Origin: an uncultured Campylobacter sp.
GTDB lineage: Bacteria; Campylobacterota; Campylobacteria; Campylobacterales; Campylobacteraceae
DNA length: 64,000 nucleotides
Direction of reading: 5' to 3'
Assembly (NCBI GenBank): GCA_963528245.1
Contig: CAURWB010000004.1
Coordinates: 774-64,773 of the forward strand
The notes under the pieces are model-generated. The model saw nothing but the letters and a program-made list of their open reading frames with translations. It made no database searches and had not been told where the DNA came from. Both the position numbers and the translations under genes were made by a program. This document shows, piece by piece, positions 1-64,000 of the stretch (positions are counted from its first letter, which is position 1; every line of letters begins with the position of its first letter).

Positions 1-595
1 TCTTTACGACTCGCCTTTTCTCTCTCGTTTAAAAACTGCGCCAATAAAAATAATCCTTGATAATCCACCGCAAAAACTCTCATTATTATATTAAAATGAG
101 AATTATACTTAAAATATCTCAAAATAAAATAAAAGCCAGTATCATTTTGATTTTGGCGCGTTGAGCGATAAACCAAAATTTGAGCTTTTAGTGATACTTC
201 AGCGCAAAGCAAAAGGCTTGAATTTCAAATTCGGGATTAATCTACATAAAAGCGACGTATTTACGGTAAATTTTACCAAATCGCGCAGAGTTCTAGTGCA
301 GTCGGCGTGCTTTGGTAAATTTACAAAAGATAGCAAAATTTACCGACTAATTATACGTACAAAAAGGGCGAAATTTAGTTGCCCGTCAGTCTAAATTTGA
401 AGCTTGGGCTTTAGCAAATCAAACAAATTTAAGCCCAAAGTAGCCAGAAATTGGTGCCAAATTTAGCTTGCGAGCAAATCCAAATTTGAGATGGCAAAGG
501 ATATATCGCTAAATTTTAGCCATCAAAATTTACTGCGAAAGCAATTTTAAATTCAGCGTCAAATTTATTTTGCTGGTGAGCTTTTTAAGGCAAAT

Positions 596-1582
596 TTAAC
601 TAACGAAAAACTCTTGCGCAGCCTGTTTACTTTCAAAAGGCTTCACGCGAATTTCGCGTTCGCCGACTCTAGCTCGTACCGCCGCGTCCTTATCCGTCTT
701 GGTATAAGCAAGCGCCAGCCGCACGGCAAACTCGAGGTCGGACTCGTTAAATTTAGCGTCCACTAAGCTCACCGCGCCCACGATATCGCCGTCAAATTTG
801 ATCTGCGTAAATTTCGGATTATTTAGGGCTAGCAGTTTGGCGTTGTCGTTTTCGTCGCGGCCGATGACCATTTTGGTGCCGTTTGCCAGGCGCAGATGCC
901 GCCCGATACGCAGCAGCTGCATATCTGCGCTAGTCATATCCGGGTCAAATTTGATGAAATCTTTGATTTTATTCGCAAAGCTCTCGATCGTGAGCAAGCA
1001 CCCGCCGCCGGGCGTCTCATACTCGCTAAAGCCAAACTCTTTCGCAAGCGCGAGCTGTCTTTTGCGGTCGCGTCCGCTGATGGCGAGCAGTTTGCTGCGA
1101 TCGACCCAGCCTTCGCGCTCGGGCTTTGTGGGCTTCATCAGCTGCGCAGACATCGGGCGCAAGATGAGATCATCCTCGTCGCCGGCAGCGTTTTTGACCT
1201 GCGCCATCGCGTCGCGTCTTTGGCTCATCGGACGCTGGCCGATCACCTCACCCGTCGCGATAAAGTCCGCGCCCTCCGAGCGCATCATCGCAAGCGCCGT
1301 TTTAAACATATATCCGTGGCAGTCGATGCAGGGGTTAAAGTGCTTGCCGTAGCCGTGCTTTGGCGTAAAAAGCACCTCGCGCAGGTATTCGCTTCTGATA
1401 TCTACGATCTTAAACTCGGCTCCGGCTTCATTCGCGCGGCGGCGTAAAATTTCCGCCTTTTTCTCGTCGCCGCTAAAGCCGATGTCGATATGGATCGCTG
1501 TAACTTCGATGCCTTGGGTTGTCAGCAGCTTGATAGAGATCATACTATCAAGCCCGCCGCTAAATAAAACTAATGCTTTCAT
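596..1582 (-). CDS. PP-loop ATP pyrophosphatase, ThiI/tRNA-thiolation-like (no THUMP domain)
   Basis: 328-aa ORF; N-terminal PP-loop SGGLDS (MKALVLFSGGLDS) and NPCIDCH cysteine motif; start overlaps the dnaG stop by 4 nt. Confidence 0.6.
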   Translation of the reverse strand: MKALVLFSGGLDSMISIKLLTTQGIEVTAIHIDIGFSGDEKKAEILRRRANEAGAEFKIVDIRSEYLREVLFTPKHGYGKHFNPCIDCHGYMFKTALAMMRSEGADFIATGEVIGQRPMSQRRDAMAQVKNAAGDEDDLILRPMSAQLMKPTKPEREGWVDRSKLLAISGRDRKRQLALAKEFGFSEYETPGGGCLLTIESFANKIKDFIKFDPDMTSADMQLLRIGRHLRLANGTKMVIGRDENDNAKLLALNNPKFTQIKFDGDIVGAVSLVDAKFNESDLEFAVRLALAYTKTDKDAAVRARVGEREIRVKPFESKQAAQEFFVS

Positions 1583-3252
1583 TTTTTAAGTTCCTTTAAA
1601 ATTTCGTTAATTTTTTTTAGTATCGGTTGCTTTTCTTCTAGCGAGATTTGCGACGCCGAATACTTTTTGTATAAATTTTTGTAAAATCTTGTTTTAAAAA
1701 ATTTTAGGTTTTGTAAAATTTCCTCCTCGTTTTTAAACGCCTCGTATTTTTCAAATATTATCTCGCGCACGGACGGATCGTTCGCGTCCGCTCCCGCCGC
1801 GATCGCTTCGTAGACTGCCCTGTGGCGCGCGAAATAATCGGGCTTTAAATTTTCTAAAATAAATTTTTTTAGACTCTCGTTTTCTATCATCGTTTTTAAA
1901 ATTTGGATTTCTAGCGGGTCTTTGCGTCCCGAGTTTGCGCGGAAATTTTGCGTTTCGTAGCCCTGCGCGTTTTGCTCCGTCCCGCCGTAGCCTTGCCGCA
2001 TCGGCGAATTTGATCCGCGTGAGAGGCGAAACGACCCCTCGGCTATCTTTAAAATTTTAGCCACGAGCGGCGCGTAGGAGTTTGCGACGACGGGTTTTAG
2101 GCTCGCGGTAAAGGCCTGGATCGCTTCTAGCGCTTTTTGCTTTTGCACGGGGCGCGAGAGGTCAAAGCCGCTAGCTAGATGCCTGATGTAAAATTCGCCG
2201 ATCTCCGTGCCGCTTTCAAAAATTTGCCGCAGATACTCTATCTTGCCGGCAACTACCATATCGGCCGGATCTGCGCCGCCCTCAATAATGACTACGCTGC
2301 CGTCGATTTCGTTTTGCGCGAGCAGCAGGGCGGACTTCGTCGCGGCATTTATGCCCGCATCATCGCCGTCAAAGCATAAGATAACGCTAATCTCGCCGCG
2401 TTTTAAAAGCGGCAAGTGCTTGGTAGTGAGCGCGGTTCCAAGCACTGCTACGACGTTGTTAAAGCCCGCCTTATGCAGCATGATGACGTCCATGTAGCCT
2501 TCGGTGATGATGATCTGATTTTTGGTGAAAATTTCTCGCTTTGCTAGGTGGTAGCCGTAAAAAAGAGTCGATTTGTCAAAAACCGCGGACTGGGGCGAAT
2601 TTACGTATTTAGCGGGGTTGCCGCTGATCGTGCGTCCGCCAAATCCCACCAGCCGCCCCGCATGCGTGTAGATAGGAAAGGTGATTCGGTTTATGAAACT
2701 CGCGTAAATGCCGTTTTCGTTTTGCTTTACGATGCCGACTTCTAGGGCTTCTTTGGGTTCGATTTGCTCGTTTTGCAGTAGCCTTATCGTCTGCGCGCTC
2801 TCGGGTGCGAAACCCAGCTCAAATTTATCTATCAGCTCGTCTGTTACACCGCGCGAGTAGAGATACTCCACGGCTGCTGGCGTTTTATAGAGCAGCGAGC
2901 GGTAAAAGGCGTTTGCGTTTTCTAGAATATGCTTGTTTTCCTTCGCCGGTTCGCCGCCTCGCACGTAGTTTAGTGTGAAATTTTGCAAACTAGCGATCTT
3001 TTCGACGGCTTCGGGGTAGCTTAGCTTTTCGTAGTCCATCACGAATTTGATCGCGTCGCCGCCGGCTTTGCACGAAAAGCAGTGAAATATCCCGCGCGAC
3101 GGGCTCACGCTCATGCTCGGGTTTTTATCGTCGTGAAACGGGCAGACGCACACGAAGTTCGCGCCACTTTTTTTCAGCGGCAGATAGTGCCCGACGACAT
3201 CGACGATATCGGTTTGCGCTTTTAGTCTTTCTATTGATTTTGGATCGATCAT
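1579..3252 (-). CDS. dnaG: DNA primase
   Basis: 557-aa ORF; CHC2 zinc finger CPFHDDKNPS...FHCFSC; Toprim motifs EGYMDV and DGDDAG. Confidence 0.95.
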   Translation of the reverse strand: MIDPKSIERLKAQTDIVDVVGHYLPLKKSGANFVCVCPFHDDKNPSMSVSPSRGIFHCFSCKAGGDAIKFVMDYEKLSYPEAVEKIASLQNFTLNYVRGGEPAKENKHILENANAFYRSLLYKTPAAVEYLYSRGVTDELIDKFELGFAPESAQTIRLLQNEQIEPKEALEVGIVKQNENGIYASFINRITFPIYTHAGRLVGFGGRTISGNPAKYVNSPQSAVFDKSTLFYGYHLAKREIFTKNQIIITEGYMDVIMLHKAGFNNVVAVLGTALTTKHLPLLKRGEISVILCFDGDDAGINAATKSALLLAQNEIDGSVVIIEGGADPADMVVAGKIEYLRQIFESGTEIGEFYIRHLASGFDLSRPVQKQKALEAIQAFTASLKPVVANSYAPLVAKILKIAEGSFRLSRGSNSPMRQGYGGTEQNAQGYETQNFRANSGRKDPLEIQILKTMIENESLKKFILENLKPDYFARHRAVYEAIAAGADANDPSVREIIFEKYEAFKNEEEILQNLKFFKTRFYKNLYKKYSASQISLEEKQPILKKINEILKELKK

Positions 3253-3294
3253 AAGCGAGATTATACAATCGTTTTGCTATAATCGGCGTTAAAT

Positions 3295-4341
3295 TTGACT
3301 TTAGAAAGCGGCATTTTGGATATATTTTTTATCGAATTTAGAGACCCGATTTTCGGTCTCGTGGTGCTAGTCGCCGCGGTGCTCGTGATCGCCGTTTTTA
3401 GCTACGCATGGGGCGTTTTTAAGAACAAAGACGAAAAGGCGGAGATCGCGGGATTTTTGAAAAAATTCGGCAAATCTCAGGGTCTGAGCGACGAAAACAA
3501 ACAGCTTTTGATAAACTCGGGTGCAGATACGGCTACGATGTGCTTTTTGGCGGGGACGTTTTCAAAAAGCGGGTATTTTGAAAAGGCTATCAACGTCTAT
3601 GCCGTGGCTTTGGAGCGGGCTAAAAACCGCACGGCAAAGGAGCAAATTTTCACCGATCTTGGTCAAACTTATTTTAAGGCGGGCTTTTTGGAGCGCGCAA
3701 AGAGCGTATTTTTAGAGGCGCTAAAAATCTCCCCGCGAAATCAAATCGCGCTAAAATCTCTAACGATAATTTTCGAAAAACTAAAAGACTACGAGGGCGC
3801 ATTGCAGACCCTGGATGCTTTGCAGGAGCTTGGCAGTGACGTGAGAGCGCAGACGGCGTATATCAAGGCGCTGCAAATTTTAGCGGATAAAAGCAAAGAT
3901 GAAACCGCTAAAATCGGCGAAATTTTAGCCCTAAAGGACGAATTTGCGCTCGTGCGCCGAATGGCGATGGAGAGGCTAAATTTAAGCGGCTCGGCTCTTA
4001 AAGATTTTGCCGATTTCCCGCCGCTTGAGGATGTTTTGGATTTGGTTTATTATCAAAACTCGCCCGTAAATTTAACCGATCCCGAGTATAAGAGCCTGTT
4101 TTTCGTAAAAGGCATGAGCGACGAGGACGGCGCACCGCTAGGCTTTGAGCTAGAGGTTTTAAAGAAGCTAAAAGCGGCAAACTACGACAAAGCCGCGCTT
4201 AGCTTTAACTACGTCTGTAAGAGCTGTAAAAACGCCTTTCCGATGCATTTTTACCGCTGTCCGATGTGTAGCGAGCTAGGCAGCGTGCAAATTTTGCCTC
4301 ACATCACGGAAAAACCCGATGAAAACAGTATGCCTTTTTAG
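3295..4341 (+). CDS. TPR-repeat protein with N-terminal TM helix and C-terminal zinc ribbon (LapB/YciM-like architecture)
   Basis: 348-aa ORF with a non-ATG start; hydrophobic N-terminus, TPR-like helical repeats, C-terminal CKSC...CPMC rubredoxin-like pair. Confidence 0.6.
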   Translation: MTLESGILDIFFIEFRDPIFGLVVLVAAVLVIAVFSYAWGVFKNKDEKAEIAGFLKKFGKSQGLSDENKQLLINSGADTATMCFLAGTFSKSGYFEKAINVYAVALERAKNRTAKEQIFTDLGQTYFKAGFLERAKSVFLEALKISPRNQIALKSLTIIFEKLKDYEGALQTLDALQELGSDVRAQTAYIKALQILADKSKDETAKIGEILALKDEFALVRRMAMERLNLSGSALKDFADFPPLEDVLDLVYYQNSPVNLTDPEYKSLFFVKGMSDEDGAPLGFELEVLKKLKAANYDKAALSFNYVCKSCKNAFPMHFYRCPMCSELGSVQILPHITEKPDENSMPF

Positions 4342-4756
4342 CGACGGCTCGTGTCTGGACAACCCGGGACCGGGCGGCTGGGCGTACATCCTAGAGTATG
4401 GCGAACACAAAAAAACTGCAAGCGGCGGCGAGGCACACACGACGAATAACCAAATGGAGCTGCGAGCCGCAATCGAAGGGCTAAAAGCGCTAAAACAGCC
4501 GTGCCGCGTAAAGCTCTACACCGATAGCTCATACGTCGCAAACGCCGTAAATGCGTGGCTAGAGGGCTGGGTGAAGAAAAACTTTAAAAACGTAAAAAAC
4601 GTCCCGCTGTGGCAGGAGTATATAAGCGCGAGCAAGCCGCACGAGGTCGAGGCGATCTGGGTCAAAGGCCACGCCGGGCACCCGCAAAACGAGCTTTGCG
4701 ACGAGATGGCGCGCGAGCAAGCCGTGAATATAAAAAATAGCTTAAAAGGCGAATAA
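4319..4756 (+). CDS. rnhA: Ribonuclease HI
   Basis: 145 aa; motifs DGSCLDNPGPGGWAYIL, NNQMELRA, YTDSSYV, GHAGHPQNE. Confidence 0.93.
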   Translation: MKTVCLFSDGSCLDNPGPGGWAYILEYGEHKKTASGGEAHTTNNQMELRAAIEGLKALKQPCRVKLYTDSSYVANAVNAWLEGWVKKNFKNVKNVPLWQEYISASKPHEVEAIWVKGHAGHPQNELCDEMAREQAVNIKNSLKGE

Positions 4757-5424
4757 TGCGAAATTTGGAAGAAAAATTAGGATATAAATTTAAAGACGAA
4801 AAGCTGCTAAAAACCGCGCTCACGCACAAAAGCGTAAAAGGCGGCGCAAACAACGAAAGGCTCGAGTTTTTGGGCGATGCGGTGATGGATCTGGTGATCG
4901 GGGATTATCTTTTTCACAAATTTTCGCGCCTAAGCGAAGGTGATCTAAGCAAACTAAGAGCCGCGCTCGTAAATGAAAAAAGCTTCGCCGAGCTGGCTAA
5001 ATATCTAAATTTGGGCCAACTCATCAATATCTCGCCCGCCGAGGAGCACAACGGCGGACGGCTAAAAGCTTCGATCCTATCAGACGCCTTTGAGGCGCTG
5101 ATGGGCGCGATCTACCTAGAAAGCGGCTTTGACACCGTGTGCGCGGCTAGCCTAAAAGCCTTTGAGAGATGCTACCCCGATATAAATTTCGACCGCATGG
5201 TCAAGGACTACAAAACCGCACTGCAAGAGCTAACTCAAGCGCGCTTCGCCGAGATACCAAAATACGTACTAGTGGGCTCAAAAGGCCCCGATCACAAGAA
5301 GGAATTTGAGATCGCGCTAATGCTAAACGAGCGCGAAATCTCGCGAGCCGCGGGCAAGAGCAAAAAAGAAGCCGAGCAAAAAGCCGCCAAAACCGCGCTT
5401 GAGATTTTGGGAGAGGGCAAGTGA
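4756..5424 (+). CDS. rnc: Ribonuclease III
   Basis: 222 aa; RNase III signature ERLEFLGDAV and a C-terminal dsRNA-binding region. Confidence 0.95.
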   Translation: MRNLEEKLGYKFKDEKLLKTALTHKSVKGGANNERLEFLGDAVMDLVIGDYLFHKFSRLSEGDLSKLRAALVNEKSFAELAKYLNLGQLINISPAEEHNGGRLKASILSDAFEALMGAIYLESGFDTVCAASLKAFERCYPDINFDRMVKDYKTALQELTQARFAEIPKYVLVGSKGPDHKKEFEIALMLNEREISRAAGKSKKEAEQKAAKTALEILGEGK

Positions 5425-6629
5425 ACACCTTTGGACGCAAACTAACGCTAACGACGTTTGGCGAGAGTCACGGAGTGGCGATCGGCGGCGTGCTAGACGG
5501 TTTTCCCGCAGGCGTGCGTATCGATTTAATTTTTATCCAAAGCGAGCTTGACAAACGAAGGCCGGGCGGCTCGAAATTTGCCACGGCCAGGAGCGAAGGC
5601 GACCGAGTGGAGATTTTAAGCGGCGTGTTTGAAGGCGTCAGCACGGGCACTCCGATCGGCTTTATCATCCGAAACGAAAATCAAAAATCGGGCGATTATG
5701 AAAATTTACGCGAGCTCTTTCGACCAGGGCACGCAGACTACGCCTACTACCGAAAATACGGCATCCGCGACCACCGAGGCGGCGGACGTAGCTCGGCTAG
5801 AGAGACGGCCGTGCGTGTGGCGGGCGGTGCGATAGCTCAAATTTTGCTGGGCGAATTTGGCGTCAGCGTACAAAGCGGCGTGGCTAGCGTGGGCGAAATT
5901 TCGTGCGGCGAGCAGCCGGATTTCGAGTTGGCGGCGCGCTCGGAGATATTTTCGCTAGGCAACGAAGAGGCGATGAAAGAGGAAATCCTAAAAGCCAAGC
6001 AGGAACACGACAGCGTCGGAGCTAGCGTCATCACGGTTATCCGCGGCGCGCCGGCCGGGCTTGGCGAGGGGCTATACTATAAATTTGATGCAGCCATCGC
6101 GGCTGCGATGATGGGCATAAACGGCGTCAAAGCCGTAGAGATCGGCGAGGGTGTAAACGCAAGCAAGATGCACGGCAGCGAAAATAACGACTCGATGAGT
6201 GCGGCGTATGCGCGCGTAAATTTGACCGACTCGGCTCTAGGCGGCTCGGGTGAGCTATCAAATTTAAACGGCAGCAAATTTGACGAATGCAAAAGCGAGG
6301 CGGACGGCGCGGCTTGCTGCGGCTCAAATTCGGACGAAAAATTCGGATTCGCCTCAAATCACGCGGGCGGAACGCTGGGCGGCATGACGAGCGGACAAGA
6401 AGTCGTGATAAAGACGCATTTTAAGCCGACTCCGTCGATATTTTTATCTCAGCCGACGCAAAACGTACGCGGCGAAGACGTCATCTGCGAGCTGCGCGGA
6501 CGGCACGATCCGTGTATCGGAGTGCGCGGTAGCGTCGTAGCAACCGCGATGGCGAGGCTAGTAACAGCCGATATGCTACTTTTAAATTTGAGCGCAAATC
6601 TAGCAAATTTAAAGAAAATTTACGACTAA
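5421..6629 (+). CDS. aroC: Chorismate synthase with an internal insertion of about 45 aa
   Basis: 402 aa; MNTFG..LTTFGESHG, RSSARET, SNHAGGTLGG, GRHDPC; about 40 aa longer than typical AroC (see finding). Confidence 0.93.
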   Translation: MNTFGRKLTLTTFGESHGVAIGGVLDGFPAGVRIDLIFIQSELDKRRPGGSKFATARSEGDRVEILSGVFEGVSTGTPIGFIIRNENQKSGDYENLRELFRPGHADYAYYRKYGIRDHRGGGRSSARETAVRVAGGAIAQILLGEFGVSVQSGVASVGEISCGEQPDFELAARSEIFSLGNEEAMKEEILKAKQEHDSVGASVITVIRGAPAGLGEGLYYKFDAAIAAAMMGINGVKAVEIGEGVNASKMHGSENNDSMSAAYARVNLTDSALGGSGELSNLNGSKFDECKSEADGAACCGSNSDEKFGFASNHAGGTLGGMTSGQEVVIKTHFKPTPSIFLSQPTQNVRGEDVICELRGRHDPCIGVRGSVVATAMARLVTADMLLLNLSANLANLKKIYD

Positions 6630-7386
6630 CTCCAAGATAAACCGCGCCCCAAACTAAGCTGAGTAAAACGGACGCTACGCGCGTTTGGGCGAGTCGGCCA
6701 CAAATACGTAAAATCCCGCCGCGAAATTTATAAAAAAATCGGACATTTTTGCGCGCGGCAAAGACGTTTGGCAAATTTATATTTATTATATAAATGGCGA
6801 GAAAAACGGCGTAACGGACATATTTTATATAAAAATATCTCACACGGCGGCTTAGAAAATTTGCTCGCAGGCGCCATAAAATATCTAAAATTTATGTAAT
6901 AAATCATAGAAAAACAGAGCGTGGCAAGGAGCTAGGAGCGCGTAAATTTAGACTCTTTAACCCTAACGGCAAGAAAAAGTACATCCTAAAAATACTTGCC
7001 AAACAGACTACAAGGCACGAAAATCTAAACCTTGGCACGATATTTATGCAGACGAGTCTATTTATGGCGTTTACGAGGAGTTTTGTAGATCTCTAAAACA
7101 TCTCCCGCAAAATAAGCCAAATTTGCAGTTTTACGCTACGTCGAACGGGAGCTGTCCTGGGGATCAGAAGTATGCGTAAATATCAAATTTACTCTTGTTT
7201 TCTTGTAAAATCAAATTCGACAACTAGGCCGTATTACATAAATTAGGTCACTCATAAGGTCGCCGATAAAACAGTTAAATTTAAAGACATTCTAGTTTTA
7301 GTTTTTTGATGTTCATATGAAAAATTCGTAAAATTTGCCGTCGCGCAAATGTTCAATCTATTTTACGAAAACAAGGCTGCACGAAG

Positions 7387-7965
7387 TCAAATTTGCTCAT
7401 CAAACAGCCCGCGTTCAAAGCTTTTCACGCGAAAGCTGCGCCTTTGCAGCGGCGAGTCGCCCAGTTTTGCTACTGCGTCCAGATGCGCCTTCGTACCGTA
7501 GCCTTTGTGTGCGGCGTATCCGTAGCCCGTATGTACGCCGTCCCACGCCGTCATCAGCGCGTCGCGGCTTACTTTGGCTAGGATGCTGGCCGCGCTTACT
7601 TGTGCCACTTCGCCGTCGGCTCCGATCATGGTTTTTACGCCCGTGCCGTAGTTTGCGTTGCCGTCGTAGAGCAGCTCGCAGTCTGCAAAATGCGACTTAA
7701 ACAACCGTAGCGCGCGCCTAAGACACTCGCTAAGGCCTAGCTGGTCGATTTGCTCGTTTGAAAAATACGCGATGAGAAATTCCGAGTTTCCAGCGATCTC
7801 TTTAAACAACTCCTCGCGCCGCTTCGCCGTTAGTTTTTTAGAGTCGTTTAGCCCCGCTATCTCGCGTTTTAGTACGCATCCAGCTACCGCCATGGGGCCA
7901 GCCAGCGCGCCGCGTCCGGCCTCGTCGATACCGCAGAGTTGGATGTCAGATTTGTTTTTCATCAC
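7387..7965 (-). CDS. rnhB: Ribonuclease HII
   Basis: 192 aa; [14 protein letters not shown] active-site motif. Confidence 0.93.
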
Positions 7966-8047
7966 TATGCTTTCAAATAAATTTTGTAAATTTTAAGCTA
8001 TCAAATTTTGCTTTCCATTTTTCAAGGTTTTTGAGGGTAGAATTTAG

Positions 8048-8983
8048 CTAAAACAGCCCGAAATTTTGCTTTAAATTCTCTTTGATAGGCTCAAGCGGTA
8101 GCGAAACTTCGCTATTTTTGCTGCCGACTGCACCGTCAAAAAACGTAATCCCGCTTGGCGAGAGCGTAAAATTTTCGCTCGGAGTTATCTTTTCTTTTGC
8201 GAAAATCGCAGTCAAATTTGCGTCGTTTAAATCCTTAAAAACGTCGCCAAAATTTATCTTTTTTAGATTTTTTAGCCAGACGGTTTTGCAGATTTTCCCG
8301 CCGGCGCTGACTTCACATACGCTTCTTATTTTGCCGTTTTGATACTCGAGGTTATTTAGCGCGTTTGCGGCGTTTTTTGAGGGGTCTTTGAGCCATGTCG
8401 TTTTAAAATTTTCAAGTTTTGCGGCGAGGGATTTTTTGTTATTTTGCGCAAATTTTGGTGCATAAAAGTCGCTCGCGACGGCTTCAAATCGCGCCCCGTT
8501 TCGTCCGATCTCTTGCAGTCCGAGCGCCATAAAATCATAGCTTGCGACCTGCTTTAGCACGGCTTTTCGCGCCTTGCCTCTGATTGCTAGCTTGCCCGTT
8601 AGTTCGCCGTTATCCGCTTTTACGCTTAGATTTAGCCACTCGGTGACCGCGTTTACGGCCGTTATATCGGCGCCCGATCTTTCGATGTTGCCTTTACTGA
8701 AGTCGTATCTGGCACCCTCAAAAAATGCGTGCCCTTGAAATTTGGGCGGCAAAATGGCGCCCTTGTCGCTAAAATTTTCAAACTCGACCTCAAGTTCGCT
8801 GATGTAGAGCTCAAATTTGCTCCCGTCCGCCTCGCCTGCAAATTTATAAATTTTACCCTCGTTTTCGTGCCTAATCTCGTAGCCTAGCACCAAAACGCAG
8901 GCCAAAAATATCGCCGCAACCGCTCTCACAACCGCTCCTTTTATATGCCCAGTGCCCAGCGTGAAAACGGCGCGACCTCGCAT
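8048..8983 (-). CDS. Membrane-anchored hypothetical protein (C-terminus weakly DUF3298/RsiV-like)
   Basis: 311-aa ORF; single N-terminal hydrophobic helix (AVAAIFLACVLVLGY). The 43-nt overlap with the upstream ATPase suggests a later real start. Confidence 0.5.
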   Translation of the reverse strand: MRGRAVFTLGTGHIKGAVVRAVAAIFLACVLVLGYEIRHENEGKIYKFAGEADGSKFELYISELEVEFENFSDKGAILPPKFQGHAFFEGARYDFSKGNIERSGADITAVNAVTEWLNLSVKADNGELTGKLAIRGKARKAVLKQVASYDFMALGLQEIGRNGARFEAVASDFYAPKFAQNNKKSLAAKLENFKTTWLKDPSKNAANALNNLEYQNGKIRSVCEVSAGGKICKTVWLKNLKKINFGDVFKDLNDANLTAIFAKEKITPSENFTLSPSGITFFDGAVGSKNSEVSLPLEPIKENLKQNFGLF

Positions 8984-10035
8984 TTTATGCCCTCGATGCT
9001 CGTCTCGCCGGAGTTTGCCACGCTGATTGCTTGTAGCCTATTTATACCTAAATTTTTTAAATTTGCGTGCAGTTTTTTAAATTTTAAAAAGACCAAATCC
9101 GCATCGCTAAACGGCGAGCAAATGATAGAAAGTTTCCTTTTTGGCAGGAAAAAATCAAGCTCTTTGGTATAAAAAATCTGCTCGTTAAATTTGGCCAGCT
9201 CGCAAAAAACCGTGTTGTTAAAATTTTTAGCGAAGTCCTTTTTTAGACTTAGTGCGCTTTTAAACGCAAAGTCGTTAAAATAAAGCCTTTTCGCGGCGTT
9301 TGGCTCGTTAAATTTTTCCACTAGGCTAACCGCGCTCATATTTTCTAGCTCGCTAAGCGCGCCGTAAACGCTATCTTTTGAGATTTTTCGGGTGGATTTT
9401 AGCGTGCTAAAAATCTCAAAGACGCTCACGTTTTGCGCCTGAGCTTTCGCGCACTCTTTTAGCACGGCTAGTTGCGTGGCGGATAGAGACGATTTTAGCG
9501 CGATTTGTAGATTTGCCGCGACGTTTTCGGCGTCGCAAAAGGCCGACGCAGGACTCCTGCCATGAAGCAAAAAGTGGCTAAAAAGCGTCTCGGGATCGAT
9601 CTTTTTTGAAAAAAAGGCGATAAATTCCTCGTAGTCTAAAAAATCCAAATTTAGCTCGTTAAAGCCGTTTAAATTTGTATCTTTAAACCGCGAGGCGACG
9701 ATAAAATTTGATAAATTTAGCTCCAAAATCGGCTCAAATTTATCCCAAAATCTCTTCTCGAAATCATCGATCGCTAGAATTTTTATCTGAGGATTTTGGC
9801 GTAAAAACTCGGGCAAATTTGACAAAATATCATCCGCATCTATGCGAAGGTCGCCTAAATTTACGTACAAAAACTCTTTGCTCTCAAATGCCGATAAAAA
9901 ACCCGCGATCAGCGAGGTTTTGCCGCTTCCTATACCGCCCTTTATCAGCGTTTTTGGCGCTGTGATTTCAAATTTTCTATTTATAAATTTGACGTTTTTC
10001 GGCGGGCTTTGGTAGAGAGCGTTTAGAGTTTGCAT
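8941..10035 (-). CDS. P-loop ATPase (AAA/DUF4143-like ATP-binding protein)
   Basis: 364 aa; Walker A GGIGSGKTS and Walker B-like ILAIDDFE. Confidence 0.65.
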   Translation of the reverse strand: MQTLNALYQSPPKNVKFINRKFEITAPKTLIKGGIGSGKTSLIAGFLSAFESKEFLYVNLGDLRIDADDILSNLPEFLRQNPQIKILAIDDFEKRFWDKFEPILELNLSNFIVASRFKDTNLNGFNELNLDFLDYEEFIAFFSKKIDPETLFSHFLLHGRSPASAFCDAENVAANLQIALKSSLSATQLAVLKECAKAQAQNVSVFEIFSTLKSTRKISKDSVYGALSELENMSAVSLVEKFNEPNAAKRLYFNDFAFKSALSLKKDFAKNFNNTVFCELAKFNEQIFYTKELDFFLPKRKLSIICSPFSDADLVFLKFKKLHANLKNLGINRLQAISVANSGETSIEGIKCEVAPFSRWALGI

Positions 10036-10132
10036 TTTTAGCCTTTTAAATTTGGAAAATTATAGCAAAGTTTCCTTATAAAGAGGAAGCTAATTAAAAT
10101 TTGACGCCAAAAAACAAGGGTAAATTTAACGA

Positions 10133-10158
10133 TTTTTTTTAAAAAAAAAGGGGGGGGG
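10133..10158. repeat. Triple homopolymer T8-A9-G9 in a divergent promoter region
   Basis: Counted directly: T at 10133-10140, A at 10141-10149, G at 10150-10158; TAGAAT follows at 10160-10165. Confidence 0.95.
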
Positions 10159-19806: not shown

Positions 19807-21068
19807 TGAATAAGACATTGACCAACAAGATTTTAATCACGTTGGCATTTTTATTTGCTTACAGGATACTGGCATACGTGCCGGTTCCTGGCGTAAACGT
19901 CAATGTTATTAAAGAGTTTTTCGATTCGAATTCCGCAAACGCGCTTGGACTATTTAATATGTTCAGCGGTAAGGCGGCAGAGCGCCTCAGCATCATCTCT
20001 CTAGGCATTATGCCATACATCACAGCATCGATTATTATGGAGCTTTTAGCGGCTACTTTCCCAAATTTGGGCAAGATGAAAAAAGACCGCGACGGCATGC
20101 AAAAATATATGCAGATTATCCGTTATGCCACTATCGGTATCACGCTTGTTCAAGCAGTTGGTGTTAGTATGGGGCTTCAGAGTCTTCACGGTAGAGGCGG
20201 AGAGGACGCAATAATGATAGATATGAATTTATTTATCGCGATTGCGGCAGCTTCGATGCTAACAGGAACTATGCTTTTGATGTGGATAGGCGAGCAGATC
20301 ACTCAGCGAGGTATCGGCAACGGCATCAGCCTTATTATCTTCGCTGGTATCGTTAGCGGCATACCTTCAGCCATCGGCGGAACGGTAAATTTGGTAAATA
20401 CGGGCGAGATGAACTTCCTCGTGGTTATCGGAATTTTGCTTGTTATCTTGGTCACGGTAGGCATAGTTATCTACGTCGAGATGGGCGAGAGACGCGTACC
20501 GGTGAGCTATTCGCGTAAGGTAGTGATGGAAAATCAAAACAAACGCATCATGAACTATATACCTATTAAGGTAAATTTAAGCGGCGTTATTCCTCCGATT
20601 TTCGCCAGTGCGATTTTGATGTTCCCAAGCACCATTTTGCAGGCCAGTACAAATCCTTACATCCAAGCTATTCACGATTTTTTAAATCCAAATAGCTATT
20701 TTTTCAACTTTTTAACATTCTTGCTGGTTGTATTTTTTGCATATTTTTACGCTTCGATCGCGTTTAACGCAAAAGATATCAGCGAAAATTTAAAAAGACA
20801 GGGCGGATTTATCCCGGGTATTAGACCGGGCGAGGGCACTGCAGGCTATCTAAACGAAGTCGCATCGAGGCTAACTTTTAGCGGAGCGATTTATCTTGGA
20901 CTTATCTCGACTCTGCCTTGGGTGCTCGTTAAATTTATGGGCGTTCCGTTTTATTTCGGCGGTACGTCGGTACTGATCGTAGTTTCTGTCGCGCTTGATA
21001 CGATGCGAAGGATAGAAGCTCAAATTTATATGAATAAATATCAAACTCTAAGTGCGGTAGGCTTGTAA
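19806..21068 (+). CDS. secY: Preprotein translocase subunit SecY
   Basis: 420 aa; multi-TM; conserved position after rplO. Confidence 0.98.
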   Translation: MNKTLTNKILITLAFLFAYRILAYVPVPGVNVNVIKEFFDSNSANALGLFNMFSGKAAERLSIISLGIMPYITASIIMELLAATFPNLGKMKKDRDGMQKYMQIIRYATIGITLVQAVGVSMGLQSLHGRGGEDAIMIDMNLFIAIAAASMLTGTMLLMWIGEQITQRGIGNGISLIIFAGIVSGIPSAIGGTVNLVNTGEMNFLVVIGILLVILVTVGIVIYVEMGERRVPVSYSRKVVMENQNKRIMNYIPIKVNLSGVIPPIFASAILMFPSTILQASTNPYIQAIHDFLNPNSYFFNFLTFLLVVFFAYFYASIAFNAKDISENLKRQGGFIPGIRPGEGTAGYLNEVASRLTFSGAIYLGLISTLPWVLVKFMGVPFYFGGTSVLIVVSVALDTMRRIEAQIYMNKYQTLSAVGL

Positions 21069-21826
21069 TGGCTATAACCATCATGCAGCCAAACGACATA
21101 GAGAAGATGCGAGCGGCGAATAAAATCGTCGCTCAAACCCTCGACTACGTAGAAAGCGTGATCAAGCCCGGCATCTCACTGCTCGAAATAGATAAAATTT
21201 GCGAGGATATGATAAGGTCCGCAGGCGCAAAGCCGGCATTTAAGGGGCTTTACGGCTTTCCAAACGCCGCTTGTATCAGCGTAAACGAAGTAGTCATCCA
21301 CGGAATCCCGAACGAATACAAACTACAAGAAGGCGATATCGTAAGCGTCGATATCGGCTCAAATTTGAACGGATACTTCGGCGATTCGGCTAGAACTTGG
21401 GGCGTGGGTCAAATTTCGCGCGAAGACGAAAAGCTGATCGCTTGCGCCAAAGATGCGTTATATTTTGCGATAGATACCGTAAAAGCAGGAATGCACTTTA
21501 AAGAGCTTAGTTTTGAAATCGAGAAATTTATAAGAGCTCGCGGATTCGTTCCGTTAACGGGATTTTGCGGTCACGGCATCGGTAGACGCCCACACGAAGA
21601 TCCGCAAATTTTAAATTATTTAGAGGGCGGTAGCCCAAAATCAGGACCTAAAATTAAAAACGGAATGGTATTTTGCGTGGAGCCGATGATCTGCCAAAAA
21701 GATGGCACTCCGGTGATCGGTCACGACAAATGGAAAGTAACTAGCAAAGACGGGCTAAGAACCAGCCACTACGAGCACTGCATGGCAGTCGTAAACGGAC
21801 GTGCGGAGATCTTAAGTCTAGCGTAA
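21068..21826 (+). CDS. map: Type I methionine aminopeptidase
   Basis: 252 aa; metal-ligand context VDIG, GHGIG, EPM. Confidence 0.96.
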   Translation: MAITIMQPNDIEKMRAANKIVAQTLDYVESVIKPGISLLEIDKICEDMIRSAGAKPAFKGLYGFPNAACISVNEVVIHGIPNEYKLQEGDIVSVDIGSNLNGYFGDSARTWGVGQISREDEKLIACAKDALYFAIDTVKAGMHFKELSFEIEKFIRARGFVPLTGFCGHGIGRRPHEDPQILNYLEGGSPKSGPKIKNGMVFCVEPMICQKDGTPVIGHDKWKVTSKDGLRTSHYEHCMAVVNGRAEILSLA

Positions 21827-21830
21827 AATT

Positions 21831-21870
21831 TTAAAATTTACAAATCGTTTGCGCGACTTGTAAATTTTAA
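21831..21870. repeat. 13-bp perfect inverted repeat between map and infA (possible terminator or operator)
   Basis: TTAAAATTTACAA (21831-21843), 14-nt loop, TTGTAAATTTTAA (21858-21870). Confidence 0.4.
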
Positions 21871-21951
21871 AATTTTAATTTGTGGTGAGTTAAAATTTTA
21901 AATCCAAATTTCCGCCCAGCGGCGAAAGTAAATTTAACAAAAAGGAGTTAA

Positions 21952-22170
21952 GTGGCAAAAGACGACGTCATAGAGATCGACGGCAACGTCATCGAGGCGC
22001 TGCCAAACGCGACGTTTAAGGTTGAGCTCGACAACAAACACGTGATTTTGTGTCATATTGCGGGCAAGATGAGGATGCATTATATAAAAATAATGCCTGG
22101 AGACCGTGTAAAGGTGGAACTAACGCCTTACAGTCTGGATAAGGGTAGGATAATTTACCGACATAAGTAA
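21952..22170 (+). CDS. infA: Translation initiation factor IF-1
   Basis: 72 aa; GTG start after AAAGGAG; [11 protein letters not shown]... Confidence 0.97.
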
Positions 22171-22326
22171 ATTAAAAGCTAAATTTGGCTATACTCAGCC
22201 CTTTGCGACAAATTGCTGTATGAAGAATTGTTTTCAAAGCCCACCACTTGTTTTGAAAATAGTTGGTTTAAAATTTCGTTAAACCTGATGCAGCCTAAAA
22301 GTGGAATAAATTTTTAGGAGACTAGA

Positions 22327-22440
22327 ATGAAAGTTCGTCCTTCTGTAAAGAAGATGTGTGACAAGTGCAAAATTGTCAAGCGCCAAGGCGTAGTTCGCAT
22401 AATCTGCGAAAATCCAAAACATAAACAAAGACAAGGATAA
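22327..22440 (+). CDS. rpmJ: 50S ribosomal protein L36
   Basis: Hand-translated 37 aa [37 protein letters not shown] after AGGAG; absent from the ORF track because it is under 60 aa. Confidence 0.95.
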
Positions 22441-22443
22441 AGC

Positions 22444-22812
22444 ATGGCACGTATCGCAGGTGTGGATTTACCAAAGAAAAAGAGAATCGAATACGGTTTG
22501 ACCTATATTTACGGTATCGGTCTTCACAAATCTCGTCAAATTTTGGATGCTACCAAAATTTCTTATGACAAAAGAGTAAACGATCTAACCGAAGACGAAG
22601 CCGCGGCTATCCGCAAAGAGATCCAAGAGCATCACGTAGTGGAAGGTGACCTTAGAAAAAGCGTCGCTATGGACATCAAGGCTCTTATGGACTTAGGAAG
22701 CTACCGTGGGTTAAGACACAGAAAAGGTCTTCCGGTGCGCGGTCAAAAGACTAAAACAAACGCTAGAACTAGAAAAGGCAAGCGCAAGACAGTCGGCGCT
22801 GCGACGAAATAA
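22444..22812 (+). CDS. rpsM: 30S ribosomal protein S13
   Basis: 122 aa; [11 protein letters not shown]-terminus. Confidence 0.98.
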
Positions 22813-22821
22813 GGATAAGCG

Positions 22822-23214
22822 ATGGCAAAAAGAAAAGTAGTTAAAAAGAAAATTGTAAGAAAAAGTATCGCTAAAGGTATCGTTTATATAAGCGCTACTT
22901 TTAACAACACTATGGTAACGGTTACCGATGAAATGGGAAATGCTATCGCTTGGAGCAGTGCTGGCGGACTAGGCTTTAAAGGAAGTAAAAAATCAACTCC
23001 TTATGCAGCCCAACAAGCAGTAGAAGACGCTCTAACTAAAGCAAAAGAGCACGGCATAAAAGAAGTAGGTATCAAAGTACAAGGTCCTGGCAGCGGTAGA
23101 GAGACCGCAGTCAAGAGCGTAGGTGCGGTAGAGGGTATAAAAGTAACATTTTTAAAAGATATAACTCCGCTTCCGCATAATGGTTGCAGACCGCCAAAAC
23201 GCCGCCGCGTATAA
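22822..23214 (+). CDS. rpsK: 30S ribosomal protein S11
   Basis: 130 aa; conserved sequence and position. Confidence 0.98.
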
Positions 23215-23236
23215 TTAGAAATTTAGGAGAATTATT

Positions 23237-23863
23237 ATGGCTAGATATAGAGGACCCGTTGAAAAATTAGAAAGACGTCTTGGTGTGTCTCTTGCGTTAA
23301 AAGGCGAAAGAAGACTTGCCGGTAAAAGCGCTTTAGAAAAAAGAAATTATGCACCAGGACAACACGGACAAAGAAGAAGCAAGATAAGCGAATACGGCTT
23401 GCAGCTTCGCGAAAAACAAAAAGCTAAATTTATGTACGGCATTAGCGAAAAGCAATTCCGCCGCTTATTCCAAGAGGCTGCTCGCCGCGAGGGAAATACC
23501 GGTGCGCTTTTGGTGCAGCTTTTGGAGCAAAGACTAGATAACGTAGTTTACAGAATGGGCTTTGCGACGACTCGCCGCTTCGCTCGCCAGCTAGTTACTC
23601 ACGGACATATTTTAGTAAACGGCAAGAGAGTGGATATTCCTTCTTACAGAGTCCAAGCGGGCGCTAAAGTAGAGGTTATCGAAAAATCTAAAAACAATCC
23701 GCAAATCGTTCGCGCGATCGATCTTACGGCGCAAACCGGCATCGTAGCTTGGGTCGACGTCGAAAAAGATAAAAAATTCGGAATTTTCACAAGAACTCCG
23801 GAAAGGGAAGAAGTAGTCATTCCTGTCGAGGAAAGATTCATAGTAGAGCTTTATTCGAAATAA
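23237..23863 (+). CDS. rpsD: 30S ribosomal protein S4
   Basis: 208 aa; MARYRGPV N-terminus. Confidence 0.98.
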
Positions 23864-23877
23864 TAAGGGGTATAACG

Positions 23878-24891
23878 ATGAAAAAAATTACCACATCAGC
23901 TTATATGCCTACCGAAATTTCAGTAGAGAGTATAAGCGAGAATGTCGCCAGAATAACCGCGTATCCGTTTGAGACGGGCTATGCGGTTACTTTGGCTCAT
24001 CCGCTAAGGCGACTTTTATATAGCAGCACGGTTGGATTTGCGGCTACGGGCGTCAAGATAGAGGGCGTATCTCACGAATTTGATTCAATGAGAGGCATGC
24101 TTGAGGACGTAGCGCAGTTTATCATAAATTTAAAAAACATCCGCTTTAAGCTAAAGAATGAGTCTGAGCGCGAGGTGGTTGAGTATTCGTTTAAAGGTCC
24201 AAAAGAGATAAAAGCCGGCGATCTAAAAAACGATGTTGTAGATGTCGTAAATCCAGACGCTTATCTTGCGACCATAAACGAGGATGCGGAGCTTAAATTT
24301 TCCGTAATCATTCAAAAAGGTATCGGATACGTCCCAAGTGAAGAAATAAGAGACAATACCGAAGAGGGTTATATAGCTCTCGACGCTTTCTTTACGCCTG
24401 TTAAAAAAGCTGTTTATGAGCTGGAAAATGTCCTGGTTGAGGATAACCCTGACTACGAGAAGATTATTTTCACGGTTACGACGGACGGACAAGTGGGCGC
24501 GATCGAGGCGTTTAAACACGCGATCGAGGCAATGTATCAGCAGATGTCGGTGTTTAAGGGCGTTTTAAATATCGACGTTTCGGCAGGTCTAAACGCTCAA
24601 ACTTCAGGTAGCGAGCATGCGAAACTACTTCAAAGTGTAGAAGAGCTAAATTTGAGCGCCAGAAGCTTTAACTGCCTTGATAAAGCCGAGATTAGATTTA
24701 TCGGTGAGCTTGCTTTGATGGATGAAAACGAGCTAAAAGAGCTTAAAAATTTAGGCAAAAAATCTCTCGACGAGATCAAAGCCGTTATGCAAGAGATCGG
24801 ATATCCGGTCGGCGGCGACCTAGGCGGCGGCAAAGAGCAACTCAAGAAAAAAATCGCCGACCTAAAATCACAAATGAGTGCAAAAGAGTAA
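23878..24891 (+). CDS. rpoA: DNA-directed RNA polymerase subunit alpha
   Basis: 337 aa; conserved position; C-terminal domain [11 protein letters not shown]. Confidence 0.97.
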
Positions 24892-24902
24892 AAGGAAGAT
24901 AA

Positions 24903-25259
24903 ATGAGACACGGTCACGGATACAGAAAACTAGGTAGGACGTCGGCTCACCGTTCGGCTCTACTTAAAAATTTAGCTATCGCTATCATCAAAAGCGAAAA
25001 GATAGAGACGACCTTGCCTAAGGCAAAAGAGTTAAGAAGCTATATCGAAAAGCTAATCACTAGAGCGAGAAAAGGCGACAGTAACGCTCATAGAGCGGTT
25101 TTTGCTAGCCTGCAGGATAAAGAAACTACGAATAAGCTAGTAACTGAGCTGGCTCCAAAATTCGTAGGCAAAAACGGCGGATATACGCGCATCGTTAAGA
25201 CTCGCGTTCGCCGAGGCGATGCTGCTGAGATGGCTTATATCGAGCTAATCAAAGAATAA
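24903..25259 (+). CDS. rplQ: 50S ribosomal protein L17
   Basis: 118 aa; [13 protein letters not shown]-terminus. Confidence 0.98.
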
Positions 25260-25264
25260 TTTTT

Positions 25265-25292
25265 AGAGAGCTTCGGCTCTCTTTTTCTTTTT
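25265..25292 (+). terminator. Rho-independent terminator of the alpha operon
   Basis: AGAGAGC ttcg GCTCTCT followed by TTTTTCTTTTT. Confidence 0.8.
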
Positions 25293-25760
25293 AAATTTAC
25301 ATATTTTAGTTACCTCAAAGTCCCTTGAGTCTTTTATCTCGATTAAATTTATTTGTTCATTTATTACATTGTTCGCAATTTTGCATATAGGCGGAAAATA
25401 ATAAAATTTGTAGCTAATTTTACCCTGATTTCTGTCGCAGTTTGAAGTGCAAATTTGCTTTCAAAAGATTTGCTTGTACGATAGACGCTTGCCATATCAA
25501 ATTTATACATGTCTGCAAACAACATTTAGAATATTAATCATAGGTATTTCGAGTTTTGAATTACGGATTACGCCCCTGCTACTACCGCACGTTTTCATCC
25601 TTAAAGAGCTGCTGGCATCTTTTAAATTTGACTCACTCATACATAGAATCGCTTAAAATTCCAAATTTATCCAAGTCAAAAATAGCCGCCAAAACGTCAA
25701 ACTCATGTCGTATTTAAAATTTTATCTGCTATAATACCCCAAAAATTTAAAAGGTTAAAA

Positions 25761-26030
25761 ATGATCCCATTTACTGACGAAGAGCTTCTAAAGCCCGTAA
25801 AAGCAAGCCTGCAAAAGGTTTTGCCTATGCTTGAAAACGACGGCGGAGGCATGGAGCTGCTGGGTATCAAAAACGGTAAAATTTATGTCCGCCTCACCGG
25901 CCACTGCCACGGCTGCGCAGCTAGCACTACTACGCTAAAATACGGCATCGAGCGCCAGCTTCGCATGGATATCCACCCCGAGCTAGAGGTCGTAAACATC
26001 CCTATCGGCGAGGAAGCTAAATTTGATTGA
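25761..26030 (+). CDS. NifU C-terminal-domain (Nfu-type) Fe-S cluster protein
   Basis: 89 aa; GGG..L......G.v.vrL.G.C.GC pattern with CHGC. Confidence 0.8.
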   Translation: MIPFTDEELLKPVKASLQKVLPMLENDGGGMELLGIKNGKIYVRLTGHCHGCAASTTTLKYGIERQLRMDIHPELEVVNIPIGEEAKFD

Positions 26031-26568
26031 TTATAAAAAGGCGGGGCTAAAAGCATTTAATAAGGGCGAATTTGACGCCGCTACCAGCTATTTTTCGCTC
26101 GCCTACGACAAAAAACCGGACAAAAAGCTACTTTTCCTCATTATGCTTTGCTCGCTTGCCAAGACTCGCCGCGATGAGGCGATGACGCTTTTTGAGATAT
26201 TTAAGCTAAAAGACAAACTCGGTATGAGCCCGGACGAGCTAGAGGAAATTTTGGGCGCGCTTGAGACGAAATTTAACGACGACGAGAGCCTTGAGGAGCA
26301 AAACGCCATCAGCTATGCCGATTTTATGGATGCGGTCAGGCGAGGCGGATTCAAAAGCACCTTCGAGGATATCATGTTTTCCACGCGCGTGATGATCGAT
26401 AACCGCGACGATTTTCTCGAGTTTTTGCAAAATCTTATCAAAAACGACTTCATCGAAATGGGGCTAAACTACATCGAAACCGCAGCCGTGATGTTTGCCG
26501 GCGACGAACGGTTAAGCGCGCTGGCTCGCGAAATCAACGAAAAGGCCGAAAGTGAAAATTTACGTTAA
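26023..26568 (+). CDS. Hypothetical protein
   Basis: 181-aa ORF translationally coupled to the nfu-like gene (8-nt overlap) and to murE (17-nt overlap); no motif recognised. Confidence 0.55.
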   Translation: MIDYKKAGLKAFNKGEFDAATSYFSLAYDKKPDKKLLFLIMLCSLAKTRRDEAMTLFEIFKLKDKLGMSPDELEEILGALETKFNDDESLEEQNAISYADFMDAVRRGGFKSTFEDIMFSTRVMIDNRDDFLEFLQNLIKNDFIEMGLNYIETAAVMFAGDERLSALAREINEKAESENLR

Positions 26569-27844
26569 AGAAGGCTTCGTCACCGATAACTCTAGCGTTT
26601 GCGAAGCGGATTGCTATTTCGTAAAAACGGCGACGAACTCCAAATTTGAAGCCGATGCCCTGGCAAAGGGCGCAAAAATCATAAATTTGGCCGAGTGCAA
26701 GCGGTTGCTGGGCATCGACGAGAACATCAAAATCATCGGCATTACGGGCACGAACGGCAAGACCACGACCGCGGCGGCTATCTGCGCTACGTTGCTAAAT
26801 TTAGGCTACGGATGCGGTCTATGCGGTACTCGCGGCGCCTTTATAAACGGCGAACGCATAGACGACAAGGCGCTAACGACGAGCGAAATTTTACGCACGC
26901 TTAGCTACCTAAAAGCCGCTAGCGAGCGCGGCTGCGAGTACTTCGTGATGGAGGTTAGCTCGCACGCCATCGCTCAAAAACGCATCGAGAGCCTGGATTT
27001 CGCGATGAAAATTTTTACGAATTTGACCCAAGACCATCTCGACTACCACGGTACGCTTGAAGAGTACGCGCGCGTAAAGAGCGAGTTTTTCGCAGACGAC
27101 GCGCCAAAGCTCATAAACATAGACGACCGCGGCGGGATCAAATTTAACCCCGCAAACGCCCTAACCTATGCGCTTCACGCCGACGCGGACTTCGCGCCCG
27201 CCGAGTATTCGCTAGAAGGCGGCATACGCGCGATGCTAAAAACCCCGCGCGGGCAAATGGCGCTAAGTTCAAATTTGCACGGCGAATTTAACCTCTACAA
27301 CCTCATAGCAGCCGTCTCTTGCGTCGCAACGCTGACGGATTGGCCGCTAGATGAGATCGCGCGCGCCGCGGCAGGGTTTGAGGGCGTCGAGGGGCGCATG
27401 GAGGTCGTGAGTCGCGAACCGCTCGTGATCGTGGACTTTGCGCACACGCCCGACGGTATCGAAAAGGTGCTAAATGCATTGCGCCATCGCAAGATCGTCG
27501 CGGTTTTTGGCGCCGGCGGCGATAGAGACCGCACCAAACGCCCAAAAATGGGTGCAATAGCGCAAAAATACGCGCACAGGCTCGTCGTCACCAGCGACAA
27601 CCCCCGCAGCGAAGAGCCAGAAATCATCATCGCCGAGATATGCTGTGGCCTAGAGATGAACGGGCGCGTAAAATGCATATCAAACCGCAAAGATGCGATA
27701 AAATACGCGCTTGAAAGCCTCGCACGGGATGAAATTTTGGTGATTTTAGGCAAGGGCGACGAAACATATCAGGAGATCAAGGGCGTAAAATATCCGTTTA
27801 GCGACAAAGAGGTCGTGCGCGAACTTTTGGACGGACGCGCCTAA
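26552..27844 (+). CDS. murE: UDP-N-acetylmuramoyl-L-alanyl-D-glutamate--2,6-diaminopimelate ligase
   Basis: 430 aa; GITGTNGKTT P-loop, Mur ligase middle and C-terminal motifs, DNPR. Confidence 0.9.
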   Translation: MKIYVKEGFVTDNSSVCEADCYFVKTATNSKFEADALAKGAKIINLAECKRLLGIDENIKIIGITGTNGKTTTAAAICATLLNLGYGCGLCGTRGAFINGERIDDKALTTSEILRTLSYLKAASERGCEYFVMEVSSHAIAQKRIESLDFAMKIFTNLTQDHLDYHGTLEEYARVKSEFFADDAPKLINIDDRGGIKFNPANALTYALHADADFAPAEYSLEGGIRAMLKTPRGQMALSSNLHGEFNLYNLIAAVSCVATLTDWPLDEIARAAAGFEGVEGRMEVVSREPLVIVDFAHTPDGIEKVLNALRHRKIVAVFGAGGDRDRTKRPKMGAIAQKYAHRLVVTSDNPRSEEPEIIIAEICCGLEMNGRVKCISNRKDAIKYALESLARDEILVILGKGDETYQEIKGVKYPFSDKEVVRELLDGRA

Positions 27845-28081
27845 ATTTACGAACGAAACGGCGACGAAATAAGGGTAAATTCGAGTAAAATTTGCCTTTG
27901 CTCGTGCCTAAATTTCTATTTTACTGCCGAGCGGCGTCAAATTTATCGCTCAACTAAACGCTGCTAATTTTAAATTTAATCATAAACTTAACACCGGATT
28001 TTATCGTAGCGAGCAAGCAAAAATGAATCGTCGCGGCTAAATTTATAGTATAATTTTCCCAAAAAACACAAAGGACTGCCG

Positions 28082-28429
28082 ATGAAAATCGAAATTTTAT
28101 CAAGCAAAATCCACCGCGCGCGCGTCACGGACGCCAACCTAAACTACGTGGGCTCGGTCACGATCGGACCCGAGCTCATCGAGGCTGCGGGGCTTTGCGA
28201 ATACCAAAAAGTAGAAATCCTAAACGTCAATAACGGCGAGCGCTTCGCCACATACGTGATTCGCGGCGAGAAAAAGGGCGAGATCTGCCTAAACGGCGCG
28301 GCTGCGCGCAAAGTCTGCGTCGGCGACGTCGTCATTATCGTGGCTTACGCGCTTCTTAGCGCCAAAAAAGCAAGAGATTTCGAACCAAAAATCGTGCAGG
28401 TAAACGAGCAAAACGAGATCGTAAAATAA
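28082..28429 (+). CDS. panD: Aspartate 1-decarboxylase
   Basis: 115 aa; [20 protein letters not shown] with the Gly-Ser self-cleavage site. It stands alone with no adjacent panB or panC. Confidence 0.93.
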
Positions 28430-28651
28430 TTTACGCCCAAATTTGCCGTTTTGCGGCTGGGGGTCTAAATTTACATTTTATGGCAACGAGTCAAATTTGC
28501 GGTAAAATTCGGGCTATTGCGGCGCGATGGTCATTTGCGAACGGGCGAAGGGCGAACGCGCCAAATATTAATTTATTTAAATTTGACGCGGTCGGCAAAA
28601 TTCCGCGAAATTTGACCAAATTTTGCGCCTGAATTTAAAAGGATTCGCAAA

Positions 28652-29428
28652 ATGATAGCGATTTATTTCAGCTCCACGGGCAACACGAAGCATTGCGTAA
28701 AGAGATTTATAGAGCGTCTGAGCGGCGATATCCCTGCGGTTTCGATCGAGGACGAGGGCTGCAGCGAGCTGCTAAAGCGCCATGGCGACGTGATCCTTGC
28801 CTATCCTGTTTACTTTAGCGACCTGCCGCAGATCGTGCGCGAGTTCATTTGCGAAAACAGCGCGAATTTCCGCGGCAAAAACGTCTTTATCATCGCTACG
28901 ATGGAGATTTTTAGCGGCGACGGAGCGGGCTGCGCGGCTAGGATATTAAGGCGGGCTGGCGCGAAAATAACGGGCGGCGCACACATCAGAATGCCCGCGT
29001 TTATCCTCGATGTGGCGATTTTTAGCTATTCGGCGCAGAAAAACGAGCGCCTGATCAAGGAGGCAAACGCCAAGCTAGAGCGCGTCGTGCAGGCATTTGC
29101 CGCAGGTAAGCCGCCGAAAGAGGGGCTAGGCGTACTATGCCGTATCGCGGGGCTTTTGGGGCAGCGGCTATGGATGAAAATTTGGGACAAAACGCCCTTT
29201 GTTAGGCGCAAACCGACCCTCGATACGTCGCGTTGCAGCGGGTGCGGCGAGTGCGAGAGATCCTGTCCGATGCAAAATATAAAAATCACGTACGGCAAGG
29301 CGAGATTTGGCGAGCGCTGCACGATTTGCTACAGATGCGTGAACAGATGCAAGCAAAAGGCGATAACGATCCTCGGAAAGGCGAAAAATCTGGAAAAATC
29401 AGTCGCGGCGGAGTTCAAAGATATCTGA
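28652..29428 (+). CDS. Flavodoxin-like / 4Fe-4S dicluster ferredoxin fusion protein
   Basis: 258 aa; N-terminal IYFSSTGNT flavodoxin-like motif; C-terminal CSGCGECERSCP and CTICYRCVNRC. Confidence 0.75.
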   Translation: MIAIYFSSTGNTKHCVKRFIERLSGDIPAVSIEDEGCSELLKRHGDVILAYPVYFSDLPQIVREFICENSANFRGKNVFIIATMEIFSGDGAGCAARILRRAGAKITGGAHIRMPAFILDVAIFSYSAQKNERLIKEANAKLERVVQAFAAGKPPKEGLGVLCRIAGLLGQRLWMKIWDKTPFVRRKPTLDTSRCSGCGECERSCPMQNIKITYGKARFGERCTICYRCVNRCKQKAITILGKAKNLEKSVAAEFKDI

Positions 29429-29849
29429 CGCGCGCGCTCGTTCGCATGGGTCTCAGCTCCGCGATAGTTTATTTTGTTGCGCTTTGCGCAGCTTTTAAAT
29501 TTGCCGAAATGATCAAAATTTAGCGCCCGCCGCGTCTGCACTATCTTAAATGCTCTTTTGGTTCCGTGATTTACCGTCTTGCTTCGACTATTATATTTCT
29601 CAAATTTACAAAAAGTCCACGCTAGAAAACTACGCAGGCATTCTTGCGGGAGCCAAAACAGATCAAAACTCGCGCAGTTCACTTAAAGCAAAATTTCATC
29701 GTCAAATTTGACGGCTTTTCAGGCTCAAATTTACCCGTCCGCGCTCGTATCCGCGGCGAGTTTTAAAGGCGGGAACGAAACTTGCATTGCAGGCTTTAAA
29801 TAAAGTAAATTTAGCTTAAATTGGCTAAAATAACGCGAAATTTGAAAGG

Positions 29850-30173
29850 ATGTTTATGTTTGAGGGGATAGATTTTTCAAAAATGGGACAGATGCTCGAG
29901 GAGGCGCAAAAAAAGGCGCAAGAAATCGAGCAGGAGAGTCAAAAGCGCGAATTTAGCGTAAAAAGCGGCGGCGGGCTCATCAGCGTCAGAGCAAACGGCA
30001 AGGGCGAGGTGCTCGATATCAGCATCAACGACAGCTTGCTAGAGGACAAGGAGAGCTTGCAGATCTTGCTCATCAGCGCCGTAAACGACGTGCTAAAGAT
30101 GATCGAGGACGACCGCAAAAACGCCGCGTCAAGGATGCTGGGCGGGTTTGCCGGCATGGGACTAGGGCAATGA
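29850..30173 (+). CDS. ybaB: YbaB/EbfC family nucleoid-associated protein
   Basis: 107 aa; typical YbaB pattern (MGQMLEEAQK...GGGLISV..NG...L.I...L). Confidence 0.88.
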   Translation: MFMFEGIDFSKMGQMLEEAQKKAQEIEQESQKREFSVKSGGGLISVRANGKGEVLDISINDSLLEDKESLQILLISAVNDVLKMIEDDRKNAASRMLGGFAGMGLGQ

Positions 30174-31381
30174 AACGCGCAGCTTTCTCGCGCCATTTGG
30201 ACGCGGTTTTGGGGCTCGCGCGGTTAAATTTTGGCGGCGCACGGGACGGTGCGACTGCAAATTTGAACTCAAATTTAGCCCGCAAAATTTACTCTCCACT
30301 TTTTGCGGTTTTTGTGATTTGCGTATTTGCTGCGTCGCTTAGAGCCGAGCCGCGCCCGACGCAGGATGATTTTAACGCCTGCTTCGAGAAAAACTTGCCC
30401 GCCATGATAAACGTCGCGGGTAACGGCGGCATCGCGATCACGCCAAATCTAATCGCCGTACCTAAAGGCGAAATTCCCGTGAAAAACTACGTCAAATTTG
30501 ACCCGTATCTGGGCCTCTATCTGGTCTCCTCGGACGCCAAACTCGAGCCTATGAAGATGGCCGACGATAACGCGACGAAAAAAAGCGACTGGGTCAGCGT
30601 CACGCGCGATCTAAACGCGACCGTCTACGGCCACGTAAAGGCGCAGGCACAGGCGCTAGGCGAGCTGGACGTGCTCACGTTTGACGTAAACGGCACGGGT
30701 GCCGTGCTAAGTCCGTGCTGCAAGCTACGCGGTATCGCCGTGGGTGGGGACAAATTCGTCCCGAGCCGCTATCTAAGGCACTTTGCGGCGTATAAAGACG
30801 TTTACTACGGCGACGTCGGAGCGGTTTTCGAGGAGCGAGACGGCAAACTCTACGTAAAGAGCGTCGATCCGCTCGGACGCGGCGCGGCGCTGATGGTAGG
30901 GGATGAAATTTTGAGCGTAAACGGCGAGAAATTTGAGAGCCTGCGCGAGCTAAACGAGAGGATTTTGTTCGCCAAAAAGGGCGAGCGACTCAAATTTGAG
31001 ATTAAGCGCGGTGATGAGGTTTTGAGATTTGGCGTGGCGGTTTCGGACGACGCGGCCAAAAAAGAGCAAAAAGCGCCGACGAAAGCGGATAAAAAGGCCG
31101 TCTCTAGCGACGCAAAACCCCAGTCCATACCTCAAAGCAGCGATGCTGCGAGCGTGCAAAAGCTCTATGGCATAACCTTTGACGAGAAGCTAATAGTAAA
31201 AAGCATCGACGCAAGCTCGGGCGCGGCGAAATTCGGCGTCAGAGTCGGCGACAAGCTGATACAAGTGGGGCAAAAGGCGGTCTCAAGCCGCAAAGAAGCG
31301 CTAGGCCTGCTCGCTAAAGGCGGCGGTCAAAATTTGCTCTTTAGACGCAACGGCTTTGACTTTTTTTACAACGCGCGGTAG
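30170..31381 (+). CDS. Periplasmic PDZ-domain protein
   Basis: 403 aa; signal-like segment LFAVFVICVFAASLRA; two PDZ-like GD.IL.VNG / GDKLIQVG segments. The start is uncertain (ATG 30170 or TTG near 30263). Confidence 0.7.
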   Translation: MKRAAFSRHLDAVLGLARLNFGGARDGATANLNSNLARKIYSPLFAVFVICVFAASLRAEPRPTQDDFNACFEKNLPAMINVAGNGGIAITPNLIAVPKGEIPVKNYVKFDPYLGLYLVSSDAKLEPMKMADDNATKKSDWVSVTRDLNATVYGHVKAQAQALGELDVLTFDVNGTGAVLSPCCKLRGIAVGGDKFVPSRYLRHFAAYKDVYYGDVGAVFEERDGKLYVKSVDPLGRGAALMVGDEILSVNGEKFESLRELNERILFAKKGERLKFEIKRGDEVLRFGVAVSDDAAKKEQKAPTKADKKAVSSDAKPQSIPQSSDAASVQKLYGITFDEKLIVKSIDASSGAAKFGVRVGDKLIQVGQKAVSSRKEALGLLAKGGGQNLLFRRNGFDFFYNAR

Positions 31382-31468
31382 GTTCGGGCGGTAAATTTGA
31401 CGCCTTTGTGAGTTAAATTTGAGAAATTTAAACTGCGCTCGGAGCTTGAAAAATAAAACGGAGAATAG

Positions 31469-32647
31469 ATGCAAAATCAAAATTTAGCGGTAAAATCAAA
31501 ATTTAGTAGTAATGATCAAATTTGCGTTCAAAGCACGGCGAAATCGTCAAATTTGAGCGAGTCGCAGGCGCTGCCGAAGGATCAAATTTTAGCTCGCAGT
31601 TCGCGCGCGAGCTCGTACCAAAACCGCTCTCAATTTTTAAACGCGAACAAAGCTAGAATAAACTCCGAAAATCCGACTCAAAGCCCGAAAAACAGAGCAA
31701 ATTTGATCTCGCTCAACGCGGCAAAAGGCTCGTGTTTTACCTCGGGCGCAAATTTACAGCCCGGCATAAATCAAACGGCTCTGAGCGCCGCCGATCAGGA
31801 CGCGCTTTTGGCCGAGTTTAAGGCGTTTTTGAATGCGCATTTACCAAGCTCGCCTAGCTTTCATCCGTGCTTTGACGACGCGCTTTCCTACACGCTAAAA
31901 TCGGGCGGAAAGCACTTTCGCGCGATGCTGGTCGCAGGCGTCGTAGCGGCGGTGCGTCCCGAGCGCAAAGAGGCGGCGTTTCACGTAGCGCTGGCATTTG
32001 AGACGATGCACAGCTACTCGCTCATCCACGACGATCTGCCGGCGATGGACGACTCGGATCTGCGCCGCGGACAGCCTAGCTTGCACGTCAAATTTGACGA
32101 AGTGACGGCGATCCTAGTGGGCGACGCGCTAAACACCCACGCCTTTTATCAGATAGCAAGGGCTCCGCTGGATGCGGACGCGCGCATAAAATGCGTCGAG
32201 ATCCTAAGCCGCAACGCAGGTATCTACGGCATGGCGCTGGGGCAGGCGGTGGATTGTTATTTTGAAAATCAAAAACTAGGGCTTGAAGAGCTAAAATTTT
32301 TGCATATCCACAAGACCGCGCGCCTCATCGCGGCGAGTTTGCAGGCAGGCTGCGTCGTGGCTGGGCTAGACGAGGCGGAGGCTGCGCGTATCTACGATAT
32401 CGGGCTTGATCTGGGGCTGGCGTTTCAGATCGCAGACGACATCATCGACGCGACGCAAAGCGCCGAAACGGCGGGCAAGCCGACGCATAACGACGGCGCT
32501 AAAAACTCCTTTACCAACCTTCTTGGCGTGGAGGGCGCGGTGCAGGCTAAAAACGAGCTCATCGCAAAGATAGAGCGCGAGCTAGGCGGCGTGCATGCGG
32601 GCATACGCGCTATCGTGACGGGCCTCATCGACAAGCATTTGCGGTAA
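31469..32647 (+). CDS. ispA: Polyprenyl (farnesyl/geranyl) diphosphate synthase; the ORF carries a 113-codon low-complexity 5' extension
   Basis: 392-aa ORF; LIHDDLPAMDD and FQIADDIID aspartate-rich motifs. Homology to IspA begins near codon 114 (TTG 31808). The ATG at 31469 has a GGAG Shine-Dalgarno. Confidence 0.85.
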   Translation: MQNQNLAVKSKFSSNDQICVQSTAKSSNLSESQALPKDQILARSSRASSYQNRSQFLNANKARINSENPTQSPKNRANLISLNAAKGSCFTSGANLQPGINQTALSAADQDALLAEFKAFLNAHLPSSPSFHPCFDDALSYTLKSGGKHFRAMLVAGVVAAVRPERKEAAFHVALAFETMHSYSLIHDDLPAMDDSDLRRGQPSLHVKFDEVTAILVGDALNTHAFYQIARAPLDADARIKCVEILSRNAGIYGMALGQAVDCYFENQKLGLEELKFLHIHKTARLIAASLQAGCVVAGLDEAEAARIYDIGLDLGLAFQIADDIIDATQSAETAGKPTHNDGAKNSFTNLLGVEGAVQAKNELIAKIERELGGVHAGIRAIVTGLIDKHLR

Positions 32648-32854
32648 ATTCGGCTTAAATTTGCGTTTTAGGCGGTTAAATTTGAGCAGTTAAATTTGCC
32701 GTCAAATTTCGCAAATTTTATCTTTAACTACAAAACTCTATCCGCTCGGTATAAATAAACCATCTCGCAAACCATGCCGATGCCGCCGTAAATTCGGCAA
32801 AATTCGGCTCTCTTTTTATGCTATAATCTTTTAAATTTATCAAAAGGAGAGATA

Positions 32855-34105
32855 ATGAAAAAAATAGCCTTATCGCTTGCGCTTTTGTGTGCGGCGGCGT
32901 TTGCCAAAGAGTACGACTACATGCTAGCTAGCACCGCGCAAAAGACTTTTGAGGAGCCGACTTCTAGCTATGAAACGAAGCAAAGCTACGACGCCAAGGC
33001 TTGCCGCCTAGAGCTAGTTAGCAGCTCCGAGCTAGCAGACGGCCTAAAGGGCAAACACAAAGAGGTCAGCTACTACAACAAAGCCGGCGAGATGACGAAA
33101 TTTGAAGCCTTTAGCTATGATTTTACCGCGAAAAAATGGATCAAAGTAACCGAATACAAAGCCGACTATAAAAAAGGAGTCCTCACGCAGGAGTCTAGTT
33201 CGTTTATCAGGGGCGTGCCGGAAAATGCTAGCAAAATCATCACAAAGTACCTAAAAAACGCTAGCGAGGAGATCAGATACGAGCTGATAAAAGGCAAGTG
33301 GCAAAAAGCCGCGCTAACCAAAACCGTCGAGAACGCATACGGCGAGAACGAGCTTATAGTGCTGAGCGTCTGGGACGGCAAACGATGGCAGCCTAAGTCA
33401 AAAACGCAGCTGCTCTACGGCGCAGATGGACAGACGCGCGGCTATGAGAGTTGGGACTACGAAAACGGCGCGTGGCAAAACCGCGAAAGAAGCACTGTTG
33501 CAGGCGATGTGAAGGGCAAATACGAGCAGGTAAGAAGCGTATTTGAGGACGGCACGTGGCGCTATGACGAGATGTCAAAGCACGACTACGACGCCTCTAG
33601 CGGCAAAGACGTGACGATAAATCTCATCTGGAACGCCGAACAAAACGCATGGGAAAACAACAGCAAAAGCGTCTCGGTCGTAGAGGGCGCGGGCTTCGAG
33701 ACGGCGGCGTTTTTGTGGGATAAAGAGCGCAAAGAGTGGAAGCAGGAGTACTCCAACCGCAGCATCTACGACAAGACCGGCGAGCGTCTGCTAACTCAGC
33801 GGTACGACACGATGGACGGCAGCGAGAAGTTCGTCTACGGCTACAACGAGCGCGGCGATAACGTGAGCGTGGATATCTATGAGCTAGCTAGCGACGAAAA
33901 CGGCAAAAGATGGGTGCAAAATAAGCGCCTAGAAACGACCTTTGATCCGCGCATATTAGCCGACGACGTCGGACACGGCGGCTCGCTGATGTCCTTTGAG
34001 ATGCCTAGCAGATACGCGGTGACTAGCTTTAAGCAGTTTGTCGCGGCGGACAGTAAATTTAAGCTCGCCTCAGAGCAGACGTGGAAATATAAAAGGGTCA
34101 AATGA
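32855..34105 (+). CDS. Secreted repeat protein (8 x W..W / YD-like modules), paralog A
   Basis: 416 aa; signal peptide MKKIALSLALLCAAAFA; repeated modules such as WDYENGAWQ and SIYDKTGERL. Confidence 0.7.
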   Translation: MKKIALSLALLCAAAFAKEYDYMLASTAQKTFEEPTSSYETKQSYDAKACRLELVSSSELADGLKGKHKEVSYYNKAGEMTKFEAFSYDFTAKKWIKVTEYKADYKKGVLTQESSSFIRGVPENASKIITKYLKNASEEIRYELIKGKWQKAALTKTVENAYGENELIVLSVWDGKRWQPKSKTQLLYGADGQTRGYESWDYENGAWQNRERSTVAGDVKGKYEQVRSVFEDGTWRYDEMSKHDYDASSGKDVTINLIWNAEQNAWENNSKSVSVVEGAGFETAAFLWDKERKEWKQEYSNRSIYDKTGERLLTQRYDTMDGSEKFVYGYNERGDNVSVDIYELASDENGKRWVQNKRLETTFDPRILADDVGHGGSLMSFEMPSRYAVTSFKQFVAADSKFKLASEQTWKYKRVK

Positions 34106-34254
34106 TCTTTTGCTAGCGGCCCAACTGCGGTAAATTTGACGCTTTGGATTTGGTCAAATTTAACGAGCGCCAGAGCGTCAATTTAGCTCGTTAAATTTTG
34201 CTTTCGCATCAAATTTGACGCCGTTTGGGCGGCTAAATTTAAAAAGGAGCGAAT

Positions 34255-35526
34255 GTGAGATCTTTTTGGAAAGCAGCGGCGATGGCTGCGATTTGGGCCT
34301 TGCCGCTAGCTGCGTCGGGCGAAATTTGCCTAAAAAAGACTATCTATAAAACGCAGGGCGACGCCGTGCCGCGCTACAAATATGAAACGAGCCAAGCTTA
34401 CGACGCGAAGGCTAGAGTGCTAGAAAAAATCTACGACGAAATCAGCGACGAGGGCAGGCGCAGGACGAAAAGCATTGTCAAATTTGACGAAAGAGGCGAG
34501 CGCGAGATAGGCAGCACCGAGTACGAGTGGGACTTTAGAGCCGGCAAATGGCGCAAAGCAGGGTTTTCAAAAACAGAGAGGACAAAGGACGGCACGTTTG
34601 TTTTTATTGATACCCGCAGTCGAAACGGCAAGCTAAATCAAGGTCAAAAAAACGTCGAAAAGCGAACGGGCGCGACGGAAATCTCTCAAAATTTCACCCT
34701 AAAAAACGGCAAATGGACGCCGACGTATCTAATCAAAAGACTTTATGACGAAAACCACAAAACCGCGCTCATAGCGACATTTGAGTGGAGCGCCAAAGCC
34801 AAAAAATGGACTCCGTACGAAAAATCTATATACCGCTACAACGGCGACGTTTACGCTAGCTCCGAGGGCTATAAATGGCGCGGCAAATGGGTGCCGCAGA
34901 CGAAGCATGCGGCCTTTACGGCTGCGGATGGAGCGCGTACCGAGATAAATTTTACGTGGAGCCAGGACGCGTGGCAGCCGCAGGAGAGGACGTTGCAGAA
35001 AATAGAGCTCGAGTTTAGACGCTTTACCGATCTTAGATGCCGCTGGGACGCTGCAAGGAGCGAGTGGAACGGCTGCTACAAAAACGTGCGAGAGGAGACC
35101 GAACAAGGTAGGCTAAAATACTCCGCATCGTCGTTTTGGCATGAGGAGTCACAGCGCTGGGAGGTCGTGTTTGAAAACGAGCTTAGCTACGACGCGCGTG
35201 GCAACCTGATAAAAAATCGCGAGATGTCTGATGGCGAGCGGCGCGAGTACGTCTATACCTACGACGAGGCGGGAAATAACGTATCCTCAGCGCTTCGCGA
35301 GCCCGATGAGAGCGGCAAATGGCGCGAAACGCAAAAAACGGTAAACGTCTTTGAGCCGGACATCTTGGCGCGCGACGTCATGGATCGCGGATTCATCGGC
35401 GACTACGTGGCTGCGGGCGAAAACGCGATCAAAAGCAGCAAGCAGTATTTTTTAGACGGCGATGAGTTTAAGCTAAACGAGACGCTCGAGTGGTTTTACG
35501 AAAAGTGCGAGCAGTCTCGTGAATGA
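34255..35526 (+). CDS. Secreted repeat protein, paralog B
   Basis: 423 aa; GTG start after AGGAG; shares YETxQxYDAKA, the W..W modules and FEPDILARDV / FDPRILADDV with paralog A. Confidence 0.7.
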   Translation: MRSFWKAAAMAAIWALPLAASGEICLKKTIYKTQGDAVPRYKYETSQAYDAKARVLEKIYDEISDEGRRRTKSIVKFDERGEREIGSTEYEWDFRAGKWRKAGFSKTERTKDGTFVFIDTRSRNGKLNQGQKNVEKRTGATEISQNFTLKNGKWTPTYLIKRLYDENHKTALIATFEWSAKAKKWTPYEKSIYRYNGDVYASSEGYKWRGKWVPQTKHAAFTAADGARTEINFTWSQDAWQPQERTLQKIELEFRRFTDLRCRWDAARSEWNGCYKNVREETEQGRLKYSASSFWHEESQRWEVVFENELSYDARGNLIKNREMSDGERREYVYTYDEAGNNVSSALREPDESGKWRETQKTVNVFEPDILARDVMDRGFIGDYVAAGENAIKSSKQYFLDGDEFKLNETLEWFYEKCEQSRE

Positions 35527-35644
35527 GCCGTGTATCGTTCAAATTTCGCGCGATGATGCGATGACGTCTGGCTGTGAGGCGGATTTTGGCGTCTAAATTT
35601 GACGAGCGGCGGATGATGGTTTTTAAATAAAATTTAGGAGAAAT

Positions 35645-36502
35645 ATGCGAAATTTAGAGCAAATTTTAGCGTCGCTAGACGAGAGCGCGCAAAAGGTTTT
35701 GGTTTTAGGATGCGCAAAACACCCCGTTTGGGACGATGCGCAGGAGGTTTTCGCGCTAGCTACGAGGCAAATTTTAGATAAAAGCCTAGGGTTGCAAAAG
35801 GGCGTTGATTATAGCAAAACTCCTAAATTTTATGGTGCCCGGCCGCTCGCGTTTATCGGCGTGCATGCGCAGATGATCGGGCGAAAAAGCATAGGATTTT
35901 TGCTTACGGAAAGACATCTTTTGGTTAAATTTGACTCGTCGGCCGTAAACGTAGACGAGGTAGCGGCGGCGTTTAGGCTCGATAAGTATTTGCAAAACGA
36001 GCTGGAAAATCTCGCGTGGCAAGAGCTAGAAAAATGCAAATTTGAAATCGAGGACGAGATGAAAGCGGCGATGAAAACTGCGTTAAAAGCGGTCTTGCAG
36101 GCGGTTTTAGAGGAGGGCGTTAAGGTCGAGGAGCGCACGATCGCGGATAAAATTTTGGAGCTTGAGCTGGGCGAAGCGCTAAAAACGCCGCTTGACGAGA
36201 CGAAGCTGCTATCAAAATCGCTTAGCGTCTTTAAGCCCGTCTCGCCGATGCTTCACAGCCTTGACTGCTCGCTTTTTGGTAAGCCTTACGGCGTGATACT
36301 AGACGAGCGCGGACTTATTAGCCGCGAGCTGATGGAAGAGCCGGTTTTTAGCTCGTGGGACGAGATCGGGGGCGCACAAATCGAAGTAAAAGAGGACGCC
36401 GTAATAATCGGCGAAAAAGAGCATAAGATACCTTTTGAGCTAAAAGAGAAAAAGGAAAATTTCGCCGAGTTTTTAAAATTTACGGCGGCGTTAAAAGCGT
36501 GA
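35645..36502 (+). CDS. Hypothetical cytoplasmic protein
   Basis: 285-aa ORF with an AGGAG Shine-Dalgarno; no signal peptide; no motif recognised. Confidence 0.55.
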   Translation: MRNLEQILASLDESAQKVLVLGCAKHPVWDDAQEVFALATRQILDKSLGLQKGVDYSKTPKFYGARPLAFIGVHAQMIGRKSIGFLLTERHLLVKFDSSAVNVDEVAAAFRLDKYLQNELENLAWQELEKCKFEIEDEMKAAMKTALKAVLQAVLEEGVKVEERTIADKILELELGEALKTPLDETKLLSKSLSVFKPVSPMLHSLDCSLFGKPYGVILDERGLISRELMEEPVFSSWDEIGGAQIEVKEDAVIIGEKEHKIPFELKEKKENFAEFLKFTAALKA

Positions 36503-36550
36503 AATTTAAGCCGAATTTTCGTATAATCGCATAAAAACTAAGGAGAAAAA

Positions 36551-38461
36551 ATGCTAAAAAAGATGGCGGATACGATAAGGTTTTTATGCGCGGATATGGT
36601 GCAGCAGGCAAACAGCGGGCATCCTGGCGCGCCGATGGGGCTAGCTGACGTCATGGTCGTGCTTAGTAAGTTTCTAAATCACAATCCTAAAAATCCAAAC
36701 TGGCTAAACCGCGATAGGCTTGTGTTTAGCGGCGGTCACGCAAGCTCGCTCGTGTATAGCTTTTTGCATCTTAGCGGCTACGATCTTAGCCTTGAGGATC
36801 TAAAAAGCTTCCGCCAGCTAGGCTCTAAAACCCCCGGCCACCCGGAGATCCATACTAAAGGCGTCGAGGTCGCGACGGGGCCTCTGGGCCAAGGCGTAGC
36901 AAACGCGGTGGGCTTTGCTATGGCGGCAAAATACGCGGCTAATCTGCTAAACGAGCCTGAAAACGCCGTCATCGACCATAAAATTTACTGCCTCTGCGGC
37001 GACGGAGACTTGCAGGAGGGCATCAGTTACGAGGCCTGTGCAGTCGCGGGCAACCTGCACCTAGACAACCTCGTGCTGATCTACGACTCAAACAACATCA
37101 CGATCGAGGGCGACACGAGTATCGCTTGGAGCGAGGACGTGAAGGCGAGGTTTGAGGCTCAGGGCTGGGACGTCGCGCGCATCGACGGTCACGACTACGA
37201 TCAGATCGAGTTTGCGCTCGAGCAAGCCGCCGAGAAGGAGCGCCCGTACCTCATCATCGCAAACACTCGCATCGCAAAGGGCGCGGGCGAGCTAGAGGGC
37301 AGCCACCACAGCCACGGCGCGCCGCTTGGCGAGGAGATCATAAAGGCCGCTAAAATAGCGGCGGGCTTTGATCCTGAGCGTAAATTTGCTATCGACGAGG
37401 ACGTGCTGATCCGCTTCCGTGCCGCGATAGAAAAGGGCGACCTAGCCGAAGCCCAGTGGAATCAAAAAGTGCAAAATTTAAGCGCTGAGAGTAAAAATAT
37501 GCTCAACTCGCTGCTAAATCCCGATTTTAGCAAGATAAATTTTCCTGATTTTAGCGGCAAAAAGTTAGCCACGCGCGACAGCAACGGCATCATCATGAAC
37601 GAGATCGCGCGCGCGATGCCCGGCTTTATCGGCGGTAGCGCGGATCTGGCTCCGTCAAACAAAACCGAGCTAAAAGGCATGGGCGACTTCCCTAACGGCC
37701 GCAACATCCACTATGGCATCCGCGAGCACGCCATGGCCGCGATCAACAACGCAATCGCTAGATACGGGCTTTTCTTGCCGTTTAGCGCGACGTTTTTTAT
37801 CTTTAGCGACTATCTAAAGCCGTCTGCGCGTATCGCTTCGCTGATGAGCGTTAGGCACTTTTTTATCTTTACGCACGACAGTATCGGCGTGGGCGAGGAC
37901 GGCCCGACGCATCAGCCTATCGAGCAGCTCAGCACGCTTCGCGCGATGCCGAACTTTTACACCTTCCGTCCGGCCGACGGCAACGAAAACGCGCTTTGCT
38001 GGAAGGCGGCGTTAAATTTACGCGCTCCAAGCGCCTTCGTGCTAAGCCGCCAAGGCCTAGCTCCGCTTGAAAAAGGCGAATTTGGCGGTGTAGAAAACGG
38101 CGCATATCTGCTAAAACGCGCGCAAAACGCCAAAATCACGCTAATAGCTAGCGGCAGCGAAGTGGAGCTTTGCGTCAAGGCAGCTGAAATTTTAGCCGCT
38201 CGCGGTATCGGCGCGAACGTCGTATCCGCCCCGTGCTTTGACCTGCTTTGCGAGCAGCCGCGCGAATACGTAGAGCAGATCATGGATCCAGCGACCAAGG
38301 TCATCGCCGTCGAACCCGCAAGCGCGCTGGAGTGGTATAAATTTGCGGGTGAAATCTACTCTATGAAGAGTTTCGGCGAGAGCGGCAAGGCGGGCGCATT
38401 GTTTGAGTACTTCGGCTTCACGCCTGAAAAGATCGCGGAATTTGCGAGCGAACGCGCATGA
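36551..38461 (+). CDS. tkt: Transketolase
   Basis: 636 aa; SGHPGAPMG, GDGDLQEG and GEDGPTHQPIE motifs. Confidence 0.97.
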   Translation: MLKKMADTIRFLCADMVQQANSGHPGAPMGLADVMVVLSKFLNHNPKNPNWLNRDRLVFSGGHASSLVYSFLHLSGYDLSLEDLKSFRQLGSKTPGHPEIHTKGVEVATGPLGQGVANAVGFAMAAKYAANLLNEPENAVIDHKIYCLCGDGDLQEGISYEACAVAGNLHLDNLVLIYDSNNITIEGDTSIAWSEDVKARFEAQGWDVARIDGHDYDQIEFALEQAAEKERPYLIIANTRIAKGAGELEGSHHSHGAPLGEEIIKAAKIAAGFDPERKFAIDEDVLIRFRAAIEKGDLAEAQWNQKVQNLSAESKNMLNSLLNPDFSKINFPDFSGKKLATRDSNGIIMNEIARAMPGFIGGSADLAPSNKTELKGMGDFPNGRNIHYGIREHAMAAINNAIARYGLFLPFSATFFIFSDYLKPSARIASLMSVRHFFIFTHDSIGVGEDGPTHQPIEQLSTLRAMPNFYTFRPADGNENALCWKAALNLRAPSAFVLSRQGLAPLEKGEFGGVENGAYLLKRAQNAKITLIASGSEVELCVKAAEILAARGIGANVVSAPCFDLLCEQPREYVEQIMDPATKVIAVEPASALEWYKFAGEIYSMKSFGESGKAGALFEYFGFTPEKIAEFASERA

Positions 38462-39012
38462 AAACAGCGTTAGTTTTAATCGATATCCAAAACGATTATT
38501 TCAAGGGCGGCACAAACGAACTTGTAGGGCAAGAGGCGGCGGCGAAAAAGGCGGCTAAAATTTTAGCTCTTTTTAGGCGGAAAAATCTGCCTGTTTTTCA
38601 CGTTCAGCACATTGCGACCAGCGCGGGAGCGACGTTTTTCTTGCCTAACACGCGCGGCGCGCAGATTTACGAGCTAGTCGCCCCGCTACCGCACGAACCC
38701 GTCATCGTTAAACACGCTCCGGATAGCTTTTTAGGTACCGAGCTAAACGAGCGGTTAAAGGCACTCGGCGCGGAGCGAATTTTGGTCTGCGGGTCGATGA
38801 GTCATATGTGTATCGATACTACCGTGAGAAGCGCGATGGAGAAGGGGTTTAAAGTGGCTTTGGCTCACGATGCGTGCGCGACTAAGGATATGAGCTTTAA
38901 CGGCGAAAATTTGCCCGCCGCACTCGTGCACAAGGCGTTTATGGCGGCTATGAGTGGGATCTTTGCCGACGTTAAAAGCACGGATGAGGTTTTGGCGGAT
39001 TTTAGCGAGTAA
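38458..39012 (+). CDS. Isochorismatase-family cysteine hydrolase
   Basis: 184 aa; LIDIQNDY (Asp) and CGSMSHMCIDTT (Cys) catalytic context; ATGA overlap with tkt. Confidence 0.8.
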   Translation: MKTALVLIDIQNDYFKGGTNELVGQEAAAKKAAKILALFRRKNLPVFHVQHIATSAGATFFLPNTRGAQIYELVAPLPHEPVIVKHAPDSFLGTELNERLKALGAERILVCGSMSHMCIDTTVRSAMEKGFKVALAHDACATKDMSFNGENLPAALVHKAFMAAMSGIFADVKSTDEVLADFSE

Positions 39013-39183
39013 TAATTAATCCGAGGTGCGCTATTTTTTAAATTTTAGGCTAGCCGTGAAAGAATATTTATGCGGTCTAGCACAAATTTATTCGGAAGCT
39101 AGGGCGGTTAAGCGAGCATGCCGCTTGCGAGATTTTGCTACCAGGATTTCTCTAAAACCCTTAAATTTAAAACCAAGCGCTTA

Positions 39184-39202
39184 CCCCCCCCCCCCAAAAA
39201 AA
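39184..39202. repeat. Homopolymer C12 followed by A7
   Basis: Counted directly: C at 39184-39195, A at 39196-39202; lies in a 560-bp spacer. Confidence 0.95.
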
Positions 39203-39572
39203 CCGCTCATACAAGCGCTAGTCTATTAAGGCCCGTATTTACGGCTATTTCACGTAAATTTGCGGTCTATTGTAGATTTAAGGCGTGATTAAAATACGCT
39301 ACTCTACTCCGCAAGGAGCGGGAGTGTCTGGTAGTGTTCACGCCCAACTCGGCTTTTTGCATTTATTGCCGCTTCTCGCTCTTGATACCGCGTCGTCGCT
39401 CGTCCGCACCGATACGTAAATTTATCCCGCCCGTTTGCCTTAAAATTTGAGTAAATTTTATGATTTTTCTGCTAAAATCGCGTCTTTACGACTTTTAAAA
39501 CTGTGGCGAAAAATCTCAAATCTGCCGCCAAATTTGCGTAAAACGACTAAAATTTTATAATCAAGGTATAAA

Positions 39573-40362
39573 ATGGAGCTTTCGCATATTATCGTTTTGG
39601 CCCTAGTTCAGGGTATTAGCGAGTTTTTACCGATCTCTAGCTCAGCTCACCTCGTGCTGGTGCCTAAGCTACTTGGCTGGGCGGATCAGGGGCTTGCCTT
39701 TGACGTCGCCGTTCACGTAGGCACGCTAGCGGCGATACTTTTTTATTTTAAAGACAGGCTTGCTGGGCTCGTGCGCGATTTTTTCGCATCTATCGCGCGG
39801 CGCGAGAAGGTCGGCGACAGCACGCTCGTGTGGTCGGTTGGCTTTGCGACCGTGCCGGTGGGGCTTTTTGGCGTTTAGCGACGCCATCGAGCAGTACGCT
39901 AGAAGCGGGCTCGTGATCGCGGCGATGACGATAATTTTTGGTATCGCGCTCTACGTCGCGGATAAAAAATCGGGCCTAAAAACAGAATACGAAATGACGA
40001 TCAAGCTCGCTCTCATCGTGGGGCTAGCACAGGCGATCGCGCTGATACCCGGCGTTTCGCGCTCGGGCGTGACGATGACGGCGGCGCTGATGCTTGGCTT
40101 TAGCCACAGCGCAAGCGCAAATTTCTCGTTTTTGCTCTCAATCCCCGTGATCGTGCTAGCAGGCGGGCTCGAGGCGGTGAAACTGATAAAAACCCCAGAC
40201 GCGCTACCTTGGAGCGACCTTGCTATAGGCGCGACGGTTAGCGGCCTTAGCGCGTATCTTTGCGTGCGGCTGTTTATGGCGCTGATCGCGCGCGCGAGCA
40301 TGCTGCCGTTTGTTATCTACCGCATGATTTTGGGCGTGTTTTTGTTCGTGATGTTTTTATAA
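39573..40362 (+). pseudogene. uppP: Undecaprenyl-diphosphate phosphatase split by a +1 frameshift in a T5 run
   Basis: ORFs 39573-39878 (EFLPISSSAHL motif) and 39760-40362 (PGVSRSG motif) are the two halves of UppP/BacA. Removing one T from 39865-39869 gives a continuous VPVGLLAFSDAIEQ. Confidence 0.8.
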
Positions 40363-40436
40363 AAATAGTCAAATTTGGGCTCAAATTTATGGTTTGCGGC
40401 CCAAATTTGCTTTGTAAATCTAAAGCGCAAATTTGA

Positions 40437-41099
40437 CTAAGACGGATCAAAATTTAGCTTTTCTAAAACCTCTTTTATCCTTGCGCTTCTACTCTCTACG
40501 CTATCTTCTTCGCTAAACATTCTATGTTTGCTATGTTCAAAAGGCGGCAGGTCTTTAACGAAATCATAAATTTCCTCAAAGCTCAAAATCTTGCCGTGCA
40601 GGTCGTAGCCGACGTTTAGCGCCTTACCTTTTATATTTGCGATATTTGCGTGGATGTGGCCGTAGAGCTGGATTGCGCCGTGGTGGCCTGCGTTCCACTC
40701 GGCTAACGGATAGTGAAAGAGCACGAGGTGAAATTTATCCTGTCCGTGCTGTACGGTGATCTCTTTGTATTTGCAAATTTCCTCAAACAGCGCGTTGCCG
40801 TCTTGCTTTTTCATGGCTAGCAGCTCGTCTTTATGCTTTTTTATCGCTTCGTCGTGATTGCCTAGCACTAGGACGTGCTTGCCGTTTAGCTTGCTAAAGA
40901 TGGATATACTGGTCTGCATATCCTTGTGAAAGCTTAGATCGCCTATGTTATAGACCGTGTCGCATGGATTTACTCTCTCGTTCCAGAGGCGAATGAGCGC
41001 CTTGTCCATCGCCTCTACGCTAGAAAAAGGCCTAAAGTACGGATGAAATTTTATGATATTACCATGTCCGAAATGCAAATCGGAGGTAAAATAAATCAT
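40437..41099 (-). CDS. Metallophosphoesterase (calcineurin-like)
   Basis: 220 aa; SDLHFGH, GDLSF, GNHD and GHIH motifs. Confidence 0.8.
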   Translation of the reverse strand: MIYFTSDLHFGHGNIIKFHPYFRPFSSVEAMDKALIRLWNERVNPCDTVYNIGDLSFHKDMQTSISIFSKLNGKHVLVLGNHDEAIKKHKDELLAMKKQDGNALFEEICKYKEITVQHGQDKFHLVLFHYPLAEWNAGHHGAIQLYGHIHANIANIKGKALNVGYDLHGKILSFEEIYDFVKDLPPFEHSKHRMFSEEDSVESRSARIKEVLEKLNFDPS

Positions 41100-41785
41100 T
41101 TTTGCTCCCTTAAATCCGCTTCAAATTTCTCGCCGCTTTTTATCTCCATTATCTCTAGCCTTTTAAAAAATACGGCTCCCACATCCATAGAAAAGACGTC
41201 GTTTGCACGCCTGGTTATTCTATTTTCCTTACTTGCGACGTGCCCGTGAAATATCCTCTTGCCCGTATTATTGCCCTCCCAAAAGGGCTCTATACTCCAC
41301 AGCACGTAGTCCTCGTCCTGCTCCTCTTCGCTTTTATCGCCGTCAAAGGCCGCGTGGACGAATATACTTTGCTCCGAGCTTACGACGTGGGGCATATCGT
41401 TTATAAAATCCTTGAGCCACGAGAGCGCGAAACTGTTTAAATTTCGCTTGTAGATCGATCGTTTTGTTTTATCGCCGCCGTTTCTAAGCCAAATTTGATG
41501 ATCTAGCGAGTCGTCGCCAAAATACCCGTCCATCATCATTTTTTCGTGATTTCCCAGCACGTGGATCAGCGCGTATCCGTTTCTAATAAGCTCGGCGTAT
41601 CTTTTGTATAGTCCGATCGTATCCTCGCCGCGGTCGCAGCTGTCGCCCAGGATGATTATCAGATCTTTTTTGCTCAAATTTATCTTTTTAAGCATCAGGT
41701 TAAAAAGCCCGAGGGAGCCGTGCAGATCGCCGAATACGAAAATCCGCGCGTAATCATCTTCGTTTATATGTTTTATCTTTATCAT
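41096..41785 (-). CDS. Metallophosphoesterase, PPP-family Ser/Thr phosphatase-like
   Basis: 229 aa; GDLHG, GDSCDRG, GNHE and HGH motifs; ATGA overlap with the downstream phosphoesterase. Confidence 0.8.
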   Translation of the reverse strand: MIKIKHINEDDYARIFVFGDLHGSLGLFNLMLKKINLSKKDLIIILGDSCDRGEDTIGLYKRYAELIRNGYALIHVLGNHEKMMMDGYFGDDSLDHQIWLRNGGDKTKRSIYKRNLNSFALSWLKDFINDMPHVVSSEQSIFVHAAFDGDKSEEEQDEDYVLWSIEPFWEGNNTGKRIFHGHVASKENRITRRANDVFSMDVGAVFFKRLEIMEIKSGEKFEADLREQK

Positions 41786-41843
41786 TTTTTGTTCTTGATT
41801 TTTAAATTTGCGGAAAATTTTTGGGTTAAGTTTTATAAGATTA

Positions 41844-41931
41844 TGGCAGATGGGAAGGGATTCGAACCCTCGAAAGCTTGCACTTTACACGCGTTCCAGG
41901 CGTGCTCCTTCAACCGCTCGGACACCCATCT
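41844..41931 (-). tRNA. tRNA-Ser (anticodon GGA)
   Basis: Hand-folded 88 nt: acceptor AGATGGG/CCCATCT, anticodon stem CACGC/GCGTG with loop CTGGAAC, long variable arm, T-arm GAGGG-TTCGAAT-CCCTT, encoded GCCA end. Confidence 0.88.
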
Positions 41932-41942
41932 ATGAAGCCTGG

Positions 41943-41948
41943 ATTATA
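41943..41948 (-). promoter_or_regulatory. Candidate -10 box (TATAAT) for tRNA-Ser
   Basis: TATAAT on the minus strand, 11 nt upstream of the mature tRNA 5' end. Confidence 0.4.
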
Positions 41949-42105
41949 GCTAAAATTTAATAAGCGCAAACTTATATTTGAGTTTGATCGCGTTTTATGG
42001 CGGCGTCAAATTTGAGCTCGCATAGCATTTTAGCGTCATAAAGGTGCGGGTTGGGACGCAAAACAGTCAAATTTGCCGCCAAATTTGGCTTAAATTTGAG
42101 CGAAT

Positions 42106-42936
42106 TTACCCGCGCTTACCTAGAGCGAAAACAAACATCCTGCACGCCTCGCGAAACGGCTTTATCCAGCTCATCGCGCGACCGACTAGCCCCCAGCGGT
42201 GTTTGTACATATTCATCATCGTGCCGATTTCCAGGCATTTTATGCGCTCTTTATCCCACGCCTCGACTTCGTCTGCGCCCTCTATGCTCATCTTAAATTT
42301 AACGTTTCCTTTCATAAATTTGAGCACGTCGTGCTTGCGCGCGTTTGACTTTGCGGCAAATTTATTTATCAAATCGGTGAGCAAAAGTCCATCGAATCGC
42401 TCGCTCAAATTTAGCACGAACTCGCGAAATACCGCCTTTTCAAAGTACATCGCCACGCCCTCTAGCACGAAAACGAACTTCGCGCCCACGTGATTTCTGG
42501 CTAACTCGTCCATCCACGCGGTTTCTAGCATCGAGCACGCTAGGCTATAGTTTCGCGGCGCTTTTGGCACGAGTTTATCGCGAAGTGCGATGACGTCAGG
42601 CAAGTCAAGGTCGTAAAAGGTCGCCTCGGGGCAGAGCGGAGCTAGTCTAAGAGGCCTAGTATCAAGCCCGGCGCCGACCTGAACGATGACGGCGGCCGGA
42701 TGCTCGCGCGTAAATTTAAGTATGCAGTCGTCAAAAAACCTCGCGCGTATCACCGTGCCGACCCTGCTTAGCGTAGAGCGGTCAAATTTGGCGAAATCAT
42801 AATCTATTCTGCTCGCGACGTCGCCTGAAAATTCGTCTTTTAGTATGGGGCGGGCTTTCTCGTTTTCCTTGCTTCTAAAATATAAATTTATAAGTAGCGT
42901 TTCGGAGACGATATCTGCAAATGCAATCTTTTCCAT
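42106..42936 (-). CDS. Class I SAM-dependent methyltransferase (leucine carboxyl / TcmP-like O-methyltransferase family)
   Basis: 276 aa; VQVGAGLDTRPLRL motif typical of the LCM family. Confidence 0.7.
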   Translation of the reverse strand: MEKIAFADIVSETLLINLYFRSKENEKARPILKDEFSGDVASRIDYDFAKFDRSTLSRVGTVIRARFFDDCILKFTREHPAAVIVQVGAGLDTRPLRLAPLCPEATFYDLDLPDVIALRDKLVPKAPRNYSLACSMLETAWMDELARNHVGAKFVFVLEGVAMYFEKAVFREFVLNLSERFDGLLLTDLINKFAAKSNARKHDVLKFMKGNVKFKMSIEGADEVEAWDKERIKCLEIGTMMNMYKHRWGLVGRAMSWIKPFREACRMFVFALGKRG

Positions 42937-43078
42937 CTCGTTTTTCCTTTTTATTTTGATAATCTTTATAGAAATTGTAGTGCAAACGGCTTTAAAATTT
43001 TATAAAATTTAGCGTTTAACTCGCCGTTAATGCAATGTCGTTTATAATACGGCTTTTAAAAACGAAAAAAGGCAAAAA

Positions 43079-43816
43079 ATGAAAAAAATCCTCATCATCG
43101 CAGGCTCGTGCAGCAACGGCGGTGCGGGACTGCAAGCCGACATCAAGGCGTGCGCGCACTTTGGCTGCTATAGCGCGACGGCGGTCACGGCGCTAACGGC
43201 CGAAAATACGGACAAGATCAAAAATATCGTTTCGCTTGATCCCTCGTTCATCGCCGATCAGCTCGAGATGCTCTCGGCCGAGTTTAGCTTCGATGCCGTT
43301 AAAATAGGCATGCTCTTTAACGAGCCCATCATGGACGTCGTGCAGAGCTTTTTAGAAAAAAACTCCGCTCCGGTTGTGTTAGATCCCGTCTGCGTCTCGA
43401 AAATGGGGCATAAACTCATCAAAGATAGCGCCATCGAGCGGCTAAAAGAACTAATGAAATTTGCCACCGTCACTACGCCAAATTTACGCGAAGCGGACGT
43501 ACTTTTCGGCGATGATTTTACGAATTTGCCGTGCGACGTGATCGTGAAAAAGCACATCGTCGCGGGCAAAAGCATCGACACGCTCTACCGCAAGGACGGC
43601 AGCGTGCAAAACTTCGAGACACCGCTAGCAGACCCGCTGGTTATCATCGGCGCTGGTTGCACGTTTTCTAGCTCGCTAGCCTGCCTGCTCGCTCGCGGCC
43701 AAAGCCTAGAAAGCGCCATCCAGCAAGCCAAAGAATACATCTACAACGCCATAATCACGGGCATCGACACGAATCTAGGCGCGAGAAAACTGCTAAATCA
43801 CGGGGTTAAATTTTAA
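43079..43816 (+). CDS. thiD: Hydroxymethylpyrimidine/phosphomethylpyrimidine kinase
   Basis: 245 aa; IAGSCSNGGAGLQADIKA and a C-terminal GAGCTFSS anion hole. Confidence 0.88.
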   Translation: MKKILIIAGSCSNGGAGLQADIKACAHFGCYSATAVTALTAENTDKIKNIVSLDPSFIADQLEMLSAEFSFDAVKIGMLFNEPIMDVVQSFLEKNSAPVVLDPVCVSKMGHKLIKDSAIERLKELMKFATVTTPNLREADVLFGDDFTNLPCDVIVKKHIVAGKSIDTLYRKDGSVQNFETPLADPLVIIGAGCTFSSSLACLLARGQSLESAIQQAKEYIYNAIITGIDTNLGARKLLNHGVKF

Positions 43817-43861
43817 ATTTAGCGTGCTTGACGCCGTAAATTAGAGTAAGAATAAAAGAAT

Positions 43862-44482
43862 TTGCGAGGATTTATGAGCATAAGCCACAAAGCGTCTTTT
43901 ATTATTATTTTTCTAATCGCGGCGACGGCCGTCTACTTAAATTTATACGACGGACGAGAGCTGGCGCGAAACTACGAAAAAAATCGTATCGAGATTTTAG
44001 CATTGCGCGATTTTGCGCGCGAGATTAGGCCTTGCGGAGTTTGGTTTGACCTGCGCTTGGACGGGGCGCGGGTTGAGACGTTTAGCGCCGCGAATGCCGA
44101 TAAAAACCAAACCGCGAGCTTCATCCGCGTAGATAAGCGAACGAGCGTGCAGGAACCTCTACTGATACTCGGCTGGGACGCGCAGACTTTTGGCAAACTA
44201 AAAGCCAAACTAAAAAGCGCAAATGTCATAGGCGTAAGAATCTGGGGCAACGAGGCGTTTGGAGGCGAGCGCAAAACGACGATTTATTATCGCAATGAGG
44301 GCTTTGGAGGTGCTTATTACGAGATTTTTGACGACGCTTCGGACGAGATATTGCGAGGCGACAAGGAAGCGGGCTGCGACGATAAATTTCATTCAGACGG
44401 CGTAGCTTTGATTTATGACGGCGGGGCTACCGTGGATTTTATGTGCGTAAGCAAAGAAGGCAAAAATATAAAACGTAGATAA
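43862..44482 (+). CDS. Hypothetical membrane-anchored protein
   Basis: 206-aa ORF; one N-terminal TM helix (FIIIFLIAATAVYL); alternative ATG at 43874. Confidence 0.5.
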   Translation: MRGFMSISHKASFIIIFLIAATAVYLNLYDGRELARNYEKNRIEILALRDFAREIRPCGVWFDLRLDGARVETFSAANADKNQTASFIRVDKRTSVQEPLLILGWDAQTFGKLKAKLKSANVIGVRIWGNEAFGGERKTTIYYRNEGFGGAYYEIFDDASDEILRGDKEAGCDDKFHSDGVALIYDGGATVDFMCVSKEGKNIKRR

Positions 44483-44674
44483 AAATCTAAATTTTAGATT
44501 TACGCTTTAAATTTGGGTTTGGTTTGGCGGCTAAATTTGACCCGAAGCGAGGGTAGATAAATTTGCGGGCGGTTTTGTTAAATTTGACTGCCTATGAGTG
44601 GGTTTTGTCTGGCTCGCTCGTTGAATTTGGATACGGATAACGGCGGCAAATTTGACTGTTTATACTGATTGCTA

Positions 44675-45145
44675 TTAATCAATTGCATCCCACGGCATTA
44701 TACAACCTATTTGTGCTTCTATCTCATCGGCTTGTTTGTGCGTGAGGCCTGCTATTATGGTCATCTTGACTATACGATGTTGCGTCTTTTGCGCTATTTC
44801 TACGTGCGCCGGTAAAAAAGCGAGTTCAAAGGTACGACAGTGTATTATATTTTCTGCTTTTATAACTTGATTTCCAAATATAAATCTATCTATAACAATC
44901 TTGTCTCTATAAATTTCAACGTAGTTAAAAAATATCACCGAGTATAGCAGCCAGATCAAAAGTGCGGAGCCCAAAATCCCAAGTATGCGCATCCAGCCGT
45001 CGTAATATATCGCAGTAGGCAAGGCGGGTACGAGCAGGAAAAAGCTGTACGAGATAAAGTCGATCATTACCATGAGCGGATTTCGTCTATCTAGTCTGTA
45101 AAGTAGCTCCGACTCTTTATTTTCTTTGCCTGGATTTTCGTTCAT
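44675..45145 (-). CDS. Small membrane protein (2 TM plus C-terminal domain, bacterial PH / YdbS-like architecture)
   Basis: 156 aa; two hydrophobic helices then a domain of about 80 aa; visibly more AT-rich than its neighbours. Confidence 0.5.
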   Translation of the reverse strand: MNENPGKENKESELLYRLDRRNPLMVMIDFISYSFFLLVPALPTAIYYDGWMRILGILGSALLIWLLYSVIFFNYVEIYRDKIVIDRFIFGNQVIKAENIIHCRTFELAFLPAHVEIAQKTQHRIVKMTIIAGLTHKQADEIEAQIGCIMPWDAID

Positions 45146-45314
45146 ATCCTCCGCCTAAAGTCAAATTTTAAATTTATCCAGCCTAGTTTGTATGTAAACG
45201 GCGAGCGGTTAAAATCTTCAAGTTACGTTGCCGTTTAAATTTACGCCGACTTTCAAATTTGACCCAAATTTACGGTCAAATTTCACCCGCGTTCCCGCTT
45301 AGTCGCTGTCAAAT

Positions 45315-46859
45315 TTACCTAAAACTTATCTGCGCGTCGTCCGTGCCGTCTTCGAGCGAGATGTTGTAGCCGCCGGTATTTGGCGGGCGTTTATAGATAT
45401 CTTGCGGGCGGATATCCAGCACCTCGTCGCTGAAAAACACGCACTCTCGCTCGCCCGTATCGACGTCGCGCACCCAGATTTTGCCGTCGTCCACGATCTC
45501 CTCGTCAAACTCTATCACGCTATTTTCGTAGATTTTGCCCAGCAGTCGCTCGTGTAGGCGGTTTTCGCGCTCAAACTCCAGTTGCGCCTGCAGACACTCC
45601 GCCTCATCGATGAAAATCGGCTCCAGCGCGATCTTGTCGCCCCCTAGTACGCACTCGAATTTCTCCAGCGTAGAGCAGTCCACCTCGCTGCCGCCCAGCC
45701 TCACGACGTCCTTGTTGCGCATGAAGTAGCGGTTGGTGAGGTTGCCCATCAGCGCCTCGTACGCCGTGCCGCCTATCGCGCGTTTAAGCAAAAATTCATT
45801 TTGAAACGCCAGCACCAGCTCCACCTCGCACTCGCGCAGGATCTCTTCGTTTAGCTCGGTGTTCTCGCTCAGCAGTTTCGCCGACTCGTCGAGAAATAGG
45901 CTAATAGGCCTTTTTTGCTTCATCGTTACGCGCTTTAAAAGCTCGGGCAGGAAGCTGTTTAGCAGGAAGCTCAGCGCGCTTTTGTCGCAGCTAGCGGCGT
46001 TAAATATCACGATTTTGCCGTTATTTAGCAGCCCTGCGATACTCGCGTCGCCCGCAGCGCCCTCGCCGTCGCCATTTAGCGAGTCGTCGTTCATGAGGCC
46101 AAGAAAGGGCGACATCATCATCGAGTAGTTGCGAAAATCGTCTCTCGTGCGTTCGTCGCCGATATCCTTGTAGCGGCTCGTCGCGTCCAAAAACTCGTCC
46201 GCAGTCGCTAAAAACGCGCGGTTTATCATTATCGTCTCGCGGGTGAAATTTAGCGTCGAGGAGTCGAGATTGTCGCAGATTAGACTTAGCGCGTCTTTAA
46301 ACTCGAGCATCTTTTCTAGGTCTTGCGAGAGGCGCAGTATCGTAGCGACGTCAAAGGTAAAATCCCGCGCGAGCGTGCGCACGTCGGCGTAGAATGCATC
46401 TGTGTAGCAGTCGTTTAGCGGCGTGATTTTTTTAGCGAAAATTTTAAGTGCCTTTAAAACCTTAAAAAACTCCGTCGCGATGCTCGAGCCAAACTCTTCC
46501 CAAAACTTCTCCCTCGACTCCATCGGCTTTTTCACGCAGTTTTTAAAGTCTCGCGGCTTCATCGAGGCTATGAGATTTATCGGCGCGTCCAGCCTCGCGC
46601 CCACGCTTACGACGTCTTTTAGGCGGCCCGCTCTGCGCGCTAGAGCCTTGATTTTAGCACTCTCGCCGCCTTTATAATCCACGGCAAACACCGCGTAGCC
46701 TTTTTGCATGCGGTCAAGCAAATTCGGATATATCATCGCCGTCGTCTTGCCGCTGCCCGTCTCTCCGATGATGGCTGCGTGCGTGAAGTCGCTAGGTATC
46801 AGCGCGCCTTTTTTCTCCGCGTTTTCCCGCGTTCTCGTGAATCCCATTATTTTTTGCAT
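45315..46859 (-). CDS. Soluble FtsK/HerA-superfamily P-loop ATPase resembling a type IV secretion coupling protein (TraG/VirD4-like) nucleotide-binding domain
   Basis: 514 aa; Walker A GETGSGKTT, Walker B SLFLDESAKLL, helical insert between them, no TM segment; AAGGA Shine-Dalgarno. Confidence 0.6.
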   Translation of the reverse strand: MQKIMGFTRTRENAEKKGALIPSDFTHAAIIGETGSGKTTAMIYPNLLDRMQKGYAVFAVDYKGGESAKIKALARRAGRLKDVVSVGARLDAPINLIASMKPRDFKNCVKKPMESREKFWEEFGSSIATEFFKVLKALKIFAKKITPLNDCYTDAFYADVRTLARDFTFDVATILRLSQDLEKMLEFKDALSLICDNLDSSTLNFTRETIMINRAFLATADEFLDATSRYKDIGDERTRDDFRNYSMMMSPFLGLMNDDSLNGDGEGAAGDASIAGLLNNGKIVIFNAASCDKSALSFLLNSFLPELLKRVTMKQKRPISLFLDESAKLLSENTELNEEILRECEVELVLAFQNEFLLKRAIGGTAYEALMGNLTNRYFMRNKDVVRLGGSEVDCSTLEKFECVLGGDKIALEPIFIDEAECLQAQLEFERENRLHERLLGKIYENSVIEFDEEIVDDGKIWVRDVDTGERECVFFSDEVLDIRPQDIYKRPPNTGGYNISLEDGTDDAQISFR

Positions 46860-47097
46860 ATTTTTCCTTGTCGGGGGCGATTGTAACGAAATTTGGTTTA
46901 AAGATTTAAATTTGACGGGGCGGCGGAGGCGTCAAATTTTGCCCTTGAGGCGAGATACGAAGGCGGTTTGCAAAACCCGCACCGCAAAAATGCTAGACGT
47001 AAATCCGGCGTCAAATTTGAGTTAATAAAACGAGCGTGGACTCGCTAAAAATAATTGCGGCAAATTTAGCTCAAATTTGCCGAAAAGCGGGCTAAAT

Positions 47098-47628
47098 TTA
47101 CTCGGATTTTTTGCAGACGGCGGCCGAGTGCGTGAGTAGATCGTGCAGATTTAGCGCGTCTTTGCGAAAAAAGCAGAGGCAAAGTCCGACGATGCTAACG
47201 CCTGCAAGCAAGAAGCACGTATAGCGTAGCAAAACGCGTGCGAAGCCGAGCTTGCGTCCGCTGCGTAAGTCGATGAGGTAGATATTTTGCGAACGGTAGC
47301 CGGGCGTTTGGGCTTTGATCGCAAAAAAGGCGCAGCAGATGAGAGCGACTGCGAGATTTGCCCCGAATATCGCAGTTTGGTTGTGCAAAAAGTCGTCTTT
47401 GCCGCCTAAGAAAACATAGGTCGTGAGGTAATATATCGGCATCCCGATCAAAAAAAGATCGGTGATAAAGGCTTTTACTCGCGCACCGATGGTGGCTAGC
47501 TGCGCTTTTTGTTTTGCCAAATTTACTCCTTTTTTGCTTTGTTTTTTTGGGCGCATGTTTTGAGTTTTTGAGCGCCAAATTTGATCGCTAGCGCCCAAAT
47601 TTATGCTCTTTTGCTTTTGTTGCGGCAA
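47098..47628 (-). CDS. RDD-family membrane protein
   Basis: 176-aa ORF; GARVKAFITDLFLI... 3 TM ... LHDLLTHS. The start is uncertain (internal ATG at 47556). Confidence 0.65.
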   Translation of the reverse strand: MPQQKQKSINLGASDQIWRSKTQNMRPKKQSKKGVNLAKQKAQLATIGARVKAFITDLFLIGMPIYYLTTYVFLGGKDDFLHNQTAIFGANLAVALICCAFFAIKAQTPGYRSQNIYLIDLRSGRKLGFARVLLRYTCFLLAGVSIVGLCLCFFRKDALNLHDLLTHSAAVCKKSE

Positions 47629-48225
47629 ATTTACGTCTGCTTGTGCTACCGCTTCGGTGCGGTAAATTTACGGCTCGTTTCCGGGTTTCGCTTGCGCCGT
47701 CTTAGCCGGCCAACCTTGCTCCGCTCGTAAATGGCGCTTCATTTGCCGCCCGATTATACGCCTGGCATAATCTTTACGATATCCGTCGCCTTTGTTTGCT
47801 TTTGGCTACGCACTCGTTTGATGATCGATAATTTTCGTCTCGCATGTTTTTGCTAGGCCTGCTTGCGCTTGATTTATCGCCCGCCCCCGCATCGTTATCA
47901 AGCCGTAAATTGCCGAAACTATGCGCCACTTTTAAAATCATAAATTTTAGGAAGCGCTTTTGCGGGCGTAAATTTATCTAAATCCAAATTTGGCGGTCGC
48001 CGTCAAATTCGCAAGACGGCAACACGAATTTGATTCCGCTCCGATCGCGACTTGCAAAAACGCAACTGCGGGCTTCATTTATCGTCAAATTCATCTCTCA
48101 AGATATCGCAGAGCGCAGCATGGCCGAGTCAAATTTGATTTGCGATCGGCTTGCATTCATTGATGCCCGCAAAATCCGTCCAAATTTGTACGACTAAATC
48201 AAGCATGGCCGCGAAATTTGAAAAT

Positions 48226-48837
48226 TTAGTTGCCTCTGCTGCCCGGCTTTATCGCCTTGCTTCCGTCGGCGCAAAGAGGGCAGTTTGCAGGCTCATAAAT
48301 CTCAAACTCAAAGTTGCCCAGCGCGAAAAACGGCTTGTCGGCGGGTAGTTTGGCGCTGGGTTTTGCGACGCTGTCCGCTAAATTTGCGACCTTGCAAAAG
48401 CCGCGATTAGCAAGCGCGGCAAACGCCACGACCTCGCCGCCTAGTCCTTCTATCACCCGCGCAGCCTCCATCGCCGAGCCGCCCGTGGTGATGATGTCCT
48501 CACAGACGATAAATTTCTCGCCCTTTTTCACCTCAAAACCGCGTCGCAGGCTCATCACGCGCTCGACTCGCTCGGTAAAGATAAAGCGTTTTTTTGCCGC
48601 GCGAGCTAGCTCGTAGCCGGCCAAAATGCCGCCTAGAGCGGGCGAACAGACGCTGTCAAACTCTACGCCCGATTTTTCGATGACGGCGGCTAGCTCGTCT
48701 GCTAAAGCGCCTGCTAACTGCGGATCCTCGAGTACCTTGGCGCTTTGTAGATAAAACTGCGAGTGGTTGCCGCTGCTAAGCAAAAAATGCCCCTGCAAAA
48801 ACGCGCCCGCATCCTTGTAAATTTTCTCTAAATCCAT
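48226..48837 (-). CDS. pyrE: Orotate phosphoribosyltransferase
   Basis: 203 aa; PRPP-binding motif [13 protein letters not shown]. Confidence 0.93.
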
Positions 48838-49147
48838 CGTTTTTCCTTTGTAAAATTTGAGCGAATTTTACCCTAAGCGCGCTTAAGCTACTATTTTTTG
48901 AGCTTTTGGCGGCTTGCGATTTTACGTTATTATATAACTCTGCCGAGCAAAAACGGCTAGCAATTTTAAATTTGGATATAAATTTTGGTAAAAGCGAGTA
49001 TGGCGTGATAAATTTAAAATTTGGACAAAATAGATAAACGCGTTCTTGGGTGTAGCAAAAGCGGATTAAAATTTATGCTAAACGCGAAATAGCGGTGGGT
49101 TTATATAAAAAAGCGGCTCGTCAAATTTAACGAGCCGTACGTAAATT

Positions 49148-49705
49148 TTAAACTTTTAAAAGTTCGCTCTCTTTTTCTTTTACGAGCGAGTCGATCTTTG
49201 ACGTATAGCTGTCGGTGATCTTTTGGACCTCGTCTTGTCCTTTTTTACTCTCGTCTTCGGTGATAGCTTTATCTTTTTCTAGCTTTTTTACCTCGTCGTT
49301 AGCGTCTTTTCTGATATTTCTGATGCTAACTTTGGCTTTTTCGCCGAATGCCTTAGCGTGCTTTGCGTTTTCTTGGCGTTGCTCGACCGTCATCGGAGGG
49401 AAAAATAGCTTCACGCTCTCGCCGTCGTTGTTCGGATTTACGCCGACATTTGCCGCAGAGATCGCTGCGGTTATGATTTTTAGCATCGGTTTTTCCCACG
49501 GCGTAATGCTTATAGTGCTAGCATCGCTCGTTAGTACGGTGGCTACTTGGTTTAGCGGAGTTTGGCTGCCGTAATAATCCACGTAAATATTATCGACTAT
49601 GCTTATATTTACCTTGCCCGTGCGAAGCGTGCTAAAGTCGCGTTTTAGGCCCTCGATGCACTTGTCGCTATGCTCTTTTTGCTTTTTGTAAATTTCATTC
49701 AGCAT
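49148..49705 (-). CDS. frr: Ribosome recycling factor
   Basis: 185 aa; typical Frr sequence (LRTGKVN...[10 protein letters not shown]). Confidence 0.96.
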
Positions 49706-50657
49706 TTATATCCTTTACTAAAATTTTTGTCGTCGTTTTTCCGTTTACCTTAAGGCTCATTCTTACTTTATAGCGGTCGATTGGCTTGTTAAATTTAAGC
49801 GTCATCTGTCCGTTTTCAAGCTTGACCTTTTTTGTCTGCTGTCCCGTCATTGAGAAGTATCCGTGCGTCGCATTCTCGTCGGTTTTGATGATAAGTTCGC
49901 TAATCTTATTATCCTTCGGATAGTCTTGCGGAAGTATCCACTCGGCTTTTAGAAATTTGCTCGCAAGAGCGGACGGCAGGTGCGTGCCGTTCATCGCAGG
50001 GATCCTATCTAGTTCGTGCAGATCGCTATCTGCCGCGACCGCACCCGAGTTTTGGCTCAGTATCACCTCGATGCCGTGTTCTATCGCGACGTCGCGTACC
50101 CTGTCGTTATATTCACCGAAAGGATATGCAAAATATCGCGGTTTGTAGCCCATATTTTTTTCAAATTTGCCTATGCCGTCCTCAAAGTCGTTTTTTAATT
50201 TTTCCTCGTTAAGACCGACCATGTGCAAGTGACCGTAGGAGTGATAGCCGACCTCGCCGTATTTTTCGATCTCTTTGATCTGCTCGAAGGTCATAAAGTC
50301 GCCGTATTTTCGTGCGGTGGCCTCGACGTAGATCATCAGCGCAAACGGATATCCGTACTCTAAAAATACCGGTAAGCCTTTTTCGTAAAAGCTTTTGTAG
50401 CCGTCGTCTACCGTTAAAACTACCCAGTTGTCAGATACCGGCTCGCCGTTTTTTATCGCGTCCACGAGCTTTGAAAGCGGGATAACCTCGTAGCCTTTTT
50501 CTTTAAAATAATCAAACTGCTCGCGTAAATTTTTAATAGAGACATTGGTGCTCGGGTGTCTGTCGTCGTCAAATCTATGATAGTTAAAGATATGCGCGTC
50601 TGCAAATGCAAACTGTGCCGCCGCAAACAATGCAAGCGCGGAAACTAATTTTTTCAT
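49695..50657 (-). CDS. Secreted polysaccharide deacetylase (NodB/CE4 family)
   Basis: 320 aa; signal peptide; LTVDDGYKS and HSYGH motifs. Confidence 0.8.
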
Positions 50658-50666
50658 TGACGCTCC

Positions 50667-51014
50667 TTATTTTTGCTCGCTTGTCGGAGCCGCAGGGGCT
50701 GCAGGAGCATTAGGGGCTTGCGGAGCGACTGCCTCAGGAGCTGCAGGTAGCGACGAAGTATCGACGCTATCTATTAGAGATTTGCTGCTTTGCGTGTTGT
50801 AAACGTAGCTTAGCGCTAGAGTGTTTAGGATAAATAAAACACCCACGACAAAGGTAAATTTAGCCAAAAATCCAGCCGGTCCTTTTGCGCCAAATAGGCT
50901 TTCGTTGCTACCGCTGTACGCGCCCAGTCCGATAGAGGAGCTTTTCTGAAGCAAAACGGCGATCGTTAAAACTACCGCGAAAATAAACTGCAATACTAAA
51001 AAAAGCGAATCCAT
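50667..51014 (-). CDS. secG: Preprotein translocase subunit SecG
   Basis: 115 aa; LLQKSSSIGLG...LFG motif; two TM helices. Confidence 0.88.
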   Translation of the reverse strand: MDSLFLVLQFIFAVVLTIAVLLQKSSSIGLGAYSGSNESLFGAKGPAGFLAKFTFVVGVLFILNTLALSYVYNTQSSKSLIDSVDTSSLPAAPEAVAPQAPNAPAAPAAPTSEQK

Positions 51015-51075
51015 AAAAATCCTTTTAAATTTTCGAAATTAGTCGCGATTATACTAAAAAAGTTTTGAATTTGGG

Positions 51076-51459
51076 TTAAATTTCTTTTTCTATCTCATAA
51101 AGTTCGTAGCGCACGGTCTTAAAAATCTCGGAAATTTTAACGTCTATGAGTTTAAAACACTCCTCTAAAACCCTTGCGCTTTCTTGCGCTCGTTTGATGT
51201 TGGCGGTTTGCAAATCGTCCAAATTTAGGCGAATTTGCTCCTCTTTTAGGCTTGGTTTTAGCACGTCGTTTGCTGCGTCGCGAAATTTTATAAATTCCTT
51301 TTGCGGGATTTTTGCTTTGTGGCGGAGGGTTTTTATTTTTTTAGCGAGGGCTAGGTCGTCAAAGCCGTAACGTCTGACGTCCTCAACGACTCTAAGCCCT
51401 TCTTTTAAGCGGTTTAAATTTGCGTCTATTACGCGGTAGAGCCGCTCTTCGTTAGTCAT
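51076..51459 (-). CDS. Hypothetical helical protein
   Basis: 127-aa ORF; LYRVIDANLNRLKEGLRVVED resembles the N-terminal helical domain seen on some ThiE-related proteins (weak recall). Confidence 0.45.
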   Translation of the reverse strand: MTNEERLYRVIDANLNRLKEGLRVVEDVRRYGFDDLALAKKIKTLRHKAKIPQKEFIKFRDAANDVLKPSLKEEQIRLNLDDLQTANIKRAQESARVLEECFKLIDVKISEIFKTVRYELYEIEKEI

Positions 51460-52153
51460 CTCTACTAAAAATGCCTAAAATTTGAAGTAAAGAAACGAAT
51501 AGATTAACGAAATCAAGATAAAGAGCGACTGCGCCCTCGATCGGAGTTTCGTAGTTGCCGCGGATGATATTTTGCGTATCGTAAAGGATATATGCGCTAA
51601 ATAAAACCGCGCCCACGCTAGCAATCGCAAGCTGCAAAATCGGGCTGTGGAAAAATATATTTATGATCGCAGCCACGAGCAAGACGATAAGCGTAATGAA
51701 AAGCATCTTGCCCATCGCGGTAAAGTCTCGTTTGGTATTCATCGCAAATACGCTAAGTCCGCCGAATGCTACCGTCGTAAGCGTAAAGGCCTGAGCTACT
51801 ATCGCTGCGCCTCCCGGCATCGCAAAAGTGCGTCCCAAAATAGGCGTAAGCGTAAGTCCGCTAACGAAAGTAAAGGCAAAAAGCAGGATCAAATTTAAGC
51901 CCGCTTTGCGTTTGGCAAACATTAAACCGACCAAAAGTCCCAGCTCAAGTATCACAAATAGCCAGTAGTTGTCCGCTACCGTCGCTCCCAGCGAGCTATA
52001 AAGCCCGACGTAAGCTCCGACACTGGCTGCTAAAAGCGAAGCCGCGAAAAGCTGATAGGTTTGCTTGATAAATGTGCTAAGCGCGCTTTGCGAGTATTCG
52101 CTCGCAACCTCGTGCTCTCTTGAGTTTGCATAGTTTCTGTCATATAAACTCAT
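51452..52153 (-). CDS. BAX inhibitor-1/YccA family membrane protein
   Basis: 233 aa from the ATG at 52153 (AGGAG Shine-Dalgarno); 7 TM; MSLYDRNY...FIKQTYQL typical of the family. Confidence 0.85.
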   Translation of the reverse strand: MSLYDRNYANSREHEVASEYSQSALSTFIKQTYQLFAASLLAASVGAYVGLYSSLGATVADNYWLFVILELGLLVGLMFAKRKAGLNLILLFAFTFVSGLTLTPILGRTFAMPGGAAIVAQAFTLTTVAFGGLSVFAMNTKRDFTAMGKMLFITLIVLLVAAIINIFFHSPILQLAIASVGAVLFSAYILYDTQNIIRGNYETPIEGAVALYLDFVNLFVSLLQILGIFSRDD

Positions 52154-52316
52154 TTTTTCTCCTTTTTTAAATTTTGACGCAAATTTAGCCAAAAATAGGT
52201 AAATAAAATATAAAATATCGCTGAATTTGACGCGCGAAAAGCATTTTAAAAAAATTTAACGAACTTTGAAACGTTTTTGATATAATATTTTATAAATTTT
52301 TTATCGGGAAATGTAG

Positions 52317-52946
52317 ATGCAAGGTATCTTAGACGGCGCAGTTAAATTTATGGAAGAGGATTTTTTAGAGCATAAGGAGCTTTTTGAAAGCCTGGGCGAG
52401 AAACAGACGCCGCACACTCTTTTTGTCGGCTGTATCGACTCACGCGTGGTGCCTAGCCTCATAACGAACACGGTTCCGGGCGACCTCGTCGTCGTGCGAA
52501 ATATCGCAAACATCGTGCCTCCGTACCGCAAAAGCGAGGAATTTTTGGCTACGACCTCGGCGATCGAGTACGCCTTGCAATCGCTAAACGTACAAAACGT
52601 CATCATCTGCGGACATAGCAACTGCGGCGGCTGCGCGGCCTTGTGGATGGATGAGGCTAAATTTAGCAAAACGCCAAACGTAAAGCGCTGGCTTGACTTG
52701 CTGGAGCCCGTAAAAAAGCGCGTGCAAAAGCTTTTCGGCGACAATATCGCAAAAAGAGAGTGGATAACCGAGCGACTAAGCCTCGTAAATTCGTTTGAAA
52801 ATTTACTGAGCTATCCAGACGTCAAGGCTAAATTTAAAGACGAGGAGCTAAAAATTTATGCCTGGCACTACATAATAGAAACGGGCGAAATCTACAACTA
52901 CAACTTCGCGACGAAGAGCTTTAAACTGCTAGGAGTCGAGAAATGA
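52317..52946 (+). CDS. canB: Beta-class carbonic anhydrase
   Basis: 209 aa; CIDSRV and GHSNCGG zinc-ligand motifs. Confidence 0.9.
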   Translation: MQGILDGAVKFMEEDFLEHKELFESLGEKQTPHTLFVGCIDSRVVPSLITNTVPGDLVVVRNIANIVPPYRKSEEFLATTSAIEYALQSLNVQNVIICGHSNCGGCAALWMDEAKFSKTPNVKRWLDLLEPVKKRVQKLFGDNIAKREWITERLSLVNSFENLLSYPDVKAKFKDEELKIYAWHYIIETGEIYNYNFATKSFKLLGVEK

Positions 52947-54790
52947 GAAAAATTTTAGCCGCCGTTTTTGCGCTGTGCTTTGGCTTAAATTTACTAGCAA
53001 ATACCAAAATCGACGACATAAACGCCACGGATATCCTAAGCGTCGTAAATCAAATCAACGAGGCAAACGCTCAGATCGCCGTTATCAAAGCCCAATCCGC
53101 CGAAAATAACGAAACCGCCGATAAAAACGTGCTTTTTAAAACCGTCTCGGAGAAAAAAGAAAAGCTAATCGAGCAGATCCCCTACCTCATCATGCAAATC
53201 GAAATCGACGAGGAGCAGGTGCAAAAATTTAAGCATGAAATGCAAAATTTGGAATCAAAAATCAAACGGCTAAAAAACTCGGACAATCAAAATTTATACG
53301 TCAAAAACATGCTCGAGCTTGAGCGTATGCGGCTTGACGGGCTGTTTTACTCCTCGCTTTTAAATTTAGAAAATATCTTCAAAGGAGGCGGCAAGGCCGT
53401 GGACGTAAGGCTCGCCGTCGAGGAGACGCTGCTTAGCTTTCAGACCGAGTTTTACTCGCAGTTTAAGGAGTTTAAAGATAGTCTAAACGAGGAAGCGCTC
53501 GCTGCGCACAAAGGCGAACTAGAGGCGCTAGAAGCGCACAAAAAGACGCTTGAGGAGATACTTCACTATCTGCGCGATAACGCCGAGCTGCTCACGTCAA
53601 ACTACATCATCTCCGAGCTAAATTTAAAAACTGCGATAGATTTTATCAACGAAAAGGCCTCGTTTACGAGTAAATTTAACGTCGGCAAGGCGGCAATCAT
53701 ATTCATAGTATTTTTGTTTTTCGTCTCGTTTACGACGCTGCTTAGCAGGCTCACGCTGTGGGCTTTGATGAAATTTTTCGTCAAGCACGACTCGGATAGG
53801 CAGACCAAAGGGCGCATCGTAGAAATCATCAAGCGCCCGATGCTTCTCACTCTTATCGCCTACGCGATAGATATTTGCGTCTCGATCGCGTATTATCCCG
53901 CTCCGATGCCGATAAAATTTGCAAATTTCCTAGCGATCACTTTCGTCATCGCCGTCACTTGGCTCATACTTAGCGTACTAAACGGCTACGGCATGGTGCT
54001 CATCAACGAACTCACCAAAAAAAGCGGGCGCAAAGAGGTGATAAATTTGATCCTAAAGATCATCTATTTCATCATCTTCGTTATCGCGCTACTTATCGTG
54101 CTTAGCAAGCTCGGATTTAACGTCAGCGCCATCATCGCCTCTCTTGGTATCGGCGGCCTTGCGGTAGCTCTTGCGACTAAGGATATCTTGGCGAATTTCT
54201 TTGCTTCCGTCATGCTACTCTTTGACAACTCGTTCTCGCAAGGTGACTGGATCGTGTGCGGCGACATCGAGGGAACGGTCGTGGAGATCGGACTTAGAAA
54301 AACGACCGTGCGAACCTTTGACAACGCCCTTATCTTCGTGCCAAACTCCAAGCTAGCCAGCGATCCGATCCGAAACTGGAGCAGGCGAAAGATGGGACGG
54401 CGCATCAGGATGCTAATCGGATTAGAATACAGCGCCACGACCGAGCAGATAAAAAAATGTGTCGAAGAGATCAAGCAGATGCTAATCGACCACCCAGACA
54501 TCGCAAAGGGCGACGATATGGGGTCTAAAAAGGCTAGCAGATATGACCACGGTATCGTCTCGATCGACGATTTGGCCGGTTATAAGTCGAATTTATTCGT
54601 CGTCGTGGACGAGTTTGCCGATAGCTCGATAAATATCCTCGTGTACTGCTTTTCAAAGACGATAGTTTGGGGCGAGTTTTTGGCCGTCAAAGAGGATGTG
54701 ATGCTAAAAATAATGAATATCGTAGAGGCCAACGGGCTTGGATTTGCCTTCCCTAGCCAGAGCCTATACGTCGAAGAAGTGAAAAAATAA
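52943..54790 (+). CDS. MscS-family mechanosensitive channel with a large N-terminal coiled-coil periplasmic domain
   Basis: 615 aa; signal peptide, coiled coil, several TM helices, MscS beta-domain motif GDWI..G..GTVVEIGLR.T. Confidence 0.88.
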   Translation: MRKILAAVFALCFGLNLLANTKIDDINATDILSVVNQINEANAQIAVIKAQSAENNETADKNVLFKTVSEKKEKLIEQIPYLIMQIEIDEEQVQKFKHEMQNLESKIKRLKNSDNQNLYVKNMLELERMRLDGLFYSSLLNLENIFKGGGKAVDVRLAVEETLLSFQTEFYSQFKEFKDSLNEEALAAHKGELEALEAHKKTLEEILHYLRDNAELLTSNYIISELNLKTAIDFINEKASFTSKFNVGKAAIIFIVFLFFVSFTTLLSRLTLWALMKFFVKHDSDRQTKGRIVEIIKRPMLLTLIAYAIDICVSIAYYPAPMPIKFANFLAITFVIAVTWLILSVLNGYGMVLINELTKKSGRKEVINLILKIIYFIIFVIALLIVLSKLGFNVSAIIASLGIGGLAVALATKDILANFFASVMLLFDNSFSQGDWIVCGDIEGTVVEIGLRKTTVRTFDNALIFVPNSKLASDPIRNWSRRKMGRRIRMLIGLEYSATTEQIKKCVEEIKQMLIDHPDIAKGDDMGSKKASRYDHGIVSIDDLAGYKSNLFVVVDEFADSSINILVYCFSKTIVWGEFLAVKEDVMLKIMNIVEANGLGFAFPSQSLYVEEVKK

Positions 54791-54806
54791 TTTTAAAGGA
54801 GAGAAA

Positions 54807-54956
54807 ATGAGCGAAGAATTTGACTACGAAGAGGAAGATCTGGATGAGGAGTACTCCGAATTTGACGACGAAAGATCCGAAAAATACAGCTATAACTACG
54901 ACGAGAACGACTACGAATACGGCGACGAAGACGAAGAGGATAGCTACGAGATGTGA
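54807..54956 (+). CDS. 49-aa hyper-acidic, tyrosine-rich small protein (unannotated by the ORF track)
   Basis: Hand translation MSEEFDYEEEDLDEEYSEFDDERSEKYSYNYDENDYEYGDEDEEDSYEM; AAAGGAGAG Shine-Dalgarno 5 nt before the ATG; 16 nt after the mscS-like stop. Confidence 0.55.
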   Translation: MSEEFDYEEEDLDEEYSEFDDERSEKYSYNYDENDYEYGDEDEEDSYEM

Positions 54957-55133
54957 TTTGCGCTCAAGTTCGGCTTTGCGAGGCAAAATTTGCCGGCAGG
55001 CCGAATTTGGAGCGTTTAAATTTAGCTTTTACGTGTAAATCCGGCGCGTAGCTTCAGCTAATTCTGAGCCGAATTTGGACTAATATACGAATTCGTCTTT
55101 TTTTAATTATCCCGGCAACCGCCGCCTTCAAAT

Positions 55134-56261
55134 TTAGGCATTTATATCAAGTTTTCGGATTTTATTTAACGCCTCTAAAAGCTTGGTCACGTCCGTCCCT
55201 TTTTCTTGTTCGGCTTTGATAAATTTCTCGAAAAATTCGTGCTTTATATCCTTATAAACATAGGTTTGGCTTTTACTAGTAGCGTGGATAGGTTTAAATT
55301 TCTTTTCTTTTGTGGCGTCTGCTTGCGCTTCCTCTTTGGCCGTTTCCTCAAAGTCGCTCTTTTTTAGCGCGATTTTTTGCAGTGCGTCTCCGATGCTTTC
55401 GCCGTTTTTAAATAGGCCTTTTAGGAATTTAAAAAACTCTTTTTTACTCTCTTCGTCCGCGTAGCTCACGCGAGTTTCGAGATCTTGCCCAAGAAGCGTT
55501 ATGCGCTCTTTTGCGGGCGTTTGGTCGAAATTTAGCGCGCCGTTTTTGAGCGAGATTTTTACGTTTGCATATTCGCCTAGGATTTTATTTGCCGCGTACT
55601 CGAGCCATTTATCTTTAAATTCCTCCTCGCTCATATCTGAATCCAGCAGCTTTGAGGCCTTGGCGTCCATTATCAGGCCGCTGCCGCTACGCATGCCAAG
55701 CCCTGTGCCAAACCCTCCCAGATCCACGTTAAATTTACTCAAAAACTTATCCACGTTAAAGACGTCCTGCCTAAATATATCGGATGGATCGCCCGCGTGC
55801 GCGATCAGAGCTTGCGTGCTATCTACGAAACTTTTTAGCTCGGCGGCTTTTTCTTTGCTTACCGATGAGTCAAGCCCGTTTATCTTGCCCCAGACGCTTA
55901 TTTTATCGTCTCTCGTGTAGCCGCTTAGCGAAAATATCCTCCTCACGGCTACTGGCTCGTTCGGATTTAGGCCGAGCTCCTTACGCCATCCGTCCTCCAA
56001 CTTATCAAACCCCATTTTCGCACCCAACCACATACTTAAATTTTTACCGGTTAGCTTCTCGGGATCAACCTTGCCTGCCCAAATTTTGAGTTGGTCGTAG
56101 TCTAGTTCGTCGGGATTTACGGTATCGTAATCAATCCGTGCCGTTAAATTTGGTGCTAAATTCGCTACCTCTTTTTCCTCGCGTGCTTTTAAATTTTGCC
56201 CGCGAGCGCCACTAAAATCGAAATTTGCATTTGCGTTAAATCCGTTTACGCCGCCTATCAT
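55134..56261 (-). CDS. Hypothetical protein, candidate sigma-28-dependent (flagellar co-expressed) protein
   Basis: 375-aa ORF; AAGGA Shine-Dalgarno; no signal peptide; sigma-28-type promoter upstream. Confidence 0.6.
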   Translation of the reverse strand: MIGGVNGFNANANFDFSGARGQNLKAREEKEVANLAPNLTARIDYDTVNPDELDYDQLKIWAGKVDPEKLTGKNLSMWLGAKMGFDKLEDGWRKELGLNPNEPVAVRRIFSLSGYTRDDKISVWGKINGLDSSVSKEKAAELKSFVDSTQALIAHAGDPSDIFRQDVFNVDKFLSKFNVDLGGFGTGLGMRSGSGLIMDAKASKLLDSDMSEEEFKDKWLEYAANKILGEYANVKISLKNGALNFDQTPAKERITLLGQDLETRVSYADEESKKEFFKFLKGLFKNGESIGDALQKIALKKSDFEETAKEEAQADATKEKKFKPIHATSKSQTYVYKDIKHEFFEKFIKAEQEKGTDVTKLLEALNKIRKLDINA

Positions 56262-56293
56262 CTAAAATCCTTTTAAAATTTGGCTTTTTAACG

Positions 56294-56321
56294 ATATCGG
56301 CAAAATTTGAGGAAAATTTAG
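56294..56321 (-). promoter_or_regulatory. Sigma-28 (FliA)-type promoter
   Basis: Minus strand reads CTAAA, 15 nt, GCCGATAT, against the consensus TAAA-N15-GCCGATAA; the -10 lies 32 nt before the ATG. Confidence 0.65.
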
Positions 56322-56436
56322 AGTAAAAGATAAGAAGTGGTATCAAATTTACGGTCGGCCGTCAAGGCGCATAGATGCTGACGAGTCGCCGTAAATTCGT
56401 GCCGCATCGCTACCGACCGGCAAACGCTAGCAAAAT

Positions 56437-57702
56437 TTATTTTTGCTCAAAGTCTTCCCAGGGATTTATGCAGTAGGTACCGCGGCCCGCGTGTTTAGCC
56501 CTATAAAGAGCATCGTCGGCGCGCTGAAGCAGCAGGTCAAACGAGCCGTGTCCGATCTGGCCCTCTGCGATGCCCGCGCTCACGGATAGTCCGTTAAATA
56601 GCGGATTTTCTTGGCAAATTTTAAAAAATCGGTCGATCAAAATTTGCACGCGAGGCGCTATGCTTTGCATGTTTGCGCCGTCGGTAAATATCGAGATAAA
56701 CTCGTCCCCGCCGATACGCACGTTCATCGCGTCGTTAAAAATCTCTTTTATCAGCTCCGAGATCGCAACCAGAGCCTTATCGCCCGCTTGATGTCCGTGC
56801 TCGTCGTTTACCTGTTTGAAGCGGTCTAAATCCATATAAAGTATGCTCATATGCGTGGTTTTTAGCTTACCCAAAAAAGCGTCTAGTTGGTTACGGTTGG
56901 CTAGTCCCGTGAGCTGGTCGTAGTGGGCTAGATGTTCGATATTTTGCAGATACTCGTACTCTTTCGTTACGTCGCGAGCGATACCGACGGTGCCGATGAT
57001 CGTCTCGCCGTCAAATATCGGCGTTTTATATGTTTTTAGCTTGCTTAGTTTGCCGTCGGCCCGCATAACCTCCTCGTCAAAAAGGCAGGTCTTACGCGCT
57101 GCGACGACGTCGTCCTCGGTCTGGACGCAGACGTAGTCCGTTTGCTCGTAGACCTCTTTTGGGATATCCCAGATGTAGTAGTGATCTTTGCCCCGCACGA
57201 ACTCTTTTGGCTTATTTACGACCTCGCAAAACTCGTCGTTTACCTCTAGATGTAGCCCGCCCATATCCTTAAACCAGATCATATCGGGAGACGAGTTTAT
57301 CAGCGTTTGTAGCCAAGTTTTTTGCAGCCACGCCTCTTTGCGCTCGGCGATCAAATTTAGCGCTTTTTCAAAGTAGAAGTCGTCTAAATTTGCAGCTTGC
57401 GGCCAAATTTCGTCGGCGGCATCTTTTTGCTCGCTCGTTATCTTTGCGGTATCCTTTGCGTAAATCGCCAAAAAGCCGTTTTCTCCGATACGTTTTTTTA
57501 GCTCGGGTAAATTTAACCCGCAATCTTCGCTTGCGATGATTAGGTATTGGTGCTCGTCTGGGATGGGCGCAGGGATGTCGTAGGCGCTTTTTATGAGCTC
57601 AAATTTATGCTCAAAGCGCGGTTTGGGCGGTATTTTGTTGTATTGTTCAAATTTATTTTTTACATCTTGGGTTAAACAAATATGCAGTCTGACGCGGTAC
57701 AT
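56437..57702 (-). CDS. PAS-GGDEF diguanylate cyclase with an uncharacterised N-terminal domain
   Basis: 421 aa; PAS-like segment (SPDMIWFKD...); GGDEF domain with intact RIGGDEF; no RxxD I-site upstream. Confidence 0.85.
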   Translation of the reverse strand: MYRVRLHICLTQDVKNKFEQYNKIPPKPRFEHKFELIKSAYDIPAPIPDEHQYLIIASEDCGLNLPELKKRIGENGFLAIYAKDTAKITSEQKDAADEIWPQAANLDDFYFEKALNLIAERKEAWLQKTWLQTLINSSPDMIWFKDMGGLHLEVNDEFCEVVNKPKEFVRGKDHYYIWDIPKEVYEQTDYVCVQTEDDVVAARKTCLFDEEVMRADGKLSKLKTYKTPIFDGETIIGTVGIARDVTKEYEYLQNIEHLAHYDQLTGLANRNQLDAFLGKLKTTHMSILYMDLDRFKQVNDEHGHQAGDKALVAISELIKEIFNDAMNVRIGGDEFISIFTDGANMQSIAPRVQILIDRFFKICQENPLFNGLSVSAGIAEGQIGHGSFDLLLQRADDALYRAKHAGRGTYCINPWEDFEQK

Positions 57703-58006
57703 GATTTCCCCTTTATTTTTTGGTTATGGTACAGCAGGATAGCTTTAACGAGGCTTTCGGGTGGATTTAAGGTACGGAATCAAAATAAATTTATAAATAT
57801 CGACGGTTAAATTTGGGGGCAAATTTTATGAAAAGAAAGTGGCAGGCTTTGCTAAATTTATAAAATTTGACAAAGCCTACCGTAACCATAAAAACATCAA
57901 AAAATTAGGCCCAAACAAAATGCGGGCAACTAAAGGGGCGCATAATTTACGGACCGACCGCCGAGCTGTACAGGCCCGGGCGGCGCCGTAAATTTGCAAA
58001 TTTAAA

Positions 58007-59290
58007 TCAGCCTCCGTACATCAGCCTCGGTAGCCAAAGCGAAATCTCCGGGATATACGTCACTAAAATAAGCCCGATAAATAGCGTCAAAGTCCACGGC
58101 AAGCACGCGACGATGACGTCTTTTAGATTCATGCCGGTTAGGCCGCTGGCGACGAATAAATTTAAGCCCACAGGCGGCGTGATCATGCCGATTTCCATAT
58201 TCACAATTAGCAGGATACCGAAGTGTACCGGATCCACGCCTAGCGCGGTTGCGATCGGTAGCAGTAGCGGCACCATGATCATAACGACCGATGAAGGCTC
58301 CATAAACTGTCCCATGATGAAAAGCAGGATGTTTACGATGATTAAAAAGCCTATCTTTCCGATATTTGCGGCTAGGATGCTATCTGCTATCGTTTGCGGG
58401 ATGTTTTCGCTAGTTAGCAGGTATGCGAACACGACCGCGTTTGCGATGATGAAAAATATCATCGCTGTCGTGATAGCAGACTCCAGGCAGATGTCCCACA
58501 GGTCTTTAAATTTGATATCTTTATATACAAATAGCGAAATAATCAGCGCATATATCGCGCTCGCCGCCGCAGCCTCGGTCGGGGTGAAAATGCCGCCGTA
58601 GATACCGCCGATAACGACTACTACGATTAACAGCGCCCAAAACGCTTTGCCGAATTTTTTTACTCGCTCGCTCCAAGGCTCGGGCGTAGTAGCTTTAAAT
58701 CCAAGCCTTTTTGCTCCGATATAAGTCTGCGCTATCATCATACCGCCTAGCATCAGCCCCGGCACCACGCCCGCCATAAATAGCTGCGCGATACTGACCT
58801 CGGCCGTCACGCCGTAAACGATCATAACGACCGAAGGCGGTATGAGGATGCCTAGAGAGCCCGCGGTCGTGATGCCGCCCACGGCGTACTCTTTTGGATA
58901 ACCCGCTTCTTTGATAGCGACGAACATGATGGAGCCTATCGCTACGACCGTAGCAGGCGAGCTACCCGAAACCGCGGCAAATATAACGCACGCAAATATC
59001 GCGCTCATCGGCAGGCCGCCAGGCAGGTGTCCGACCATGGATTTAGCAAAATCTATAATGCGTCTAGCAGAGCCGCCCTTGCTCAGTAAATTTCCGGCTA
59101 GGATAAACATCGGGATCGCCATGAGGGCAAATTTATTGATACCGTCAAAGATAAGCTGAGGTATCGTCGCGACGTCAAGATCCGTGAAAAGAAGCATCGT
59201 GATAACCGTACTGGCTCCAAGCGAAACGGCGACGGGAACGCCTATAAGCATGAGGCCAAACAGCGATATAAATAAAAATGCGATGGTCAT
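58007..59290 (-). CDS. dctM: TRAP transporter large permease
   Basis: 427 aa; 12 or more TM helices; typical DctM sequence. Confidence 0.92.
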   Translation of the reverse strand: MTIAFLFISLFGLMLIGVPVAVSLGASTVITMLLFTDLDVATIPQLIFDGINKFALMAIPMFILAGNLLSKGGSARRIIDFAKSMVGHLPGGLPMSAIFACVIFAAVSGSSPATVVAIGSIMFVAIKEAGYPKEYAVGGITTAGSLGILIPPSVVMIVYGVTAEVSIAQLFMAGVVPGLMLGGMMIAQTYIGAKRLGFKATTPEPWSERVKKFGKAFWALLIVVVVIGGIYGGIFTPTEAAAASAIYALIISLFVYKDIKFKDLWDICLESAITTAMIFFIIANAVVFAYLLTSENIPQTIADSILAANIGKIGFLIIVNILLFIMGQFMEPSSVVMIMVPLLLPIATALGVDPVHFGILLIVNMEIGMITPPVGLNLFVASGLTGMNLKDVIVACLPWTLTLFIGLILVTYIPEISLWLPRLMYGG

Positions 59291-59299
59291 AGGCTCTCC

Positions 59300-59842
59300 T
59301 TAGCTTTTCTTGACCGAGTCGCGTATCATCTCGGCTTCGTTATTTACGATGACTTTATCCGAAGGCGTCATAGCGATCTGGTAAATTTTCTCTCCGGCGC
59401 GGTAGCTGGCACCCAAAAACGCTATCGGAAGCACTAGCATCGGCACCCACTGCGGCACGCCTAAATCCACGCTCATGAAATCAAGCTCGATCATCACCTG
59501 CAGATACTGCACGCTATAAACTACGATAAACATCAAAAATACCGTCGTTAGGATGTTTGCGAAGATGAGATAGGCCTTGGCGATAGGAGCGGGAAATCTC
59601 TCGATCAAAATCGTAACCGAGATATGTATGCCTTTTCTAAAACCGTAAGCAGCGGCAAAAAACGCCGACCAGATAAAAAGATAGTTGGTTAGCTCGCCCG
59701 CCCAGGACCAGCCCGTGTTAAAGCAGTATCTCATCACTACGTTAACAAAGGCTAGCAGCGTGCCTGCGGCGATGCCTAGCACCGCTACGGTTTTGTTTAC
59801 CGAGGCGATGCCGACATCTAAAATCTCAAAAAATTTACCCAT
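59300..59842 (-). CDS. dctQ: TRAP transporter small permease
   Basis: 180 aa; 4 TM; lies between dctP and dctM. Confidence 0.88.
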   Translation of the reverse strand: MGKFFEILDVGIASVNKTVAVLGIAAGTLLAFVNVVMRYCFNTGWSWAGELTNYLFIWSAFFAAAYGFRKGIHISVTILIERFPAPIAKAYLIFANILTTVFLMFIVVYSVQYLQVMIELDFMSVDLGVPQWVPMLVLPIAFLGASYRAGEKIYQIAMTPSDKVIVNNEAEMIRDSVKKS

Positions 59843-59848
59843 AAAAGC

Positions 59849-60847
59849 CTACTTCGTATTTATCGTTTTTTCTATCAAATCTTGACCGATCACGTTGTAG
59901 AAGTTAGGATAAATCGGCTTCATAGCCTCTGCCCATTTGCCCTTTTGATCGGCATTTAGCTCAATGATCTCAAGCTTTTTGCTTTCGCCGGCAAATTTTT
60001 TAAGCTCGCTTAAAATATGCTCTTCTTCTTTGGCCGTCTCTTCGCGCTCATAAGCCGTAGCCTCTTTTAGAGCTTGCGTTACGTGAGCCTTCATATCATC
60101 AGGCAAGCCTTTCCAAAATTTCTCGCTCATAACGACTAAATATCCCAAATATCCGTGGCCTGATAGCGTTAGAGAGCTTTGCGCCTCGTAAAATTTGGAG
60201 TTGTAGAAGTTTGATAGCGGGTTTTCGGTCGCATCGACTACGCCTTGTTGAAGGGCCGGATAAACCTCCGAAAACGGCAATACTTGCGGGTTGCCGCCCA
60301 CGACTTTGATCTGCTCTTCAAGCACTTTTGAGCTTTGGATGCGGAATTTTTGTCCCTTAGCGTCCGCAGGCTCTACGATAGGCTTTTTGCTCGAGCTAAA
60401 GTGTTTAAATCCTGCGTCCCAAAAATCAAGCGCGATGAAGCCTTTTTTAGCGATCATATCTTTTAGAGCTTGTCCGACTTCGCCGTCTTGAACAGCGTAA
60501 AGATGAGCGTTGTCTCTAAAGATAAACGGCAGATCAAATAGCTGAAACTGCGGCACTATCGGCGTAAATTTAGAAAAACTAGGCGCCGCCATCTGTACGT
60601 TACCCAGCTTTAGCGCAGCAAAAACTCTATCATCGTCCATTAGCGATGCGGCCGGATATACCTCGACTTTGATCGCTCCGCCACTAAGCTCGCCGACTCG
60701 TTTCGCAAAAAAATCGGCAGCCTTGCCTTTTGGCGTAGAGGCGGCCACGACGTGGGCAAATTTGATCGTGTATGTTTTGCCTGCGGCAAACGCGCTTCCG
60801 GCCAGCGCGCAAGAAAGAAGCAGTGCGGAAAGTAACTTAATTTTCAT
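59849..60847 (-). CDS. dctP: TRAP transporter substrate-binding protein
   Basis: 332 aa; signal peptide; DctP-family sequence. Confidence 0.9.
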   Translation of the reverse strand: MKIKLLSALLLSCALAGSAFAAGKTYTIKFAHVVAASTPKGKAADFFAKRVGELSGGAIKVEVYPAASLMDDDRVFAALKLGNVQMAAPSFSKFTPIVPQFQLFDLPFIFRDNAHLYAVQDGEVGQALKDMIAKKGFIALDFWDAGFKHFSSSKKPIVEPADAKGQKFRIQSSKVLEEQIKVVGGNPQVLPFSEVYPALQQGVVDATENPLSNFYNSKFYEAQSSLTLSGHGYLGYLVVMSEKFWKGLPDDMKAHVTQALKEATAYEREETAKEEEHILSELKKFAGESKKLEIIELNADQKGKWAEAMKPIYPNFYNVIGQDLIEKTINTK

Positions 60848-61203
60848 CTGTGATCCTTTTTAAAAGATTAGCTAATTCAGCTAGGTGCAATTATAATTCA
60901 TAAAAAAGCGGCTGCGTGAAAATGTTTCGACTTTTTGCAATAAATTTCAAATTTATGTGTAGATAAGTAACAATATCTCAAATTTGACCGTCAAATTTGA
61001 GTGCAAGCCAAGGTAAAATATAACGCTAAAAAGATTAAATGTTACGAAAATACACATTATTTTTGTCAAATTTGATATTTTCGCGCGGCGAAACGAATAA
61101 AATTTGATAAAACGGAAGCATCGGCGGGTTTGTTTGCGCGTTAATAAATTAATTACTATTTTATTGCTATAATACGGATAAATTTTATTACAAAGGAAAA
61201 ATT

Positions 61204-61854
61204 ATGTTTGAACTTAGAAAACTGCCTTTCGATCCGAAAGCAAATGCCGTCGTAAGCGAGGAAACCTGTAGCTACCACCACGGCAAACACCACCAAACCT
61301 ATGTCAATAACCTAAATAATTTGATAAAAGGTACCGAGTTTGAGGGCGCTAGCCTCTTTGATATATTAGTAAAAAGCTCAGGCGGCGTGTTTAACAACGC
61401 AGCTCAAGTCTATAACCACGACTTTTACTGGGATTGCATCGCGAAAAAAAGCCTAATGAGCGACGAGCTAAAGGCGCGCCTAGAAAAAGATATTCCAAAT
61501 TTTAAAGAGGAGTTTTTAAAAGCTGCTACTACGCTTTTTGGCTCTGGCTGGGCGTGGCTGGTCTATAATCCAAAAGAGGATAAACTACAAATCGTACAAA
61601 CTAGCAACGCGCAAACTCCGGTAACGGACGGTCTTGTGCCGCTTCTAGTCGCGGACGTTTGGGAGCACGCATACTACGTCGATCACAGAAATGCGCGCCC
61701 TGCGTATTTGGAGAAGTTGTTTGAAAATATCAACTGGGATTTCGTCTCGAGCGCTTACGAGTGGGCGCTAAAAGAGGGGCTAAATTCGGTTAAATTTTAC
61801 GTTTCCGAGCTTCACGGCGGCGCGAAATCTTGCTGCGGTTGCGGCTGCCATTAA
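61204..61854 (+). CDS. sodB: Fe/Mn superoxide dismutase with a Cys-rich C-terminal tail
   Basis: 216 aa; HHGKHH and DVWEHAYY metal-ligand motifs; tail HGGAKSCCGCGCH. Confidence 0.95.
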   Translation: MFELRKLPFDPKANAVVSEETCSYHHGKHHQTYVNNLNNLIKGTEFEGASLFDILVKSSGGVFNNAAQVYNHDFYWDCIAKKSLMSDELKARLEKDIPNFKEEFLKAATTLFGSGWAWLVYNPKEDKLQIVQTSNAQTPVTDGLVPLLVADVWEHAYYVDHRNARPAYLEKLFENINWDFVSSAYEWALKEGLNSVKFYVSELHGGAKSCCGCGCH

Positions 61855-62042
61855 TGCCAAAAATTCGCTGATATTGCGAGTTTTTAGGTGCAGCCATAAA
61901 TTTGTGGCGGCTTATTTTTCTAAATAAGCGTAAGTCCGCGAGTAAACTTAGCTTTGAACGAGGACTCCTTCTTGGCTAAGTTTACTTTATATAAACTATT
62001 TTGAAGTAATATTCGAGTCTCATTTCACAAAAAAGGACGAAA

Positions 62043-62408
62043 ATGAAGAAGTTTTTAGTTTCATCTTTGGCGGCTTTTGCTGCAGTTGCTATGCTTAGCG
62101 GTTGCCACGCGCACAAAAGCGAGAGCGCAAACAAAGCACAAATCACCAAATCAGAAGCTGAAGTGATTAAATTTACGGGCGTAAACGACCCGAAATATGT
62201 CGTTAGACTAAGCTCTACCGATAAATTTAACACAGCCCTGCTAGAAGACAGCAAAGGTCACAAAATCAACCTTAAAAACGCAGTCACGGCAAGCGGCGTA
62301 AGACTAGCGAACGACGATATCGGTACAGAGATAACGTTTAAACGCGGCGAAGGTATCCTAAACCTTGCAAAAGGCGGCGAGGATATTTTCTTAAGATACG
62401 ACGAATAA
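62043..62408 (+). CDS. Small lipoprotein, MliC-like (lysozyme-inhibitor fold) candidate
   Basis: 121 aa; lipobox LSGC; TASGVRL...ITFKRGEGIL resembles the MliC SASGARY...FWSKGDEA motif. Confidence 0.45.
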   Translation: MKKFLVSSLAAFAAVAMLSGCHAHKSESANKAQITKSEAEVIKFTGVNDPKYVVRLSSTDKFNTALLEDSKGHKINLKNAVTASGVRLANDDIGTEITFKRGEGILNLAKGGEDIFLRYDE

Positions 62409-62415
62409 AAACTTT

Positions 62416-62436
62416 CCCGCCGAATTTTACGGCGGG
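62416..62436 (+). terminator. GC-rich hairpin after the lipoprotein gene
   Basis: CCCGCCG aatttta CGGCGGG; no clear T-run on the plus strand. Confidence 0.4.
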
Positions 62437-62752
62437 GCTCTCTCCTGCTCAAATTTATCAAATTTAACTCCCGCAAAATCTCGTCAAATTTGAACTTTCG
62501 CTTGCTTTTCATCTTTCTTTCAAATTTGCTCAAATTTAATATCTCTTATCAAAAATGGCTTTGTATTAAATTTTAATAGCCCTCTATAAAATGCCCAAAT
62601 ATACGCGATTTAAAAGTGATTTTAAACTTAAAAATGACATTTTTAAAATGCCCGGAGAGCAAATTTCGGTCACTAAATTTTAAGCCAACTTTGCTAAAGC
62701 ATTAGATATACTTCCGAAATTTTTTGTTAAAAAGTAGCTGGAGGGCGGGTGG

Positions 62753-64000
62753 ATGAAATTTATATTAAAGCGTGATGGAACAAGACAAGAATACCTCCCG
62801 TATAAAATCCAAGACGCCATCAAAAAAGCCTTTGAAAGCGAGTCCAAAGAGTACGACGACAAGGTCTTTTTAGACGTGATGGGGCACGTGTTTGACAGCG
62901 AAGTTTTGAGCGTCGAGGACGTGCAAGACTACATCGAAAAGGCGCTTTTTAACGCGGGACACTTCGACGTGATGAAGAGCTTTATGCTCTACCGCCACAC
63001 GCACAAGCTTCAGCGCGAGCAAATTTTAGGACTAAACGAAGATACGACCTACATCAACTCCACCCAAACGATCAGCGAGTACATCAACGGTACCGACTGG
63101 CGCATCCTGGCTAACTCAAATACCAGCTACTCAAACGCGGGTCTCATCAACAACACCGCAGGCAAGGTCATCGCCAACTACTGGCTAGATAAGGTGTATA
63201 GTAAAGAAGAGGGCCTCGCGCACCGAAACGGCGACTATCACATCCACGACCTAGACTGCCTCACGGGCTACTGCGCAGGCTGGAGCCTTAGGGCGCTTTT
63301 AAACGAGGGTTTTAACGGCGTGCGCGGCAGGGTCGAGAGCAAGGCGCCCAAGCACTTCCGCGAAGCGCTATATCAAATGGCGAATTTCTTAGGAATTTTA
63401 CAAAGCGAGTGGGCGGGCGCGCAGGCGTTTAGCAGCTTTGACACCTATCTTGCGCCTTACGTTTTCCGCGACAAGCTAAGCAATAAAGAGATCAAAAAGG
63501 CGATAACGAGCTTTATCTTTAACCTAAACGTGCCGGCTCGTTGGGGCCAGAGTCCGTTTACTAACGTAACGATCGACATCACCTGCCCGTCCGATCTGCG
63601 CGACCAGATACCTACGCGCGAGGATAGGCATATATTTAGCGATCTAGAGGATGAGGGGCTTGCTAAGGAGGCCGCCAAACGCGGCTTTAACAAGCTAACC
63701 GATATGACCTACCGAGCCTTTGAGCCCGAGATGAACCGCATCGACAAGGCGTTTTACGAGATTATGACCGAGGGCGACAAGTGCTCGCAACCATTTACTT
63801 TCCCGATACCTACCGTAAATATCACCGAGGATTTCGACTGGGACAGCGAGGTGGCGAAGGTGCTTTTTGAAAACACGGCAAAAATGGGCTCGAGCTATTT
63901 TCAAAATTTCGTCGGCAGCCAGTATACGACCGATGAAAACGGCAACCGCGTCGCAAACGACAAGGCCTATAAGCCGGGCCACGTGCGCTCGATGTGCTGC
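62753..64000 (+). CDS. nrdD: Anaerobic ribonucleoside-triphosphate reductase (5' partial, runs off the window)
   Basis: Open frame from the ATG at 62753 to the window end (416 codons); N-terminal ATP-cone (MKFILKRDGTRQEY), then NrdD-like sequence. Absent from the track because there is no stop. Confidence 0.85.
   Translation, partial: MKFILKRDGTRQEYLPYKIQDAIKKAFESESKEYDDKVFLDVMGHVFDSEVLSVEDVQDYIEKALFNAGHFDVMKSFMLYRHTHKLQREQILGLNEDTTYINSTQTISEYINGTDWRILANSNTSYSNAGLINNTAGKVIANYWLDKVYSKEEGLAHRNGDYHIHDLDCLTGYCAGWSLRALLNEGFNGVRGRVESKAPKHFREALYQMANFLGILQSEWAGAQAFSSFDTYLAPYVFRDKLSNKEIKKAITSFIFNLNVPARWGQSPFTNVTIDITCPSDLRDQIPTREDRHIFSDLEDEGLAKEAAKRGFNKLTDMTYRAFEPEMNRIDKAFYEIMTEGDKCSQPFTFPIPTVNITEDFDWDSEVAKVLFENTAKMGSSYFQNFVGSQYTTDENGNRVANDKAYKPGHVRSMCC

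Follow-up and report, generated by a model that had tools for sequence, protein, structure and literature searches.

The question raised by this locus is why a single palindromic hexamer, AAATTT, should crowd the spacers of a bacterial chromosome, and what kind of process could have placed it there. The window, meaning the whole stretch of 64,000 nucleotides analysed here, encodes a SecY that is 100% identical to that of several Campylobacter MAGs and 87% identical to that of C. concisus; on this evidence it is assigned to the C. concisus/rectus-like group of Campylobacter. AAATTT occurs 468 times in the window, about 20-fold above the 22.4 copies expected from its base composition (mononucleotide). 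Markov models of order 1 and 2 predict 84 and 95 copies, and 100 dinucleotide-preserving shuffles of the window gave 84.8±8.6, with a maximum of 106. It is the top hexamer by 2.4-fold, the second being TAAATT (TAATT-overlapping) with 195 copies. The excess noted in a first-pass annotation of this DNA is real and was understated. Its other counts hold on recounting: 12 exact copies at 17697-17883 (64/kb); 16 further array intervals with 4-13 copies each (14-56/kb, mean spacing 18-69 bp); arrays in almost every spacer, with at least one copy in 37 of the 38 spacers of at least 40 bp and at least three in 28 of them; and few copies in ribosomal genes, the ribosomal-protein block holding 3.05/kb vs 5.46/kb in other genes. 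The population and its main sites are as follows.

1-64000, unstranded: the whole AAATTT population, 468 copies, with 262 in genes (4.9/kb) and 206 in spacers (19.7/kb).
161-600, unstranded: array of 13 copies, upstream of or adjoining the first gene of the window.
8048-10035, minus strand: two ORFs without a family match, with the highest in-gene densities (11.8 and 13.7 copies/kb).
10845-10990, unstranded: array of 7 copies (48/kb), upstream of the S10 operon.
17697-17883, unstranded: the densest array, 12 copies in 187 bp, in the rpsH(S8)-rplF(L6) spacer of a ribosomal-protein operon.
21826-21935, unstranded: array of 7 copies in 110 bp, between map and infA.
29700-29713, unstranded: 14-bp palindrome CGTCAAATTTGACG upstream of ybaB/ebfC, in which the extended motif reaches its greatest length.
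32640-32730, unstranded: array of 5 copies in 91 bp.
40363-40436, unstranded: 4 copies within 74 bp of spacer flanked by convergent genes, a setting in which a promoter is not expected.
44483-44674, unstranded: 6 copies within 192 bp of spacer flanked by convergent genes.
45146-45314, unstranded: 7 copies in 169 bp (41/kb).
62409-62752, unstranded: 9 copies in 344 bp.

The arrays had been regarded as a phenomenon of spacers, and this does not stand. The density in spacers is ~22x the composition expectation, and the copies in genes still amount to ~17x the expectation for genes, which shifts the reading from an intergenic element to a genome-wide sequence pressure. When synonymous codons were shuffled within the genes, 80±6.6 copies were expected against the 263 observed, which rules out codon or dipeptide usage as the cause of the excess. 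The out-of-frame registers are enriched as well, with 69 copies vs 7.9 expected in one and 97 vs 8.2 in the other. The Lys-Phe codon pair is written as AAATTT in 97 of 118 cases. The Lys-Phe dipeptide itself has an observed/expected ratio of 1.51, vs 0.44-0.73 in outgroups, with the Phe-Lys control at ~1. The pressure therefore targets the DNA and not the protein, and the two ORFs at 8048-10035 show how deeply AAATTT has penetrated weakly constrained coding DNA. A proteome imprint of the same kind has been reported for the uptake sequences USS and DUS (PMC2817400).

The unit on which this pressure acts is the hexamer. The position given previously for CGTCAAATTTGACG is correct; this 14-mer has 2 copies in the window and is thus no separate repeat. 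Copies were also said to extend to TCAAATTTGA, and 19 such occurrences are indeed present vs ~11.5 expected from independent flanks, but the excess is weak and the flank preference around AAATTT differs between lineages. An extended palindrome of 10-14 bp was rejected as the unit on these grounds, and the weak, lineage-dependent extension leaves the 6-mer. Within the array at 17697-17883, the AAATTT positions are kept in relatives L001-L006 and the intervening bases vary. The clustering in spacers superficially resembles a repeat, and the footprint of a small repeat family had been one of three options put forward; it would be a small mobile element of the MITE or REP type carrying AAATTT. An all-against-all blast of the 38 spacers gave four trivial matches of 23-29 bp and no shared sequence beyond the hexamer. 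In addition, the commonest 12-mer occurs 9 times and the flanks of AAATTT are almost without information. As nothing beyond the hexamer is common to the copies, such a family is refuted by the spacer comparison and its probability is close to nil.

The spacers themselves had been called unusually long. This is borne out for the rpsH-rplF spacer, whose growth is clear: its length is 383-632 bp in the window clade, against ~200 bp in C. concisus/majalis and 77 bp in the L028 clade. It does not extend to the overall non-coding share, which is ~11-15% according to the gene calls supplied with L082 and L090 (both identical to the window); this is ordinary for bacteria, with C. jejuni at ~6%. Rfam and tRNA scans of the spacers found one tRNA-Ser and nothing else. 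In strain-variable segments of the relatives, the motif has the same density as in the core.

Many arrays lie upstream of genes and a periodic signal is present, so the copies could be promoter-associated AT-rich upstream elements, counterparts of the periodic AT signal found in C. jejuni promoters in place of a -35 box. AAATTT is, however, present in spacers of all orientations, with those between convergent genes at equal or higher density. Its distribution along the spacers is even, as dense downstream of stop codons as upstream of start codons, and 262 copies lie in genes. The arrays in spacers of every orientation and the flat positional profile speak against promoter elements only, and we hold this explanation to be very unlikely.

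The distribution of the motif among relatives provides further information. AAATTT is a form of RAATTY, and the density of RAATTY is 7.5±1.1/kb in 12 independent Campylobacter lineages with GC contents of 29-47%, rising with GC (rho +0.80). For 50 other Campylobacterota, among them the unenriched neighbours L062 and L010, the density is 2.2±0.7/kb, the ratio to chance averages 0.94, and the trend with GC is downward (rho -0.71); there is no overlap between the two sets of densities. A SecY tree places all enriched loci in a single clade. Converted with approximate genome sizes, the published counts correspond to ~8.4 sites/kb in C. jejuni, 8.3 in C. coli and 6.6 in C. fetus. Those counts, over both strands, are 27,514, 28,482 and 24,750, respectively (PMC4294202, PMC8627207, PMC13436318). 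Among the papers covered by a literature search, none describes an AAATTT excess in non-jejuni Campylobacter.

At position 1 of the motif, every Campylobacter group shows enrichment of the G variant (GAATTT/AAATTC), by 1.4-5.4x, and the C and T variants stand at ~1x or below (0.4-1.3x). At positions 2 and 3, G is at ~1x in the concisus, L041, L036 and L008 groups. Enrichment of only A and G at position 1 is the exact degeneracy of RAATTY. The preference between the two differs by lineage: in L008, AAATTT is enriched 1.4x and GAATTT 3.6x, and in the window 20.8x and 2.6x. In the window clade, the A form alone is kept. Substitution in GAATTT/AAATTC proceeds at the neutral rate and frequently yields AAATTT, and GAATTC is depleted (5 copies vs 17 expected).

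CtsM is a conserved orphan N6-adenine methylase of the D12 class (M.CjeNI family) that places m6A on the third base of RAATTY; the C. coli enzyme M.Cco280II, of the same type, has about 364 aa. C. jejuni takes up only DNA that is methylated at RAATTY by CtsM (PMC8468864, PMC10046745), and methylation of this site is conserved in C. jejuni, coli, lari, fetus and hyointestinalis (PMC12679398, PMC13436318). The explanation that we favour, at about an even chance, is that a putative methylated uptake tag has accumulated here in the manner of DUS and USS, with AAATTT as its narrowed form and with the greatest density in DNA free of coding constraint. Uptake or self-recognition tags linked to CtsM and RAATTY were among the options of the first-pass annotation, and restriction to the Campylobacter clade, the R/Y degeneracy and action within genes, a trait of uptake sequences, make it the best supported of the three.

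According to this proposal, AAATTT would be the version of the Campylobacter RAATTY site used by the window lineage and a target of CtsM. Fragments with more methylated sites would be taken up and recombined more frequently, and alleles that create or keep a site would be over-transmitted, following the molecular-drive or selection argument put forward for DUS and USS. Sites would then build up chromosome-wide, to ~5/kb where protein coding resists and to 20-60/kb in unconstrained spacers, and it is this difference that would give the look of arrays. In the GC-rich clade the favoured form would have been narrowed to AAATTT, with G variants no longer maintained and GAATTC depleted. Methylation of the sites here, competence, and uptake bias as the driving force are all what we infer.

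Several observations sit less comfortably with the uptake proposal. Scans of the window and of 1.8 Mb of related loci with EcoRI-family motif patterns, a family to which the D12-class CtsM does not belong, and then with generic ones gave no methylase-like ORF, ctsM included. The motif of the window clade is narrower than RAATTY, which counts against a plain CtsM-type reading; together with the depletion of GAATTC, it suggests that the specificity of the reader has shifted or that a cause other than CtsM-type recognition is at work. Beauchamp and colleagues are said to have found in 2017 that one methylated site is enough for transformation of C. jejuni, and if so, 7-9/kb is far above need.

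The same phylogenetic and degeneracy evidence would also fit a methylation mark with a role other than uptake, such as replication timing, repair, chromosome organisation or gene regulation, with selection for that role setting the site density. RAATTY orphan methylases are conserved in Spirochaetaceae and Akkermansia (PMC4752239; bioRxiv 10.1101/2022.11.07.515285), where they have no known uptake role. The models would be Dam at GATC and CcrM at GANTC, likewise palindromic targets of conserved orphan adenine methylases (methylation being predicted here). The copies, however, have no positional preference relative to promoters. To our knowledge, the targets of such well-studied orphan methylases are not enriched 7-20x, or many-fold at all, genome-wide; an excess of this size is typical of uptake sequences and HIP1. 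This role for the mark is considered unlikely.

AAATTT is also an AnTn block, and the copies had been suggested to be curvature or nucleoid elements. On such an account, rigid, curvature-inducing A3T3 with its narrow minor groove would be retained by a GC-rich Campylobacter and phased on one face of the helix, and the arrays would serve as platforms for bending or compaction, or for an architectural protein such as HU or YbaB. The pair distances within spacers of the window do have a period of ~11.5 bp (z=4.6 vs jittered positions, a value reached in 0 of 1000 nulls), close to the ~11-bp A-tract periodicity known in bacterial genomes; this phasing is not predicted by the uptake model. AAATTT is also 3.4-fold more frequent than TTTAAA, the non-bending permutation, and RAATTY has no internal flexible pyrimidine-purine step. 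The phasing is not reproduced elsewhere, though: z falls to 1.7 in the GC-47% clade and 1.8 in partly homologous relatives, and C. concisus/majalis have none. General curvature would not account for so sharp a specificity, since A3T3 is favoured strongly over A4T2, A2T4 and T3A3 (468 AAATTT vs 130 AAAATT and 137 AATTTT) and A4T4, with 24 copies, is no more frequent than independent flanks predict. An excess confined to one hexamer, nearly as strong in genes and independent of promoters, is not what phased A-tracts display. GC-rich relatives outside Campylobacter (L010, L018, L024, L035) show no RAATTY excess and hence no such need. Both the phased-curvature account and the protein-platform version of it are judged rather unlikely.

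Gains and losses of sites were estimated among relatives with base-specific rates and alignment filters. Pooled control hexamers had given a gain bias of 3.3x, which was overstated because G>A transitions are common. In relatives diverged by 5-9%, the loss of spacer AAATTT is 0.4-0.7x expected and its creation 1.7-2.4x expected (small numbers); pooled gains are 25 vs 14.1 expected. Recent losses (67) exceed gains (23). In genes, other A/T-only hexamers change as slowly as AAATTT, so the lower in-gene loss is not specific to it. Spacers thus appear to have a modest tendency to keep and create sites, which at the measured rates would sustain only a ~3-4x excess and not 20x.

These data bear on the least elaborate explanation, in which a neutral, context-dependent mutation or repair bias turns near-cognate AATT-containing sequence into AAATTT and the product has no function. 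Most gains are G>A/C>T transitions, the class of substitution seen most often here, and the other NAATTN palindromes are all depleted, as are most one-off variants, as if drained into AAATTT. Spacer copies are nevertheless lost more slowly than comparable sequence, and this does not follow from a pure creation bias. Such a bias would also need to be palindrome-specific, to act in a single clade and to differ among lineages in its choice of A or G at position 1. It is regarded as quite improbable.

The putative uptake tag can be set beside known systems. The closest is CtsM/RAATTY of C. jejuni, which belongs to the same genus and has a palindromic 6-mer, of which AAATTT is a subset, at a density of ~8-9 sites/kb. 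In C. jejuni, however, the excess is ~2x and A/G usage follows base composition; in the window, the excess is ~20x and falls essentially on AAATTT, with GAATTC depleted. The DUS of Neisseria (12-mer) and the USS of Pasteurellaceae (9-mer core) are likewise strongly over-represented in genes and spacers, beyond codon usage, and are denser outside genes; they too leave a codon and dipeptide imprint and have no associated mobile element. Their lineage-specific “dialects” (PMC3630211) resemble the A/G variants of Campylobacter. Unlike AAATTT, a 6-bp palindrome with uninformative flanks at 7/kb whose recognition would depend on m6A, they are non-palindromic motifs of 9-12 nt, unmethylated, present at ~1/kb and read directly by a pilin or receptor.

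A further parallel is HIP1 (GCGATCGC) of cyanobacteria, a short palindrome hugely over-represented in coding and non-coding DNA and a target of resident methylases; AAATTT is likewise the most over-represented word in both compartments of the window. HIP1 raises transformation efficiency in a methylation-dependent manner (bioRxiv 10.1101/2024.09.10.611283). It differs in being 8 bp long, GC-rich, present at ~1/kb, found in another phylum and unsettled in function.

Taken together, a broader reading of these comparisons, which we rate somewhat below an even chance, is that the genus holds a putative methylated uptake tag near 7-9/kb whatever its GC content. With tag density constant whatever the base composition, the GC-rich lineages would carry the strongest excess, and this would be the strongest and densest uptake-signal-like excess known (20x; up to 64/kb in spacers). 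The “dialects”, dominated by AAATTT here and by GAATTY in other lineages, could bar gene flow between species that share a niche, and the hexamer may double as a phased A-tract.

If this is true, the methylated RAATTY self tag of C. jejuni would become a genus-wide evolutionary rule. The genus would offer a clean natural experiment, with the same 6-bp tag held at constant density over an 18-point GC range and in lineage-specific variants. Since the motif is simple to add, remove or methylate, questions about uptake sequences would become testable, including drive vs selection, the distortion of proteins and spacers, and dialects that isolate species. The density of AAATTT marks oral and gut Campylobacter MAGs sharply, for binning as well as for taxonomy, and digestion of the methylation-sensitive ApoI/XapI type could enrich the DNA of these organisms. 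The addition of methylated AAATTT to DNA may render poorly tractable Campylobacter species transformable.

The 64-kb window contains 468 copies of the hexamer AAATTT, against 22 expected from base composition at 46.8% GC and 84 and 95 from first- and second-order Markov models. Dinucleotide-preserving shuffles (n=100) yielded 84.8±8.6 copies, with a maximum of at most 106, which upholds the enrichment proposed in the first-pass annotation. AAATTT is the most frequent hexamer in the window; the next, TAAATT (195) and AATTTA (187), overlap it, and their high ranks merely reflect this.

Spacers and genes were separated with a simple greedy ORF map, and spacers of at least 40 bp were scored. AAATTT is present in 37 of these 38 spacers, with at least three copies in 28, and its density of 19.7/kb is about 22 times the composition expectation. 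The intervals listed by the first-pass annotation all contain the copies claimed, including 12 at 17697-17883 in the rpsH-rplF spacer, and the 14-bp palindrome CGTCAAATTTGACG is found at 29700-29713. Its description of AAATTT as a spacer phenomenon holds for density but not for restriction, as genes carry 262 copies (4.9/kb), about 17 times the composition expectation. Several other features were observed in or beside the spacers:
17655-17683, perfect hairpin with a 13-bp stem, TCTAAAACGCTAC-GTG-GTAGCGTTTTAGA, immediately 3′ of rpsH; it looks like a terminator within the ribosomal-protein operon.
29850-30173, gene for a YbaB/EbfC-family nucleoid-associated protein, 137 bp downstream of the palindrome CGTCAAATTTGACG.
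60977-61001, 25-bp near-perfect palindrome (24/25) containing two AAATTT copies (60980, 60993), in the divergent spacer 60848-61203.
6630-7386, 39013-39759 and 47557-48225, spacers of 670-760 bp with lower AAATTT density (12-15/kb) and higher GC, which may contain gene remnants or unannotated small genes.

The suggestion that the arrays are the footprint of a small repeat family did not survive an all-vs-all spacer comparison, which returned just four trivial matches of 23-29 bp; a mobile repeat carrying the hexamer is thus scarcely credible. The most frequent 12-mer has nine occurrences. The flanks of AAATTT are weakly informative (a weak T-Y-AAATTT-R-A, with a preference that varies by lineage), and the 24 copies of A4T4 equal the independent-flank prediction. 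Promoter elements are a very improbable source, since the hexamer is no sparser between convergent genes than in other spacers (4 copies per 74 bp at 40363-40436; 6 per 192 bp at 44483-44674) and the density is flat between stop and start codons, at 15-30/kb. A search of the window spacers for RNA genes returned one tRNA-Ser and nothing else.

Within genes, synonymous codons were permuted among the same amino acids, preserving the proteins and total codon usage. This left 80±6.6 copies, with 263 observed. In the two registers where AAATTT straddles three codons, 69 and 97 copies fell to 7.9 and 8.2. Lys-Phe is encoded as AAATTT in 97 of 118 cases. The dipeptide itself stands at 1.51 times expectation in the window, against 0.44-0.73 in Sulfurospirillum, Helicobacter and Arcobacter, and the control Phe-Lys is at about 1 in all groups compared. 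The pressure for AAATTT therefore extends to protein sequence. As the first-pass annotation had noted, copies are fewer in the strongly constrained ribosomal-protein genes (3.05/kb vs 5.46/kb in the remaining genes). No NCBIfam or Pfam family matches a set of five ORFs that are consecutive or adjacent (416, 423, 285, 311 and 364 aa; 32855-36502 and 8048-10035); those of 311 and 364 aa have the highest in-gene densities, 11.8 and 13.7/kb.

The genes of the window are housekeeping genes (dnaG, rnc, aroC, the S10-spc-alpha ribosomal operons, murE, panD, tkt, secG, frr), and its SecY shares 100% identity with that of several MAGs of uncultured Campylobacter and 87% with that of C. concisus. An ENA metagenome scaffold matches the window without differences. 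Among 80 SecY-centred loci of Campylobacterota, those of the window clade, C. concisus, C. majalis and another clade, of about 47% GC, have AAATTT as their top hexamer, enriched 5-26-fold. Its frequency matches chance in Sulfurospirillum, Helicobacter, Arcobacter and relatives of comparable GC. The broader motif RAATTY is methylated in C. jejuni by CtsM, an orphan D12-class adenine methylase (PMC4294202). Its density is 7.5±1.1/kb in 12 independent Campylobacter lineages of 29-47% GC (9.0/kb in the window) and rises with GC (Spearman +0.80). In 50 other loci it is 2.2±0.7/kb, with a mean ratio to chance of 0.94, and falls with GC (Spearman -0.71). The two sets of densities have zero overlap, and the enriched loci form a single clade on the SecY tree. 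Published whole-genome counts on both strands (C. jejuni 27,514; C. coli 28,482; C. fetus 24,750; PMC4294202, PMC8627207, PMC13436318) agree with the locus-based values. They convert to approximately 8.4, 8.3 and 6.6 sites/kb with approximate genome sizes.

Every group of Campylobacter has a 1.4-5.4-fold enrichment of the G variant at position 1 (GAATTT/AAATTC); values for the C and T variants are near 1-fold or lower (0.4-1.3). G at position 2 or 3 is at about 1-fold in the groups of C. concisus and of the relative loci L041/42, L036 and L008, so the position-1 enrichment is not mere transition decay; the pattern is the degeneracy of RAATTY. The preferred form differs by lineage: GAATTT 3.6x and AAATTT 1.4x in L008, 5.4x and 7.6x in L041/42, and 2.6x and 20.8x in the window. 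G variants in the window clade change at the neutral rate, one third of the changes yielding AAATTT, and GAATTC is depleted (5 vs 17 expected, 0.3x; C. concisus 0.1x). The effective motif in this clade is narrowed to AAATTT. The remaining NAATTN palindromes are also strongly depleted in the Campylobacter loci, the window included (here CAATTG 1 copy, 0.1x; TAATTA 7, 0.3x), with CAATTG at 1.0-2.3x in outgroups. Either avoidance of restriction by EcoRI- or MfeI-type systems or the draining of words that contain AATT into AAATTT may explain the depletion.

The rpsH-rplF spacer is 77 bp long in the 47%-GC clade, about 200 bp with 2-5 copies in C. concisus and C. majalis, and 383-632 bp with 8-12 copies in the window clade, where the hexamer positions are kept and the intervening bases vary. 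Arrays thus lengthen particular spacers. The claim of unusually long spacers applies here but not overall, as total non-coding DNA in existing gene calls is about 11-15%, not extreme for a bacterium. In the relatives L003 and L006, this spacer contains diverged tandem units of about 65-70 nt, numbering from one to about four and each bearing a hairpin like that 3′ of rpsH, so their copy number differs among close species. Distances between spacer copies in the window are periodic at about 11.5 bp (z=4.6), a strength reached by 0 of 1000 jittered or uniformly re-placed nulls. The helical phasing raised earlier thus has a signal in the window, but is not clearly reproduced elsewhere (z=1.7 in the 47%-GC clade, nothing in C. 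concisus or C. majalis, z=1.8 in partly homologous relatives). The phasing is suggestive and may point to a structural role, perhaps alongside an uptake tag; as the explanation of the excess, a structural or nucleoid A-tract role is unlikely.

Gain and loss were scored as lineage-specific changes from the majority state in syntenic relatives 5-9% diverged, through panD and secG (about 40 kb). Spacer copies were lost at 5.9% per site-lineage vs 9.8% for pooled control hexamers, and gained from one-off neighbours at 1.5% vs 0.45%. As pooled controls disregard the high G>A rate, the test was redone with base-specific rates and alignment-quality filters. Spacer loss was then 0.39-0.71 of expectation, and gain 1.65-2.4 in spacers and 1.7-1.8 in genes; pooled gains were 25 vs 14.1 expected, which are small numbers. 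The direction is that predicted by maintenance of AAATTT. Other A/T-only hexamers in genes change equally slowly, recent losses (67) exceed gains (23), and the measured bias could sustain an excess of just 3-4-fold; the signal is probably diluted by polymorphism on terminal branches. Substitutions in the window-relative alignments (18-38 kb, 40.7-61 kb) are strongly GC->AT biased. Per site-lineage, the spacer columns that align well show C>T at 2.0-3.9% and G>A at 1.8-2.9%, with A>G at 0.8-1.4% and T>C at 0.8-2.3%; despite this bias, genome GC is 47%. Neutral mutation or repair bias is an improbable origin of the excess.

It is already known that RAATTY is the uptake tag of C. jejuni and frequent in that species, which imports only DNA with methylated RAATTY (PMC8468864, PMC10046745). 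The methylation is common to C. coli, C. lari, C. fetus and C. hyointestinalis (PMC8627207, PMC12679398, PMC13436318). As the explanation of the excess, a methylation mark selected for a function other than uptake is doubtful, somewhat more so than a structural role. The searchable literature yielded no description of an AAATTT excess of roughly 20-fold in Campylobacter of high GC, of a RAATTY density that stays nearly constant throughout the genus, of a preference for A or G that depends on lineage, or of the codon and dipeptide imprint.

An enrichment that is limited to the Campylobacter clade, RAATTY-shaped and expressed at the DNA level favours accumulation of uptake tags by a mechanism of the DUS/USS type. 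This is the most likely explanation, at a confidence held near the midpoint by its reliance on presumed methylation, methylase gene and competence in the window clade, by the narrower motif there and by the modest current substitution bias. As proposed for DUS/USS in Neisseria and Pasteurellaceae, tag-rich DNA would be preferentially taken up and recombined, and tag-carrying alleles would be over-transmitted. Coding constraint would cap the density in genes, and unconstrained spacers would fill with AAATTT and appear as arrays.

Two lineages near Campylobacter have no RAATTY excess: L062, which the SecY tree places at the base of the jejuni-like branch, and L010, whose SecY is 87% identical to that of the window yet clusters with loci of Sulfurospirillum-like type. 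Both offer natural controls for whether the RAATTY excess accompanies ctsM.

Follow-up and report, generated by a model that had tools for sequence, protein, structure and literature searches.

In Campylobacter jejuni the orphan methyltransferase CtsM methylates the motif RAATTY, and DNA uptake there requires it, a dependence known in that species only (PMC10046745, PMC8468864); in C. fetus the same motif is universally methylated and very frequent, with 24,750 sites counted (PMC13436318). As highly iterated short palindromes and uptake sequences, HIP1 and DUS provide a more general analogy for a hexamer of this kind. The aroC locus described here, in which an in-frame segment rich in AAATTT lies within a gene for chorismate synthase, can be set against two further systems. 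One is the Rickettsia palindromic elements (RPEs), which the segment resembles in adding ~140 nt in frame to the gene of a housekeeping protein, at a tolerated site, but from which it differs in being single-copy, non-palindromic and fixed in its clade, with no similar locus found in the window or the fetched loci. The other is the indel-prone disordered loops of conserved enzymes, with which it shares a fixed site, restriction to one clade, independent expansions elsewhere, lengths in multiples of three, microhomology at the indel borders, a relaxed dN/dS, low predicted order and an unchanged catalytic core. Here the difference is that the aroC loop contains islands that are conserved as DNA and not as peptide, and that correspond to the favoured hexamer AAATTT.

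The gene occupies positions 5421-6629 of the forward strand of the window, by which we mean the whole 64-kb stretch of DNA that was analysed. In the ORF list it encodes 402 aa from a GTG start that overlaps the stop codon of the ORF immediately upstream (4756-5424). Precomputed annotation assigns the product and all of its matches to PF01264, and HMMER aligned it with the solved enzymes of C. jejuni (1sq1, E = 7.8e-129) and Helicobacter pylori (1um0, E = 2.9e-118); this full-length match to the family and to its solved members places AroC within PF01264. The C. jejuni and H. pylori enzymes are 55-62% identical to it, and have a common fold and all conserved motifs, but possess 3 residues where the C. 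showae protein has ~49. AroC retains the invariant residues G14-E15-S16-H17, R101-P102, H104-D106, G120-R123, N313, G316-G317 and R361-P364. The window is C. showae DNA; genomes of this species contain the identical 402-aa protein, and in the species collection C. showae CC57C and numerous oral Campylobacter MAGs come nearest, with identities of 88-95%.

An earlier note on this DNA had described an in-frame insertion of about 45 codons between the NND and SNHAGG(I/T)LGG motifs of AroC, in a protein longer than typical enzymes of the family. HMMER alignments bear this out, with a net size of ~46 aa, and AroC from relatives that lack the insert is 354-363 aa long. Against 1sq1 and 1um0 the alignment falls into two blocks, AroC residues 1-260 and 307/310-402, with 3 target residues between them. 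Likewise, the matches to all 11 solved chorismate synthases end at AroC residue 258-262, and the second block, where reported, restarts at residue 307-310. The insert, which is absent from these 11 structures, thus occupies approximately positions 6198-6341 on the forward strand, or residues 260-306/309, and lies between NND (255-257) and SNHAGGTLGG (312-321).

The insert peptide is of low complexity and rich in S, A, G, N and D. Its DNA has a GC content of 54.9% and a GC3 of 58%, compared with 55.3% and 61% for the whole of aroC. Three AAATTT copies and a degenerate one, as the earlier note had listed, are found in the sequence; the three exact ones begin at 6218 (context GTAAATTTGAC), 6260 (TCAAATTTAAA) and 6276 (GCAAATTTGAC). 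Copy 1 (6218-6223) is read through the codons gtA AAT TTg as V-N-L and is replaced by AAATTC in some alleles. Copies 2 and 3 both lie in a conserved DNA island, CAAATTTAAACGGCAGCAAATTTGACGAAT (6259-6288), that encodes S-N-L-N-G-S-K-F-D-E. The degenerate fourth copy, AAATTC (6326-6331), is AAATTT in about a quarter of alleles, giving an S/L polymorphism in a codon alignment of 30 genomes, and a further AAATTC occurs at 6339. In addition, a short GC-rich direct repeat, GACGGCGCG, is located at 6303-6311; its upstream partner at 6240-6248 is degenerate in the window and intact in most alleles. Tandem Repeats Finder detected no array in the insert, and a repeat search returned nothing beyond 11-mers centred on the hexamer and weak repeats rich in GC. 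Neither a site resembling a promoter or terminator nor an Rfam family was found within it. Candidate donors inside aroC were also considered and rejected, as neither a protein-level pairing (GSKFDECKSEAD / GSKFATARSEGD, p = 0.06) nor the DNA-level comparison (p = 0.19) was significant, and no donor sequence was found in the window, in the flanks of the locus or in the rest of aroC.

Using AlphaFold2 we modelled AroC from an alignment of 127 diverse sequences; a model built from 15 near-identical sequences had a pLDDT of 28.5 and was discarded. The retained model has a confident core (mean pLDDT 83.6, pTM 0.84), and its comparison with 1um0 and 1sq1 gave TM scores of 0.92-0.94 (1um0_A: E = 4.8e-39, TM-target 0.92), in keeping with a chorismate synthase fold. 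The pLDDT falls below 50 solely at residues 264-307, and the segment, which the earlier note expected to form a surface loop, is modelled as an unstructured loop. The insert is probably translated as a disordered loop, and its low pLDDT together with the tolerance of the site to insertion suggests that it is solvent-exposed. In a review of chorismate synthase structure we found no residue-level description of this loop. Across 41 alleles, dN/dS was 0.59 in the insert, compared with 0.087 in the N-terminal part of the protein and 0.075 in the C-terminal part, with similar dS throughout; constraint on the protein is much weaker in the insert than in its flanks. Separately, one MAG (L017) has a TAA stop codon inside the insert, which may reflect an assembly error or a real pseudogene.

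We detected the insert at the same site in all 41 distinct alleles of the C. showae group, drawn from genomes and metagenomes, with no presence/absence polymorphism among them. Closest to the group is the lineage L027, placed in a cluster with Campylobacter sp. CCUG 57310, the RM16187 group and 'C. canis'; it has no such insert and is 78% identical outside this segment. It is also absent from C. concisus, C. jejuni/coli, Helicobacter, Arcobacter relatives and Sulfurospirillum, and nearly all of the best 150 representatives at 50% identity break at its position. The earlier note had left room for an ancestral loop shared across Campylobacterota; alignment of the orthologues shows instead that the segment is missing from most of them and is a genuine insertion, and the showae insert is a clade-specific gain. 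The same loop is occupied by a 16-aa insert (RASKDAIRTNGGKIGAN) in another abundant oral Campylobacter clade (L051-L072), and P0134, P0139 and P0175 each have inserts of their own there. None of the loop inserts of other lineages showed significant similarity to that of the showae group. A comparison with the 16-aa insert gave no significant sign of a shared origin, only NGGK being common to the two (p = 0.13). The alignments thus indicate that other lineages expanded the same AroC loop independently and, with separate inserts in several lineages, that it is a recurrent site of expansion.

Within the showae group the insert varies widely in length, measuring 84, 111, 132, 135, 138, 141, 147, 150, 159, 162 or 177 nt in the 41 alleles, always a multiple of three. 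The smallest still encodes 28 aa, and complete loss was seen in 0 of 41. Codon alignment located several of these changes at short repeats. A 63-nt deletion allele (L024) is bounded by two copies of GACGGCGCG, and a common 15-nt deletion, which removes EADGA, is bounded by GCG triplets. Furthermore, the long alleles L026, P0084 and P0116 contain a 27-nt tandem in which two types of 5'-part allele are joined at GGCGTAAATTTGA. The borders of indels in the insert therefore display microhomology, as in an indel-prone loop.

Of all hexamers in the window AAATTT is the most frequent: it occurs 468 times compared with 22 expected from base composition (20.8x; 7.3/kb), and the next hexamer reaches less than half of this count. 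ORFs carry 4.9 copies/kb and non-coding DNA 18.2/kb. Clusters of at least three copies within 58 nt number 41 in the window, and 8 of the 72 ORFs contain one; with the hexamer so common and such clusters so numerous, three copies in 58 nt are unremarkable. The density in the insert is 20.8/kb (mean over 41 alleles, 21.4/kb), which is ~3x the value for the remainder of aroC (7.7/kb) and ~4x the coding average, and clustering in the insert therefore exceeds chance only weakly, as a modest local excess in a motif-saturated genome. Besides that in the insert, aroC holds another cluster at its 3' end. The other in-gene clusters lie mostly in segments under weak constraint, namely the C-terminal domain of DnaG, N-terminal tails, a linker before a PAS domain and two ORFs that have no Pfam match; one cluster falls inside a carbonic anhydrase Pfam domain, near the 3' end of that gene. 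Overall, this placement fits accumulation of AAATTT where the protein allows it.

The hexamer has a marked flank preference in the window, YAAATTTR, with TAAATTTA at 42x and CAAATTTG at 45x expectation. Related palindromes behave differently: GAATTC, CAATTG and TAATTA are depleted, and the variants AAATTC and GAATTT are enriched 2-3x. Across lineages, enrichment of AAATTT is 28x in the showae group, 13x in C. concisus, 17.5x in L027 and 34x in the clade with the 16-aa insert, falling farther out to 4.6x in L030/L065 and ~1-3x in Sulfurospirillum. A literature search for AAATTT and Campylobacter returned no description of such enrichment.

We also examined how far the hexamer is conserved between strains. 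In the insert, strain comparisons find copy 1 intact in 78% of cases, copy 2 in 96% and copy 3 in 100%, compared with 35% for other insert hexamers, although these comparisons are not phylogenetically independent. In the core of the island, SNLNGSKFDE, dS is 0.083 compared with 0.26-0.31 elsewhere, and the codons that lie between its two hexamers (G, G/S, D, E) vary. A gene-wide analysis of ~4 kb around aroC (2421-6629), in which the strains are likewise not independent, showed third-codon positions inside AAATTT to be 97.6% conserved compared with 83.8% for other third positions (p = 6e-9 for these non-independent strains), and other third positions ending in A or T to be 78.4% conserved. Over the same region AAATTT is intact in 94% of comparisons; the figure is 81% for the other hexamers made up wholly of A and T and 68% across all hexamers. 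Conservation at third positions and of the hexamer as a whole demonstrates that AAATTT is under purifying selection at the DNA level, and the conserved hexamers of the insert are the local expression of this gene-wide pattern.

The enrichment of AAATTT and its conservation as DNA, of which our literature searches found no description for this group, fit the RAATTY biology known in the genus. AAATTT in C. showae is a form of RAATTY, and is both abundant and conserved at synonymous sites, as for a motif selected as DNA; moreover, the 13-34x enrichment is seen in the closest Campylobacter lineages and not in Sulfurospirillum. However, strong enrichment in C. showae is confined to AAATTT with Y/R flanks, and GAATTC, which also fits RAATTY, is depleted. 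By analogy with CtsM, we infer that AAATTT may be selected in C. showae as a RAATTY methylation/uptake site.

The earlier note had read the segment as a small palindromic repeat of the RPE kind that was mobile, had colonised aroC in frame and was related to the AAATTT arrays of the intergenic spacers. Such an element might leave ~140 nt added in frame to a tolerated loop of a housekeeping gene, polymorphic in length and as dense in AAATTT as the spacers, and the insert does possess one trait of RPEs, in that it is in frame, leaves the ORF continuous, has lengths in multiples of three and forms the sole segment of low pLDDT. The tests that define such an element nevertheless fail, as the insert belongs to no repeat family, is not palindromic and does not vary in presence among alleles. 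The best blastn-short match of the insert elsewhere in the window scored 28.2 bits and came from a 14-18-nt seed around a hexamer, whereas 60 random 144-nt control segments scored 27.1 +/- 2.3 bits, and 43% of them at least equalled the insert. A formal alignment without similarity to the spacer arrays is an outcome that the earlier note had itself named as refuting its reading. Its 25-nt conserved core occurs once in the window and once in the fetched loci of each of 22 genomes, inside aroC, and in the metagenome collection, too, 15 of 15 exact matches are within aroC. As single-stranded DNA, the insert folds with -26.7 kcal/mol compared with -25.5 +/- 2.6 for shuffles (z = -0.47), which gives no indication of hairpin potential, and every allele has it at the one site. 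Nor did the proposed likeness to local spacers hold, since the GC content is 55%, as in aroC, compared with 21-34% in the arrays, and the arrays themselves (for example 317-561 and 17697-17877) are not repeats but irregularly spaced copies of AAATTT in otherwise unrelated AT-rich DNA, with only the hexamer in common. Of the suggestion that this sequence is or was mobile or expandable, expansion is upheld by the 84-177-nt range, the tandem duplication and the deletions, while mobility is not, as no other copy was found in the window, the fetched loci or the metagenome matches; we regard an RPE-like origin as extremely improbable. Capture of the segment from intergenic DNA or from another gene, by horizontal transfer or recombination and with later amelioration, would account for an AAATTT density equal to the intergenic value and for the lack of an internal donor in aroC. 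The GC and GC3 are those of aroC, however, far from the 21-34% GC of the spacer arrays, and nothing similar was found in the window or the locus flanks, a small part of the genome, and so this origin also appears quite unlikely.

A different reading gives the insert a role as a functional peptide module under selection, for example a cysteine metal/redox loop or one to which a flavin reductase docks, with the island NLNGGKFDE reflecting constraint on the peptide. The insert directly precedes the conserved SNHAGG(T)LGG motif, is kept, at 28 aa or more, in 41 of 41 alleles, its dN/dS is below 1, and within it C299 is nearly invariant, N303 invariant, and NLN and KF nearly invariant. Yet the island is conserved at synonymous sites too, and conservation is limited to the AAATTT hexamers, with the intervening codons free to vary, which matches the pattern across the gene at the DNA level. 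Furthermore, the NLNGGKFDE island is wholly deleted in the L024 allele, the cysteines are replaced by Y, W, R or F in several alleles, the pLDDT is below 50 across the insert and a stop codon interrupts it in one MAG. We consider a dedicated module of this type to have a small but real chance of being correct. Some function of the insert peptide is possible in a more general sense, since the insert was never wholly lost in 41 alleles and its dN/dS of 0.59 is less than 1.

The explanation that we favour, and regard as probable, is that the insert is a clade-specific, translated and disordered loop expansion that evolves by slippage and unequal recombination and carries the selected hexamer of its genome. 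A permissive AroC loop linking the NND turn to SNHAGG(I/T)LGG would have expanded in one lineage, on the branch of the C. showae complex after its split from the lineage of Campylobacter sp. CCUG 57310 / RM16187. Replication slippage may also have given rise to the first ~140 nt of the insert. Subsequent changes in loop length may then have come about through replication slippage and unequal recombination at short direct repeats, among them the conserved 13-mer GGCGTAAATTTGA and repeats rich in GC such as GACGGCGCG. The AAATTT copies in the insert would be ordinary copies of the genomic hexamer, preferentially as YAAATTTR, and not relics of an inserted element, and they would be kept by selection acting on the DNA itself, synonymous sites included. 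The loop carries AAATTT at approximately the intergenic density (~21/kb), read as N-L or K-F, because almost any residue is tolerated there.

This favoured account can be extended, more tentatively, to a view of the disordered loop as a parking place for DNA-level signals. The conserved islands would themselves supply the homology for unequal recombination, and the density of AAATTT in coding DNA would be set by spare protein constraint, so that selection on the motif helps to shape lineage-specific loops and tails. We consider this possible but somewhat doubtful. On such a reading AAATTT may be kept as a methylation/uptake motif or as a site for a nucleoid protein, and not for the peptide that it encodes.

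For the C. showae complex, the extra 46 residues of AroC represent a clade marker in the form of a hypervariable, probably harmless loop, and in annotation, AroC-based phylogenies and drug-target models residues 260-307 are best handled as non-homologous. Disordered loops that are specific to a lineage and vary in length are a familiar type of feature in housekeeping enzymes, of which aroC provides a new example. The 20-30x over-representation of AAATTT and its synonymous conservation in these GC-richer oral Campylobacter are the expected signature of a motif selected as DNA, plausibly RAATTY. If this is true, the density of the motif along genes could report local protein constraint, and would help in studying how uptake/methylation motifs shape coding sequence.

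AAATTT is the commonest hexamer of the 64-kb window (468 copies, 20.8 times expectation), with the flank preference YAAATTTR and a density 3.7-fold higher outside ORFs than inside, and examples of AAATTT-rich regions lie at 317-561, 10849-10976, 17697-17877, 21826-21930 and 62451-62568. The hexamers GAATTC, CAATTG and TAATTA are depleted in the window, and at synonymous sites AAATTT is conserved. Enrichment was 13-34x in the showae, concisus and 16-aa insert Campylobacter lineages and in L027, a sister lineage lacking the aroC insert, and 4.6x in a more distant Campylobacter lineage (L030/L065), with no comparable enrichment in Sulfurospirillum.

Two ORFs on the minus strand, of 311 aa (8048-8983) and 364 aa (8941-10035), have no Pfam match and AAATTT densities of 11.8/kb and 13.7/kb, respectively, which are top or near-top among ORFs in the window; these may be poorly conserved genes or non-genes. 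The polyprenyl synthetase ORF (31469-32647, plus strand) has 133 residues preceding its Pfam domain and an AAATTT cluster at residues 4-27, and its true start is probably downstream of that listed, with the cluster probably being intergenic in reality. Downstream of aroC, the ~750 nt at 6630-7386 contain no ORF of at least 100 aa on the gene strand, and homology among showae-group genomes collapses from ~6900 onward, which indicates a synteny break or variable region 3' of aroC.

Within the aroC insert itself, the longest form (177 nt) was found in the aroC of locus L017 (L017:1433-2671; MAG contig CAUPYN010000195.1), which also carries an in-frame TAA stop within the insert, arising by GAA to TAA in KFD*CK; this aroC is either a pseudogene or the product of an assembly or consensus error. 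In the 5' part of the insert, the long alleles (L026, P0084, P0116, L084 and L085) run from a window-type segment (VNLTDSAR) into the alternative allele type (GVNLSADNP), with the conserved 13-mer GGCGTAAATTTGA at the junction, and look like unequal-crossover products. The sole hint of an internal donor within aroC was similarity between insert peptide GSKFDECKSEAD (6267-6302) and AroC residues 50-61, GSKFATARSEGD (5565-5600), which was not significant (shuffle p = 0.06).

The same AroC loop is also occupied in other lineages. An oral Campylobacter clade with AroC identity of 60% (L051-L064, L066-L068 and L072), represented in the protein collection by a cluster of 578 AroC sequences, carries a 16-aa insert, RASKDAIRTNGGKIGAN, that terminates in GCAAATTTY and is independent of the showae insert. 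The chorismate synthase representative P0134 (410 aa) has both a long C-terminal extension and an insert at this loop containing a tandem DSMNF repeat, and this insert is again independent.
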